Notes: generated by a model from the sequence alone, not told the origin. A stretch of DNA of 47,765 nucleotides from an uncultured Clostridia bacterium (GCA_964441745.1 CAYTYR010000005.1:62001-109765), one strand, 5' to 3'. Positions 1-47,765 are shown, counted from the stretch's first letter. A program made the numbers and translations.

Positions 1-1
1 T

Positions 2-400
2 GCTAACGGTGAAATGCTGCCCAGGGCTTTGAATGAGTTATATGAAAATATCCGCGATTATTTTGTTATTGAGGATAAGGGCAAAGTCGTGGCCTGCGGC
101 GCTCTGCATGTCAATTGGGAAGATCTGGCGGAAGTTAAAGCCTTTGCTGTCGCCAAAAGTCATCATCGTCAAGGATTAGGGACTATACTGCTCAAAGCCT
201 GTCTCAAGGAAGCCAAGGCCATGGGTATTAAAAAGGTCTTTGCTCTCTCTTACCAGCCGGACTTTTTTAAGAAGCATGGGTTCAGCGTGATCGATAAAAT
301 GCAGTTGCCGCATAAAATATGGAGTGAATGCGTAAAATGTCCGAAATTTCCTGATTGCGATGAAACTTGCCTGATCTATCCGAAAGGAGCTAAAGTTTAA
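2..400 (+). CDS. argA: GNAT N-acetyltransferase, short ArgA-like N-acetylglutamate synthase (5' partial)
   Basis: GEMLPR, LAEVKAFAV...GLG and LPHKIWSECVKC motifs of short ArgA; the frame is open to the window edge. Confidence 0.75.
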   Translation, partial: ANGEMLPRALNELYENIRDYFVIEDKGKVVACGALHVNWEDLAEVKAFAVAKSHHRQGLGTILLKACLKEAKAMGIKKVFALSYQPDFFKKHGFSVIDKMQLPHKIWSECVKCPKFPDCDETCLIYPKGAKV

Positions 401-1155
401 TGTTGGCAGTGAAGATAGAAAATCTGACTAAGATCTATAAAAGAAGGTATTTTCTTAAGCCGCGCTACAGCGTTGGCATAAAGAATTTAAACCTGGAAGT
501 AGAAGAGGGTGAAACCTTTGGTTTGCTGGGACTAAATGGTTCCGGGAAAACGACAACGATCAAGTTGTTGCTGGGATTACTATTTGCTGATAGCGGTCAA
601 GCCTTTATTTACGATCAAAAAGTGCCGCACCGCCTAGCCAGTAACCTGGTAGGTTACCTGCCGGAAGCCCCTTACTTCTACAGGTATCTCAGCGCCCAGG
701 AAATAATCGATTTTTATGGGAGGCTGAGTGGCGTTCCAGAACAAGTTCGGCAGAAAAAAATAGACGAGTTATTGGAATTGGTGAAACTGACTAAAAACCG
801 TCATAAAAGATTGTCTGAATTTTCAAAAGGCATGCTGCAGCGCGTGGGTATTGCCCAGGCTTTGATCCATGACCCGAAAATCCTGTTTTTTGATGAATTG
901 ATCACTGGCCTCGATCCAGTCGGTATTACGGAAATGCGGTCTTTGCTCCTGCGCCTTAAAGAAAGAAAGAAAACTATTTTTCTAAGTTCCCATATTATTA
1001 GTGAAATTGTAAAAGTATGCGACCGGGTGGGTATTATCAAGGAAGGTGAATTAGTGAAGGTAGTTGACTTGCGGCAATTGAAAAATAAGGATGCGGAGCT
1101 GGAAAAAATATTCTTAAGTACGGTCATGCCGTCTGGTCAGGAGTCACTATCGTGA
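400..1155 (+). CDS. ABC transporter ATP-binding protein (PilH-like)
   Basis: Walker A GLNGSGKT, signature FSKGM, Walker B LFFDE, H-loop SSH. Confidence 0.9.
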   Translation: MLAVKIENLTKIYKRRYFLKPRYSVGIKNLNLEVEEGETFGLLGLNGSGKTTTIKLLLGLLFADSGQAFIYDQKVPHRLASNLVGYLPEAPYFYRYLSAQEIIDFYGRLSGVPEQVRQKKIDELLELVKLTKNRHKRLSEFSKGMLQRVGIAQALIHDPKILFFDELITGLDPVGITEMRSLLLRLKERKKTIFLSSHIISEIVKVCDRVGIIKEGELVKVVDLRQLKNKDAELEKIFLSTVMPSGQESLS

Positions 1156-1919
1156 ATATATTGCCCATTGCTGAATATACGATCATGGAGAATATACGCA
1201 GTAAAATATTTTATATTTTGTTGCTTTTTGTTTTTATTATGATCGGCAGTTCCCTGGTGTTTTCTGCTCTGGCTCCAGATACCGAGGCCAGGGTGATCAC
1301 TGATATCGGTTTAGCCTGTATTGAAATGTTTACTTTAATGACCGGGATTTACGCCGCCGTTAACCTGGTTTTACAGGAAATTGAGAACCGGACGATTTAC
1401 CTGATAATGACCAGGCCATTACGCCGTTGGGAATATATCATTGGCCGTTATCTTGGCGTGCTGGTAATTTTGTGTTTTAATATTATCACTATGCTAGTCG
1501 TATTAATGCTGCTGCTAAAGTTAACCACTCACTGGATCCTTGATCCTATGTTTATCTGGAGCGCAGTAGCTATTTTCTTCAAGATGATCATTATTGTCGC
1601 TGTGGCCATGACTGCCAGCCTGGTATTTACATCCAGCATTACCGCTATGGCTTTTAGTTTCCTGACCTGGATACTAGGCCATTTTTCCAGCGAATTAAAA
1701 CTGATGGCGGAGAAAGTACAATCTTTTCTGGCCAAGGGGCTTCTGTATTTATTGTACTATGCTGTGCCAAATTTCCAGTTATTTAATCTGAAGGATAAAT
1801 TGGGTATACCAGAGGGAATGCCGCTGGATGTGGTTTCTATGGTTTTATTATACGGTCTGATCTATGCCGCTATTTTTCTAGTGATCAGCAGCCTATTCTT
1901 TAGCAAGAAGGAGTTCTAA
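1152..1919 (+). CDS. ABC-2 type permease (PilI-like)
   Basis: About 6 TM segments, EIENRTIYLIMTRPLRR motif, overlaps the ATPase stop. Confidence 0.85.
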   Translation: MNILPIAEYTIMENIRSKIFYILLLFVFIMIGSSLVFSALAPDTEARVITDIGLACIEMFTLMTGIYAAVNLVLQEIENRTIYLIMTRPLRRWEYIIGRYLGVLVILCFNIITMLVVLMLLLKLTTHWILDPMFIWSAVAIFFKMIIIVAVAMTASLVFTSSITAMAFSFLTWILGHFSSELKLMAEKVQSFLAKGLLYLLYYAVPNFQLFNLKDKLGIPEGMPLDVVSMVLLYGLIYAAIFLVISSLFFSKKEF

Positions 1920-1926
1920 GAAGAGC

Positions 1927-2682
1927 ATGTTAAAAAGAAATAGCTGGGGTCTTATTAGTATAATTATCCTGGCCGCGGTCCTGTTTAACCTGCGGACAAC
2001 TATTGAAGACAGGTATATTTATCCTTTTTCGCCTCTTGTGACCATGAAATATGTTGATGATAATCCTTATCTGGAGTTAGGCGCGGTGTTTTTCGGACTG
2101 CGTTCCCTGGCGGCAGATATCGTCTGGATTAAAACATTGCAATATTATGGCGGGCCGACAGAAGGCGAAACAAGAGCAGAGCATGATCAGCATCTAGCAG
2201 AAGAAGCGCACGGAGAGCATCATCATAATCTTCATGATGCTGATAATACGGCCTACCGCAAATTATATGCCCTTTGTACACGGGCTGTCTGGCTGGACCC
2301 TTATTATTTTCATGTCTATTACATCGGCAGTGGAGCTCTCGGCTTTGTCCAGGAACGCTATGAAGAAGCAGCCGCACTCCTGAAAGAAGGAGTAGTCTGG
2401 AATTATAATCCTAATAGTATCCATTACTGGCGCATGAATTATGCCCTGGCGGCGCTTGGTTATGAAAAAATAAAAGATTATAAAAAAGTGATAGCCATAC
2501 TGGAAAAAATGATCGATCCTGCGGATAGCCCACTGATCTTATTACGGGTGCTGGCTAATACCTATGAAAAAAATGCAGAATACCGGAAATCTATCAATAT
2601 GTGGAATTATATCGGCCATAAATTTCCTGACCAGGAGATAAAAGCGCAACAGAAAATTAATGCCCTGGTTCAAAGAAAGTAA
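1927..2682 (+). CDS. Membrane-anchored TPR-like protein (PilG-like) with His-rich insert
   Basis: N-terminal TM, ADIVWIKTLQYYG and LDP motifs, helical repeats, follows the ABC pair. Confidence 0.6.
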   Translation: MLKRNSWGLISIIILAAVLFNLRTTIEDRYIYPFSPLVTMKYVDDNPYLELGAVFFGLRSLAADIVWIKTLQYYGGPTEGETRAEHDQHLAEEAHGEHHHNLHDADNTAYRKLYALCTRAVWLDPYYFHVYYIGSGALGFVQERYEEAAALLKEGVVWNYNPNSIHYWRMNYALAALGYEKIKDYKKVIAILEKMIDPADSPLILLRVLANTYEKNAEYRKSINMWNYIGHKFPDQEIKAQQKINALVQRK

Positions 2683-2684
2683 AT

Positions 2685-2894
2685 ATGAAAAATTTAAAAC
2701 TGCTGGTCGGCTTGATCATGCTTATCTTTAGTATCGGGTATTTGTTCCGTCCGGACTTGATCATTAAAATCAATGATTGGGGCCGTAGTTTTGTCTTTAA
2801 TGATAAATATATTATGAAACACCGCAGAAAAGTAGGGGTGCTTTTCTTGATTCTGGCTTTTATCGCTATCTATATGAGTGTCACTGCAAAATGA
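2685..2894 (+). CDS. Small 2-TM membrane protein
   Basis: Two hydrophobic stretches, tight operon spacing on both sides. Confidence 0.6.
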   Translation: MKNLKLLVGLIMLIFSIGYLFRPDLIIKINDWGRSFVFNDKYIMKHRRKVGVLFLILAFIAIYMSVTAK

Positions 2895-4270
2895 ATAACC
2901 TACAGGGAAAAGAAGAATGGGATGAGGGAATAGTGCTGACATTGGGCAAAAATTTAATCAAGCAGATAAAAAATAAATTCAACCTGGAAGGAGAAGTGTT
3001 TATTTCCCAAAGCAAGGGGACCAGTATTGAAGTTAGCGAAGGGCTATGCGAAAAATTTAACCTTTTCCAGGATCATGGTATCGGGATCAGGGTCTTAAAG
3101 GATAAAAAATGGGGATTGTCCTATACCACTAATATTCAGGTTGATGCCGATGAATTGATCTCCGCTGCCATCCACAACGCTGATTATAATATCAGCGATG
3201 AATACAATGTGCTTCCGGCTGGCCGCCCGGCCGGCATTTCCTTTGAAGAGCTTAATATTTATGATGAATCTATCCGGCAGTTGGATGCAAAAAATAAACT
3301 ACAGATGATGATGCGCCTGGAGAAAGAAGCATTGTCCGCTGACCAGCAGATCAGCAAAGTGCTGGCCGCGGTTTATACTGACAATGAGTTTACGCAAACT
3401 ATTTACAATACCCAGGGAGTGGAAGCACATTGGCAGGAAACGTTATTTTCGGCGGTACTGGAATTGAAAGCGGAACAGGATACCAAGGTACAGGTTGGCG
3501 GGGAAAGCCAGAGCCGGCGTTTTTTTGGAGACCTGGATTTTGAAAAATTAGTAGATAAAGCGGTTTTCCGGACAGTGCGGATGCTGGGAGCGAAATCAGT
3601 GCCTACCCAAAAAATACCAGTGGTCTTAGACCCTTATGTCGGGTGTGAATTCCTGGCGATGCTGGCCGGTAGTGTGAGCGCTGATAATATCCAGCGTAAA
3701 AAATCCCCGTTAATAGGAAAACTCAATACAAAAATTGCGGCTGATTCAATTCAAATCATTGATGATGGCCGCTTGCGCCGGGGATTAGGATCTGGCCCAT
3801 ATGATGACGAAGGCGTCCCTACTCAAAGGACCCAGATAGTGCGGGATGGGATCCTGGGAAAAATACTTTATGACGGTTATACTGCTGCCCGGGATAAGAC
3901 GGTCAGCACTGGCAATGCCAGCCGGGGATCGTTCATGGGGTCACCTGGCGTCGGGGTCAACAATTTTTACCTGGAACAAGGGAAAATATCCCGGACAGAA
4001 CTGTTAAAAAGTATTAAGCAGGGATTATATGTCATGGAAGTCATGGGTATGCATACAGCTGATCCAATCACCGGTGATTTTAGCGTGGGAGTGAGCGGTC
4101 TCTGGATCGAAAATGGGCAATTAACCTACCCGGTGCAAGGTGTGGCTATGGCTGACAACATCCTGAATCTACTGCAAAACATTGAGCTGGTGGGCGATGA
4201 CCTGAAATTTTATGGCAATGTCGGCAGTCCCACCATCAAGATCAAAGAGATAATGGTCAGCGGTTCTTAA
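2891..4270 (+). CDS. pmbA: TldE/PmbA family protein
   Basis: DDEGVPTQ, STGNASR, TGDFS and GSPT motifs; lacks the HExxxH of TldD. Confidence 0.85.
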   Translation: MNNLQGKEEWDEGIVLTLGKNLIKQIKNKFNLEGEVFISQSKGTSIEVSEGLCEKFNLFQDHGIGIRVLKDKKWGLSYTTNIQVDADELISAAIHNADYNISDEYNVLPAGRPAGISFEELNIYDESIRQLDAKNKLQMMMRLEKEALSADQQISKVLAAVYTDNEFTQTIYNTQGVEAHWQETLFSAVLELKAEQDTKVQVGGESQSRRFFGDLDFEKLVDKAVFRTVRMLGAKSVPTQKIPVVLDPYVGCEFLAMLAGSVSADNIQRKKSPLIGKLNTKIAADSIQIIDDGRLRRGLGSGPYDDEGVPTQRTQIVRDGILGKILYDGYTAARDKTVSTGNASRGSFMGSPGVGVNNFYLEQGKISRTELLKSIKQGLYVMEVMGMHTADPITGDFSVGVSGLWIENGQLTYPVQGVAMADNILNLLQNIELVGDDLKFYGNVGSPTIKIKEIMVSGS

Positions 4271-4289
4271 GTGAAGCAGTTATAAGTTT

Positions 4290-4337
4290 TCCCCTGCTGA
4301 TTTGTCTTAAAGGACAAATCAAAGACGCGGGGACAGG
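4290..4337 (-). repeat. REP-like 48-nt hairpin insertion with CCTG foot
   Basis: TCCCCTGCTGATTTGTC-TTAAAG-GACAAATCAAAGACGCGGGGA-CAGG; related copy at 13196-13234. Confidence 0.7.
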
Positions 4338-4389
4338 TAAGTGTTAAGTTTTGAGTTAAGGAAAAGTTCTTTACCATAATTAATAATTC

Positions 4390-4425
4390 TCCGCCTTTAA
4401 GCTTGGCGGATCCGCCTCTGGCGGA
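4390..4425. repeat. Tandem TCCGCC-loop-GGCGGA REP-like palindromes
   Basis: TCCGCCtttaagcttGGCGGA followed directly by TCCGCCtctGGCGGA. Confidence 0.8.
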
Positions 4426-4467
4426 AAAACTCAAAATTCAAAACTCAAAATTATTAGGCGGTTCTAA

Positions 4468-5304
4468 ATGATTACAGGAAAGACTAAAATTTGTGGCATA
4501 TTCGGTTATCCGATAGAGCATTCTCTTTCGCCTTTGATGCATAACGCTGCGTTTAAGGCGCTAGATCTTGATTATGTTTACATTGCGGTCAAAGTAGCTC
4601 CGGAGGATCTGGCCGCGGCCATTAAAGCGATCCGGGCCTTAGATCTCGTTGGCGTCAATATAACGATCCCGCATAAGGAAGCAGTTATCCCTTTATTGGA
4701 TGAATTAAGCCCTGAAGCCAAAGCTATCGGCGCAGTCAATACTATTGTGAATTGCGGCGGCAGGCTGATCGGTGACAATACCGATGGTAAAGGATTTATC
4801 AAAAGCCTGGTTGAAGAAAATAAGATCAGACTGCAGGGGAAAAAAGTAGTTTTACTGGGTGCCGGGGGAGCCGGCCGCTCGATTGGCGTTAGCTTGTTAA
4901 AGAATAAGATCCAGGTTCTTTATCTGTATGATGTGGCAGAGCAAAGGAGAAATTCTTTGGCTGCTGCCTTGAAATCCATTAGCTCTGCCAAACAGGTAAA
5001 AGCGATCAGCCAGAATGAACTTAAGGAAGCGATCAAAGATGCTGACATCCTGATCAATGCTACTCCAGTAGGAATGAAGCCAACCGATCCCTGCGTTGTA
5101 GAGCCCGCGCTCTTGACCCAGAAACTATTTATCTACGATGTCGTTTATAACTGTGAAACAGCTTTATTAAAAGCAGCCAAACGCAAAAAAATAAAATGCG
5201 CCAACGGATTGGGCATGCTGGTAAACCAGGGCGCGATCTCTTTCGAACTTTGGACTGGGAAAAAAGCGCCAGTAGCAGTTATGTGTAAAGCTTTATCCGC
5301 GTAA
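4468..5304 (+). CDS. aroE: Shikimate dehydrogenase
   Basis: HSLSP, NITIPHK, GAVNT, NTD and GAGGA motifs. Confidence 0.95.
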   Translation: MITGKTKICGIFGYPIEHSLSPLMHNAAFKALDLDYVYIAVKVAPEDLAAAIKAIRALDLVGVNITIPHKEAVIPLLDELSPEAKAIGAVNTIVNCGGRLIGDNTDGKGFIKSLVEENKIRLQGKKVVLLGAGGAGRSIGVSLLKNKIQVLYLYDVAEQRRNSLAAALKSISSAKQVKAISQNELKEAIKDADILINATPVGMKPTDPCVVEPALLTQKLFIYDVVYNCETALLKAAKRKKIKCANGLGMLVNQGAISFELWTGKKAPVAVMCKALSA

Positions 5305-5374
5305 TCCGGCTAGACTGCCATTGCAACTAGATTTACTAAGTGATATTCTGAAAAGATAAAGACAGGAGAAAAGT

Positions 5375-6508
5375 ATGTTAAGATTCTTAACAAGCGGGGA
5401 ATCACACGGCAAAGCATTAATGGCCATCCTGGAAGGTATCCCCGCCGGTCTTAAACTGCAGGAAGAAGATATCAATATCGAGCTGGGACGGAGACAGGTT
5501 GGTTACGGCCGCGGCCAGAGAATGCAAATTGAAAAAGACCAGGCGCAGATCATCGCCGGCGTACGTCATGGCTTGACTATTGCTGCGCCAATCGGATTAT
5601 TGATAGAGAATCGCGATTGGGAGAACTGGGTGAACAAAAAAGTTCCTCCGGTGACTGCGCCCCGGCCCGGGCACGCTGACTTGGCTGGGACCTTGAAATA
5701 TGATTTTGCAGATATCCGGGATGTGCTGGAACGTGCCAGCGCCAGGGAAACTGCCGTTCGCGTAGCTGTCGGTGCGGTGTGCCGGAAATTGCTGCGTGAA
5801 TTTAATATTAATATTTTCAGCCGCACCGCACAAATCGGCAAAATTACGGATTCTTCTCCCTGGCGCCTGACGGCCAAAGAATGGGCAATAATAGAAAATT
5901 CGCCGGTGCGCTGTTTAGGTAAAGATGAAGAAAACAGAATGATTAAAGCGATCGACCAGGCTAAGTCATCCGGCGACAGTGTCGGCGGAGTAGTTGAAAT
6001 TGCCGCTATTAATGTCCCTATTGGTTTGGGCAGCTATGTCCAATGGGATGCTAAACTTGATGGCCGTTTAGCCCAGGCTTTAATGAGTATCCAGGCGATC
6101 AAAGCAGTTGAGGTCGGATTAGGAACAAAAGCCGCCGGCTTGCCTGGCAGTCAGGCCCATGATGAGATATCCTTACTTAAGGGGCTCGGATTGGGGCATA
6201 AAACAAATCGCGCCGGCGGCATCGAAGGCGGTATGAGCAACGGGGAAATCATTGTCCTGCGGGCCAGCATGAAGCCCATAGCAACATTGACGAAGCCACT
6301 TCATAGTGTAGACTTAAAAACCGGCAAAGTGGCTAAAGCTACCGTAGAACGTTCAGATATATGCGCGGTACCGGCGGCTGGGGTCATTGCCGAGAATGTG
6401 GTTGCTTTTGAATTAGTCCGGGCGATGCAAGAGAAATTTGGGGGAGATAGCCTGCGCGAAATGAAGAGAAATTATCACGGGTATCTGGAACAAATACGCA
6501 GAAAGTAA
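5375..6508 (+). CDS. aroC: Chorismate synthase
   Basis: GESHG, PRPGHAD, RASARETA, GGIEGG and MKPI motifs. Confidence 0.97.
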   Translation: MLRFLTSGESHGKALMAILEGIPAGLKLQEEDINIELGRRQVGYGRGQRMQIEKDQAQIIAGVRHGLTIAAPIGLLIENRDWENWVNKKVPPVTAPRPGHADLAGTLKYDFADIRDVLERASARETAVRVAVGAVCRKLLREFNINIFSRTAQIGKITDSSPWRLTAKEWAIIENSPVRCLGKDEENRMIKAIDQAKSSGDSVGGVVEIAAINVPIGLGSYVQWDAKLDGRLAQALMSIQAIKAVEVGLGTKAAGLPGSQAHDEISLLKGLGLGHKTNRAGGIEGGMSNGEIIVLRASMKPIATLTKPLHSVDLKTGKVAKATVERSDICAVPAAGVIAENVVAFELVRAMQEKFGGDSLREMKRNYHGYLEQIRRK

Positions 6509-6529
6509 ATATAAAAAATAAAAAATTAC

Positions 6530-6640
6530 GGTGAGAGTTATAGAAGTAGGTATGGAAGTAGGTTTAAAGTTTGTGGTTTAGAGCCTAACACCCATAGACC
6601 TTATACCAAACTTACTTCTAAAACATAAACCTAATAACTT
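6530..6640. repeat. 6-nt periodic hairpin, GGAAGTA family, copy 1
   Basis: GAAGTAGGTATGGAAGTAGG ... ACCAAACTTACTTC; related copies at 11929, 18721 and 27193. Confidence 0.85.
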
Positions 6641-6656
6641 TTTTATCTGGAGAAAT

Positions 6657-7172
6657 ATGAACATAATTTTAACAGGATTTATGGCCAGCGGCAAAACTTC
6701 AGTCGGTAAAATACTAGCCGCTAAACTTAATATGAAATATATAGATGTCGACGAGACTATTGAAAAAAACACCAAGCAGACGATAACAGATATTTTTAAA
6801 CAGCATGGCGAAACTGTTTTTCGTGACATGGAGACAAAAGCTATTAAATGCGTGGCTATGCTGGATCACTATGTAATTTCTATTGGCGGTGGGGCGGTGA
6901 TGCGCGCGGAAAACATGCATGAATTGCGGTCCAACGGCAAATTGGTTTACTTGTCTGCTTCACCGGAAGCTATTTTAAAGCGGATCGGTGACGCCAGTAC
7001 CCGGCCGTTACTGGCCCATGAAGCGGATAAACTAAAAAAGATCAAAGAAATGCTCGCGCATCGGGAATCATATTATAAAGAATGTGATTTTCAGATAGAC
7101 ACAACGAAATTAGATATCAAGCAAGTAGTCGATCAGGCCGCTGAATGGTATGCTCACAGGTATAAAAAATGA
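6657..7172 (+). CDS. aroK: Shikimate kinase
   Basis: GFMASGKT, GETVFR, GGG and RPLL motifs. Confidence 0.95.
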   Translation: MNIILTGFMASGKTSVGKILAAKLNMKYIDVDETIEKNTKQTITDIFKQHGETVFRDMETKAIKCVAMLDHYVISIGGGAVMRAENMHELRSNGKLVYLSASPEAILKRIGDASTRPLLAHEADKLKKIKEMLAHRESYYKECDFQIDTTKLDIKQVVDQAAEWYAHRYKK

Positions 7173-8269
7173 AAAAGGTCAAAGTTAATTTAAAAGAAAA
7201 AAGCTATAATATTATCGTCAGGGCTGACCTGGCCAAAATAGGCCAGGCGCTGCGCACTTTAAAAATTGGCCAAAAAATAATGATCGTGACCAATCCCAAA
7301 GTGAGCCGCTGGTATCTGCCGAAAGTAGAGCTTAGCCTTAAAAGAGCCGGATTCACTGTACATCGCACCATTATACCTGACGGTGAGCGGTATAAATCAC
7401 AGGAATCCGCTAATAAGATCTATGCTAAATGTCTGCAATGTGGATTAGACCGGGGTGGGACGATATTGGCCTTAGGCGGCGGAGTGATCGGAGACCTGGC
7501 TGGTTTTGCCGCAGCTACATTTATGCGCGGAATCAACTTGGTCCAGGTACCGACCTCATTGCTGGCCCAGGTAGATTCCAGTGTCGGGGGAAAAGTAGGA
7601 GTCAACCTGCCTGATGGCAAAAATATGGTCGGCGCTTTTTACCAGCCCAAATTGGTTTATGCTGATCTTAAAACTCTCCAGACCCTGCCAGCCAAGGAAT
7701 TTGCACATGGCCTGGCTGAAGTAATCAAATATGGAGTCATCTATGATGCCAGCCTATTTACTTTCCTTGAAAAGAATATGGGCAAGCTTAAAAAATTGGA
7801 TGAGGCTGTTTTAGAGAAAGTTATTAGCCGCTGCTGTGCCATCAAAGCCGAGGTAGTGGCTCTGGATGAAAAAGAAAATAATTTACGGGCGATACTCAAT
7901 TTTGGCCATACGATAGGACATGCCTTGGAAGGCATCACCCGTTATAAAAAATATAAGCATGGGGAAGCTGTAGCTTTGGGCATGGTCGGAGCAATGAACA
8001 TAGCAATTAGTTTGCGGATGGCGGATGGCAGTTTAGAGACCAGACTGAAAGAGCTATTAACCAAAGCTGGCTTGCCGGTTAGCATCAAAGGGATTAAATT
8101 ATCCTGGCCGATTTTTTTACGCTTTCTGCAGCATGATAAAAAAACACTGGCTGGAAATATCCGGTTCGTTCTTCCTGTAGCAATCGGTAAAGTGAAAATC
8201 GTAAACACTGTGCCATTATCCGTGATAAAAAATGCTTTAGTCTCTTTGATTAAAGGCAGTTGCAAGTAA
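7169..8269 (+). CDS. aroB: 3-dehydroquinate synthase
   Basis: GGGVIGD, DSSVGGK, KNMVG and LNFGHT motifs. Confidence 0.97.
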   Translation: MKKVKVNLKEKSYNIIVRADLAKIGQALRTLKIGQKIMIVTNPKVSRWYLPKVELSLKRAGFTVHRTIIPDGERYKSQESANKIYAKCLQCGLDRGGTILALGGGVIGDLAGFAAATFMRGINLVQVPTSLLAQVDSSVGGKVGVNLPDGKNMVGAFYQPKLVYADLKTLQTLPAKEFAHGLAEVIKYGVIYDASLFTFLEKNMGKLKKLDEAVLEKVISRCCAIKAEVVALDEKENNLRAILNFGHTIGHALEGITRYKKYKHGEAVALGMVGAMNIAISLRMADGSLETRLKELLTKAGLPVSIKGIKLSWPIFLRFLQHDKKTLAGNIRFVLPVAIGKVKIVNTVPLSVIKNALVSLIKGSCK

Positions 8270-8330
8270 AGGAGAATGTGGAAAGAAAGATAGTTAAGGG
8301 AAAGAATTGTGCATGACCACAGTGATTTTT

Positions 8331-8550
8331 CAGGAAACTGTCACTTTTTATTCGCTCCAGTGTCGATTTTCAAGGCGTCAAAGGTCTTTTGACAACTCGG
8401 TGCCTCCGCAACTAGCCCTAAAGGGCGTCAGACCTGCCTACCGGCAGGCAGGCATGCTCGGCATCCAGAAACCAGAAGATTCCCTCGTTGTCTGCAAGCG
8501 TGCTTTGGCTGAAATCGACAAGCTTGCTCAAAATAATGACGAGTTCCCTG
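8331..8550. mobile_element. About 220-bp MITE/REPIN-like element with imperfect terminal inverted repeats and internal mini-hairpins
   Basis: caggaaactgtca...tgtcgatttt versus gaaatcgaca...tgacgagttccctg; internal GCCCtaaaGGGC and CCTGCCTACCGGCAGGCAGG. Confidence 0.55.
8433..8452. repeat. CCTGCCTACCGGCAGGCAGG REP-like palindrome
   Basis: Near-perfect 20-nt palindrome with CCTG at both ends. Confidence 0.8.
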
Positions 8551-8608
8551 ATTGAATAAATTCAACGAGTATTAATGAGACGGATTCTTAAATTAAGTTA
8601 TTATCTAA

Positions 8609-8638
8609 TGACCCCCTAAATCTATAAGATCTGACCCC
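8609..8638 (-). repeat. Two TGACCCC motifs (reverse complement of the GGGGTCAG element)
   Basis: tgacccc at 8609 and ctgacccc at 8631. Confidence 0.6.
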
Positions 8639-8670
8639 AAAAATATTGGTTCAGCGAAGGAGAAAATGAT

Positions 8671-9069
8671 ATGGCAAGAGGAAAAGGCTGGAAGATCAAA
8701 GGCAATCTGAAGTCACGCATTGGCAACCCGGTCACTTTTAGAACGCCAAAGGATGTGGGAGCCAAGGGAGGAACTCCTGTCTCCGGTGCTGTTGTTGACG
8801 AAGTGTGGGCAACGCCGGCGCTCAACACGTCACCTGCAAGACAAGCGCAAGACAAAGATGACTGGGGTGATTATTCATTCTGTGCCCAACTCATCAAGTG
8901 GGGTGAGAACAACCATTCCATTCGACTCGCCTACTACCGGCGGCGCGCCGGAGAAGACTGGTGGGAGTTTGCATCCCAAATGACGGTCAATAGTGATTGG
9001 CGAACCATCAAGGCTCTATTGGAAAGGACTCTCACTAAGACCGGATGGTTCTCGGATACCCCCAAATGA
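8671..9069 (+). CDS. Hypothetical protein (orphan, Trp-rich)
   Basis: 132-aa ORF with AAGGAG RBS; GC-richer than the adjacent island genes. Confidence 0.7.
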   Translation: MARGKGWKIKGNLKSRIGNPVTFRTPKDVGAKGGTPVSGAVVDEVWATPALNTSPARQAQDKDDWGDYSFCAQLIKWGENNHSIRLAYYRRRAGEDWWEFASQMTVNSDWRTIKALLERTLTKTGWFSDTPK

Positions 9070-9107
9070 GCCAAACAAAAGATAAATAAAAGCAGAGAAG
9101 GAGTAAG

Positions 9108-9488
9108 ATGAAACTTAAAGAGCAGGTATGTAGTTTAAAATTAGCGAAAGAGTTAAAAGAATTAGAAGTAGAGCAGGAGAGTTTATTTTACTGGTGTGAG
9201 TATGCCAAAGTTTGGGTTTTGGTTTACAGAGATAATATAGCGGAAGGTTTATCGGACACCGATAAAATTTCTGCTTTCACGGGTGCGGAGCTATGGGAAA
9301 TGATTAAGAAATGTCCAGGAATCAGTCGTAATATATTGGATGGTATGTGGACTGCTTTTTTTACTTGTGATACGAGTACGGATGAAGGGAATATTCATAG
9401 AACAGAAGCTGATATGAGAGCTATGGCTTTAGCAATGCATCTTTGGCCTGCTCGGGGTGGGAGACCAGAGAGTAAAGGAGATTATTAA
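9108..9488 (+). CDS. Hypothetical protein, phage-like
   Basis: AAGGAG RBS; QVCSLKLAKELKELEVEQESLFYW and SAFTxAEL resemble, from memory, uncharacterised phage proteins. Confidence 0.65.
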   Translation: MKLKEQVCSLKLAKELKELEVEQESLFYWCEYAKVWVLVYRDNIAEGLSDTDKISAFTGAELWEMIKKCPGISRNILDGMWTAFFTCDTSTDEGNIHRTEADMRAMALAMHLWPARGGRPESKGDY

Positions 9489-9549
9489 AAGTTAGAATAA
9501 TTTGCTTAATGTTTGGGCAAGAAATATTTGGAATCAAAGGAGGAAAGAT

Positions 9550-9633
9550 ATGAGCAAGTCTCGAGAGATAATAAAAGATAATACAGGTAGGCCTATTGCA
9601 ATCATAGATACTTATGATGATGGAAGGAAGTAA
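9550..9633 (+). pseudogene. 27-aa micro-ORF or truncated gene (MSKSREIIKDNTGRPIAIIDTYDDGRK)
   Basis: Strong AAAGGAGG RBS; the stop lies inside a 17-bp tandem duplication. Confidence 0.45.
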
Positions 9634-9673
9634 TGGGGTCAGGGAAGTAATGGGGTCAGTCCTTGAATTGGGA
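9626..9673 (+). repeat. Perfect 17-bp tandem duplication plus GGGGTCAG-N4-TGAAT element
   Basis: GGAAGTAATGGGGTCAG twice (9626-9642, 9643-9659), then tccttgaattggga. Confidence 0.85.
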
Positions 9674-9746
9674 GTTAAGGTAAGCCGACTTTACCCTTTG
9701 TAATCGGCAGAATATACCGATTTTGTATGTCAGAGAGGAAGATAAT

Positions 9747-10076
9747 ATGCGAAATAAAAAGAAAATTTCAAATAGTAAAGATATTATGCAATCACTGGAG
9801 AGTCATAAAGATATTTTGAAAAAATACAAGATTAAAAAAATTGGCTTATTTGGATCGTTTGTCCGGGGTCAGCAAAAGAAGAAAAGCGATATAGATTTGC
9901 TGGTGGAATTTGAAAAGAATATGTTTGACAGCGAATTTAACGGATATTTTGATAATTATGTGGGGTTACAATCAGCCCTGGAAAAAATACTTCACCGGAA
10001 AATTGATTTGCTTACCCCTGATATGATCAGTCCATATATCAAACCATATATTATAAAAGAGGTAAGATATGTCTAA
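9747..10076 (+). CDS. Minimal nucleotidyltransferase antitoxin (MNT/MntA-like)
   Basis: GLFGSFVRG...SDIDLLV Pol-beta motif; GAGAGG RBS before ATG 9747. Confidence 0.9.
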
Positions 10077-10410
10077 GGAATTTAAGCCTTTTTTGGAACA
10101 TATTTTAAAAGAAATAGAGTATTTAGAAAAGCATTCCAAGCTACCACTCGACTTTGAAGCATTTCTGAAAGATGAAACCCTCAAGAGGAGTTTTGTGCGC
10201 AGCTTAGAGATAATCGGCGAAGCGGTAAAGAATATACCGCTGGAGTTTAGAAAAAAGCATCCAAAAATCGATTGGAAGAAAATAGCCGGTATGCGGGATA
10301 TTCTTATCCATCAATATTTTGGAGTAGATTACAGGTCGGTGTGGGATATTGTTAAGCATAATATTCCGGAGCTTAAGAAGCAGGTAAAAGGGATTCTTAG
10401 TAAGAGTTAA
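10069..10410 (+). CDS. HEPN/DUF86 toxin (HepT-like RNase)
   Basis: LEIIGEA and RDILIHQY (Rx4HxY); overlaps the MNT gene. Confidence 0.9.
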
Positions 10411-10427
10411 TCAAAAGGGAGCATGCA

Positions 10428-10865
10428 ATGAAAAAAATACTGGTAATTCATGGGCCTAACCTGAATTTGCTGGGCAAAAGAGAGCCGGATGTTTACGGCA
10501 AAGTCACTCTCCAGAAGATCAATGAAGAATTAAACAAAGAAGCCAAAAAACTGAAAGTAGAAATTAAAACCTTTCAGTCTGCGCATGAAGGCGAAATAGT
10601 GGAAGCTATTGGCAAAGCCGGCGATTGGGCTGATGCGATGGTGATCAATCCGGCAGCATACACCCATACCAGCGTGGCTATCCGGGATGCAGTTTTAGCG
10701 GTCGGGATTCCGGTAGTGGAAGTGCATTTATCCAATATCTATAAACGCGAAGAATTCAGGCATAAATCCATGGTAGCGCCAGCGGCTGCCGGGCAGATCT
10801 CCGGCTTTGGCCTTAATAGTTACCTGCTAGGCTTGCAGGCAGCAGCCGGTCTCTGCAAAAAGTAA
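10428..10865 (+). CDS. aroQ: Type II 3-dehydroquinate dehydratase
   Basis: [22 protein letters not shown] and EVHLSN motifs. Confidence 0.97.
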
Positions 10866-10872
10866 CACCACT

Positions 10873-11919
10873 ATGATCTCAAAACGAATCAGCAAAGTTC
10901 AGCAACAACTTAACAGTAAAGCCCTGGACGCTTTCTTAGTGACCAGCCCGGTAAGCTTACTTTATCTGTTCGGTATTGCCGAGGAAGGTAATTTTGCCCT
11001 GATCGGTCGGACCAAAGCCTTACTTAGTGTTTCAGCATTAAATTATCCGGAAGTAAAACAGGCAGTTAAAGCTAAAGGGCTTAGCATTATCAGCAGCAAA
11101 GAAACATTCACTGAATATAGGCGTTCTTTTAAAGCCAGGAAAATTGGCTTTGAAAGCAATAATTTGACCGTAAATGGTTTATCCGTTTGGAAAAAAACTC
11201 TCAGCCCGGCAAAATTAGCGCCAAGCATTAGTTTAATTGAGGATTTGCGTCTGGTCAAGGACAAAGAAGAAATACCCCTGATCCGCAAAGCCGCCCATAT
11301 TGCCGATGCTGTCTATCGACAAGTCAAGCCCATGCTCCGGCCAGGAGTCACCGAGCGGTCCATTGCCGGGAAAATCGATGCTTTGATCAGGGCCAAGGGA
11401 TGTGAACCGGCTTTTAAGACTATTGTGGCCAGCGGCCCAGGAAGCGCTGTCCCGCATCATGCTGTCAGCAGCCGCCAGCTGAAAAAAAACGACCTGGTAA
11501 TGATGGATTTTGGGGCTACCTACAAAAGCTATCGTTCTGACTTGACAAGGACGGTATTTTTAGGTAAAATTAATAGATTAAACCAACGTTTGTATGAAGT
11601 TGTGCAAAAGGCCCAAAATAGGGCGATTAAGGCCGTCAGCCCAGGAGTTAAAACAAAGACTGTGGATCAGGCGGCCAGGGACATTATTACCCAGGCCGGT
11701 TATAGTCGCTATTTCATACACACTACTGGTCATGGTGTAGGCTTAGAAATCCATGAACCTCCCCGGCTCAGCAGCATTGATAAGCAGGTTTTACAGGCTG
11801 GGATGGTAGTCACCGTGGAACCAGGTATCTATATTCCAGGGCATGGCGGGATCAGGATCGAAGATATGGTGTTAGTTACGGCAAAAGGCCGGGAAGTTTT
11901 AACGAAAGCAGCTAAGTAA
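10873..11919 (+). CDS. Xaa-Pro peptidase, M24B family
   Basis: SDLTRT, HTTGHGVGLEIHE, EPGIY and RIED motifs; upstream of efp. Confidence 0.92.
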   Translation: MISKRISKVQQQLNSKALDAFLVTSPVSLLYLFGIAEEGNFALIGRTKALLSVSALNYPEVKQAVKAKGLSIISSKETFTEYRRSFKARKIGFESNNLTVNGLSVWKKTLSPAKLAPSISLIEDLRLVKDKEEIPLIRKAAHIADAVYRQVKPMLRPGVTERSIAGKIDALIRAKGCEPAFKTIVASGPGSAVPHHAVSSRQLKKNDLVMMDFGATYKSYRSDLTRTVFLGKINRLNQRLYEVVQKAQNRAIKAVSPGVKTKTVDQAARDIITQAGYSRYFIHTTGHGVGLEIHEPPRLSSIDKQVLQAGMVVTVEPGIYIPGHGGIRIEDMVLVTAKGREVLTKAAK

Positions 11920-11928
11920 TAGATACAT

Positions 11929-12035
11929 GTTGTAGGTTGTAGATGTAAGTATGGAAGCAGGCAATAGTCTTTGGGTCCGAGCCTAAAACCATAGACCTCA
12001 GACCAAACTTACTTCCTAACCCAACACCTAAAAAC
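11929..12035. repeat. 6-nt periodic hairpin, GGAAGTA family, copy 2
   Basis: GTTGTAGGTTGTAGATGTAAGTATGGAAGCAGG ... AGACCAAACTTACTTCCTAACCCAACACC. Confidence 0.85.
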
Positions 12036-12055
12036 AAAAAAAGGGAGTATTATTC

Positions 12056-12613
12056 GTGATTACAGCGGGAGATTTTAGAAACGGATTGGTCTTTAAGTAT
12101 GAAGGGGAATTGTACAAAGTAGTGGAATTTCAGCATCATAAACCTGGTAAAGGCCGGGCCTTTATGCGTTCCAGGATTAAAAATATACGCAATGGGTCTG
12201 TGCTGGAACGGACATTTCGCCCTGATGAAAAAATAGAGAATATTACCCTGGAATTGCAAAAAATGCAATTTATGTATAAGCAGAATGAACGCTATGCCTT
12301 CATGGACCAATCATCTTATGAACAGGTAGAAATTGATAAGGACCATTTAGGAGACAATGCCAAATTTTTAAAAGAAGGACTGGAAGTTACAGTGGTTAAA
12401 CATGAAGGAGAAATTATCGGTGTTGACCTGCCTATTACTATTGAGCTGAAAGTGACCTACACTGAACCAGGATTGAAAGGGGACACAGTGTCGTCTGCCT
12501 ATAAGGCTGCCACCGTGGAAACTGGGGCAGTGATCAAAGTACCGCTTTTCATCGCTATTGGCGATGTAGTCATAATTGATACAAGGAACGGCGAATACCA
12601 GTCTAGAGCCTAG
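12056..12613 (+). CDS. efp: Elongation factor P
   Basis: KPGKG, PGLKGDT, VPLFI and DTR motifs. Confidence 0.97.
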   Translation: MITAGDFRNGLVFKYEGELYKVVEFQHHKPGKGRAFMRSRIKNIRNGSVLERTFRPDEKIENITLELQKMQFMYKQNERYAFMDQSSYEQVEIDKDHLGDNAKFLKEGLEVTVVKHEGEIIGVDLPITIELKVTYTEPGLKGDTVSSAYKAATVETGAVIKVPLFIAIGDVVIIDTRNGEYQSRA

Positions 12614-12707
12614 AGCGCAGATAGCATATGGCATATAGCTAATGGCAAAAACAAAGACGATAATGCTTCTGCTATACGCCATAAGCCATTAGCCATAAGC
12701 GCTTCTA
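12611..12707. repeat. 7-nt periodic hairpin, ATRGC family, copy 1
   Basis: agcgcag atagcat atggcat atagcta atggc ... gctatac gccataa gccatta gccataa gcgct. Confidence 0.85.
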
Positions 12708-12721
12708 ATTTTGGAGGTTAA

Positions 12722-13189
12722 ATGGATACTAAAGATATCAAGAAGTTCCTGGAGATCATTGCTGATACGGATATCGTAGAGCTGAACTGGGAAAAAGACG
12801 GACAGAAGATCGGTTTCCGCAAAAATGAAGGAACAGTAATCAATCCGTGCCGTGAAGAAGCCACTGGCGCTGAAGCGGTCAAGAGCAATGGAAATGGCAA
12901 CGGCAAAGACCAGGTCGCTCATGTGGAAGTCTCCCCAAACTACCACACTATTAAATCCACTATGGTCGGTACATTTTTTACGGCTCCGACTTCTGATTCT
13001 CCTCCGTACATTCAGGAAGGCACACTAATTAAGAAAGGGCAGAAGATAGCCGTGATTGAAGCAATGAAAATAATGAAAGACGTAGTTTCGGACACAGACG
13101 GTAAATTAATCAAGATTTTGCTCGAGAATGGTCATCATGTTGAGTATAGCCAGCCGATCTTTACCATACAGATCAATCCTACGGAATAG
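12722..13189 (+). CDS. accB: Acetyl-CoA carboxylase biotin carboxyl carrier protein
   Basis: EAMKIM biotinylation site, MVGTF; upstream of accC. Confidence 0.92.
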   Translation: MDTKDIKKFLEIIADTDIVELNWEKDGQKIGFRKNEGTVINPCREEATGAEAVKSNGNGNGKDQVAHVEVSPNYHTIKSTMVGTFFTAPTSDSPPYIQEGTLIKKGQKIAVIEAMKIMKDVVSDTDGKLIKILLENGHHVEYSQPIFTIQINPTE

Positions 13190-13195
13190 ATTGTA

Positions 13196-13234
13196 CCCCC
13201 AGCTGATTCGCTGTGCGAATCAATACGCGGGGGG
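13196..13234. repeat. CCCC-GCTGATT...AATCA-ACGCGGGG hairpin, copy 2
   Basis: Shares outer arms with 4291-4332 but has a different, still paired, apical stem. Confidence 0.7.
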
Positions 13235-13241
13235 TTAATTC

Positions 13242-13302
13242 ACAGACGCCCTTCGGGCTACAGCTTTTGTTCACCAAGGTACAGGTTCCAAAAGCTGTCT
13301 GT
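13242..13302. repeat. 14-bp inverted repeat interrupted by a GCCCTTCGGGCT mini-hairpin
   Basis: acagac[gcccttcgggctac]agcttttg pairs with caaaagctgtctgt. Confidence 0.75.
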
Positions 13303-13318
13303 TCATTAAGGAGAAAAA

Positions 13319-14677
13319 ATGTTTAAAAAAATCTTGATTGCCAACCGCGGGGAAATAGCCTTACGCGTAATCCGGGCTTGCAAGGAAATGGGCATCCGCA
13401 CTGTCGCTGTACACTCAGAAGAGGACCGGGAATCATTACATGTGAAATGTGCCGATGAAAGTGTCTGTATCGGTCCGGCTCAATCTTCCGAAAGTTACCT
13501 GAATATCCCTAATATTATCAGCGCCGCGGAGATTACCGGCGCTGATGCGATTCATCCTGGCTATGGTTTCCTGGCTGAGAATTCCTATTTTGCCGAAATA
13601 TGTGAGAGTTGTAATATCAAATTTATCGGACCTTCCAAGGAAGCCATCCTGAAAATGGGCGATAAAGTCCAAGCTCGGGCAATTATGGAGAAAGCCGGTG
13701 TCCCGATCATACCAGGCAGTGAAGGAGTGATCTCCCGGGCTGAGGAAGCCTTGAAGCTGGTGAAAAAAGTAAAATATCCCGTGATCGTGAAAGCGGCCGG
13801 CGGCGGCGGCGGTAAAGGCATGCGTATCGTGCAGAACGAAGAAGCCCTCAAGAATGCCATCTTAACAGCCCAGAACGAAGCTAAAAGAGCTTTTGGAAAT
13901 CCAGAAGTATATATTGAAAAATATGTAGAAGAACCGCGCCACATCGAATTCCAGATTATGGCTGACAGCAAGGGTGGTGTGGTCTATTTGCCGGAAAGGG
14001 ATTGTTCCATTCAGCGCCGCTACCAGAAACTGCTGGAAGAGTCACCTTCAACATTTATTTCTGATAAACTGCGTAAAAAAATGGGTAAAGCAGCCTGCCG
14101 CGCGGCTAAAGCCGTAAAATATGTGACGGTAGGCACAGTGGAATTCCTGGTAGATAAGCGCGGTCATTACTATTTTATGGAAATGAATACCCGTATTCAG
14201 GTAGAACATCCGGTGAGCGAGCTGGTCACTGGTATTGACCTGGTGAAAGAGCAAATAAGGCTGGCTGCCGGCGAACGCCTGGATGTCGACCAGGATGATA
14301 TTGAAATCAGGGGGCATGCGATAGAGTGCCGTATTAACGCCGAAGACAGTGATAAGGATTTTATTCCTTCTCCAGGTAAAATAACGAAATTCCAGGTGCC
14401 GGGAGGCCCCGGTGTGCGGGTAGATACCCATGTTTACGCAGGTTATACTATTCCACCGTATTATGACTCCATGATCGCCAAGATACTAACCTATGGGCCT
14501 AACCGCGAAGAAGCAATTATCCACATGCAGCGGGCCTTGAGCGAGTTTGTGATCGAAGGAGTAAAAACTACTATCCCGTTCCATTTGCGTATCCTGGATA
14601 ATCAGCATTTCAAGAAAGGCGAAGTATATACTAATTTCATCCAGAAGAGGATCATTGAAGAAGTAGCTAAACAATAA
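13319..14677 (+). CDS. accC: Biotin carboxylase
   Basis: ANRGEIA, HPGYGFLAEN, GGGGKGMR and EMNTRIQVEH motifs. Confidence 0.97.
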   Translation: MFKKILIANRGEIALRVIRACKEMGIRTVAVHSEEDRESLHVKCADESVCIGPAQSSESYLNIPNIISAAEITGADAIHPGYGFLAENSYFAEICESCNIKFIGPSKEAILKMGDKVQARAIMEKAGVPIIPGSEGVISRAEEALKLVKKVKYPVIVKAAGGGGGKGMRIVQNEEALKNAILTAQNEAKRAFGNPEVYIEKYVEEPRHIEFQIMADSKGGVVYLPERDCSIQRRYQKLLEESPSTFISDKLRKKMGKAACRAAKAVKYVTVGTVEFLVDKRGHYYFMEMNTRIQVEHPVSELVTGIDLVKEQIRLAAGERLDVDQDDIEIRGHAIECRINAEDSDKDFIPSPGKITKFQVPGGPGVRVDTHVYAGYTIPPYYDSMIAKILTYGPNREEAIIHMQRALSEFVIEGVKTTIPFHLRILDNQHFKKGEVYTNFIQKRIIEEVAKQ

Positions 14678-14680
14678 AAG

Positions 14681-14760
14681 CGGATTCAGACGGATTTTCA
14701 CTGATTCAGACTGATAAAATATTCGTTTGCATCAGTAGTTTTCATCTGTTTGCATCTGTA
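14681..14760. repeat. 10-nt periodic imperfect hairpin (CKGATT / ATCWGT)
   Basis: cggattcaga cggattttca ctgattcaga ctgata ... atcagt, atctgtttgc atctgt. Confidence 0.75.
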
Positions 14761-14770
14761 AAACGAGGTT

Positions 14771-15352
14771 GTGATGAAAGAAAAAATCAGCAAAATATTA
14801 GCTGCCCATGAACTTGCCTGCCGGGATGTGGCTAAAAATAACATCGGTGATATAGAAAAGATCGCCCGGGCGATTATTAATTGTTTTCGCCAGGGGAGTA
14901 AAGTTATATTTTTTGGCAACGGCGGCAGTGCTTCTGACGCCCAGCATCTGGCCACCGAACTAGTCTGCCGGTTGAAATTGGAACGTAAAGCGCTTCCAGC
15001 TTTGGCCTTAAATACGAATACCAGTCTTCTAACTGCCCAAGGCAATGATTATGGTTTTGATACTATTTTTTCCAGGCAAATAGAGGCTTTTGCCGCCAAG
15101 AATGATGTAGTCATTGGCCTCAGCACCAGTGGAAATTCAGAAAACGTGCTCAAAGCGATTGTCACGGCTAACAAGCTGGGGTGTACAACTATCGGCTTCA
15201 GCGGCAGCGACGGCGGGATGCTGGCTAAGACCGCTGGAATTAATTTTGTCGTATCCAGTAATGTTACTCAGCATATACAGGAAATGCATATCACGGCGGG
15301 ACATATTATTTGTGAATTGGTAGAAGAAGCGCTAGCGAAAAGCGGCGTATAG
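14771..15352 (+). CDS. gmhA: Phosphoheptose isomerase
   Basis: GNGGSASDAQH, GNDYG, STSGNS and IQEMH motifs. Confidence 0.95.
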   Translation: MMKEKISKILAAHELACRDVAKNNIGDIEKIARAIINCFRQGSKVIFFGNGGSASDAQHLATELVCRLKLERKALPALALNTNTSLLTAQGNDYGFDTIFSRQIEAFAAKNDVVIGLSTSGNSENVLKAIVTANKLGCTTIGFSGSDGGMLAKTAGINFVVSSNVTQHIQEMHITAGHIICELVEEALAKSGV

Positions 15353-15373
15353 CGGGTAGCGTATAGCGGATAG
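15345..15373. repeat. 7-nt tandem array (GCGKRTA), single arm
   Basis: gcgtata gcgggta gcgtata gcggata; contains the gmhA stop codon. Confidence 0.75.
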
Positions 15374-15879
15374 TGAAAACCATGAAAAAAATAATAAGAG
15401 CAAAAGATAAAGTTATTCATAGAAAGAAACTGGCCAATATTTTAGCTAGTTTGAGAAAACAAGGCCAAAAGATAGTTTTTACCAATGGTTGTTTTGACCT
15501 TTTGCACGTAGGCCATGTGCGTTATTTGAATAAAGCTAAACAATACGGTGACATACTGGTTGTCGCTCTTAACACTGATGCTTCAGTACGGCACTTAAAA
15601 GGGCCAACCCGTCCGTTGGTGCCACAGCAGGAAAGAGCAGAAGTTTTAGGCGGACTGGCGGCAGTGGATTATATTACATTTTTTCAGGAAGAGACGCCGG
15701 ACGCTATTATCAGTGAACTTAAACCGCAAGTCCTGGCTAAAGGCGCAGACTATAAGATCAAGGATATTGTCGGTAATCGCTTTATGAAAGACAACAATGG
15801 CCGGGTAGTGAGAATTCCCCTGGCTAAAGGGCAATCAACCAGCAATATCATCAAAAGTATCGTGCAAAAATATGGATAA
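15373..15879 (+). CDS. rfaE2: D-glycero-D-manno-heptose 1-phosphate adenylyltransferase (stand-alone HldE C-domain)
   Basis: FTNGCFDLLHVGH, KGPTRP, KGADY and STS motifs. Confidence 0.9.
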   Translation: MKTMKKIIRAKDKVIHRKKLANILASLRKQGQKIVFTNGCFDLLHVGHVRYLNKAKQYGDILVVALNTDASVRHLKGPTRPLVPQQERAEVLGGLAAVDYITFFQEETPDAIISELKPQVLAKGADYKIKDIVGNRFMKDNNGRVVRIPLAKGQSTSNIIKSIVQKYG

Positions 15880-16276
15880 TAAGCAAGACATTTATCGGAT
15901 TTTAGATGCTAATATAAATCGTGCCCGGGAAGGACTTAGGGTCCTGGAAGATGTGGCGCGATTTATTTTAAATGACCGTAAAACCACAACTATGCTGCGG
16001 TCTTGCCGGCACCTGCTGGACCAGAACGCCAGGAAAATTTACCCGCAATTGCTGACAGCCAGGGATTCTGGAGATGACTTGGGACGCACATTTAAAGAAC
16101 CTAAAAGAAAAGATCTAAGGGGACTGACGATCGCTAATTTCAAACGAGTGGAAGAAGCAGTCAGAGTATTGGAAGAATTTGCCAAATTGTCAGGTGCTAA
16201 ACAAGGGAGTATGTTTAAAAAAATCAGATTCTCTATGTATCAGGCAGAAAAAATATTGGTTAAAAGGATAGTTTAA
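15872..16276 (+). CDS. Stand-alone ThiD2-like domain protein
   Basis: RILDANINRAREGLRVLED and ANFKRVEEAVRVLEE; directly upstream of thiC. Confidence 0.8.
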   Translation: MDNKQDIYRILDANINRAREGLRVLEDVARFILNDRKTTTMLRSCRHLLDQNARKIYPQLLTARDSGDDLGRTFKEPKRKDLRGLTIANFKRVEEAVRVLEEFAKLSGAKQGSMFKKIRFSMYQAEKILVKRIV

Positions 16277-17560
16277 ATGACTCAAATGGAATTAGCCCGG
16301 GCTGGTAAGATCACTCCGGAAATGCGCCAGGTTGTCCGGTTGGAAGGTCTGGCCGCTGAAGTAGTCCGGCAGCTGGTAGCCAAAGGCCGGATTGCGATTG
16401 TTAAAAACAAATTCCACAATAAAACTGGTTTTAAAGTGTGCGGCGTTGGCCAGCGCCTGCGGACCAAGGTCAATGCCAATATTGGCACTAGTCCCAAGCA
16501 AAATTCTATTGCCCAGGAGAATAAAAAATTAGCCGCTTGTATTAAATATGGCGCTGATGCCGTAATGGATCTTTCTACCGGCGGTGATTTGCGGTTGATG
16601 AGGCGCGCTATCCTGAAAAGTACGACCATACCCCTGGGAACAGTTCCTATCTACCAGGCAGTGGTTGAAACAGTGCGGCAGGGTAAAAGTGTGCCGGCAA
16701 TGAAAGTTGAAACTCTTTTTGAGGTTATAGAGGAACAATGCCGTGACGGAGTTGATTTTCTTACTGTGCATTGCGGTGTTACCAGGAAAGTAATCGAAAC
16801 ATTGCGGAAACATAAAAGAGTCATGGGTTTGGTCAGCCGGGGAGGAACATTTTTAGCCGAATGGGTAGTATGCAATAAAAAGGAAAATCCTTTATATGAA
16901 CACTTTGATCGCCTCTTGGATATTGCTTATAAATATGACGTGGTCTTAAGTTTAGGGGATGGCTTGCGGCCTGGTTGCGGCGCTGATGCTACTGATGAGG
17001 CCCAGTTAGCGGAGTTAAAGATCCTCGGTGAACTGACCAGACGGGCCTGGCGGCGGAATGTCCAGGTAATGGTCGAAGGACCGGGCCATGTTCCTTTGAA
17101 CCAGATCAAAAAAAATATTGTTTTACAGAAAAAAATGTGTTCCGGGGCGCCATTTTATGTTTTAGGCCCGCTGGTCACTGATATTGCGCCGGGATATGAT
17201 CACATCACCTGCGCTATCGGCGGGGCGCTGGCGGCAAGTTATGGGGCTGATTTTTTATGTTATGTCACGCCGGCGGAACATTTGCGCCTGCCGGATATAA
17301 CGGATGTTAAAGAAGGGATCATGGCTTCGCGCATCGCCGCCCATGCCGCAGATATAGTCAAAAGGATCAGCGGCGCAGCGGCCTGGGATAAAAATATGTC
17401 TATCGCCCGTAAAGCCCTGGATTGGAAAAAACAAAGCAGTCTCAGCCTGGATCCGGAAAAGTTTACTCAAGAAAATACTAAAATGCATTTGCGCAATAAG
17501 TTTGGCTGCGCCATGTGCGGCGAATTCTGTTCCATGAAAGAAATGGATAAATTCTTATGA
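16277..17560 (+). CDS. thiC: Phosphomethylpyrimidine synthase
   Basis: KVNANIG, SRGG, EGPGH, PGYDH and CxxCxxxC (CAMCGEFC). Confidence 0.95.
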   Translation: MTQMELARAGKITPEMRQVVRLEGLAAEVVRQLVAKGRIAIVKNKFHNKTGFKVCGVGQRLRTKVNANIGTSPKQNSIAQENKKLAACIKYGADAVMDLSTGGDLRLMRRAILKSTTIPLGTVPIYQAVVETVRQGKSVPAMKVETLFEVIEEQCRDGVDFLTVHCGVTRKVIETLRKHKRVMGLVSRGGTFLAEWVVCNKKENPLYEHFDRLLDIAYKYDVVLSLGDGLRPGCGADATDEAQLAELKILGELTRRAWRRNVQVMVEGPGHVPLNQIKKNIVLQKKMCSGAPFYVLGPLVTDIAPGYDHITCAIGGALAASYGADFLCYVTPAEHLRLPDITDVKEGIMASRIAAHAADIVKRISGAAAWDKNMSIARKALDWKKQSSLSLDPEKFTQENTKMHLRNKFGCAMCGEFCSMKEMDKFL

Positions 17561-18714
17561 AGCATAAAAATTATTTATTAAAAAAGATTTTTATCATTAT
17601 GGGTTTTGCCTGCGCTCTGACCTTGCTTTTAGCCGGTTGCCAGGGTCAGGAAAAATCTATGACTGCGGCTGGCCCTGAAGTATTGATGATTGGCGTGGCG
17701 CTGCCAGAAACCGGGCAGTATTCAAATCTCGGACGAAGCGCCAAACAGGCCATAGAATTTGCCATCGATGAAATAAACCAGATCGGCGGTGTACGCGGTA
17801 CGGTTCTTAAAGCAATTATTATCGACGATAAAAGCCAGGCGCAGGAAGCGGCGGAAGCGGTAGGCGCCCTGGCTGAACGTAAAGAAGTAGTCGCTATTAT
17901 CGGGGGAATGGCTGACGAACTGGCTTTTGCCGGTGGAGTCCAGGCCAACCGGGAAAAAGTAGTATTTATCACCCCGGCGGCCGGGGCGGTCGGCATTCCG
18001 GAGCTTGGCCCTTATATTTTTCGCAATAAGATCAACTATAGTATTAATACCATTAAGTTGATAGAATATTTATTCCGGATGGCCGGCAAACGCACGTTTG
18101 GCATTATGTACCCATTTAATGAATATGGTGTCAATGCAGCTGAGGTTTCTTCACGACGGATTAGTGAGCTCGGAGGGGGAGTGGCGGCGAAGGAAGCTTA
18201 TTCTGTTGATGGGTACAGTTTTGACTCAACTATCTCCAAAATTAGTAACCGGGATATACAAGCGCTATTTCTTCCCTGCAATCCGCAAGAATTATCTTCA
18301 ATTGCCCGGCAATTGTACCAAAGCGGTAACAAGATGATGCTCGCGGGTATTAATTCCTGGACCAAGGATGGTAAAATTAATCAGGGAATCGAATTTCTGG
18401 AAGGGGCTGTATATACGACCAGTTTTGATGTAGAAAGCCAGAGCCGGAATGTCAGGGGATTTGTAAGTCAATATAAACAGAAATATGGGGTAACCCCAGA
18501 TAGCCTGGCTGCGCACTGTGTAGATACAGTTCGTTTGCTGGCGCAATGCATCTATGCCGGCGGATTTAACCGTGAAACCATTAAAGAAGAATTACAGCGC
18601 ATTAAAAATTTCCCCGGCCTGACCGGCCTAACCACCTTTGATAGTAACCGGGAAGCTGAAAAAGAGTTGATCTTCCTGACCGTTACTGGCGGGAAAATAG
18701 AAAAAATACAGTAG
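17557..18714 (+). CDS. LivJ-like periplasmic binding lipoprotein (Peripla_BP_6 type)
   Basis: Lipobox LAGC, AIDEIN..GG and FPGLTG...FD motifs. Confidence 0.8.
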   Translation: MKHKNYLLKKIFIIMGFACALTLLLAGCQGQEKSMTAAGPEVLMIGVALPETGQYSNLGRSAKQAIEFAIDEINQIGGVRGTVLKAIIIDDKSQAQEAAEAVGALAERKEVVAIIGGMADELAFAGGVQANREKVVFITPAAGAVGIPELGPYIFRNKINYSINTIKLIEYLFRMAGKRTFGIMYPFNEYGVNAAEVSSRRISELGGGVAAKEAYSVDGYSFDSTISKISNRDIQALFLPCNPQELSSIARQLYQSGNKMMLAGINSWTKDGKINQGIEFLEGAVYTTSFDVESQSRNVRGFVSQYKQKYGVTPDSLAAHCVDTVRLLAQCIYAGGFNRETIKEELQRIKNFPGLTGLTTFDSNREAEKELIFLTVTGGKIEKIQ

Positions 18715-18720
18715 TAACAG

Positions 18721-18790
18721 GGTGAAGGTTGTGGAAGTAGGTATGGAAGTAGGTCTAAACTTACTTCCAAAACTTACACCTAATAACTTC
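18721..18790. repeat. 6-nt periodic hairpin, GGAAGTA family, copy 3 (shortest)
   Basis: GGTGAAGGTTGTGGAAGTAGGT pairs with ACTTACTTCCAAAACTTACACC at 20 of 22 positions including G-T. Confidence 0.85.
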
Positions 18791-18796
18791 GGCTTG

Positions 18797-18854
18797 AATC
18801 AGTGTAATCTTTTTTCGTAATCTGGGTAACCTCTGTCCGCCTCAGGCGGAGTTT
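18797..18854. repeat. AATCNGYGT 9-nt units plus TCCGCCTCAGGCGGA palindrome
   Basis: aatcagtgtaatc, aatctgggtaac, then ctgTCCGCCtcaGGCGGAgttt. Confidence 0.7.
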
Positions 18855-18872
18855 TAAAAAAAAGGAGCAAAA

Positions 18873-20651
18873 ATGACCGAACACAAAAAACTGAAAAAAT
18901 GGGTAGATGAATGCGCTAAAATGTGTCAGCCGGATAAAGTTGTCTGGCTCAATGGTTCTGAAGAGGAAAAAGTAACTTTGGAACAGCAAGCCTGTGATAC
19001 AGGTGAAATTATCCGCTTGAACCAGGAGCTGATGCCTGGCTGTCTTTATCACCGGACCGCCCCCAATGATGTGGCTCGTACCGAGGATCTTACTTTTATT
19101 TGTACCAGTAAAAAAGAAGATGCCGGCCCGAATAATAATTGGATGCTGCCGAAAGAAGCTTATCACCGGGCCAGGGAGATTTTTACCGGTTCGATGCGGG
19201 GCCGCACCATGTATGTAATTCCGTTTTCCATGGGGCCGGTAGGTTCGCCTTTCAGTAAAGTCGGGGTAGAGCTAACCGACAGTATTTATGTGGTCCTGAA
19301 TATGAGGATCATGACCAGGATCGGGACAAAAGTCTTGGACTATTTAGGTAAAACCGGGGAATTTACCAAGTGTTTGCACAGTAAGGCGCAGTTGGACATT
19401 ACCAAGCGCCTGATCCTGCATTTCCCGGAAGATAATGCGATCTGGAGCGTAGGGAGTGGTTATGGCGGAAATGTTTTGCTGGGAAAAAAATGCTTAAGTT
19501 TAAGGATTGCCAGCTATTTAGCCAGGAAAGAAAACTGGATGGCTGAGCATATGCTGATCATGGGTGTGGAAGAGCCTGGCGGCAAGATTGATTATATCGC
19601 GGCTGCGTTCCCAAGCGCCTGCGGCAAGACTAATTTAGCTATGCTTATTCCGCCTGAAGGTTTAAAAGACAAAGGTTATAAAGTCTGGACCGTAGGTGAC
19701 GATATTGCCTGGATGCGGGTAGACACCGATGGAGCACTGTGGGCGGTCAACCCGGAATCAGGTTTTTTCGGGGTAGCTCCCGGTACCAATTCCAAGACTA
19801 ATCCCAATATGATGGAAGCGATCAAGAAAAATACTATTTTCACCAATGTACTTCTTAAAATGGATGGAACAGTCTGGTGGGAAGAAGGCGATGGCCCTGT
19901 GCCTTCTGAGGGGATCGACTGGATGGGACGCCCCTGGAAACCGGGATTGAAAGACGAGAAGGGTAATATCATTAAAGGGGCGCATGCCAATAGCCGTTTT
20001 ACTGTTCCGGCCAAGCAATGTCCTTCAATTTCCTATCGCTTGGAGCATCATCACGGCGTGCCGATCTCAGCCATTGTTTTCGGCGGCCGCCGGGCTCATT
20101 TAGCGCCCCTGGTCTATGAATCTTTTAATTGGCAGCATGGGGTCTATGTTGGCGCTACTATGGCCAGTGAACGCACTGCGGCCCAGTTCGGCAAGCAGGG
20201 TGAAATAAGGCGTGACCCAATGGCCATGTTTCCGTTCTGTGGTTATAATATGGCTGATTATTTTGGGCACTGGTTAAACATGGGAGAAAAGATCGAGAAA
20301 AAACCAAAAATATTCCATGTGAACTGGTTCCGGGTAGATGAAGAAGGAAAATTTCTCTGGCCGGGATATGGCGAAAACCTGCGGGTATTGGAATGGATCC
20401 TGTCCCGCTGCCGCGGTGAAATAGACGCACAGAAGACACCGATCGGCTATGTGCCACGGCCGCAGGATATTGACCTGAATGGGTTGAAACTATCTGAAAA
20501 GACTATGGAAAAACTGGTAGCAGTTGATAAAAATGAATGGTTGGAAGAGCTGAAGGGCCATCAGCAGTTTTTCGAGCAATTTGGTGATCGTATGCCTAAA
20601 GCTATTTGGGATGAATACGAAGCCCTTAAAAAACGGCTGGATACTAAATAA
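18873..20651 (+). CDS. pckG: Phosphoenolpyruvate carboxykinase (GTP)
   Basis: GSGYGGN, LLGKKC, FPSACGKTNLAM, VGDDIAW and RRDPMAM motifs. Confidence 0.97.
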   Translation: MTEHKKLKKWVDECAKMCQPDKVVWLNGSEEEKVTLEQQACDTGEIIRLNQELMPGCLYHRTAPNDVARTEDLTFICTSKKEDAGPNNNWMLPKEAYHRAREIFTGSMRGRTMYVIPFSMGPVGSPFSKVGVELTDSIYVVLNMRIMTRIGTKVLDYLGKTGEFTKCLHSKAQLDITKRLILHFPEDNAIWSVGSGYGGNVLLGKKCLSLRIASYLARKENWMAEHMLIMGVEEPGGKIDYIAAAFPSACGKTNLAMLIPPEGLKDKGYKVWTVGDDIAWMRVDTDGALWAVNPESGFFGVAPGTNSKTNPNMMEAIKKNTIFTNVLLKMDGTVWWEEGDGPVPSEGIDWMGRPWKPGLKDEKGNIIKGAHANSRFTVPAKQCPSISYRLEHHHGVPISAIVFGGRRAHLAPLVYESFNWQHGVYVGATMASERTAAQFGKQGEIRRDPMAMFPFCGYNMADYFGHWLNMGEKIEKKPKIFHVNWFRVDEEGKFLWPGYGENLRVLEWILSRCRGEIDAQKTPIGYVPRPQDIDLNGLKLSEKTMEKLVAVDKNEWLEELKGHQQFFEQFGDRMPKAIWDEYEALKKRLDTK

Positions 20652-20683
20652 ACAGGAACTACGCCATATTTTGTATATTATTT

Positions 20684-20714
20684 AAACACCACTGCTAGCG
20701 GCAGTGGTGTTTTT
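20684..20714 (+). terminator. Intrinsic terminator after pckG
   Basis: aaacaccactgc / gcagtggtgttt stem followed by a T-run. Confidence 0.8.
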
Positions 20715-20736
20715 ATTATTTATCTTCAATTTTGTA

Positions 20737-20766
20737 TTGACAAGAAAATAGGTATTGGCGTATAAA
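20737..20766 (+). promoter_or_regulatory. Putative sigma70 promoter
   Basis: TTGACA-N18-TATAAA after the terminator and upstream of the yfcE-like gene. Confidence 0.5.
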
Positions 20767-20835
20767 TAAATCGTAGCTATCCGACTATAGAAAAGCACAC
20801 GGGCTATAATGACTGACGCATAAGTAGTAGGAGGA

Positions 20836-21393
20836 GTGGTTGTGAAGATCGGCGTGGTCAGTGACCTTCATGGAAGTCTATTAGCCTTTGAAAAAACAAT
20901 TAATCATTTCCGAGCGAAGAATGTGGAATTAATTCTGAATGCCGGCGATCTGTTTAGTTATGGGCCGCGCAATCCTTTGCCAGAGGGTTATGCGCCGGGA
21001 GACCTGGTTAGAGCCATTAACGGGCTTTCGATCCCCATGGTGATCGCCAAAGGTAATTGTGATAGCGAAGTAGACCAGGCTGCGCTTAACGTGCCTTTAT
21101 TATCGCCGTATGCCTTTGTTTATGTGGGCGGACAGCGGATTATGGTCAATCACGGGCACAAATTAACCGATGATGAAAAGATCCAATTAGCGAAAAGACT
21201 GAATATTGATATTTTTATTGTAGGCCATACGCATCTGCCAAAGCTGGAACGGTTGGAGAAAATGATCCTGCTTAATCCCGGCAGTCCGGCTTTACCGAAA
21301 GGCAGCCCGACGGCAGGAACAATTGATATTGTAGATCATGAAACGAATATAGAAATATTTAACATCGATACCGGTAATGTAGTAATGCGCTGA
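20836..21393 (+). CDS. YfcE-like metallophosphoesterase
   Basis: SDLHG, GD, GNCD, HGH, GHTH and NPGS motifs. Confidence 0.9.
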   Translation: MVVKIGVVSDLHGSLLAFEKTINHFRAKNVELILNAGDLFSYGPRNPLPEGYAPGDLVRAINGLSIPMVIAKGNCDSEVDQAALNVPLLSPYAFVYVGGQRIMVNHGHKLTDDEKIQLAKRLNIDIFIVGHTHLPKLERLEKMILLNPGSPALPKGSPTAGTIDIVDHETNIEIFNIDTGNVVMR

Positions 21394-21401
21394 ATATAAA
21401 G

Positions 21402-21479
21402 CAAATACTAAATCCTAATTTCTAAATTCTAAACAATTTTGAATTTGTTTAGTATTTAGAGTTTAGATATTCGGATTTG
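21402..21479. repeat. 7-nt periodic hairpin (AWTHCTA family)
   Basis: aatacta aatccta atttcta aattcta aac ... gtttag tatttag agtttag atattcg gattt. Confidence 0.8.
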
Positions 21480-21495
21480 TTTTAGAGGAGGCTGG

Positions 21496-22764
21496 GTGCA
21501 AACAGAAATAATTTCTATCGGGACCGAGCTCTTATTGGGCAAGGTGAATACCAATGCTAGCTATTTAAGTGAAAAAATAACCGGCATTGGCCTTAATTTA
21601 ATATATGAGACCACTGTTGGGGATAACAAAGCCAATATGGCGGAGGCTTTCCGGCAGGTTTTTAAACGAGCACAAATAGTTTTTATTACCGGCGGGTTAG
21701 GTCCGACGTTTGATGATTTAACCCGTGAGGTAATCGCAGAAGTTTTAGAGAAGAAATTGGTCTTCAGCCGGGAAGCGATGCAGTCAGTGGCTGCTTTTTT
21801 TGCCAAACGCGGGCAGGAGATGCCCAAGAAAAATGAAAAGCAGGCTTATTATTTGGAAGGAGCGCGGTTGATTCCCAATGAAATAGGTACTGCGCCCGGA
21901 CAGATCATTGAGCTGGCAAAACACCAGGATTTTACGGCGGAAACCATTATCTTGCTCCCTGGCCCCCAGTTTGAAATAGAACCAATGATGAATAAAGCGG
22001 TTTTACCTTTCCTGAAAGAGAAATATGAGCGCGGCCTGACCAAGCTGCATATTATGCACGTGGCGGGAATGAGTGAAAGCAAGGTGGATGAGGAGATCAA
22101 AGATCAAGTCGAGATAGAACGTAAGCTGGAAGGCGGCGATCTGCGCTTCGCCTTGGTAGCCCATCCGGGGATAGTAGATGTGGTTATTATCGGCTCTGGT
22201 AAAAATGAATTACTAATAGACGGATTCATTAATAAGGCCAAAAGGGAATTAAAGGAAAAGCTGGGTACTAATATCTTCGGTGAAAACGATGAATCCCTGC
22301 CACAAGTCACTGGTAACTTGCTGGGCCGCAAAAAAATGACGGTCAGTATTGCTGAAAGCTGCACTGCCGGACTGCTTAGTAAAATGATCACCGATGTTTC
22401 CGGTTCATCCATGTATTTTAAAGGCGGGGTAGTTGCCTATAATAACCTGGTTAAAAAAGAAGTATTAGGAGTATCCCTGGAAAGTCTGGAGACACAAGGC
22501 GCTGTCAGCAGGCAAGTAGCCCTGGAGATGGCCCGGGGAGTAAAGAAATTATGCCGAGCCAGTATCGGTATCGGTATTACCGGTATTGCCGGTCCTGGCG
22601 GCGGGACGCCGGAAAAACCGGTGGGATTGGTATATTGCGCCTTGGTCAGTGACCAAGGGGAACTATGTAATGAACAGCATTTTGCCGGCAATCGGCGGGG
22701 AATCAGGGAAAAAGCGGCGATCTATACTTTGGATATGCTGCGCCGGTTCTTATTGCAAGGATAA
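21496..22764 (+). CDS. cinA: CinA (MoCF-like domain plus PncC NMN deamidase)
   Basis: GTELLLG, GGLGPTFDDLT, AESCTAG and TGIAGP motifs. Confidence 0.93.
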   Translation: MQTEIISIGTELLLGKVNTNASYLSEKITGIGLNLIYETTVGDNKANMAEAFRQVFKRAQIVFITGGLGPTFDDLTREVIAEVLEKKLVFSREAMQSVAAFFAKRGQEMPKKNEKQAYYLEGARLIPNEIGTAPGQIIELAKHQDFTAETIILLPGPQFEIEPMMNKAVLPFLKEKYERGLTKLHIMHVAGMSESKVDEEIKDQVEIERKLEGGDLRFALVAHPGIVDVVIIGSGKNELLIDGFINKAKRELKEKLGTNIFGENDESLPQVTGNLLGRKKMTVSIAESCTAGLLSKMITDVSGSSMYFKGGVVAYNNLVKKEVLGVSLESLETQGAVSRQVALEMARGVKKLCRASIGIGITGIAGPGGGTPEKPVGLVYCALVSDQGELCNEQHFAGNRRGIREKAAIYTLDMLRRFLLQG

Positions 22765-22773
22765 GGAGATCGT

Positions 22774-23274
22774 ATGCTGAATATCAGGAAATGGTTAACT
22801 AAAATAATTATTGACCAGGAAATGAAGGAAAAGATCGAGTTTTTCAAAAATATCAGTATTTTTAAAGGTTTAAGCGGTTTTGATGTTGGTAAATTAGTAA
22901 CAACAATGTATGCCCGGACTTATGAAGCCAATGAGGTTATTTGCGGGGAACATGAGTTAGGCAAAGCCATCTTCATTGTCCTGAGCGGGGAAGTGGCTAT
23001 TACCCGCAAAAGCGGGCTCTTAAAAGAAGAAAAAGCCATTTCCCATTTGAAAAGCGGGGAGTGCTTTGGGGAAATGTCTTTGCTCGAAGAAAAACCGCGG
23101 TCAGGCACAGCCAGGGCCTTGATCCCTTCTCAAGTTTATATTATGTATAAATCAAATTTTGACAGTATGATCGAAAAAAATCCTAAAATAGGATTAATAG
23201 TCATCAAAAATATTGCCGTAATCCTTTCGTCCCGTTTGCGCGGGATGAACAGTGGGGGTAGGGAAAATTCGTAA
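22774..23274 (+). CDS. Stand-alone cyclic-nucleotide-binding domain protein
   Basis: GECFGEMSLL...PRSGTA phosphate-binding cassette; no HTH. Confidence 0.85.
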   Translation: MLNIRKWLTKIIIDQEMKEKIEFFKNISIFKGLSGFDVGKLVTTMYARTYEANEVICGEHELGKAIFIVLSGEVAITRKSGLLKEEKAISHLKSGECFGEMSLLEEKPRSGTARALIPSQVYIMYKSNFDSMIEKNPKIGLIVIKNIAVILSSRLRGMNSGGRENS

Positions 23275-24331
23275 CAAATATCTTTTCTTATTGGTCATAA
23301 TGGCGGTAGTGTTTTGGCTGACGTATGAGCTTAGGAGTGTCCTTTCCCCATTTATACTTTCAGTTGTCCTGGCTTATATCATGCATCCATTGATCAATTA
23401 TTATCATGCCCAAGGTTATAAAAAAGGGATAGTTATCCTGGTCCTGACCTTGATCTGCCTTTTTGTCGTAGTGGTGTCTGTGACTTTACTGCTGCCTGTT
23501 ATCATGTCCGAAGCGCATCAATTGCAGAATAAAATACCCGAAATTACGGCGCAATTTAAAACCTCGCTGGTGAAAATACAGAATTATTTGGTTACATACT
23601 ACCCTCCCGTAAAAGAGATGAATTTATCTGACCTGGCCCTGCAAAAAATAAACAGTTTTGCTTTGAGTATCCCGGCCCAGTTACCGAAAATAATCGGCAA
23701 TATTTTTAGTTTCCTTTCTCTCTATATCCTGGTACCATTTATTACTATTGCCTTATTGCTCGATGCCGACCGGTTCTCCAATTGGCTTTTCAGTATTGTC
23801 CCGAGCCGCTTAACCGAGACCGTGTTAAGCATTGTTTCTGAAATTAACCAGGTCATGCGTGATTTCCTGAACGGACAGCTCATGCGTCTTTTTTGGCTGA
23901 CCATGATCAGTATTTTTGGTTTATTATACCTGAAAGTTGATTTTGCCCTGGTCTTTGGTTTGCTGGCCGGGATTTTCAATATTATTCCTGTTTTAGGAGC
24001 TTGGCTGGGAGCTATTCCGCCCGTCTTGCTGGTCATCATGAATGGTGATTCGTCCATGGTCCTTAAGCTGATCATCCTGTTTGTCGGCATCCAAGTATTA
24101 GATAATACATTAATTTCTACCTATTACCTGTCAACCAGCGTTGACCTGCATTTTGTCCTGGTGCTGTTAGTGATCATGGTCGGGGGCAGCTATTTTGGCT
24201 TAATGGGAGTTATTTTAGGCGTACCGGTAGTCAGCATGATCAAATCAGTCATAACTATACTCTACCATGATTATCAACATAAGCAAAAACTGGCGCTGCA
24301 ACAACAAGAGCTGGTCACTGAGATAAAATAA
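23252..24331 (+). CDS. AI-2E family transporter
   Basis: LSPFILS..LAYIMHP, IPVLG and FGLMGVILGVP; multiple TM segments. Confidence 0.85.
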   Translation: MGVGKIRNKYLFLLVIMAVVFWLTYELRSVLSPFILSVVLAYIMHPLINYYHAQGYKKGIVILVLTLICLFVVVVSVTLLLPVIMSEAHQLQNKIPEITAQFKTSLVKIQNYLVTYYPPVKEMNLSDLALQKINSFALSIPAQLPKIIGNIFSFLSLYILVPFITIALLLDADRFSNWLFSIVPSRLTETVLSIVSEINQVMRDFLNGQLMRLFWLTMISIFGLLYLKVDFALVFGLLAGIFNIIPVLGAWLGAIPPVLLVIMNGDSSMVLKLIILFVGIQVLDNTLISTYYLSTSVDLHFVLVLLVIMVGGSYFGLMGVILGVPVVSMIKSVITILYHDYQHKQKLALQQQELVTEIK

Positions 24332-24343
24332 GGAGAAACGCTT

Positions 24344-24910
24344 TTGCGCATTTTTGTCGCTATAGGCATCAATGAGACGATCAGGGAGAAAGTAGTTGAA
24401 GTCCAAGAGCAGTTGAAACTGGCCAATGCCGATGTGCGCTGGGTAGCTAAGGATAATTTACATTTAACCTTGCATTTCTGCGGCGAAGTAAGTGAAAAGA
24501 AAGCGCAGGATATTATCCAGGTTTGCCGCGGTATTGCCGCTGAAACCGCTCCTTATAGCCTGGAAATTAAATATGTGGGTACTTTCCCGCCGTATGGTGA
24601 TCCGCGTATTATCTGGACTGGCGTGGAAAAGGGGCGGGATGAAGCTATTACCCTGATCGAAGTGACCAAAAGGCACCTGACCATGGTTACCGGGGTTACT
24701 GAAAAAAAGGATATTTCTCCCCATTTAACATTTGGGCGGATCAGGACCACTAAAAATATCGGTGTGCTTAGCGCCCAGTTACATAAATTTGCTAATCTTG
24801 ACTTTGGCGTACAAACAGTGGATAAGATACTGGTCATGGAAAGCAAATTAAAGCCTGCCGGGCCTGTATATTCTGTTTTGGAAGAGATCAAGCTGACGGA
24901 AAAGAAATGA
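24344..24910 (+). CDS. thpR: RNA 2',3'-cyclic phosphodiesterase (2H family)
   Basis: MRIFVA and two HLT motifs; TTG start with AAGGAG RBS. Confidence 0.9.
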   Translation: MRIFVAIGINETIREKVVEVQEQLKLANADVRWVAKDNLHLTLHFCGEVSEKKAQDIIQVCRGIAAETAPYSLEIKYVGTFPPYGDPRIIWTGVEKGRDEAITLIEVTKRHLTMVTGVTEKKDISPHLTFGRIRTTKNIGVLSAQLHKFANLDFGVQTVDKILVMESKLKPAGPVYSVLEEIKLTEKK

Positions 24911-24914
24911 TTAC

Positions 24915-24949
24915 ATCCGCGTAATCGTATTTCGGAAATCCGCGCAATC
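24915..24949. repeat. AATCCGCGYAATC 9-nt-unit repeat
   Basis: atccgcgtaatc ... aatccgcgcaatc; the 12-mer is identical to 5295-5306. Confidence 0.6.
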
Positions 24950-24999
24950 AAGGGCTGAACGATTTTGTGAAGCCCAATAAGGGAGGCGAGAAAATATTG

Positions 25000-25701
25000 A
25001 TGGCTAAAAAAATCCTCAAAGTAATGCTCGGGGTAATAGTTTTTAGTTTCATCATGCGCTCACAGATCAGTGCCATCTCCACAGCCGCGCCAACCGATTT
25101 TAGTAATTTTGATTTTAAGGAGTATTTAAGCAAACCGTGCATAGCTTTGACTTTTGATGATGGACCGCACCAGGAATTTACCAGGGAAATTTTAAAAGTC
25201 CTGGCCCAGGAAGGGGCGCAGGCCACTTTTTTCGTCGTCGGCAAGCAAATTAAAATATTCCCGGAATTACTGCAGGAAATAGCGGACAGCGGAAACGAGA
25301 TCGGCAACCATACCTATAATCATTATAATTTAACGACTCTGGATGAAACACAGGTTAATTTTGAAATTAGGAGCAATGAGGAATTAATCGAAAGGATTAC
25401 CGGCCTGAAGACGCGGTATTTTCGGCCGCCAGGAGGGCATTATAACTTCAAGGTAGTAGCAGCAGTCAAAGATAATGGCGAAGATATGGCCTTGTGGTCG
25501 ATACACTCCAGCGATACTGATCGTCCTTCATCAGAATATATCATAAAAAAAGTGCTAAGCAAAGTGGAAGACCAGAGTATTATCCTTATGCACAGTGGAG
25601 TAGAGCAAACACTGGCGGCACTGCCGCAGCTAATCCGGGAATTAAGGAAAAAAGGATACCGGTTAGTCACTTTAAGTGAACTGGACGGCAAACAATCTTG
25701 A
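25000..25701 (+). CDS. CE4 polysaccharide deacetylase (NodB-like), exported
   Basis: TFDDGP, NHTYNH, FRPPGG and ILMH; GGGAGG RBS favours a start at 24997 or 25000. Confidence 0.9.
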   Translation: MAKKILKVMLGVIVFSFIMRSQISAISTAAPTDFSNFDFKEYLSKPCIALTFDDGPHQEFTREILKVLAQEGAQATFFVVGKQIKIFPELLQEIADSGNEIGNHTYNHYNLTTLDETQVNFEIRSNEELIERITGLKTRYFRPPGGHYNFKVVAAVKDNGEDMALWSIHSSDTDRPSSEYIIKKVLSKVEDQSIILMHSGVEQTLAALPQLIRELRKKGYRLVTLSELDGKQS

Positions 25702-25724
25702 AGTAGAGGATACTACGTTGCTCT

Positions 25725-25777
25725 AATCGGTGTAATCCCTGTCCGCCTCTGGCGGAGTTTCAGAAATCTGTGTAATC
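25725..25777. repeat. AATCNGTGTAATC pair with nested CCTG-TCCGCCTCTGGCGGA
   Basis: aatcggtgtaatc [cctgtccgcctctggcgga] gtttcaga aatctgtgtaatc. Confidence 0.75.
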
Positions 25778-25802
25778 AATTCCGAGTGAAGCGAGGAATA
25801 AA

Positions 25803-26234
25803 CTGAAAAGGATAATGGGATTGGATGTCGGAGAAAAGACGATCGGAATTGCCGTCTCTGATCCATTACTGATCATGGCTCAACCGGTCACTACTATCAG
25901 GAGAACCAGCCTGGAGAAAGATTTTGCCTGTATCGCTGAAAAAATCAGAGAGTATGAGATCGGCGAGATCGTGATCGGATTGCCGCTAAATATGGATGGA
26001 AGTAGTGGCGAAAAAGTAAAAGTTGTGCTATTATTTAAAGATAAATTAGCTGCTGCAGTATCTATACCGGTCACGACTTGGGACGAACGTCTTAGCACGG
26101 TAGCCATGCAAAAAACCATGATCGAGGCTGATGTCTCCAGGTCCAAGCGCCGGCAAGTGATCGATAAATTGGCCGCTGTTTTTATTTTGCAGGGATATAT
26201 TGATTTCAAAAAAATGGGGCAAAAGAATGGATAA
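25803..26234 (+). CDS. ruvX: YqgF/RuvX pre-16S rRNA nuclease (possible CTG start; first ATG at 25815)
   Basis: GLDVG..IGIAVSD, GLP, DERLST and DKLAAVFIL motifs. Confidence 0.92.
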   Translation: MKRIMGLDVGEKTIGIAVSDPLLIMAQPVTTIRRTSLEKDFACIAEKIREYEIGEIVIGLPLNMDGSSGEKVKVVLLFKDKLAAAVSIPVTTWDERLSTVAMQKTMIEADVSRSKRRQVIDKLAAVFILQGYIDFKKMGQKNG

Positions 26235-27168
26235 AAGAAAACTATTATACCGGATCACGGTATTATTTTTATTAATCTTTTTAGTCGGCAGTATCTACTA
26301 TACTCCTTACACTGAAAGGATCGTTGTTGTCGAGCCGGGTATGACTGCCAAAGAAGTATCTTTTTTACTGAAAGAAGAGCAATTGATTACCTCCCCGTAT
26401 TTCTTCCTGGCCTATACCAGCTTAAAAAAAGCTTCAAACAAACTACGCCCGGGATGCTATAACTTTAATTCTAATATGAGTATGGGGGATATGCTGAATA
26501 AATTGTCAATAGGGGAGACCTATGGCGTAAAAGTGGTCATCCCCGAAGGATATAACAGTATGCAGATAGCCGGACTTCTTTCGATTAAGAAATTAGTGAA
26601 CCGGGACCAGTTCTTAAAAGTTGTCCGGGAAAAAGGACTGGAAGGCTATTTGTATCCAGCCACCTATGCTATTCTGCCGGGAACCAGGGCTGAAGCCATT
26701 GTCCAGATGATGGTAGAAAAATTCAACAGTGTTTTTAGTGAAAAATTGCTGAAGCAATGCAACAATTTAAGATTATCCCAGCGGCAAATATTGACGATGG
26801 CTTCTATTATTGAGAAAGAGGCTAAAAAATCTGAAGAAAAGGCTGAAATCGCCGCTGTCTTTTATAATCGCCTGCAGAAAAAATGGTTACTGGAATCATG
26901 CGCTACGGTCCAGTATGCTTTGGGCAGGAATAAGTCTGCTTTAAGTTTATCGGACCTGAAAGTAAGGTCACCGTATAATACCTACCAACATGCCGGATTA
27001 CCTCCGGGCCCGATCTGTAATCCCGGCCTGGCTTCCATTAAAGCGGCGCTTTATCCGGAAAATTCGGACAATATGTTTTTTGTCGCTAAAGGTGACGGCA
27101 CCCATAAATTTTCCCGCTATTACCGGGATCATCTCAAAGAAAAACAATTAATTAAAAAGAAATCTTAA
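26227..27168 (+). CDS. mltG: Endolytic transglycosylase
   Basis: TM anchor, IPEG, EGYLYPATY, ASIIEKE, SPYNTY and GLPPGPI. Confidence 0.93.
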   Translation: MDKRKLLYRITVLFLLIFLVGSIYYTPYTERIVVVEPGMTAKEVSFLLKEEQLITSPYFFLAYTSLKKASNKLRPGCYNFNSNMSMGDMLNKLSIGETYGVKVVIPEGYNSMQIAGLLSIKKLVNRDQFLKVVREKGLEGYLYPATYAILPGTRAEAIVQMMVEKFNSVFSEKLLKQCNNLRLSQRQILTMASIIEKEAKKSEEKAEIAAVFYNRLQKKWLLESCATVQYALGRNKSALSLSDLKVRSPYNTYQHAGLPPGPICNPGLASIKAALYPENSDNMFFVAKGDGTHKFSRYYRDHLKEKQLIKKKS

Positions 27169-27192
27169 AGACACGATTAATAGAAGAAGTAA

Positions 27193-27300
27193 GTTGTAGG
27201 TTGTGGAAGTAAGTATGGAAGTAGGAGGTAGGTTTTAAGGCTTAAACTACCTTCCTGAGACTTTAGACCAAACCTACTTCTAAACCCAACACCAAACTTC
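27193..27300. repeat. 6-nt periodic hairpin, GGAAGTA family, copy 4, between convergent genes
   Basis: GTTGTAGGTTGTGGAAGTAAGTATGGAAGTAGG ... AGACCAAACCTACTTCTAAACCCAACACC. Confidence 0.85.
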
Positions 27301-27304
27301 TCTT

Positions 27305-27805
27305 TTAGTAGGTTTTGCGACGGAAGACATCGGTTTTCAGGGAGGTGATCCGGTCCAGGAAGAGAATGCCGTCCAAATGGTCGATTTCATGCTGCAATAC
27401 CACTGCTTCAAATCCTTCAGCTTCTATTTTTTGCGGGATCTCATCACTATCCAGTCCTTCTACAACAACTGAAACAGCTCGTTTTATATTCCCGGTATAA
27501 TCAGGCAGGCTTAAACATCCTTCGCGTGTTACTTGTTCACCTGACCGGTGCGTAATCACCGGATTGATCAGAACCAGGTTCCCGTGATGTTTGCATGGTT
27601 TGCGGCTGCGGGAACAGTCGACTACTACGATCCGCAAAAGGGTACCTGCTTGCGGCGCCGCCAGCCCGACGCAAAAAGAATGAGCCATTAAAGTATCCTG
27701 CATATCTTTGATGAGCTTTTCAACACCAGGTATTTCTTGGTGCAGCGCAGCGCAAGGAGTTTTTAGAATGGGATTTGGATACTGGATGATCGGCAAGATT
27801 GACAT
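27305..27805 (-). CDS. def: Peptide deformylase
   Basis: GLAAPQ, EGCLS and QHEIDH motifs; likely start MSILPI. Confidence 0.93.
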   Translation of the reverse strand: MSILPIIQYPNPILKTPCAALHQEIPGVEKLIKDMQDTLMAHSFCVGLAAPQAGTLLRIVVVDCSRSRKPCKHHGNLVLINPVITHRSGEQVTREGCLSLPDYTGNIKRAVSVVVEGLDSDEIPQKIEAEGFEAVVLQHEIDHLDGILFLDRITSLKTDVFRRKTY

Positions 27806-27809
27806 AGGA

Positions 27810-28358
27810 TTAAAGTTCGTAACTTTCAATTATTTTGATTGTGATATCTACATGTAGTTCTTGAGAGAGGGCGTGTAAAGCTTTTGTTAAAGAGGGTATC
27901 TTAGCTAGTGTTTGGACATTGACTTCCAGCATCATGACATAAACTGGATTTTTTTTCGGCGAAACTATTTTGGTTAATACATCAGTAATATTAACCTTAT
28001 TCTTCGCCAGGAAATCGGAGATCAAGTACACGATGCCTGGTTTGTCTGTCCCATAAACAGAGATCATGCAGGGGACAGCATCCCCGGTATTGGCAGCTTT
28101 TAATTCTGCTGGTTTCAACGGACGCAAAAAAATGGAAAGTCCAAGTTTCTTTCTCACTGCCGCCAGCTTTTTATCAAGCAATAAAACTGATCCCTGTTTC
28201 GGCAGGGTCACCATCAGGATCATGGCAAAATCATTGCCCAGAATGGTCATGCTGGAATCCTCGATATTACAGCCAGTTTCATAAAGCGCTTTCGATACTG
28301 CGGCGACAATGCCGGGACGGTCCTTGCCAATAGCGGTAATGATAATAGTTTTTTTCAT
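27810..28358 (-). CDS. GcvR-like double ACT-domain protein
   Basis: GKDRPGIV and GTDKPGIV ACT motifs. Confidence 0.85.
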   Translation of the reverse strand: MKKTIIITAIGKDRPGIVAAVSKALYETGCNIEDSSMTILGNDFAMILMVTLPKQGSVLLLDKKLAAVRKKLGLSIFLRPLKPAELKAANTGDAVPCMISVYGTDKPGIVYLISDFLAKNKVNITDVLTKIVSPKKNPVYVMMLEVNVQTLAKIPSLTKALHALSQELHVDITIKIIESYEL

Positions 28359-28399
28359 GCCACACCTTTTCTAATAATTTATGACGTTAACTTAACATT

Positions 28400-28429
28400 A
28401 TTATAAAGAGATACAGTAGATATTGTCAA
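28400..28429 (-). promoter_or_regulatory. Putative sigma70 promoter for the ACT-def pair
   Basis: Minus strand TTGACA-N18-TATAAT. Confidence 0.6.
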
Positions 28430-28516
28430 TTAAAATATGTTGAAGACTGGCTGGTTTTGTGATAAGAAATAGTAAAAGAACAATGTAAACGCTATCATAA
28501 TGCTGGTTGGAGGTGG

Positions 28517-29179
28517 ATGAAGATGAAAAATTCTTTAGTTCGGTTATTCGCGGGCATAGTTATGTTCGGATTGTTAGCAGGGTGCGCTGGTTCTAAAGTC
28601 AGGGTGGATCTACCGCCACGGTTTGATGTGAGCTCTTACGCCTCCTATGGCATAGTGCAAATTAATTCCACTGGCGAAGAAAAGCTGGGGGGATTGGCTA
28701 CCCAGAAATTCATGCAGTATATGCTGCAGGGATCAAACCCGGGAGTGATCGTCCTGGAGCTAGGCAGCGAACCCATCGTCCTGGCGTCTGTGGCCAAAAG
28801 GCAGTTTGATCCGGAAAGTGTCAGGATGATCTGTGAAAAATATAAGGTCAATGCTTTGATTATCGGCGCCATCGATGTAGCCATGGAGAAGGTGAATGTT
28901 AAGTTTGGCATGGATCTGGCCTCGCTTAAGGCGCAATCCAGCGTCAAAGTCACCATGAATGCGAAAATATTTGAAGCGACCAGGGGCGCTACTGTCTGGA
29001 CGAATTCGCAGTTCGGTATCTGGAAAATGTCCGGCCTGACCGCAGATGCTGATGGGCTGAAATCGATCAATGTCACTACTGACCGGGAAACCAAGTATGA
29101 AAAGATTGTAGATGAACTTGCCTTTGCCATCACCAGGGATTTTCGTCCTTCTTACGAAATGCGGAAAGTGGAAAAATAA
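28517..29179 (+). CDS. Hypothetical lipoprotein (possibly CsgG/LpoB-like fold)
   Basis: Lipobox LAGC; VNALIIG and TRGATVW pattern; GGAGG RBS. Confidence 0.7.
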   Translation: MKMKNSLVRLFAGIVMFGLLAGCAGSKVRVDLPPRFDVSSYASYGIVQINSTGEEKLGGLATQKFMQYMLQGSNPGVIVLELGSEPIVLASVAKRQFDPESVRMICEKYKVNALIIGAIDVAMEKVNVKFGMDLASLKAQSSVKVTMNAKIFEATRGATVWTNSQFGIWKMSGLTADADGLKSINVTTDRETKYEKIVDELAFAITRDFRPSYEMRKVEK

Positions 29180-29217
29180 AATTGGCAAGAACTTGATATT
29201 ATAGCTAATGAAACAGG

Positions 29218-30147
29218 TTGCGGGATGTGAATATTTGTGCTATTAGTTATGCCATGATACCAGTACCGAATCCATTTACCCCAAAAACAGGCTGGGAACC
29301 CAAAATCATCGTCGGACGCGACAGTGACCTGGAGTTCTTTTCCCGCAAGCTCTATGAGGCGAGACGGGGAAGGTGCGACCATTTTGTCGTTATTGGCGAC
29401 TGGGGGATGGGCAAAACGTCCCTCCTGATGAAATATAAGAATATCGCTGAAAGGCACCATGTTTTTACCTCGTTTGTGAGTATTAATGAATTCAACCGCA
29501 AGAATTCTGACCTTGATGGCGTTAAATACCTGATTGAACAGATTCCCCGCCGTTTCCCTTTACCATTGTCTCAGCTGAAGAATTTCATGAAAGAATTGAA
29601 AGCCTTAGATGTGGAAGTGATCGGCCGCGGCCTTAATTTTTCTTCAAAAGTAGAGGGGATTCATCCCCAAACCCTGTTAACTGATGTTTTACTGGCGCTC
29701 TGGCAGGATATCCAGGAACACAGTGAAGCTGGAGTGATCCTGCTTGATGATGTGCAGAATTTCCAGCCGATCAACAGCCTTTTTACGATCTTAAAAAATG
29801 TACTTACGGACGAGCAGATCATCAAAGGGACTAAATTCCTGTTTGTCTTATCCAGCATTCCCTCCGGGTGGGAGAGGTTTTTAGCTAAACATCATCCGAT
29901 CGGCCGGTATTTCTCACCGCGCATCCAACTGCAAAAATTAACCAAAGGCGATATGAAAAAAGTCATCCAGGCCAACCTGGCAGACACTGGCGTAGAATTT
30001 GAAGACGAGGTCATCAAACGCGTTATCCATCACTCTGAAGGCAATCCCTATCAGTTACAGCAGGCTTGCGCCAGCCTCTATGATAAACAGATCGGCGGTA
30101 AGGTTAGTTTGATCAAGAAAAATGAGGTAGAAAACGAAATATTCTAA
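29218..30147 (+). CDS. AAA_16 / archaeal-ATPase-type P-loop NTPase (start probably 29253)
   Basis: NPFTP..VGR, Walker A GDWGMGKT, Walker B ILLDD, GNPY motif. Confidence 0.8.
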   Translation: MRDVNICAISYAMIPVPNPFTPKTGWEPKIIVGRDSDLEFFSRKLYEARRGRCDHFVVIGDWGMGKTSLLMKYKNIAERHHVFTSFVSINEFNRKNSDLDGVKYLIEQIPRRFPLPLSQLKNFMKELKALDVEVIGRGLNFSSKVEGIHPQTLLTDVLLALWQDIQEHSEAGVILLDDVQNFQPINSLFTILKNVLTDEQIIKGTKFLFVLSSIPSGWERFLAKHHPIGRYFSPRIQLQKLTKGDMKKVIQANLADTGVEFEDEVIKRVIHHSEGNPYQLQQACASLYDKQIGGKVSLIKKNEVENEIF

Positions 30148-30172
30148 GTGAATAGCAGCCATTAATTATAGT

Positions 30173-30206
30173 ACAGGAAGCCTTCTTGGGCTATCCTGTT
30201 TTTTTT
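30173..30206 (+). terminator. Intrinsic terminator
   Basis: acaggaagcc / ggctatcctgt stem followed by a T-run. Confidence 0.65.
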
Positions 30207-30226
30207 ATTGCTATTAAGGAGGTTTT

Positions 30227-31648
30227 ATGATATCATTTCCTAATATGTTAACTAACCAGATTTATACCCAAGAAGCACTGCAAAAAGTGGTCAAAAAACT
30301 GCTTGTTAATGGCGCTGATTTTGCTGAAGCTTATGTGGAAAAAAGCAGCCTGCAGAGCATTTCTTGCGAAGAGAATAAGATTGAATCTATTGCCAGCGGC
30401 ATAGATGTAGGACTGGGTTTGCGCATCGTCCAGGGGGAAGAAACGTATTATGCCTCAACCAATAGCCAGGACCTAGATGAAATGCTGGCATTAGCAGACG
30501 CTTTGAGCCAGGCCGCGGGAAAAAGAGAGAAAACAGATGGCAGATGGCGGATAAGCAATAAAAAATCAGGGATTATTCATAAGATATTAAGAGAACCACA
30601 CGGGGTAGATATTACTGAAAAGATCGCTCTCGTCAATAAGGTCAACGCTAACGCCTGGAAAAAAGATTCCAAGATCCAGCAAGTGCAGGTTGATTATGGA
30701 GATCGCACCAAAGAAATAATAATTGCTAATTCCCTGGGCTTATTCCGCCGGGAAAAGCGGACCTACGTTGTTCTGGTCTTGAATGTAATCGCCCAAAGCG
30801 GGGCGATCATCCAGACCGGCAGGGAAGCGCTGGGAGGATTGTCTGGTTTTGAGAAATTCAGTGAAACAGCTGTGGATGAGATGATCGATGAGGCTACCAG
30901 CCGGGCGATTCGCATGCTGGATGCCAGGAAAGCTCCATCCGGGAAAATGCCGGTGGTGTTGGACAGTAAAGCCGGCGGCACGATGATCCACGAAGCTATC
31001 GGGCATAGCCTGGAGGCAGACGCGGTACAGAAAGGGATCTCTCCGGTATACAAAGGAAAGATCGGGCAGCAAGTAGCTTCTACCTTGATCTCGGTAGTGG
31101 ATGATGCCACTATTCCCAATATGCGCGGTTCATTTGCGATGGATGACGAAGGAGTTCCCGCCCAGCGTACCATACTCGTAGAAAAAGGTATCCTCAAGAA
31201 TTACCTGTATGACCAATTCACCGCCCGTAAAGAAAATACTGTTTCTACCGGCAATGGCCGCCGCGAATCATATCATTATAAACCCATACCCCGTATGACC
31301 AATACCACGATCACTCCTGGCGCGCATGACCCGGCCAGTATTATAAAATCAACTCCGCATGGTTTGTATGTCGTCAAAATGGGTGGCGGCCAGGTGAATA
31401 CTGCTACCGGTGATTTTGTTTTTGAGGTAGTGGAAGCCTATGAAATAGTCAATGGGGAACAGGGTAAACCGATACGCGGCGCGATCCTGACCGGCAACGG
31501 CCCCGATGTGCTTCAATCCATTGATATGGTTGGTAATGATCTGGGATTTGAGATCGGTACGTGTGGCAAGGAAGGACAGCATGTGCCGGTAGGAGACGGA
31601 CAGCCGACATTAAGGATACCAGAGATCATTGTCGGCGGCACAGAGTAA
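30227..31648 (+). CDS. tldD: TldD metalloprotease
   Basis: HEAIGHSLEAD, DDEG, PRMTNT and CGKEGQ motifs. Confidence 0.93.
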   Translation: MISFPNMLTNQIYTQEALQKVVKKLLVNGADFAEAYVEKSSLQSISCEENKIESIASGIDVGLGLRIVQGEETYYASTNSQDLDEMLALADALSQAAGKREKTDGRWRISNKKSGIIHKILREPHGVDITEKIALVNKVNANAWKKDSKIQQVQVDYGDRTKEIIIANSLGLFRREKRTYVVLVLNVIAQSGAIIQTGREALGGLSGFEKFSETAVDEMIDEATSRAIRMLDARKAPSGKMPVVLDSKAGGTMIHEAIGHSLEADAVQKGISPVYKGKIGQQVASTLISVVDDATIPNMRGSFAMDDEGVPAQRTILVEKGILKNYLYDQFTARKENTVSTGNGRRESYHYKPIPRMTNTTITPGAHDPASIIKSTPHGLYVVKMGGGQVNTATGDFVFEVVEAYEIVNGEQGKPIRGAILTGNGPDVLQSIDMVGNDLGFEIGTCGKEGQHVPVGDGQPTLRIPEIIVGGTE

Positions 31649-31650
31649 TA

Positions 31651-31733
31651 AGCGCATATAGCTAATGGCTAATAGCATATAGTTAGAATCAAATTCGCTG
31701 TTACCATAAGCCATATGCTATAAGCCATACGCG
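31651..31733. repeat. 7-nt periodic hairpin, ATRGC family, copy 2
   Basis: agcgcat atagcta atggcta atagcat atagt ... accataa gccatat gctataa gccatac gcg. Confidence 0.85.
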
Positions 31734-31742
31734 AGGTACTAA

Positions 31743-32591
31743 TTGATGGATATTGGGATTTCGACTGGATTATTTTATACGCATAAGATCTGGAATCTTC
31801 TGCCGCTGATCAAGAAAGCCGGCTTTGATATTGTTGAAGTCTGGGATGGCGGCAAAGAATGGGGCGAGGCCACCCATTTTGATCATCATGACCATAAACA
31901 GGTCAAAGCCCTGCAGGATGCCCTCTGGGACCAACAGATACGCGGGTTGACTATGCATGGGCCGTTCGGTGTGAACTGCGATATATCAGTGCCTGATGAT
32001 AAGGCCAGGAAAAAAGCTATAGATGAAATGAACCAGGCTATTGAGACGGCAGCGAAGGTCGGAGCCAAGATTGTCATTACGCATCCCGGTAATAGCCTGA
32101 CTAATGGACAGGATGGGTCTGAAAAAGACCGGCGGATCGAAACCAGTATCCAGAGCCTGAAGATTATCAGTGAGACGGCGAAAAAGAAAAATATCCGGCT
32201 GGCCCTGGAAAATATGCTGGGAGGCATGGTGTGCGGGGAAGCCTGGCAGCTGGAAAAGATAGTCAGTTCCCTGGATAAGGATGTAGTCGGTGTCTGCATT
32301 GATGTTTCCCATGCGTCCCTGTGCAAGGAACTGGATAAATTGCTGAAGACTTTTACCAGCCGTATTATCGCTGTGCATATCAGCGATAACCATGGCAAGA
32401 TGGATGATCATCTTCTTCCAGGCGAAGGGATACTTGATTTTGTCAAAATAGCCAAAAAGCTGAAAGAGATAAATTACGGTGGAGTATTTACCCTGGAAAT
32501 ATTGGGAGAAGCAGTCAAGAGGAAACCAGAAGAGGTGTTAAAAGCTTCCCATCAGATCGCCCTGAAAATAATGAAGCACGCTGGAGTTTAA
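31743..32591 (+). CDS. Sugar phosphate isomerase/epimerase (AP_endonuc_2 TIM barrel)
   Basis: ALEN, DVSH, HISDN..DDHL.PGEG and LE motifs. Confidence 0.85.
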   Translation: MMDIGISTGLFYTHKIWNLLPLIKKAGFDIVEVWDGGKEWGEATHFDHHDHKQVKALQDALWDQQIRGLTMHGPFGVNCDISVPDDKARKKAIDEMNQAIETAAKVGAKIVITHPGNSLTNGQDGSEKDRRIETSIQSLKIISETAKKKNIRLALENMLGGMVCGEAWQLEKIVSSLDKDVVGVCIDVSHASLCKELDKLLKTFTSRIIAVHISDNHGKMDDHLLPGEGILDFVKIAKKLKEINYGGVFTLEILGEAVKRKPEEVLKASHQIALKIMKHAGV

Positions 32592-32597
32592 TAATCT

Positions 32598-33722
32598 ATG
32601 GCTGATCAAACTTCCATTATCATGCACCTGGATAGCGCGGTGTCATGGCGCGGCGGGCAGCAGCAAGTCTTGTCCCTGGTCCAGGGGTTGCGCCAACGCA
32701 ATATGATCAGCTTTTTAGCCTGTTCTCCTGATAGCATTTTATTTAATGAAGCTCTTTCCCGGATCATTTCTGTTTTCCCTCTGCATATATTTGGGGAATG
32801 GGATCTCCTGGCGGTGAGACGTTTGCGTCAGATGATCAAGAACCTCAAAGTGAACATCCTGCATTGCCATGACAGCCATGCCCATACTATCGGCATTCTG
32901 GCTGCCCTGGGACTGGATTCCTGCAAAGTAGTAGTGACCCGCCGGGTTGATTTCCGGGTCGGTAATAATTTAATCAGCAAATTTAAATATAAGCGGCATG
33001 TTGATAAGTTTATCGCGGTTAGCGCCGGCGTGAAAAAAGTTTTGGAATTGGATGGCATTGATCCGGCTTCGATCGCCGTGGTACATGATGGCATAGATAT
33101 CAACCGATTTCTTTGCCTGGAAAAAGCTGATCACCTGTACCGCGAGTTCGGCTTGGATCCATCCAAACCAGTCATCGGCAACATAGCTGCTTTAGCGCCC
33201 CATAAGGATCAGCGAAACCTGTTACAGGCGGCGAAAATTGTCTTAGAGCAGATCCCGGAAGCGCAATTTCTGGTCGTGGGAACTGGCGAGCTGGAATTAG
33301 AATTAAAACAATTGGCAGAAGATTTAAAAATACTGGATAAAGTGAAATTTACCGGTTTCCGGAAAGATGTACCGCAAATATTGACTATTCTCAATATATT
33401 TGCGGTTTCTTCATATTTAGAGGGATTAGGCTCTTCAACACTGGAAGCAATGGCGGCAGGATTACCCATCATCGCTACTAGTACCGGAGGCATTCCCGAG
33501 ATAGTTGAGAACAGTATTAATGGTATTTTAGTCCCGCCTCGCGATAGCGCTGCCTTAGCCAAAGGTATCATAGGGTTACTTAGGGATAATAAAAGGCGGG
33601 AGAAAATGGGCAGTGCCAGCCTGCAGATGGTCAAGAACTTCAGCCTAGACAAAATGGTGGAAGGGAATGTGGCAGTTTATAATCAGGTAACAGCAGACAG
33701 CGGACAGCGGACAGAAAAATAG
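32598..33722 (+). CDS. GT4 glycosyltransferase
   Basis: WRGGQQQ, EGLGSSTLEA and GGIPE motifs. Confidence 0.9.
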   Translation: MADQTSIIMHLDSAVSWRGGQQQVLSLVQGLRQRNMISFLACSPDSILFNEALSRIISVFPLHIFGEWDLLAVRRLRQMIKNLKVNILHCHDSHAHTIGILAALGLDSCKVVVTRRVDFRVGNNLISKFKYKRHVDKFIAVSAGVKKVLELDGIDPASIAVVHDGIDINRFLCLEKADHLYREFGLDPSKPVIGNIAALAPHKDQRNLLQAAKIVLEQIPEAQFLVVGTGELELELKQLAEDLKILDKVKFTGFRKDVPQILTILNIFAVSSYLEGLGSSTLEAMAAGLPIIATSTGGIPEIVENSINGILVPPRDSAALAKGIIGLLRDNKRREKMGSASLQMVKNFSLDKMVEGNVAVYNQVTADSGQRTEK

Positions 33723-33780
33723 AATTACGTTTTCAATTGCTCTATTACCTGAACGCTGTCAAGTGAACGCTGACCGCTGA
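33690..33780. repeat. 7-nt periodic hairpin (ACAGCRG / CTGWMCG); left arm translated in the GT4 C-terminus
   Basis: acagcag acagcgg acagcgg acag ... ctgaacg ctgtcaa gtgaacg ctgaccg ctga. Confidence 0.8.
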
Positions 33781-33789
33781 AGAGGCAGC

Positions 33790-34533
33790 ATGCAAACTAT
33801 CGGCGTCTACATTATCACTAAAAACGAAGAGCACAACATCCGCACTTGTCTGGAAAGCGTAAAATGGGCGGATGAAATTGTGTTGGTAGATGATTATTCC
33901 ACAGACAAGACTGTGGAAATAGCCCGGGAATATAAATGCCGGATCATTCAAAGTCATTGGCGCGGCTATGGGAAACAAAAGCAGTTTGCCCTCGAGCGCC
34001 TTTCCACTGAATGGGCCTTGAATATTGATGGAGATGAACAAGTATCATCGAAGTTAGCCACTGAAATACTTTACGAAATAAACCGCGGACTATTAACCAT
34101 TGACGGCTATGAAATTCCTTTTGAGTTTTATTTCCTGGAGCACAGGATGCGCTTTGGCGGCTGCGGCAGCGAAAAACATCTCCGCCTTTTCCGCAGAAAA
34201 AAAGGAAAGTACGATAAAACTACGATCCATGAGACACTGGCCGTAGATGGCAAAATAGGTTTGCTGAAGAATCCGGTTATCCATCATAGCTACCGTGATC
34301 AGGATGAATATTTCCAGAAGTTTGAGGAATATACCACCCTGGCCGCGCAGGAAATGCATCAGGCTGGAAAGAAAGCGCGCTGGTATAAGTTCCTAAGTTT
34401 CCCCTGGGAGCTTTTCCGCCGGGTAATCCTTTATGGCGGATTTTTAGATGGCCTGGCCGGACTGAAATACGCCTGGTATTCCTCGCTCTATGTTTTGGTA
34501 AAATATAAAAAACTATCAAAAATACAGCAGTAA
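33790..34533 (+). CDS. GT2 glycosyltransferase, KdtX/WaaE-like
   Basis: KNEE, VDDYSTD, IDGDE, LRLFR and HE motifs. Confidence 0.88.
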   Translation: MQTIGVYIITKNEEHNIRTCLESVKWADEIVLVDDYSTDKTVEIAREYKCRIIQSHWRGYGKQKQFALERLSTEWALNIDGDEQVSSKLATEILYEINRGLLTIDGYEIPFEFYFLEHRMRFGGCGSEKHLRLFRRKKGKYDKTTIHETLAVDGKIGLLKNPVIHHSYRDQDEYFQKFEEYTTLAAQEMHQAGKKARWYKFLSFPWELFRRVILYGGFLDGLAGLKYAWYSSLYVLVKYKKLSKIQQ

Positions 34534-34562
34534 GAATAAGTATTCTCAGGAGAATTTTTCCA

Positions 34563-35759
34563 ATGATCTATTCCCATTCGCGGCTGCAGGCATATGAAAA
34601 CTGCCCGCTTAAATTTAAATTGCGTTATTTAGACCATATCAAACGCGAAGAAGCTGAAAGCATTGAGGCTTTTGTCGGCAAACGGGTCCACGAAGTCCTG
34701 CAGAAACTGTATGAAGATGCTCTGCTGACCAGGACCAATACCCTGGAAGATCTGCTGAATTATTACGACCTCTTATGGAAAGAGAATTGGCACGACAATA
34801 TTACCATTGTCCGGAAAAAATACACCAAGGACCATTATTACCAGTTTGGCCGTAAGGGGATAGAGAATTATTTTAAACGCTGCCAGCCTTTTGACCAATC
34901 TGTCACTATCGGCACGGAAATGCCGGTGAATTTTGACCTGGATGACGCTGGTAAATATAAGATTACCGGCTATATCGACCGGGTCGCTCATGCCAAGGGT
35001 ATCTATGAAGCCCATGACTATAAAACCGGTTCTTCATTGCCATCACAAAAACATTTGGATTCCGATCGCCAGCTGGCTTTTTACCAGATAGCGATCCAGG
35101 AAAAATGGCCAGAGGCCAAAGAAGTACGGTTGATCTGGCATTATCTATCGTTTGACCTGGACCTGATCTCCAAACGCGAACCAGCTGACTTGGAGAAGTT
35201 GAAGAAAGACACGATCACCTTGATTGACAAGATCGAGTCAGCTAAGGAATTCCCGGCTATTGAAAGTGGTCTTTGTAATTGGTGCGAGTATCCTGACCTG
35301 TGCCCGAAACGGAAGCATTTTTATATCGTGGAAAACCTGGGAGAGAATGGATATTTCAAGGACCGTGGCGTAAGTTTGACTAATAAATATGTCCAACTGG
35401 CCGGGGAAAAGGAAAAGATCGAGGAAAAGATCAATGTGGTTAGGGAGCAGATCATCCAGTTTGCCCGCAAAGAAAACGTGGAGATCATTAAAGGCAATGA
35501 CCATAAAGTAAAAGTAAAGATCACTTCCCGGTTGAAATTTCCAGGAAAAGAAACCTTAGAAGGCGCGGCTATAGATTCACTGCTGAAAGAAGAAGGTAAA
35601 TGGCTGGAAGTATCTGATCTTAATACCGTGACCTTAGCGAAGATTTGTAAACAACCTGCCTGGGACAAAGGGTTGATCGATAGGATCAGGGAATTTGCCA
35701 CAGAAGAAGAGTCAGTCAGGGTCTACTTATCCCCGCTGGATGAGTATGATGAAGACTAG
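34563..35759 (+). CDS. PD-(D/E)XK RecB-family nuclease with Cas4/AddB-like 4-Cys motif
   Basis: YSHS...CP, GYIDR, DYKTG, QLAFY and CNWCEYPDLC motifs. Confidence 0.85.
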   Translation: MIYSHSRLQAYENCPLKFKLRYLDHIKREEAESIEAFVGKRVHEVLQKLYEDALLTRTNTLEDLLNYYDLLWKENWHDNITIVRKKYTKDHYYQFGRKGIENYFKRCQPFDQSVTIGTEMPVNFDLDDAGKYKITGYIDRVAHAKGIYEAHDYKTGSSLPSQKHLDSDRQLAFYQIAIQEKWPEAKEVRLIWHYLSFDLDLISKREPADLEKLKKDTITLIDKIESAKEFPAIESGLCNWCEYPDLCPKRKHFYIVENLGENGYFKDRGVSLTNKYVQLAGEKEKIEEKINVVREQIIQFARKENVEIIKGNDHKVKVKITSRLKFPGKETLEGAAIDSLLKEEGKWLEVSDLNTVTLAKICKQPAWDKGLIDRIREFATEEESVRVYLSPLDEYDED

Positions 35760-36573
35760 ACGGAGGAAAACTTTGAAAATACTGCTTATTATCGCTGGAT
35801 TATGCGCTTTAGGCTTCAGCGCCCGCTGGAATTGGTGGCGCCTGCCGAAAAAAGGCGTGGCTATCCTCATGTATCACAAGGTCGGTTTACCGCCGCCAAA
35901 CTCTAAATTGAAGAAATTATGGGTTAGCCCGGATAAATTCGATCGGCAGATGCGCTATCTGCAAGAGAAAGCTATTCCCGTCATCACTTTTGCTGAATAT
36001 TATACAATGTTACAGGAGAAAAGAGTCCCGGCCAAAGCGGTCATCATTACTTTTGATGATGGCTATCAGGATAATTACAACGAAGCCTTTCCAGTATTAA
36101 AAAAATATGGATTTAAAGCCATGTGTTTCCTGGTGAGCGATACGGTCGGCATTGTCAATAAGTGGCATGATCCGGCTGCAGAACCGCACCAAAAAATGTT
36201 ATCCCTGGCGCAGGTCAAGGAAATGCAGTCTGCCGGGATAGAATTTGGTTCCCATACTTTAAGTCATTTAAATCTTAATGAATTGGACATTGAGGCAGCC
36301 AATATACAGATTGCTAAAAGTAAGCCTGTACTGGAACAGGTCTTGGGTAAGCCAGTGGATATTTTTGCCTACCCATACGGCGCTGGGGCCTATAATCCGG
36401 CAGTCAAGCAATTAGTCAAGCCGGCAGGATACAAACTGGCAGTCGGTATCAAACAATCCATCAACCTGCGCGGGCAGGAAGACCTGTTTGCCCTCAAACG
36501 CATCACCGTCCGTGGCGACGAGAATATGTTCGATTTCTATCTACAGATAACTCGTGGAAAGAATAGGCTTTAG
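35695..36573 (+). CDS. CE4 polysaccharide deacetylase in the LPS cluster (true start probably near 35746)
   Basis: LMYH, TFDDG, GSHTLSH and AYPYG; N-terminal TM. Confidence 0.85.
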   Translation: MPQKKSQSGSTYPRWMSMMKTRRRKTLKILLIIAGLCALGFSARWNWWRLPKKGVAILMYHKVGLPPPNSKLKKLWVSPDKFDRQMRYLQEKAIPVITFAEYYTMLQEKRVPAKAVIITFDDGYQDNYNEAFPVLKKYGFKAMCFLVSDTVGIVNKWHDPAAEPHQKMLSLAQVKEMQSAGIEFGSHTLSHLNLNELDIEAANIQIAKSKPVLEQVLGKPVDIFAYPYGAGAYNPAVKQLVKPAGYKLAVGIKQSINLRGQEDLFALKRITVRGDENMFDFYLQITRGKNRL

Positions 36574-36594
36574 CTAAAGTGGTAAAGTGGTAAG

Positions 36595-37602
36595 ATGAAA
36601 ATAATAGAATTAAAACCAAATGCGAAAATATTAGTGATCCAACTACGGCGGATTGGCGATGTCCTGCTGACCACTCCGGTTTTGCGGGCTTTGCGCCGCA
36701 AATTCACCGAAGCGCAAATCGATTTCCTGGTAGAAAAGCCAGGCGCGGAAATATTAGCCGGTAATCCGTATATTAATAATTTGCTGATCTACGGCAAAAA
36801 AGACCATTTTAAGTGGCTGCGCCGGTTGCGGGCCGAAAAGTATGACCTAATCCTGGACTTTTTAGGCAATCCCAGGACTGCCTGGATCGTTGGTTTAAGC
36901 GGTGCTAAATACCGCCTTGGGTTTACCCGCCGGGGCCGCGATTTTGTGTACAACGTGAAGGTCAAGCCGGATCAGGCGCCAAAATATGTCCCGGCGCATA
37001 AGCTAGACTTGCTCAAACCATTGGGTATAGAAGCTAATAATGTGAATCTGGATCTTATAGTCAATGAATCAGCTCAAGCGCGTATCCAAAAATTCCTGAC
37101 CAAGGAAAAGATATTGCCTGGTGATATGCTGGTCGGTATCAGCCCCACCAGCCGGCGCCAGGCGCGGAGATGGCTCAAGCAGGGATTTGCTGAAATAGCT
37201 GACTGCCTGATGCAAAAATATAATGCTAAAGTAATTTTCCTGTGGGGTCCGGGAGAAGAAACATATATAGACGACATTATTAGTTTGATGAAGAAAAGGC
37301 CGGTTAAGTCCCCGGCCCTGAGCATAACTGAATCTATCGCTTTGACTAATTCATTAAAACTTTTTATTGGCAATGACAATGGCCCGATGCATATAGCCCA
37401 AGGACTAAAAATACCTTCTATCGTTTTATTTGGACCGACCCAGAGCGCCAATTGGAATGAACCAGGCCCGAATAATATCGCGGTTAAAGCTGACGTTACC
37501 TGCCTGGAATGTAATAAACAGGAATGTGCTGACTTGGTCTGCATGGAAAGAATCACTGTCCAGATGGTAGAAGAAGCTATTAAGAAGGTGGTGCCTTTAT
37601 GA
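36595..37602 (+). CDS. GT9 heptosyltransferase-family protein
   Basis: IGDVLLTTP, GNDNGPMHIA and LFGPT motifs. Confidence 0.9.
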   Translation: MKIIELKPNAKILVIQLRRIGDVLLTTPVLRALRRKFTEAQIDFLVEKPGAEILAGNPYINNLLIYGKKDHFKWLRRLRAEKYDLILDFLGNPRTAWIVGLSGAKYRLGFTRRGRDFVYNVKVKPDQAPKYVPAHKLDLLKPLGIEANNVNLDLIVNESAQARIQKFLTKEKILPGDMLVGISPTSRRQARRWLKQGFAEIADCLMQKYNAKVIFLWGPGEETYIDDIISLMKKRPVKSPALSITESIALTNSLKLFIGNDNGPMHIAQGLKIPSIVLFGPTQSANWNEPGPNNIAVKADVTCLECNKQECADLVCMERITVQMVEEAIKKVVPL

Positions 37603-38729
37603 CCCGGAAGATCCAGGACCGTTTTCTCAAGATTGGTAAAGGCGAAAAGGAAGCTCCTGTTGCCTTAGACTTGTTCCTGGCTGTCTTGAGCTGGCTCTAT
37701 ATAGCTATTGTTAAAACAAGGCGGCTGATCTACGAAAAGCTAAAAAAGAAAAAGCATCTTTCAGCAGCGGTCATCAGTGTAGGCAATATCACTGTAGGGG
37801 GCACGGGTAAGACCCCATTTGTCATGATGCTGGCGAAATACCTGAAAAACAGGAAGAAAAAAGTGGCCATCTTGAGCCGCGGCTATAAGCGGAAAAAATC
37901 GCCTGGACGGGGTGAAGGAATTGAGAAAGGGATTAGCGTGGTCTCAACTGGCAAAGATGTCCTACTGACCCCGGAAGAAGCTGGTGATGAACCCTACATG
38001 ATGGCCAAGTACCTGGCTAATGTGCCGGTTATGGTGGGCCGTGATCGGATCAAAAGCGGCCAATATGCCATTGCCAGCTTTAACAGTGAAGTATTGATCC
38101 TGGATGACGCTTTCAGCTATTATCCGCTATCTCGCAATTTAGAGGTAGTGCTGATTGACGCCACATGTCCGTTTGGCAATCATCATTGCCTGCCGCGCGG
38201 TATTATGCGGGAACCGATGAGCAGCCTGAAAAGGGCAGACATAATTGCCTTAACCAAATCTAACCTGGTCAGTCCTGAAGAAGTGGACTTGATCATTAAC
38301 AACCTAAAAAAATACAACCCGTACGCGGCTATCCTGAAATGCGTGCATAAACCGATCGATCTGATCAATCTGGCTACCGGGGAAACGATGCCCCTGAGTT
38401 TCCTGCGCCATAAGGAAATAGCAGCTTTGTCCAGTATCGGTTCGCCAGAATCATTTGAAAAGATCCTGGAAGAAGTCGGGGCCAAAGTCGTGAAAACCAT
38501 CCGCTATCCAGACCACCATTATTACACCAGGGATAATTTTATCCAGATCCTGGAAGAAGCCGAATACAATTTTATTGTTACGACGGAAAAAGATACGACC
38601 CGGTTTAAAAAGGAATTCTGGAATCTGGAAAAAATAGCCCGGATCAACTTTTTCTCTCTGCGGATAGAGATGCAGATCATCAAGGGAGAAGCTGAGTGGC
38701 TCAAAAAACTCAAACAATTAGTTATCTAG
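37599..38729 (+). CDS. lpxK: Tetraacyldisaccharide 4'-kinase
   Basis: SVGNITVGGTGKTP, SRGY, GDEP, LDDAF, PDHH and TTEKD motifs. Confidence 0.95.
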   Translation: MTRKIQDRFLKIGKGEKEAPVALDLFLAVLSWLYIAIVKTRRLIYEKLKKKKHLSAAVISVGNITVGGTGKTPFVMMLAKYLKNRKKKVAILSRGYKRKKSPGRGEGIEKGISVVSTGKDVLLTPEEAGDEPYMMAKYLANVPVMVGRDRIKSGQYAIASFNSEVLILDDAFSYYPLSRNLEVVLIDATCPFGNHHCLPRGIMREPMSSLKRADIIALTKSNLVSPEEVDLIINNLKKYNPYAAILKCVHKPIDLINLATGETMPLSFLRHKEIAALSSIGSPESFEKILEEVGAKVVKTIRYPDHHYYTRDNFIQILEEAEYNFIVTTEKDTTRFKKEFWNLEKIARINFFSLRIEMQIIKGEAEWLKKLKQLVI

Positions 38730-39601
38730 AATATTTCCTGATACGCTTATTCATCAGTTTAATACGGTTATTGCCATATCGCTGGGCCTTAAAACTGGGT
38801 TCTGGTTTGGGAACGCTGGTATTCAAGGTTTGGGGCCAGCGCCGTCAGATCACGATCAAAAACCTGACCAAAACTTTCCCCGATAAAAATCACGCTGAAA
38901 TCAGGAATATAGCTATCAGCGTTTACCGTAATATTGGCCAAACCCTGATTGAGTTTATTAGAGCCGGTGTCTGGAGTAAAGAGCAGTTGTTTAAACAGGT
39001 TTTATTCGAAGGCCGGGAATATTTAGATGGGGCGCTGGCTAAAGGTAAGGGAGTCTTGCTCTTAACAGCGCATTTTGGTAATTGGGAATTGTTAGGAATA
39101 GCGCTCAGCGCGGCCGGGTATAAATTGAATGTGCTGGCCCGGCCGCTGGATAATCCGTTACTGGACAAAGTAGTGAATAATATCCGCCGTAAATTCGGTA
39201 CCTGGATCATTGCCAATAGCAATAGTATCAAGGATGTGATCAGGGTCCTGCATAAAAATGAAACAATTGGCATCCTGATGGACCAGAACCTTTATGAAAA
39301 TGCGACTTTTGTTGATTTTTTCGGTGATTTAGCGGCAACTACCCCGATCATCCCGTTATTAGCCCGGAAAACCGGCGCAGCGGTGATCCCGATACGGATA
39401 GTAAGGCTAAAAAATAATCAGCTTCAGGTGATCGTAGAACCAGAAGTAATCTTCCAGGCTAATCCTGACTGCGAGGAATTTGTGCGGAACAATACCAGGC
39501 ATTGCAATGAAGTGCTAGAACAATGGATCAGGCAAGATCCTGAACAATGGTTCTGGGTACATAATAGATGGAAAACACGGCCAAAGAAAGACAGCGTATA
39601 G
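38696..39601 (+). CDS. lpxL: Lipid A late acyltransferase (LpxL family)
   Basis: HFGNWE, DQ and PEQWFWVHNRWK motifs. Confidence 0.88.
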   Translation: MAQKTQTISYLEYFLIRLFISLIRLLPYRWALKLGSGLGTLVFKVWGQRRQITIKNLTKTFPDKNHAEIRNIAISVYRNIGQTLIEFIRAGVWSKEQLFKQVLFEGREYLDGALAKGKGVLLLTAHFGNWELLGIALSAAGYKLNVLARPLDNPLLDKVVNNIRRKFGTWIIANSNSIKDVIRVLHKNETIGILMDQNLYENATFVDFFGDLAATTPIIPLLARKTGAAVIPIRIVRLKNNQLQVIVEPEVIFQANPDCEEFVRNNTRHCNEVLEQWIRQDPEQWFWVHNRWKTRPKKDSV

Positions 39602-39614
39602 CGGATAGCGTAGA
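39594..39614. repeat. 7-nt tandem array (GCGKAKA), single arm
   Basis: gcgtata gcggata gcgtaga; contains the lpxL stop; same family as 15345. Confidence 0.65.
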
Positions 39615-39622
39615 GGAAAACA

Positions 39623-40642
39623 GTGAAAATATTAATTATTGATTTGGATAATATCGGCGATGTAGTGATGGCCAGTTTTTTACCGCGGGCTCTGAAGAGC
39701 TTATATCCGGATAGTTATATTAGTATCCTGGTAAAAGAATACTGCCAGGATATTTTTAAGCATAATCCTGATGTGAATGAGCTGGTCATCTTTAATCCTC
39801 CCTGGCTGGGTGATATGCTGAATAAAAGATTTACCTGGAGCCAGACCAAGGCGCTGATAAAAAAACTGAAGATTTTTAAATATGACCTGGCTATTGTCGT
39901 TAATAGCGATTGGCGTAAAGCTTCCCTGGCCAAAATGGCCGGGATCCCATCCAGGATCGGCGCCGGCAAAAAAAAGTCCTCGTTGTTCCTGACTACGTCT
40001 GTACCCTATCATCATGATCCAGCCAAACATATGGTACAAGAGAATCTGGACTTGCTCAAGGCCCTGGGATATAAGAAAAGCGAAATCAGCTTAGAAGTTT
40101 TCTTGGATAATGATACCCTGAATTGGGCGGAAGGGATACTTAAAAAAAATAACCTGGGCAAAGGAGAAGCTTTGGTCGGTATCCATCCGGGAGCAGGGCA
40201 TCCAGCCCGGATCTGGCCGGCAGAAAACTATATCAAACTGATAGATGCACTGGAAAAGGATCCTAAAGTTAAGGTTATGGTCGTCGGTTACCATAGCGAT
40301 CTGGTGATCAAAGAAATAAAGGACAAACTTAATAAATATAAAGTGATTTTTCTTTTGAATAATTCTGTCCTGCAAATGGCGGCTTTATTTAAGCAATGCG
40401 CCTGTGTCATTGCCCAGGATAGCGGCCCGATGCATTTGGCCACGGCGGTTGGTACTAAAACCATAGCTATTTTCGGGCCTTCCAATCCCCGCAAATTCGG
40501 GCCTTATGGACCAGGGCATATCGTGATCAGGAAAGAAATGCCTTGCAGTCCCTGTGGCAGCGATCCTGATTGTAAAAAGCTTGATTGCCTGAAGAATATT
40601 TCTATAAACGATGTACTGGAAAAAGTAAAAGGGGCGCTATGA
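39623..40642 (+). CDS. GT9 heptosyltransferase (WaaF-like)
   Basis: IGDVVM, HPGA..RIW, DSGPMHLA and FGPS motifs. Confidence 0.88.
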   Translation: MKILIIDLDNIGDVVMASFLPRALKSLYPDSYISILVKEYCQDIFKHNPDVNELVIFNPPWLGDMLNKRFTWSQTKALIKKLKIFKYDLAIVVNSDWRKASLAKMAGIPSRIGAGKKKSSLFLTTSVPYHHDPAKHMVQENLDLLKALGYKKSEISLEVFLDNDTLNWAEGILKKNNLGKGEALVGIHPGAGHPARIWPAENYIKLIDALEKDPKVKVMVVGYHSDLVIKEIKDKLNKYKVIFLLNNSVLQMAALFKQCACVIAQDSGPMHLATAVGTKTIAIFGPSNPRKFGPYGPGHIVIRKEMPCSPCGSDPDCKKLDCLKNISINDVLEKVKGAL

Positions 40643-42522
40643 GCTCTCGTTCCGAACGGCTCGATCAAGCCATCAACATTGGCTTAATGTTTTTTGCTTT
40701 TGCTCTGCCGGTGTCTACGGCCTTGACCAATCTGGCCTGGATCTGGTTACTATTATCCGGAGTATTGAAATTATTCTCTGACCGGAGTTTGTGGCAGAGG
40801 ACCAGGCTGGACCAGCCATTATTCTGGCTGTTAGCCGTGACGGCTATTTCTACGGTGACAGCTATTGATCCCGGGCATAGTTTGGGGAAGTGGAGGCAAA
40901 TTAGTCTTGTTACTATCTATTGGCTGATCGTCCTGCTGGTCAGGGATGAGAGCCAGCTAAAAAAGATCCTCTATTATTTTATTGCCGGCTCAGTTCTGGT
41001 AAGCTTATACGGTATCCTGCAATATATCCTGGGTCTCAATATGATCGACGGCATAATAGTACATAATCCGTATCCCTTTATGCAAAACTGGCCCACCTGG
41101 CTATTGCAGAATATTTCCCTCGATCACGGCCGCGTCATATCTACCCGGAGCCATCCTTTGACTTTTGCCGAATGTCTCATGATGGCCTTGACTTTTGTCT
41201 TTTGTCTGGGATTGTTTCATGAAAACAAACGCCAGCGCAATCTGGCCTGGATCTTTATCCTGATCAGTGGCTTATGCCTGCTATTTACCAACAGCCGAGG
41301 GCCTTGGTTAGGAACCTTGATCGGCTTGTTCAGCCTGGTATTATTCCGGCCATCCAAAAAAGTCATCATTACTTTGTTAGTCGTGTTGCTTAGTATCCCT
41401 GTCTTATTATTCGGGGTGAATGCCCTGACCCAGGGTAAGCGCAATTCTGTGATCGTCCGTATTGAAAAGGCGATTAACTGGCGTACTGATGCGGACAGCC
41501 GCGAACGTGTCCTGATGTGGCAAAGCGGCCGGGAGATGATCAAAGATTATCCGTTACTCGGTGTTGGACTGGGTAATATTCACGAAGTATATTTAAAATA
41601 CAAAAGCATCAAAGCCTGGCATATAGGCGTAGAAAATGAACTGCACTCTAATATTGTCCAGATCGCCGTAGAAAGAGGTTTGCTTGGACTGGCCATGTTC
41701 ATTTGGCTGCTGGTGGCGTTTTTCCGGGAAGGGTACCAGACACTAAAGGTTTTGCCTGAAGATAAACCCTTTCTTAAAGCAGTGACTGCCGGCGGTCTTA
41801 TCAGCGTGGTTAGTTTCCTGGGAGCAGGTTTTACTGAAACAACATACAATGACAGCGAAGTGATTATGATATTCTATTTCATGCTGGGGATGGTCATGTG
41901 GATCAGACAAAGGACTAAGATTAAAGATGACACCGGTTATAGCGATATAGCTGTATTTATGGACCGTGACGGCACGATCAGCGAGGAAGTAGGTTATATC
42001 AATCATCCGGACCGTTTCCACTTGCTCAAAAGAAGCAGTAAAGCCATTAAACTGCTGAATAAGAACAAGATCCGGGCCATAGTGGTGACCAATCAAGCTG
42101 GTGTAGGCCGGGGCTATTTCAAGGAAGAGATGATCGGCGTAGTGCATCAGAAGATGGAAGATTTAATGGCCCGGGACGGCGCCTATCTCGATGCTATCTA
42201 TTATTGTCCGCACCATCCGAAAGACAATTGTAATTGCCGCAAACCAAAGCCGGGTATGATGCTGCAGGCCAAGGATAAATTCGGCCTGGACCTGACCAAA
42301 TCTTATGTGATCGGCGATAAGTATTCAGATGTGGAATACGCGCACCAGGTAGGAGCCAAAGGCATACTCGTGCTGACTGGATATGGCAAAGGCGCGTATG
42401 AATTCGAGAAAGAGCAGTGGAGCAAAGGGCCTGATTTCGTCGCCAGTGACCTGTATGAAGCAGTAGAGTGGATCGTGCAGCAGGAGAAGAAGGCAATTAA
42501 GTTTAAGGGAACATTGCCTTAA
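40639..42522 (+). CDS. O-antigen ligase (WaaL/Wzy_C) fused to D,D-heptose-1,7-bisphosphate phosphatase (GmhB)
   Basis: Multi-TM N-part with SRGPW, R..MW, PLLGVG, HSN and ERG; C-part MDRDGT, TNQAG, CPHH..CNCRKP and IGD; ATGA overlap with the upstream gene. Confidence 0.88.
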   Translation: MSSRSERLDQAINIGLMFFAFALPVSTALTNLAWIWLLLSGVLKLFSDRSLWQRTRLDQPLFWLLAVTAISTVTAIDPGHSLGKWRQISLVTIYWLIVLLVRDESQLKKILYYFIAGSVLVSLYGILQYILGLNMIDGIIVHNPYPFMQNWPTWLLQNISLDHGRVISTRSHPLTFAECLMMALTFVFCLGLFHENKRQRNLAWIFILISGLCLLFTNSRGPWLGTLIGLFSLVLFRPSKKVIITLLVVLLSIPVLLFGVNALTQGKRNSVIVRIEKAINWRTDADSRERVLMWQSGREMIKDYPLLGVGLGNIHEVYLKYKSIKAWHIGVENELHSNIVQIAVERGLLGLAMFIWLLVAFFREGYQTLKVLPEDKPFLKAVTAGGLISVVSFLGAGFTETTYNDSEVIMIFYFMLGMVMWIRQRTKIKDDTGYSDIAVFMDRDGTISEEVGYINHPDRFHLLKRSSKAIKLLNKNKIRAIVVTNQAGVGRGYFKEEMIGVVHQKMEDLMARDGAYLDAIYYCPHHPKDNCNCRKPKPGMMLQAKDKFGLDLTKSYVIGDKYSDVEYAHQVGAKGILVLTGYGKGAYEFEKEQWSKGPDFVASDLYEAVEWIVQQEKKAIKFKGTLP

Positions 42523-42577
42523 TTATTGTTTTAAGTATCTCTGAAATAAACAAGAAAGGGTAATGAAATAAAGAGCA

Positions 42578-43889
42578 ATGGAAACTATTAAGTTTGATCC
42601 AAGGGACTTTATTTCCGCGCCTTATATTAAATGTCCTAAATGTGATAAAGAAAGCTTCGGCATTTTAATGGTTTGTGGTAATCATTATTGTCGAAGATGC
42701 AGGGAATGTCTTTATCCAAAGGGGAATGAGCCTGGCGCAAAATATACTCTTCCTAAATTGAACAAAAAGATCATATATATTGATCAATTTGCTCTTAGTA
42801 ATATGATGAAAGCTCTTAATCCTGAAACAAAAGCATATCAAAAAGGAAAGACGGATGATTTTTGGGTTAAGCTTTTCAAAAGATTAGATAGCCTATGTAA
42901 ATTGCAGCTCATAATTTGTCCAGAATCATCTTCCCACGAAAAAGAATCTCTGGTATCATCTTATTTTGCTCCCTTAAAACAAATGTATGAAATGTTATCA
43001 AATGGAATAAGCTTTTACGATCATGAAACAATAAAGAACTTTCAGATATGTGAGCATGCGAAGAATTGGATAACAGGTAATCAAAATAAAGAGCTTAATC
43101 TTAATGTGCATTCTATCGTGTATGGAAAAATAAATTCTTGGCAAGAAAGATTATTAATTACCATAAATATGAATTATGATGAGGAATGGATAGATAATTT
43201 AAGAAAAAACAGAGAAAATGTGCATAAAGGATTGAGTGAGTGTTTTAAATATTGGCAGTCTGAAAAAGAAAAACCCTTCAATTATTGGGTTGAAGAAGAA
43301 AGCAGGGCTTTCGGGAAAGCCATAATACAAGGTTATAATAATTATTTGCAGCGGTTTATGAATATAAAACTGGGGTTAAAGGATTCCGACGCAGAGGGTT
43401 TATTGCCAACATCATCGGTATCCATTATTCATTCAATACAAGATGTTTTTGAAAATGCTGGCGTTAAAGATATTGATATTTGGCAAAAAACAATAGAATA
43501 TCTAACCACAGCGGATTTTAAAAACGTACCTTTTATAAAAATATCTGCTATGTTATACGCAGCATTAGCACGGCAAGCTGCAAATAATAGGAAAGAACTC
43601 CCAAGCCAGGGAATGTTTAACGATATACAATTTATTTCTGCATTATTGCCTTATTGCGATGTTTATAGATAATGAATGTTGTTCTTATCTTAAAGAGAAT
43701 CCTTTGTATTCAAGTATAAATAAATATAAAACAAAAATATTCTCGCAAAACACAAAAGAAGAATTTATTAATTATTTGAATGATGTAGAATTAAAAACTC
43801 CTAAAGAACATTTTGACAAAATAAATGAGGTTTACGGAATAGATTGGAGAGAGCCATTCACTGAGCTCTATAGGAAAGATAAGCAGTAA
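42578..43889 (+). pseudogene. Zn-ribbon plus PIN-like hypothetical gene split by a frameshift near 43655-43661 (ORFs 42578-43672 and 43659-43889)
   Basis: CxxC/CxxC N-terminus, IYIDQ start motif, ...LLPYCD | MFIDNEC continues in the +1 frame. Confidence 0.6.
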
Positions 43890-43927
43890 GAATATTAAAA
43901 ACATTGTTTCTTTAAGAAAGAATAAAA

Positions 43928-46744
43928 ATGCATTTGACTAAAGCTGAAGCTAAAGAAAATCTAAAACGATTGATCGCCAAGTTTGAGCGCGAGCTATTGT
44001 CAGGTCAGGTATATGAATATAACGAGGAAGCGACCAAAACTGCCTTTATACAGCCGTTTTTGAAGGATGTCTTAGGTTGGGATGTCACTGAGAGAGATGA
44101 AGTAAGCCCGGAATATACAATATCCAAAGGCAGAATAGACTATGGCTTAAAGGTAGATGGCAAGATAAAGATATTTATTGAAGCTAAACCTATAAAAGCA
44201 GATTTAAACAAACATATTGAACAGGCTATTCGGTATGGGTACAGCCATAAGGGTGTGCCTTTCGTTTTGTTGACGGATTTTGAAGGTATAAAATTATTTG
44301 ATGTCACTGTAAAGCCAGATATAAGAAATCCTAAAAAGGGCCTAAAGCTTGATCTGAATTGGAAAGACTATTTGGGGAAGTTTGATAACCTGTGGGTGCT
44401 TTCTAAGGAATCGGTAAGTAATGGGAAGTTAGATGAATTACTTAGGGTCAAGCCAAAAGACAGAGTCCAGGTTGATAAGGCGATTTTAAGTGATTTAGAG
44501 AACTGGCGCGAATCGCTGGCGAAAGACATCTATAAACACAATCATAAGCTGTTCTCAGGGGATTTGGAGAAGGATGCAATATATTTAAGGGAGATTACCC
44601 AGAAATTACTCGATAGAATTATTTTTATGCGGTTCTGTGAAGACCGACATCTAACTTATAGAAGCCAATTAAGAGACCTGTTTGAGAGTAGGGGCAATGT
44701 TGGTACTAATACTATGGTCTTTCTTGGGGAAGAATTTAAACATTATGCTATTACCTTCAATAGCGATCTATTTCATCAATATGAATGGGAAAGAAACTTA
44801 GCAATTGATTTTGAGGTATTGAAAGATATTATATTAGAAAGCTATAATCCTTATGATTTTTCTGTCCTCCCTATTGAAGTGCTTGGTAATATATACGAAC
44901 AGTATCTTGGATATACGATAAGATTAACAGAGCAACAGGTAAAATATGAACAAAAGCCTGAAGTCAGGAAGGCTGGAGGGGTTTATTATACACCGGAATA
45001 TATTGTTGATTATATAGTAAAAAATACAGTTGGCAAGTTGCTAAAAGAATTAACTCCCAATAAAATCAAGAAAATCAGGATTTTGGATCCGGCGTGCGGT
45101 TCTGGTAGTTTCCTGATAAAAGCCTATGAAGAAATGCTCAAGTATTATAAAGAGCAGAAGAAGAAAGGCCATACGATAGATGACAGGCAAGCTGGATTAG
45201 AATTAGAAGGCGAAGAAGATGCCCAAGGGCATTTGACGATCCATGAGAAGAAGGAGATACTTAAAAATCATATCTTTGGCGTGGATATAGATGAACAAGC
45301 TGTTGAAGTATCTAAACTCTCTTTAATGCTGAAAATGCTTGAAGATGAGTCTGGGATAATTCCAGGAAGAGCAGTTTTGCCTATGCTTGATCACAACATC
45401 CGTTGTGGTAATTCCCTCATATTTAGTGATACCCTTGAATTAAAGAAGTATTTCGGGGATGACTACTACAAAATTAAAGCTTTTAACTGGAAATCTGAAT
45501 TTAAGGAGATTATGACCAAAGAAGGTGGCTTTGATGTTATCATAGGTAATCCACCTTATGGAGCTACATTGTTGGTTGAACATAAACAATACTTGCAGCA
45601 GCATTTTCCTTATGTTGCAGATTACGAAACTTCTCAGTATTTTATTGCTCTTGTGCATAGTTTAATCAATAAAAACGGTCATATGGGTTATATTATCCCT
45701 AATACTGTTCTGATGAATATCTTAGCAAAGAAGTTTCGAGAATATTTATTGCAAGAGTTTAATATTGAAGAGATCTGTAACCTTACGAATATAGAAGTAT
45801 TTGAGAGTGCAACGATTAGAACAGTAATATTATTTCTTGCTAATAAGTCAAAAGCTAAAAACACAATTAATAAAACTGTCTTTAAAAATGATAAAACAGT
45901 CCTAGACATAGAAACAATAACTCAGCAAATGCTGAGAAAAAATGATGATTTATGGATAAGTGAGGGCGTTGCAAATAAACTCAGGGACGGTTTGATTAAA
46001 AAGCTAAAAACTAATACTATTCCACTTGGCGATATTTGTGAAATATCTCAAGGTCTAATACCTTACGATAAATATCGTGGACACGATGAGTATACAATAA
46101 AGAATAGAATATGGCATGCAGATAAAAGGAAAGATAATTCGTATAAAAAAGAATTAAGAGGTGGCGATATACAGCGTTATTCATTGCAATGGAATGGTCT
46201 GCAATGGATTAGTTATGGGAAATGGCTTGCTGCTCCTCGTAAACTAGAGTATTTCATAAAACCAAGGTTGCTTTTCAGAGAGATTACAGATCCTAAAACC
46301 GGACTCTTACATGTGGCCTATACTGATGAAGAGTATTGTAACAATCCCAGTATAATAAATTGTATATTAAAAATGCCTCAATATTCTTTATTTTATATTT
46401 TAGGAATAGCCAATTCTCGTCTTTTAGCGTGGTTTCATTTTTGTACTTCACCAAAAGCTAAAAAGGGCATTTTCCCAAAAATATTAGTAAATGATATCAG
46501 GAAATTGCCTATACCAATAATTGATTTAGCAGGTGAAAACAATAGAATGAATAAGAGCCAAGATAATATTATGTCACTCGTTGAAATAATGATTGGTTTG
46601 AATAAAAAAGCTCTAAAAGCTACAAGCAATGAAAAAGAACGAATCCAGAAACAAATTGCCCAAGCCGATCGCGAAATCGATGGGCTTGTTTATAAGCTTT
46701 TCGGTATTACAAAAGAAGAACAGAAGGTTATTGAAAACGAATAA
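43928..46744 (+). CDS. Type IIG restriction-modification enzyme (endonuclease + N6-adenine MTase + TRD; Eco57I-like)
   Basis: N-terminal IDY...IEAK nuclease, GVYYTP, ILDPACGSGSFL, GNPPY and a TaqI_C-like C-terminus. Confidence 0.92.
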   Translation: MHLTKAEAKENLKRLIAKFERELLSGQVYEYNEEATKTAFIQPFLKDVLGWDVTERDEVSPEYTISKGRIDYGLKVDGKIKIFIEAKPIKADLNKHIEQAIRYGYSHKGVPFVLLTDFEGIKLFDVTVKPDIRNPKKGLKLDLNWKDYLGKFDNLWVLSKESVSNGKLDELLRVKPKDRVQVDKAILSDLENWRESLAKDIYKHNHKLFSGDLEKDAIYLREITQKLLDRIIFMRFCEDRHLTYRSQLRDLFESRGNVGTNTMVFLGEEFKHYAITFNSDLFHQYEWERNLAIDFEVLKDIILESYNPYDFSVLPIEVLGNIYEQYLGYTIRLTEQQVKYEQKPEVRKAGGVYYTPEYIVDYIVKNTVGKLLKELTPNKIKKIRILDPACGSGSFLIKAYEEMLKYYKEQKKKGHTIDDRQAGLELEGEEDAQGHLTIHEKKEILKNHIFGVDIDEQAVEVSKLSLMLKMLEDESGIIPGRAVLPMLDHNIRCGNSLIFSDTLELKKYFGDDYYKIKAFNWKSEFKEIMTKEGGFDVIIGNPPYGATLLVEHKQYLQQHFPYVADYETSQYFIALVHSLINKNGHMGYIIPNTVLMNILAKKFREYLLQEFNIEEICNLTNIEVFESATIRTVILFLANKSKAKNTINKTVFKNDKTVLDIETITQQMLRKNDDLWISEGVANKLRDGLIKKLKTNTIPLGDICEISQGLIPYDKYRGHDEYTIKNRIWHADKRKDNSYKKELRGGDIQRYSLQWNGLQWISYGKWLAAPRKLEYFIKPRLLFREITDPKTGLLHVAYTDEEYCNNPSIINCILKMPQYSLFYILGIANSRLLAWFHFCTSPKAKKGIFPKILVNDIRKLPIPIIDLAGENNRMNKSQDNIMSLVEIMIGLNKKALKATSNEKERIQKQIAQADREIDGLVYKLFGITKEEQKVIENE

Positions 46745-46779
46745 AATACAGAGAATGATCACGTCTTTCAAGGAAAACA

Positions 46780-47652
46780 ATGACTAAGCCTTTAATAATA
46801 GACCGGCATTTATGTCTCGGTCAACAAGAAGAAGAAAAATACAAAGATACCGCTATCGTTGACTATTGGTGGGGATTAAGAGAATTGGCCTCTGGCTTCA
46901 GTATGCATTTATTGGACAGTGCAAATATGACGGCTGTTACGAATGACCAAAAAAAAGAGTATGCTTATCTCCAGATCCTACATTACACAGTTTATGTTAA
47001 ATTGGCTGGGGCATCTTATCAGCTGGATAAAATAAAGAATATTATAAACTCGACTTCAAGTGCGACGCAGTTTCAGATGTTTGAAGTAAAGGAATGTTTT
47101 GACGCTCTTCATTCCAGTCTTTATCAGTCACTATGTGCATTATGCAACCAAGTATTTACTCTGATTAACTCTTCAAGTACAATAAAAAAAGGATTAAATC
47201 CAAGCAAAGTGATAGCTTGGCTTGATAAACAAAAAGAAAGACAATTATCTAATCTTCTTATGTCTTGTAATAAATGTTTGGATATAAGACACCATATAAC
47301 ACATTATGGATACATTCCTACATTCCAAGAAAACAACCGTTTCTATATACAAGAAGGATCTCATCAAGGCGACATTATGTCTACTTTTGATTTAATCCTG
47401 TATAAAGCCCAAGGCGGGAAGCTTATAGAGATTATAGAGGTTTCTGAAAGTAAAATTAAACTGCTATGCGATATTATCAATAAAGTATATGAACATGTTT
47501 ATACCAAAGATGTTTTTGAAGGTTATCTATGCCGCCGTTGCTTAAAACTAAAAAACACAAACAAACCATACTGGGAAAGATCTAATGATATTGTAAGCGC
47601 TGATTTGGAAACAGGTTTTGCGTCTGGCACAGGCAACGCAAGTTCAACTTAA
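46780..47652 (+). CDS. Hypothetical protein with HEPN-like Rx4H motif
   Basis: Helical protein with IRHHITHYG; directly downstream of the RM gene; AT-rich. Confidence 0.6.
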   Translation: MTKPLIIDRHLCLGQQEEEKYKDTAIVDYWWGLRELASGFSMHLLDSANMTAVTNDQKKEYAYLQILHYTVYVKLAGASYQLDKIKNIINSTSSATQFQMFEVKECFDALHSSLYQSLCALCNQVFTLINSSSTIKKGLNPSKVIAWLDKQKERQLSNLLMSCNKCLDIRHHITHYGYIPTFQENNRFYIQEGSHQGDIMSTFDLILYKAQGGKLIEIIEVSESKIKLLCDIINKVYEHVYTKDVFEGYLCRRCLKLKNTNKPYWERSNDIVSADLETGFASGTGNASST

Positions 47653-47669
47653 AGATTAACATAAGCAAC

Positions 47670-47691
47670 GGGGTCAGGCACTGAATCGTGA
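47670..47691 (+). repeat. GGGGTCAG-N4-TGAAT element, second island
   Basis: ggggtcaggcactgaatcgtga versus ggggtcagtccttgaattggga at 9652. Confidence 0.65.
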
Positions 47692-47765
47692 AAGTAAGAA
47701 ATAAATAAGTATTCAAGAAAGAAACAAAATCTAAACAAAATGAAACTAAAATTACTTTGTTTTGT

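Follow-up and report, generated by a model that had tools for sequence, protein, structure and literature searches.

The intergenic hairpins of the window, i.e. the whole stretch of 47,765 nucleotides from an uncultured Clostridia bacterium (GCA_964441745.1 CAYTYR010000005.1:62001-109765), are probably gene-less members, miniature or decayed, of palindromic cassette families built around a four-helix-bundle (FHB) gene of TIGR02436/PF05635, and not empty landing pads. This kind of gene was first known from rRNA intervening sequences (IVS). The full-length cassette appears to be composed of a left arm of 3-8 tandem units of 6-8 nt, an FHB gene of ~120 aa and a complementary right arm. The layout would be that of the ORF-bearing 23S rRNA IVS, placed here between the protein-coding genes of operons. 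The genome of the window (G000) was compared with five congeners (G001-G005).

The stability of the folds was evaluated against 150 dinucleotide shuffles per site on both strands (Table 1). The initial annotation had proposed that most of the larger gaps hold periodic hairpins, and ten of its 15 sites were found to be more stable than the shuffles, with z from -2.2 to -6.5 on at least one strand; the three sites assigned a 9-nt period and the two single arms were not. Direct inspection of the sequence revealed two-armed elements of short degenerate units in 10 of the 18 gaps of at least 60 nt between 4271 and 39622. The single arms at 15340 and 39585 gave no hairpin beyond chance against the dinucleotide shuffles. 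The 9-nt group (18795-18865, 24905-24966 and 25715-25790) does not belong to the hairpin set, with folds no better than expected by chance; these sites hold one-sided GTAATC repeats with a small TCCGCC..GGCGGA stem. Among the periods reported earlier, those of 7 nt (by TRF at 4426, 12674, 15345, 21403 and 33690) and 10 nt (14681 and 14738) were recovered, while the 6-nt family is given by TRF as period 12 (6539, 18732) with a sub-period of 6 nt. The hairpin at 4278, also described as 7-nt periodic, is non-periodic, and the 7-nt arms lie 3' of it, around a loop with small GC stems. The left arm of the ACAGCGG / CGCTG hairpin (33690-33722) falls within the 3' end of the GT4 ORF. All the elements are placed between protein-coding genes and outside rRNA; in the window no Rfam family at gathering score, no tRNA and no rRNA was detected.

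Table 1. Repeat elements of the window, with z of folding against shuffles as (+)/(-) strand
Element	Position	Strand	Location and remarks	z
Non-periodic hairpin CCCCTGC...GCGGGG	4291..4332		5' of GAGTTTT-type arms; 17 loci in genome	-4.3/-3.6 (4285-4338 folded)
GAGTTTT/AAAACTC 7-nt hairpin, without gene	4338..4455		arms ~4338-4361 and 4426-4452; arm type of FHB cassette L005	-2.0/-2.8 (4330-4462 folded)
F6 element, full-length gene-less copy, GGAAGTAGGTATGG arms, 12/6-nt period	6528..6645	+	aroC-aroK gap	-4.4/-1.9
F6 element	11925..12035	+	pepP-efp gap	-2.3/-3.0
F7a hairpin, GCATATGGC / GCCATAAGC, 7-nt units	12611..12705		efp-accB gap; arm type of FHB cassette L002	-3.3/-5.7
10-nt-period hairpin, CGGATTCAGA / GTTTGCATCT	14678..14762		accC-gmhA gap; low-copy family, 4 loci	-5.3/-1.6
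Single AGCGTAT-type arm GCGTATAGCGGATA, no hairpin	15345..15373		31-55 loci of arm type; arm type of FHB cassette L001	
Short F6 element, arms only, minimal loop	18718..18795	+	3' of livK	-5.2/-2.7
GTAATC direct repeats, TCCGCCTCAGGCGGA stem and T/A run, no periodic hairpin	18797..18865		19 loci	-0.7/-1.4
TCTAAAT-type 7-nt hairpin	21397..21485		yfcE-cinA gap; 43 loci; arm type of FHB cassette L006	-6.5/-6.4
GTAATC/CGCGTAATC direct repeats, no significant fold	24911..24966			-0.2/+0.7 (24905-24966 folded)
GTAATC repeats flanking TCCGCCTCTGGCGGA stem, weak fold	25715..25790		19 loci	-0.6/-2.3
F6 element	27180..27304	+	convergent mltG/def gap	-2.2/-4.5
F7a hairpin	31649..31735		between tldD and epimerase gene	-2.2/-3.3
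ACAGCGG / CGCTG 7-nt hairpin	33685..33785		4 loci	-3.3/-5.7
AGCGTAG-type remnant, two units	39594..39616		no fold against shuffles	

Seven FHB genes were detected in G000, all above the curated HMM cut-off (59 bits against 33.8 for the protein of locus L007), and 21 matches across the five congeners. The FHB profile matches PDB 2GSC and 2RLD with E of 3e-29 and 9e-28. Periodic arms adjoin all seven G000 genes, one of which has the 3' arm only. Two kinds of nomadic gene had been named in the initial annotation; the first, TIGR02436, is borne out by these seven, but TIGR04256 (GxxExxY) gave 0 HMM matches in G000. Of the 25 analysable FHB cassettes of the genus, 18 have flanks whose complementarity reaches or exceeds the 95th percentile of 1804 G000 genes. 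The F6 arms have their cognate cassette at G000:C2:115542-116094, with the FHB gene at the hairpin apex between GGTTTA and AGCCTAAC, and the CCCCTGC...GCGGGG sequence of the window also precedes an FHB cassette at G000:C2:120 kb. The same arm families flank TIGR02436 genes elsewhere in the genome, which agrees with the earlier proposal of one architecture and one system with single-gene cassettes.

Each FHB protein lineage has its own arm unit. The pairs with the same arm (n=8) are 72-93% identical in protein; for the pairs with different arms (n=291) the median is 26% and none exceeds 61%. About 55 full-length gene-less F6 copies align across ~115 nt, the non-periodic loop included. The identities and the common F6 loop indicate that the arms travel with the element and do not await cargo, so that the empty landing sites of the initial annotation fit worse than gene-less copies.

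The dispersal of the arm families in G000 (2.07 Mb) was analysed by BLAST. F6 is found at 54-63 loci, varying with the query copy, TCTAAAT at 43, F7a at 23, GAGTTTT at 16 and the AGCGTAT arm at 31, the lower end of its range across searches. Seven arm patterns gave tens of matches and the reversed-pattern controls 0; 278 of 298 arrays are non-coding, though non-coding DNA is 9% of the genome. The arms of the cassettes resident in G000 occur there at 55, 23, 12, 9, 38 and 58 loci, and those of congener-only cassettes at 1, 4, 1, 2, 0, 1, 0, 2, 10, 0 and 0. For ten families in six genomes, the FHB-positive cells showed a median of 18.5 (n=18) and the FHB-negative cells of 2 (n=42); the within-row permutation was as extreme in 0 of 20000 cases, and p is 0.002 without the genome of origin of each pattern. 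Arm families reach their highest numbers where the cognate FHB cassette is present. The exceptions are AGCGTAT, with 55 matches in G003 and 56 in G005 and no cognate FHB found in these assemblies (94% and 91% complete), and in G002 GGTGTAAAG (16 matches) and TCTAAAT (21). The association does not show dependence, because kin inherit both the genes and the hairpins by descent.

The comparison of orthologous junctions revealed filled, gene-less and absent states in the congeners, as the initial annotation had expected. The L007 site carries an F6 cassette with gene in G000 and G002, an ATCAGG-armed cassette in G003 whose protein is at most 28% identical to any other analysed FHB, a hairpin of a third family without gene in G005, and no element in G004. 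At the L005 site a GAGTTTT cassette is present in G000 and CGTTCGT cassettes in G002, G003 and G004. The F6 element of pepP-efp recurs in G003, is decayed in G002 and missing from G004 (38-nt spacer), and another family replaces it in G005; yfcE-cinA has a 20-nt spacer without element in G004, F6 in G002 and the same TCTAAAT-type family as the window in G005. Four further unit families besides F7a occupy efp-accB in congeners, and at tldD-epimerase F7a is doubled in G001 with other contents in G002-G005. The elements come and go between closely related bacteria. An FHB gene was found in 0 of 41 scorable cells, over six genomes, at the eight junctions scored on the earlier proposal; the filled states are at other junctions. 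The junction variants, the cargo between arms and the arms that surpass shuffles are each the reverse of what that proposal had named as evidence against itself. No target-site duplication was seen in the filled/empty comparison of pepP-efp, yfcE-cinA and the L007 site, few sites and a weak test.

The placement of the elements would also suit host-serving RNA elements (RNase III sites, REP-like 3'-end stabilisers as in E. coli operons, or attenuators) kept by selection between co-transcribed genes, with the FHB genes as incidental passengers, which is considered unlikely. The hairpins are sited almost exclusively between co-directional genes, F6 lies at medians of 10 nt from the end of the preceding gene and 22 nt from the start of the following one, in 54 sense and 4-5 antisense orientations to the flanking genes, an RNase III gene is present, and the IVS are a precedent. 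However, the orientation bias of F6 is confounded with replication direction, since co-directional junctions make up 92% of the total and the genes that flank F6 are all on the positive-GC-skew strand. The presence of unrelated families or nothing at the same junction in congeners means that no junction needs a given element. None of the ten periodic hairpins was called as an intrinsic terminator (a short GC-rich stem with a T run after it). The sense strand showed no folding preference, with G-U type to A-C type mispairs of 141:122 and an F6 mean energy of -34.4 sense and -35.9 antisense, the sense being more stable in just 22 of 55 copies; selection on the sense RNA structure is therefore not evident, and the mRNA-processing structures that the initial annotation gave as its alternative gain no support from the strand asymmetry of folding. 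On the cassette reading, the elements would be tolerated inside operons since their arms would pair into a long stem once transcribed, cleavable by RNase III, which was found in all six genomes of the genus and by analogy would cut the stem as in the rRNA IVS.

A second possibility is that the hairpins are empty landing sites of an integron-like kind, structured sites that were already there when FHB genes entered their loops, and it is judged quite unlikely. It would explain the FHB gene at the apex of the F6 cassette, the different cassettes at one junction and the hairpin nested in the loop of another at efp-accB of G002. A generic pad would mix lineages, but no FHB lineage occurs with arms other than its own; the gene-less F6 copies have a common loop and right arm unlike those of the resident F6 cassette, and no recombinase is linked.

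In the REPIN/REP and RAYT partnership a single-copy gene stands between inverted short repeats, and gene-less hairpins of these repeats are dispersed intergenically as well; the pairing is specific to the family, and the abundance of the repeat follows the cognate gene. The present elements are alike in all of these respects. They differ in that the gene is a 120-aa helical bundle without known catalytic motif and not an HUH transposase, and in that the arms are tandem 6-8-nt units. It is very unlikely that they are REP/REPIN-like repeats moved by the resident IS200-type Y1 (RAYT-like) transposases with FHB uninvolved. PF01797 does have 8 matches in G000 and 2-5 per congener, and REP-type elements are short intergenic palindromes with strand bias. 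But where flanking repeats are visible, at four full-length Y1 genes, these are ATGGGGTCAG / CTGACCCCAT and not periodic arms; the Y1 genes are flanked by a different, GGGGTCAG-type repeat, whereas a REP/REPIN-RAYT pair has Y1 between the same repeat. FHB genes and not Y1 genes sit between periodic arms, and the arm family follows the FHB lineage.

Local simple-sequence repeats made in place by slippage, without dispersal, are highly improbable; the dispersed full-length copies largely refute this reading. In its favour, the number of units varies, single arms occur at 15345 and 39594, and sister units one base apart on both arms of efp-accB in G003 and G004 suggest concerted in-place change. 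Against it, the sequence common to the F6 copies includes a non-periodic loop, and the families are found again in congeners and at tens of unrelated junctions.

The cassette reading is in accordance with the 23S rRNA IVS of Coxiella burnetii and Leptospira (S23p ORF), which likewise have termini that pair into a long stem, a loop with a PF05635 ORF (here in full-length cassettes, the window hairpins being gene-less) and tandem heptamers of variable number in or beside the stem (PMC4990558). In the Coxiella IVS, tandem GACAGAT heptamers precede the S23p ORF and RNase III cuts within a 28-bp terminal stem; the authors term the IVS a selfish element (PMC4990558). The present elements differ in lying outside any 23S/16S rRNA helix and in the number of arm families, which is large in each genome, with tens of gene-less copies per family. 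The literature search found no paper on this architecture outside rRNA. The elements may likewise be selfish DNA, with spread or turnover at the DNA level via the inverted arms, and the pentameric FHB protein or a host enzyme is the probable reader of the repeat units. The cassettes encode no transposase, and no mobility enzyme was identified for the elements. The F6 copies are just ~80% alike and at least one (pepP-efp) is older than the G000/G003 split; recent transposition is not evident. The gene-less hairpins would be MITE-like miniatures or decayed cassettes; as with MITEs they are short, non-coding, many in copy, with terminal inverted repeats and related to a longer gene-bearing element, but here the long form has FHB only and no transposase, and no target-site duplication was seen at the few sites compared.

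Intergenic heptamer repeats are over-represented in cyanobacteria, where they are called STRR. The present elements, tandem 7-nt intergenic units often in inverted pairs, fall in this intergenic heptamer SSR class. Rehm et al. 2015 also described tandem 7-nt GGGAATC arrays of Xanthomonas and Nostoc, intergenic, near the upstream ORF and mostly between co-directional genes, with convergent inverted pairs (70 and 75 cases in two Xanthomonas genomes), and read them as G-quadruplex formers (PMC4692102). In the text of that paper neither 'S23' nor 'intervening' occurs, and S23p/FHB genes go unmentioned (PMC4692102). These arrays resemble the present ones in being tandem intergenic heptamers, often inverted, whereas here most units are not rich in G and the link is to FHB cassettes. 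Avd, essential to the retrohoming of diversity-generating retroelements (DGR), is homologous to PF05635 and of the same fold family (PMC10053308). A search of the six genomes of the genus for reverse transcriptase (PF00078) gave no match, hence the FHB genes here are not DGR parts.

It is conceivable, though doubtful, that FHB is a sequence-specific reader of its own units, the pentamer binding 3-8 tandem units and driving or protecting the spread of the cognate gene-less hairpins. The system would then be a transposase-free counterpart of the RAYT/REPIN partnership, and would join the rRNA IVS and the very common PF05635 family with the intergenic heptamer excess (STRR, Xanthomonas arrays). 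The generality of the arms was analysed for 75 FHB loci from many phyla, with the 95th percentile of mismatched-flank controls as threshold. The complementarity was above it in 52 loci, and the arm period of these was 7 in 32, 8 in 10, 11 in 1 and below the periodicity cut-off in 9.

The window was drawn from the 2.07-Mb assembly of the source genome, G000 (39 contigs, 98% complete; G000:C5:62001-109765), and carries a densely packed set of housekeeping genes (shikimate pathway, efp, accBC, heptose, lipid A) lying on the + strand almost throughout. The gaps were read by eye, and a two-armed element built from short degenerate tandem units was present in 10 of the 18 gaps of at least 60 nt between 4271 and 39622. 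The periodic hairpins described in the initial annotation were upheld at these ten sites, which folded better than 150 dinucleotide shuffles on at least one strand (z -2.2 to -6.5), but not at five others that it had listed. The sites at 18797, 24915 and 25725, taken there for hairpins of 9-nt period, showed no folding beyond shuffles and consist of GTAATC repeats on one side with a small TCCGCC..GGCGGA stem adjoining; the single arms at 15345 and 39594 did not exceed the shuffles either. Periods of 7 and 10 were confirmed by TRF, but the supposed 6-nt family gave a period of 12. None of the ten periodic hairpins was called terminator-like, and an Rfam search of the window returned nothing at gathering score.

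The families are dispersed over the genome, and the locus counts are summarized in the table. Copies of F6 (55) could be aligned across ~115 nt, loop included, with an identity of roughly 80%. Non-coding DNA makes up 9% of G000, yet it holds 278 of the 298 arrays detected with fixed patterns, and the reversed-pattern controls for the arm patterns gave 0 matches. About half of the larger gaps between genes in G000 are occupied by the elements. Because of the degeneracy of partner arms, classification by pattern called too many arms solo. F6 lies at a median of 10 nt 3' of the upstream gene and 22 nt 5' of the next start, with 54 copies in sense and 4-5 in antisense orientation to the flanking genes. 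As co-directional junctions are 92% of all and every gene pair flanking F6 is on the positive-GC-skew strand, with no F6 found between lagging-strand genes in G000, this bias could follow transcription or replication. The gene-strand bias of G000 is itself extreme: in a gene map built from ORFs, 1656 junctions are co-directional, 77 are convergent and 73 are divergent. Nesting of one hairpin in another was seen at efp-accB of the congener G002; nesting of F6 inside CAGTAAG-type arms was not upheld as a rule, both flanks being present in only 3 of 55 copies against 4 of 379 controls in a crude motif test.

Arm families: BLAST loci in G000 (F6 range over four query copies) and pattern counts in G000 and five congeners, G001-G005 (c, FHB cassette with those arms in that genome)
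Family	BLAST loci, G000	G000	G001	G002	G003	G004	G005
F6, GGAAGTAGGTATGG arms	54-63	46c	2	40c	8	10	0
TCTAAAT type	43	28c	0	21	12	8	4
AGCGTAT arm	31	72c	15	0	55	50c	56
F7a	23						
GTAATC element	19						
CCCCTGC hairpin	17						
GAGTTTT type	16						
ATCAGG		13	1	10	87c	11	6
GCTGGAAG		0	0	8c	10	4c	0
GGTGTAAAG		2	0	16	26c	0	1
AGTCGCTAGT		7	49c	0	9	22c	16
GGCACAAAG		0	10c	1	2	0	15c
CGGTATA		0	0	1	7c	6	6c
CGTTCGT		1	1	3c	6c	4c	2

The relation of the hairpins to genes for four-helix-bundle proteins (FHB; PF05635/TIGR02436) was analysed. The statement in the initial annotation that periodic arms flank such genes proved correct for TIGR02436, with seven genes in G000, all over cut-off and 7/7 with periodic arms beside them, and incorrect for TIGR04256, which had no match in G000. 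Six of the seven form a cassette, that is, the gene lies between two complementary arms from the families of the window hairpins; the seventh is 5'-truncated and has an arm on the 3' side only, of eight AACTCGC units. The five congeners contributed 21 additional FHB matches. Upstream flanks were locally aligned with the reverse-complemented downstream flanks. Of the 25 cassettes analysed from G000 and congeners, 18 scored 30 or more, a value at the 95th percentile for 1804 genes of G000. No arms were found at L070 (G002:C63) and L077 (G004:C48), two orthologous 160-aa FHB homologues next to a gene which we take to be xseB. These have a C-terminal extension, are 89% conserved between the two congeners and may represent a domesticated copy. 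A decaying cassette was seen at L064 (G005:C43:14456-14776), the second GGCACAAAG-armed FHB gene of G005, with TAA in frame. Non-FHB genes between arms of the same family (HU, HIT, ETF, Psd, GFO/IDH, ABC permease) were rejected as cargo, since these housekeeping genes are bounded by two separate neighbouring elements. A PDB search with the single protein of L007, an F6-armed cassette, gave no match, and matches were found with the FHB profile. A CCCC(T/A)GCTGATT...AATCAA..ACGCGGGG non-periodic hairpin was also seen at window 4291-4332 and 13196-13234 (17 loci, no Rfam match); a hairpin of this type comes before GAGTTTT arms both in the window and at the FHB cassette on contig C2.

The initial annotation had regarded the hairpins as empty or relic landing sites of a single-gene cassette system. 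Proteins sharing an arm family were 72-93% identical (n=8 pairs), whereas pairs with different arms (n=291) reached 61% at most, with a median of 26%, and at least 14 combinations of lineage and arm, by our own arm-motif labels, occur in the genus. Arm family thus tracks protein lineage, which favours arms that are part of the element over generic landing pads. The gene-less hairpins follow the cassettes as well. Arms of resident cassettes had 55, 23, 12, 9, 38 and 58 loci in G000, and those of congener-only cassettes 1, 4, 1, 2, 0, 1, 0, 2, 10, 0 and 0. Within-row permutation of the arm-count matrix gave 0 of 20000 as extreme, and p=0.002 with the source genome of each pattern dropped, in a test where relatives have hairpins and cassettes in common also by descent. 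Exceptions, where arms were abundant and no cognate FHB was found, were seen for AGCGTAT (G003, G005) and, in G002, for GGTGTAAAG and TCTAAAT. Hairpins and cassettes are shown by this co-distribution to belong to a single family system; movement by the FHB protein does not follow from it.

Turnover was analysed at orthologous junctions, synteny with the five congeners being good and coding DNA ~75-88% identical. At eight junctions, including those proposed for comparison in the initial annotation, 41 of 48 cells were scored, with contents by our reading. Hairpin and no-element variants were recovered there, and an FHB gene in 0 of 41 cells. No element was present in five cells (pmbA-aroE and accC-gmhA in G002; pepP-efp, yfcE-cinA and GT4-GT2 in G004), and one held an unrelated 708-nt insert. 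The remaining cells carried hairpins or one-sided arrays of about a dozen unit families, and the family of G000 was present in only ~5 of 33 scored cells of the five relatives. Filled, gene-less and absent states were all found at junctions with an FHB gene in G000, the L007 and L005 sites. The L007 site holds the F6 cassette with gene in G000 and G002 (proteins 90% identical), an ATCAGG-armed cassette with a remnant of the F6 right end in G003, a hairpin from a third arm family and without a gene in G005, and no element in G004; the G003 protein is at most 28% identical to every other FHB analysed. The L005 site (G000:C2:120 kb) holds a GAGTTTT cassette in G000 and CGTTCGT cassettes in G002, G003 (L081, C50) and G004 (L082, C60), where the FHB gene of L082 is truncated to 67 aa. 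The translated sequence at L081 and L082 suggests a HepT/MntA-like pair inside or next to the CGTTCGT arms. Target-site duplications were not seen in these comparisons, which cover few sites (pepP-efp, yfcE-cinA, L007). At efp-accB the arms of G003 (ACGAGTT/AACTCGC) and G004 (ACGAGTC/GACTCGC) are one base apart in nearly every unit, matched by a compensating change on the opposite arm. This would reflect either arms that changed in place in concert or two sister families that had inserted. Contig ends of G001 and G004 fall at aroC-aroK, and of G001 at several more junctions carrying hairpins in other genomes; the hairpin repeats may break short-read assemblies.

Beyond the genus, 10 closer sequences were used to scan a single genome for each species, which returned 599 relatives. 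Flanks were complete in 75 of the best 80 loci of these, and 52 of the 75 were above the 95th percentile of mismatched-flank controls; of these 52, the arm period was 7 in 32, 8 in another 10 and 11 in a single locus, with the other 9 under the periodicity cut-off. Named carriers are, among others, Flavobacterium, Capnocytophaga, Thiohalocapsa, Bosea and Adhaeretor, and many Patescibacteria, Acidobacteriota and Planctomycetota MAGs; Flavobacterium pectinovorum, F. saccharophilum DSM 1811, Thiohalocapsa halophila DSM 6210 and Adhaeretor mobilis are carriers in culture. Among relatives FHB is patchy (17 of 41 genomes), with no match in the sister genus or in two genomes of the same class. The FHB-negative genome G007 has short plain spacers at pepP-efp-accB and, in a small sample, 0 period-7 TRF arrays in 100 kb vs 10-16 in G000. 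Two FHB-negative genomes had 0 and 1 such arrays and two FHB-positive genomes 3 and 9; higher counts with FHB in these four genomes, at 100 kb each, are suggestive only. An ungapped inverted-repeat finder was rejected as a cross-genome density measure, and replaced by the TRF counts, as it is too insensitive: in G000 itself it detected no more than 4-8 per 100 kb.

Architecture, family specificity, co-distribution and turnover are established by these results. The elements would spread at the DNA level via their inverted arms, the repeat units possibly being read by the FHB protein. The FHB elements are not a DGR, since no reverse transcriptase was found in the six genomes of the genus. A purely RNA-level function draws no support from the strand-asymmetry test of RNA-level selection, which gave no sense-strand folding advantage. 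A search for sequencing runs listed 5 of DNA type and none of RNA. The population structure is like that of RAYT/REPIN, but the Y1 transposase genes of G000 (IS200-like, ~315-331 aa) are flanked by a different repeat, GGGGTCAG/CTGACCCC, not by periodic arms, and form a separate REP/RAYT-like system. The intergenic heptamer arrays of Xanthomonas are alike and likewise include convergent pairs, 70-75 (PMC4692102); that paper draws no link to S23p/FHB. Among known systems the ORF-bearing rRNA IVS comes closest, but these elements are not located in rRNA and are therefore not filed as IVS; by analogy, we read them as working like IVS. The Coxiella IVS has tandem GACAGAT heptamers 5' of the S23p ORF, and RNase III cleavage of its stem has been demonstrated (PMC4990558). 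By this analogy the stem in transcripts would be cut by RNase III, the gene for which is present in 6/6 genomes of the genus.

No description of periodic-armed FHB cassettes located outside rRNA was found in the literature, subscription journals and supplements being outside the search. To our knowledge, no function outside DGRs has been assigned to the widespread PF05635/TIGR02436 proteins, and intergenic heptamer repeats, on record for decades, still lack a mechanism; rRNA IVS are called selfish with no known means of spread. The three would be united in one element class, in which each FHB lineage has its own arm word and a matching population of gene-less hairpins and whole cassettes are swapped at operon junctions. 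Predicted for such a class are binding of arms by the cognate protein, cleavage by RNase III and mobilisation in trans.

Other features were seen in the window. The aroB-aroQ gap (8270-10427) holds a 2.1-kb insert with two ORFs without family match and an MntA/HepT toxin-antitoxin pair. Only 84 nt separate the genes in G003 and 195 nt in G004, and G002 carries another insert, of 2.3 kb, in this gap. A copy of a ~220-nt dispersed repeat (13 loci in G000, many in congeners) lies at 8330-8552, and the 68-nt ends of this repeat form near-perfect inverted repeats around an ankyrin-repeat gene at G000:C7:90148-91485. At 9620-9722 a 17-nt direct repeat, GGAAGTAATGGGGTCAG, occurs twice, followed by a match to the leader of the Y1 transposase genes of G000. 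The ACT-to-next-gene gap is 859 nt vs 88-277 nt in relatives. A 220-aa ORF at 28517-29179 has no family match, and tblastn against the syntenic regions of the five congeners gave none either. At 43000-47765 the GC falls to 31-37%, and as this low-GC stretch encodes unknown ORFs along with a PglX/BREX-like adenine methyltransferase of 938 aa, it is probably an acquired defence island.
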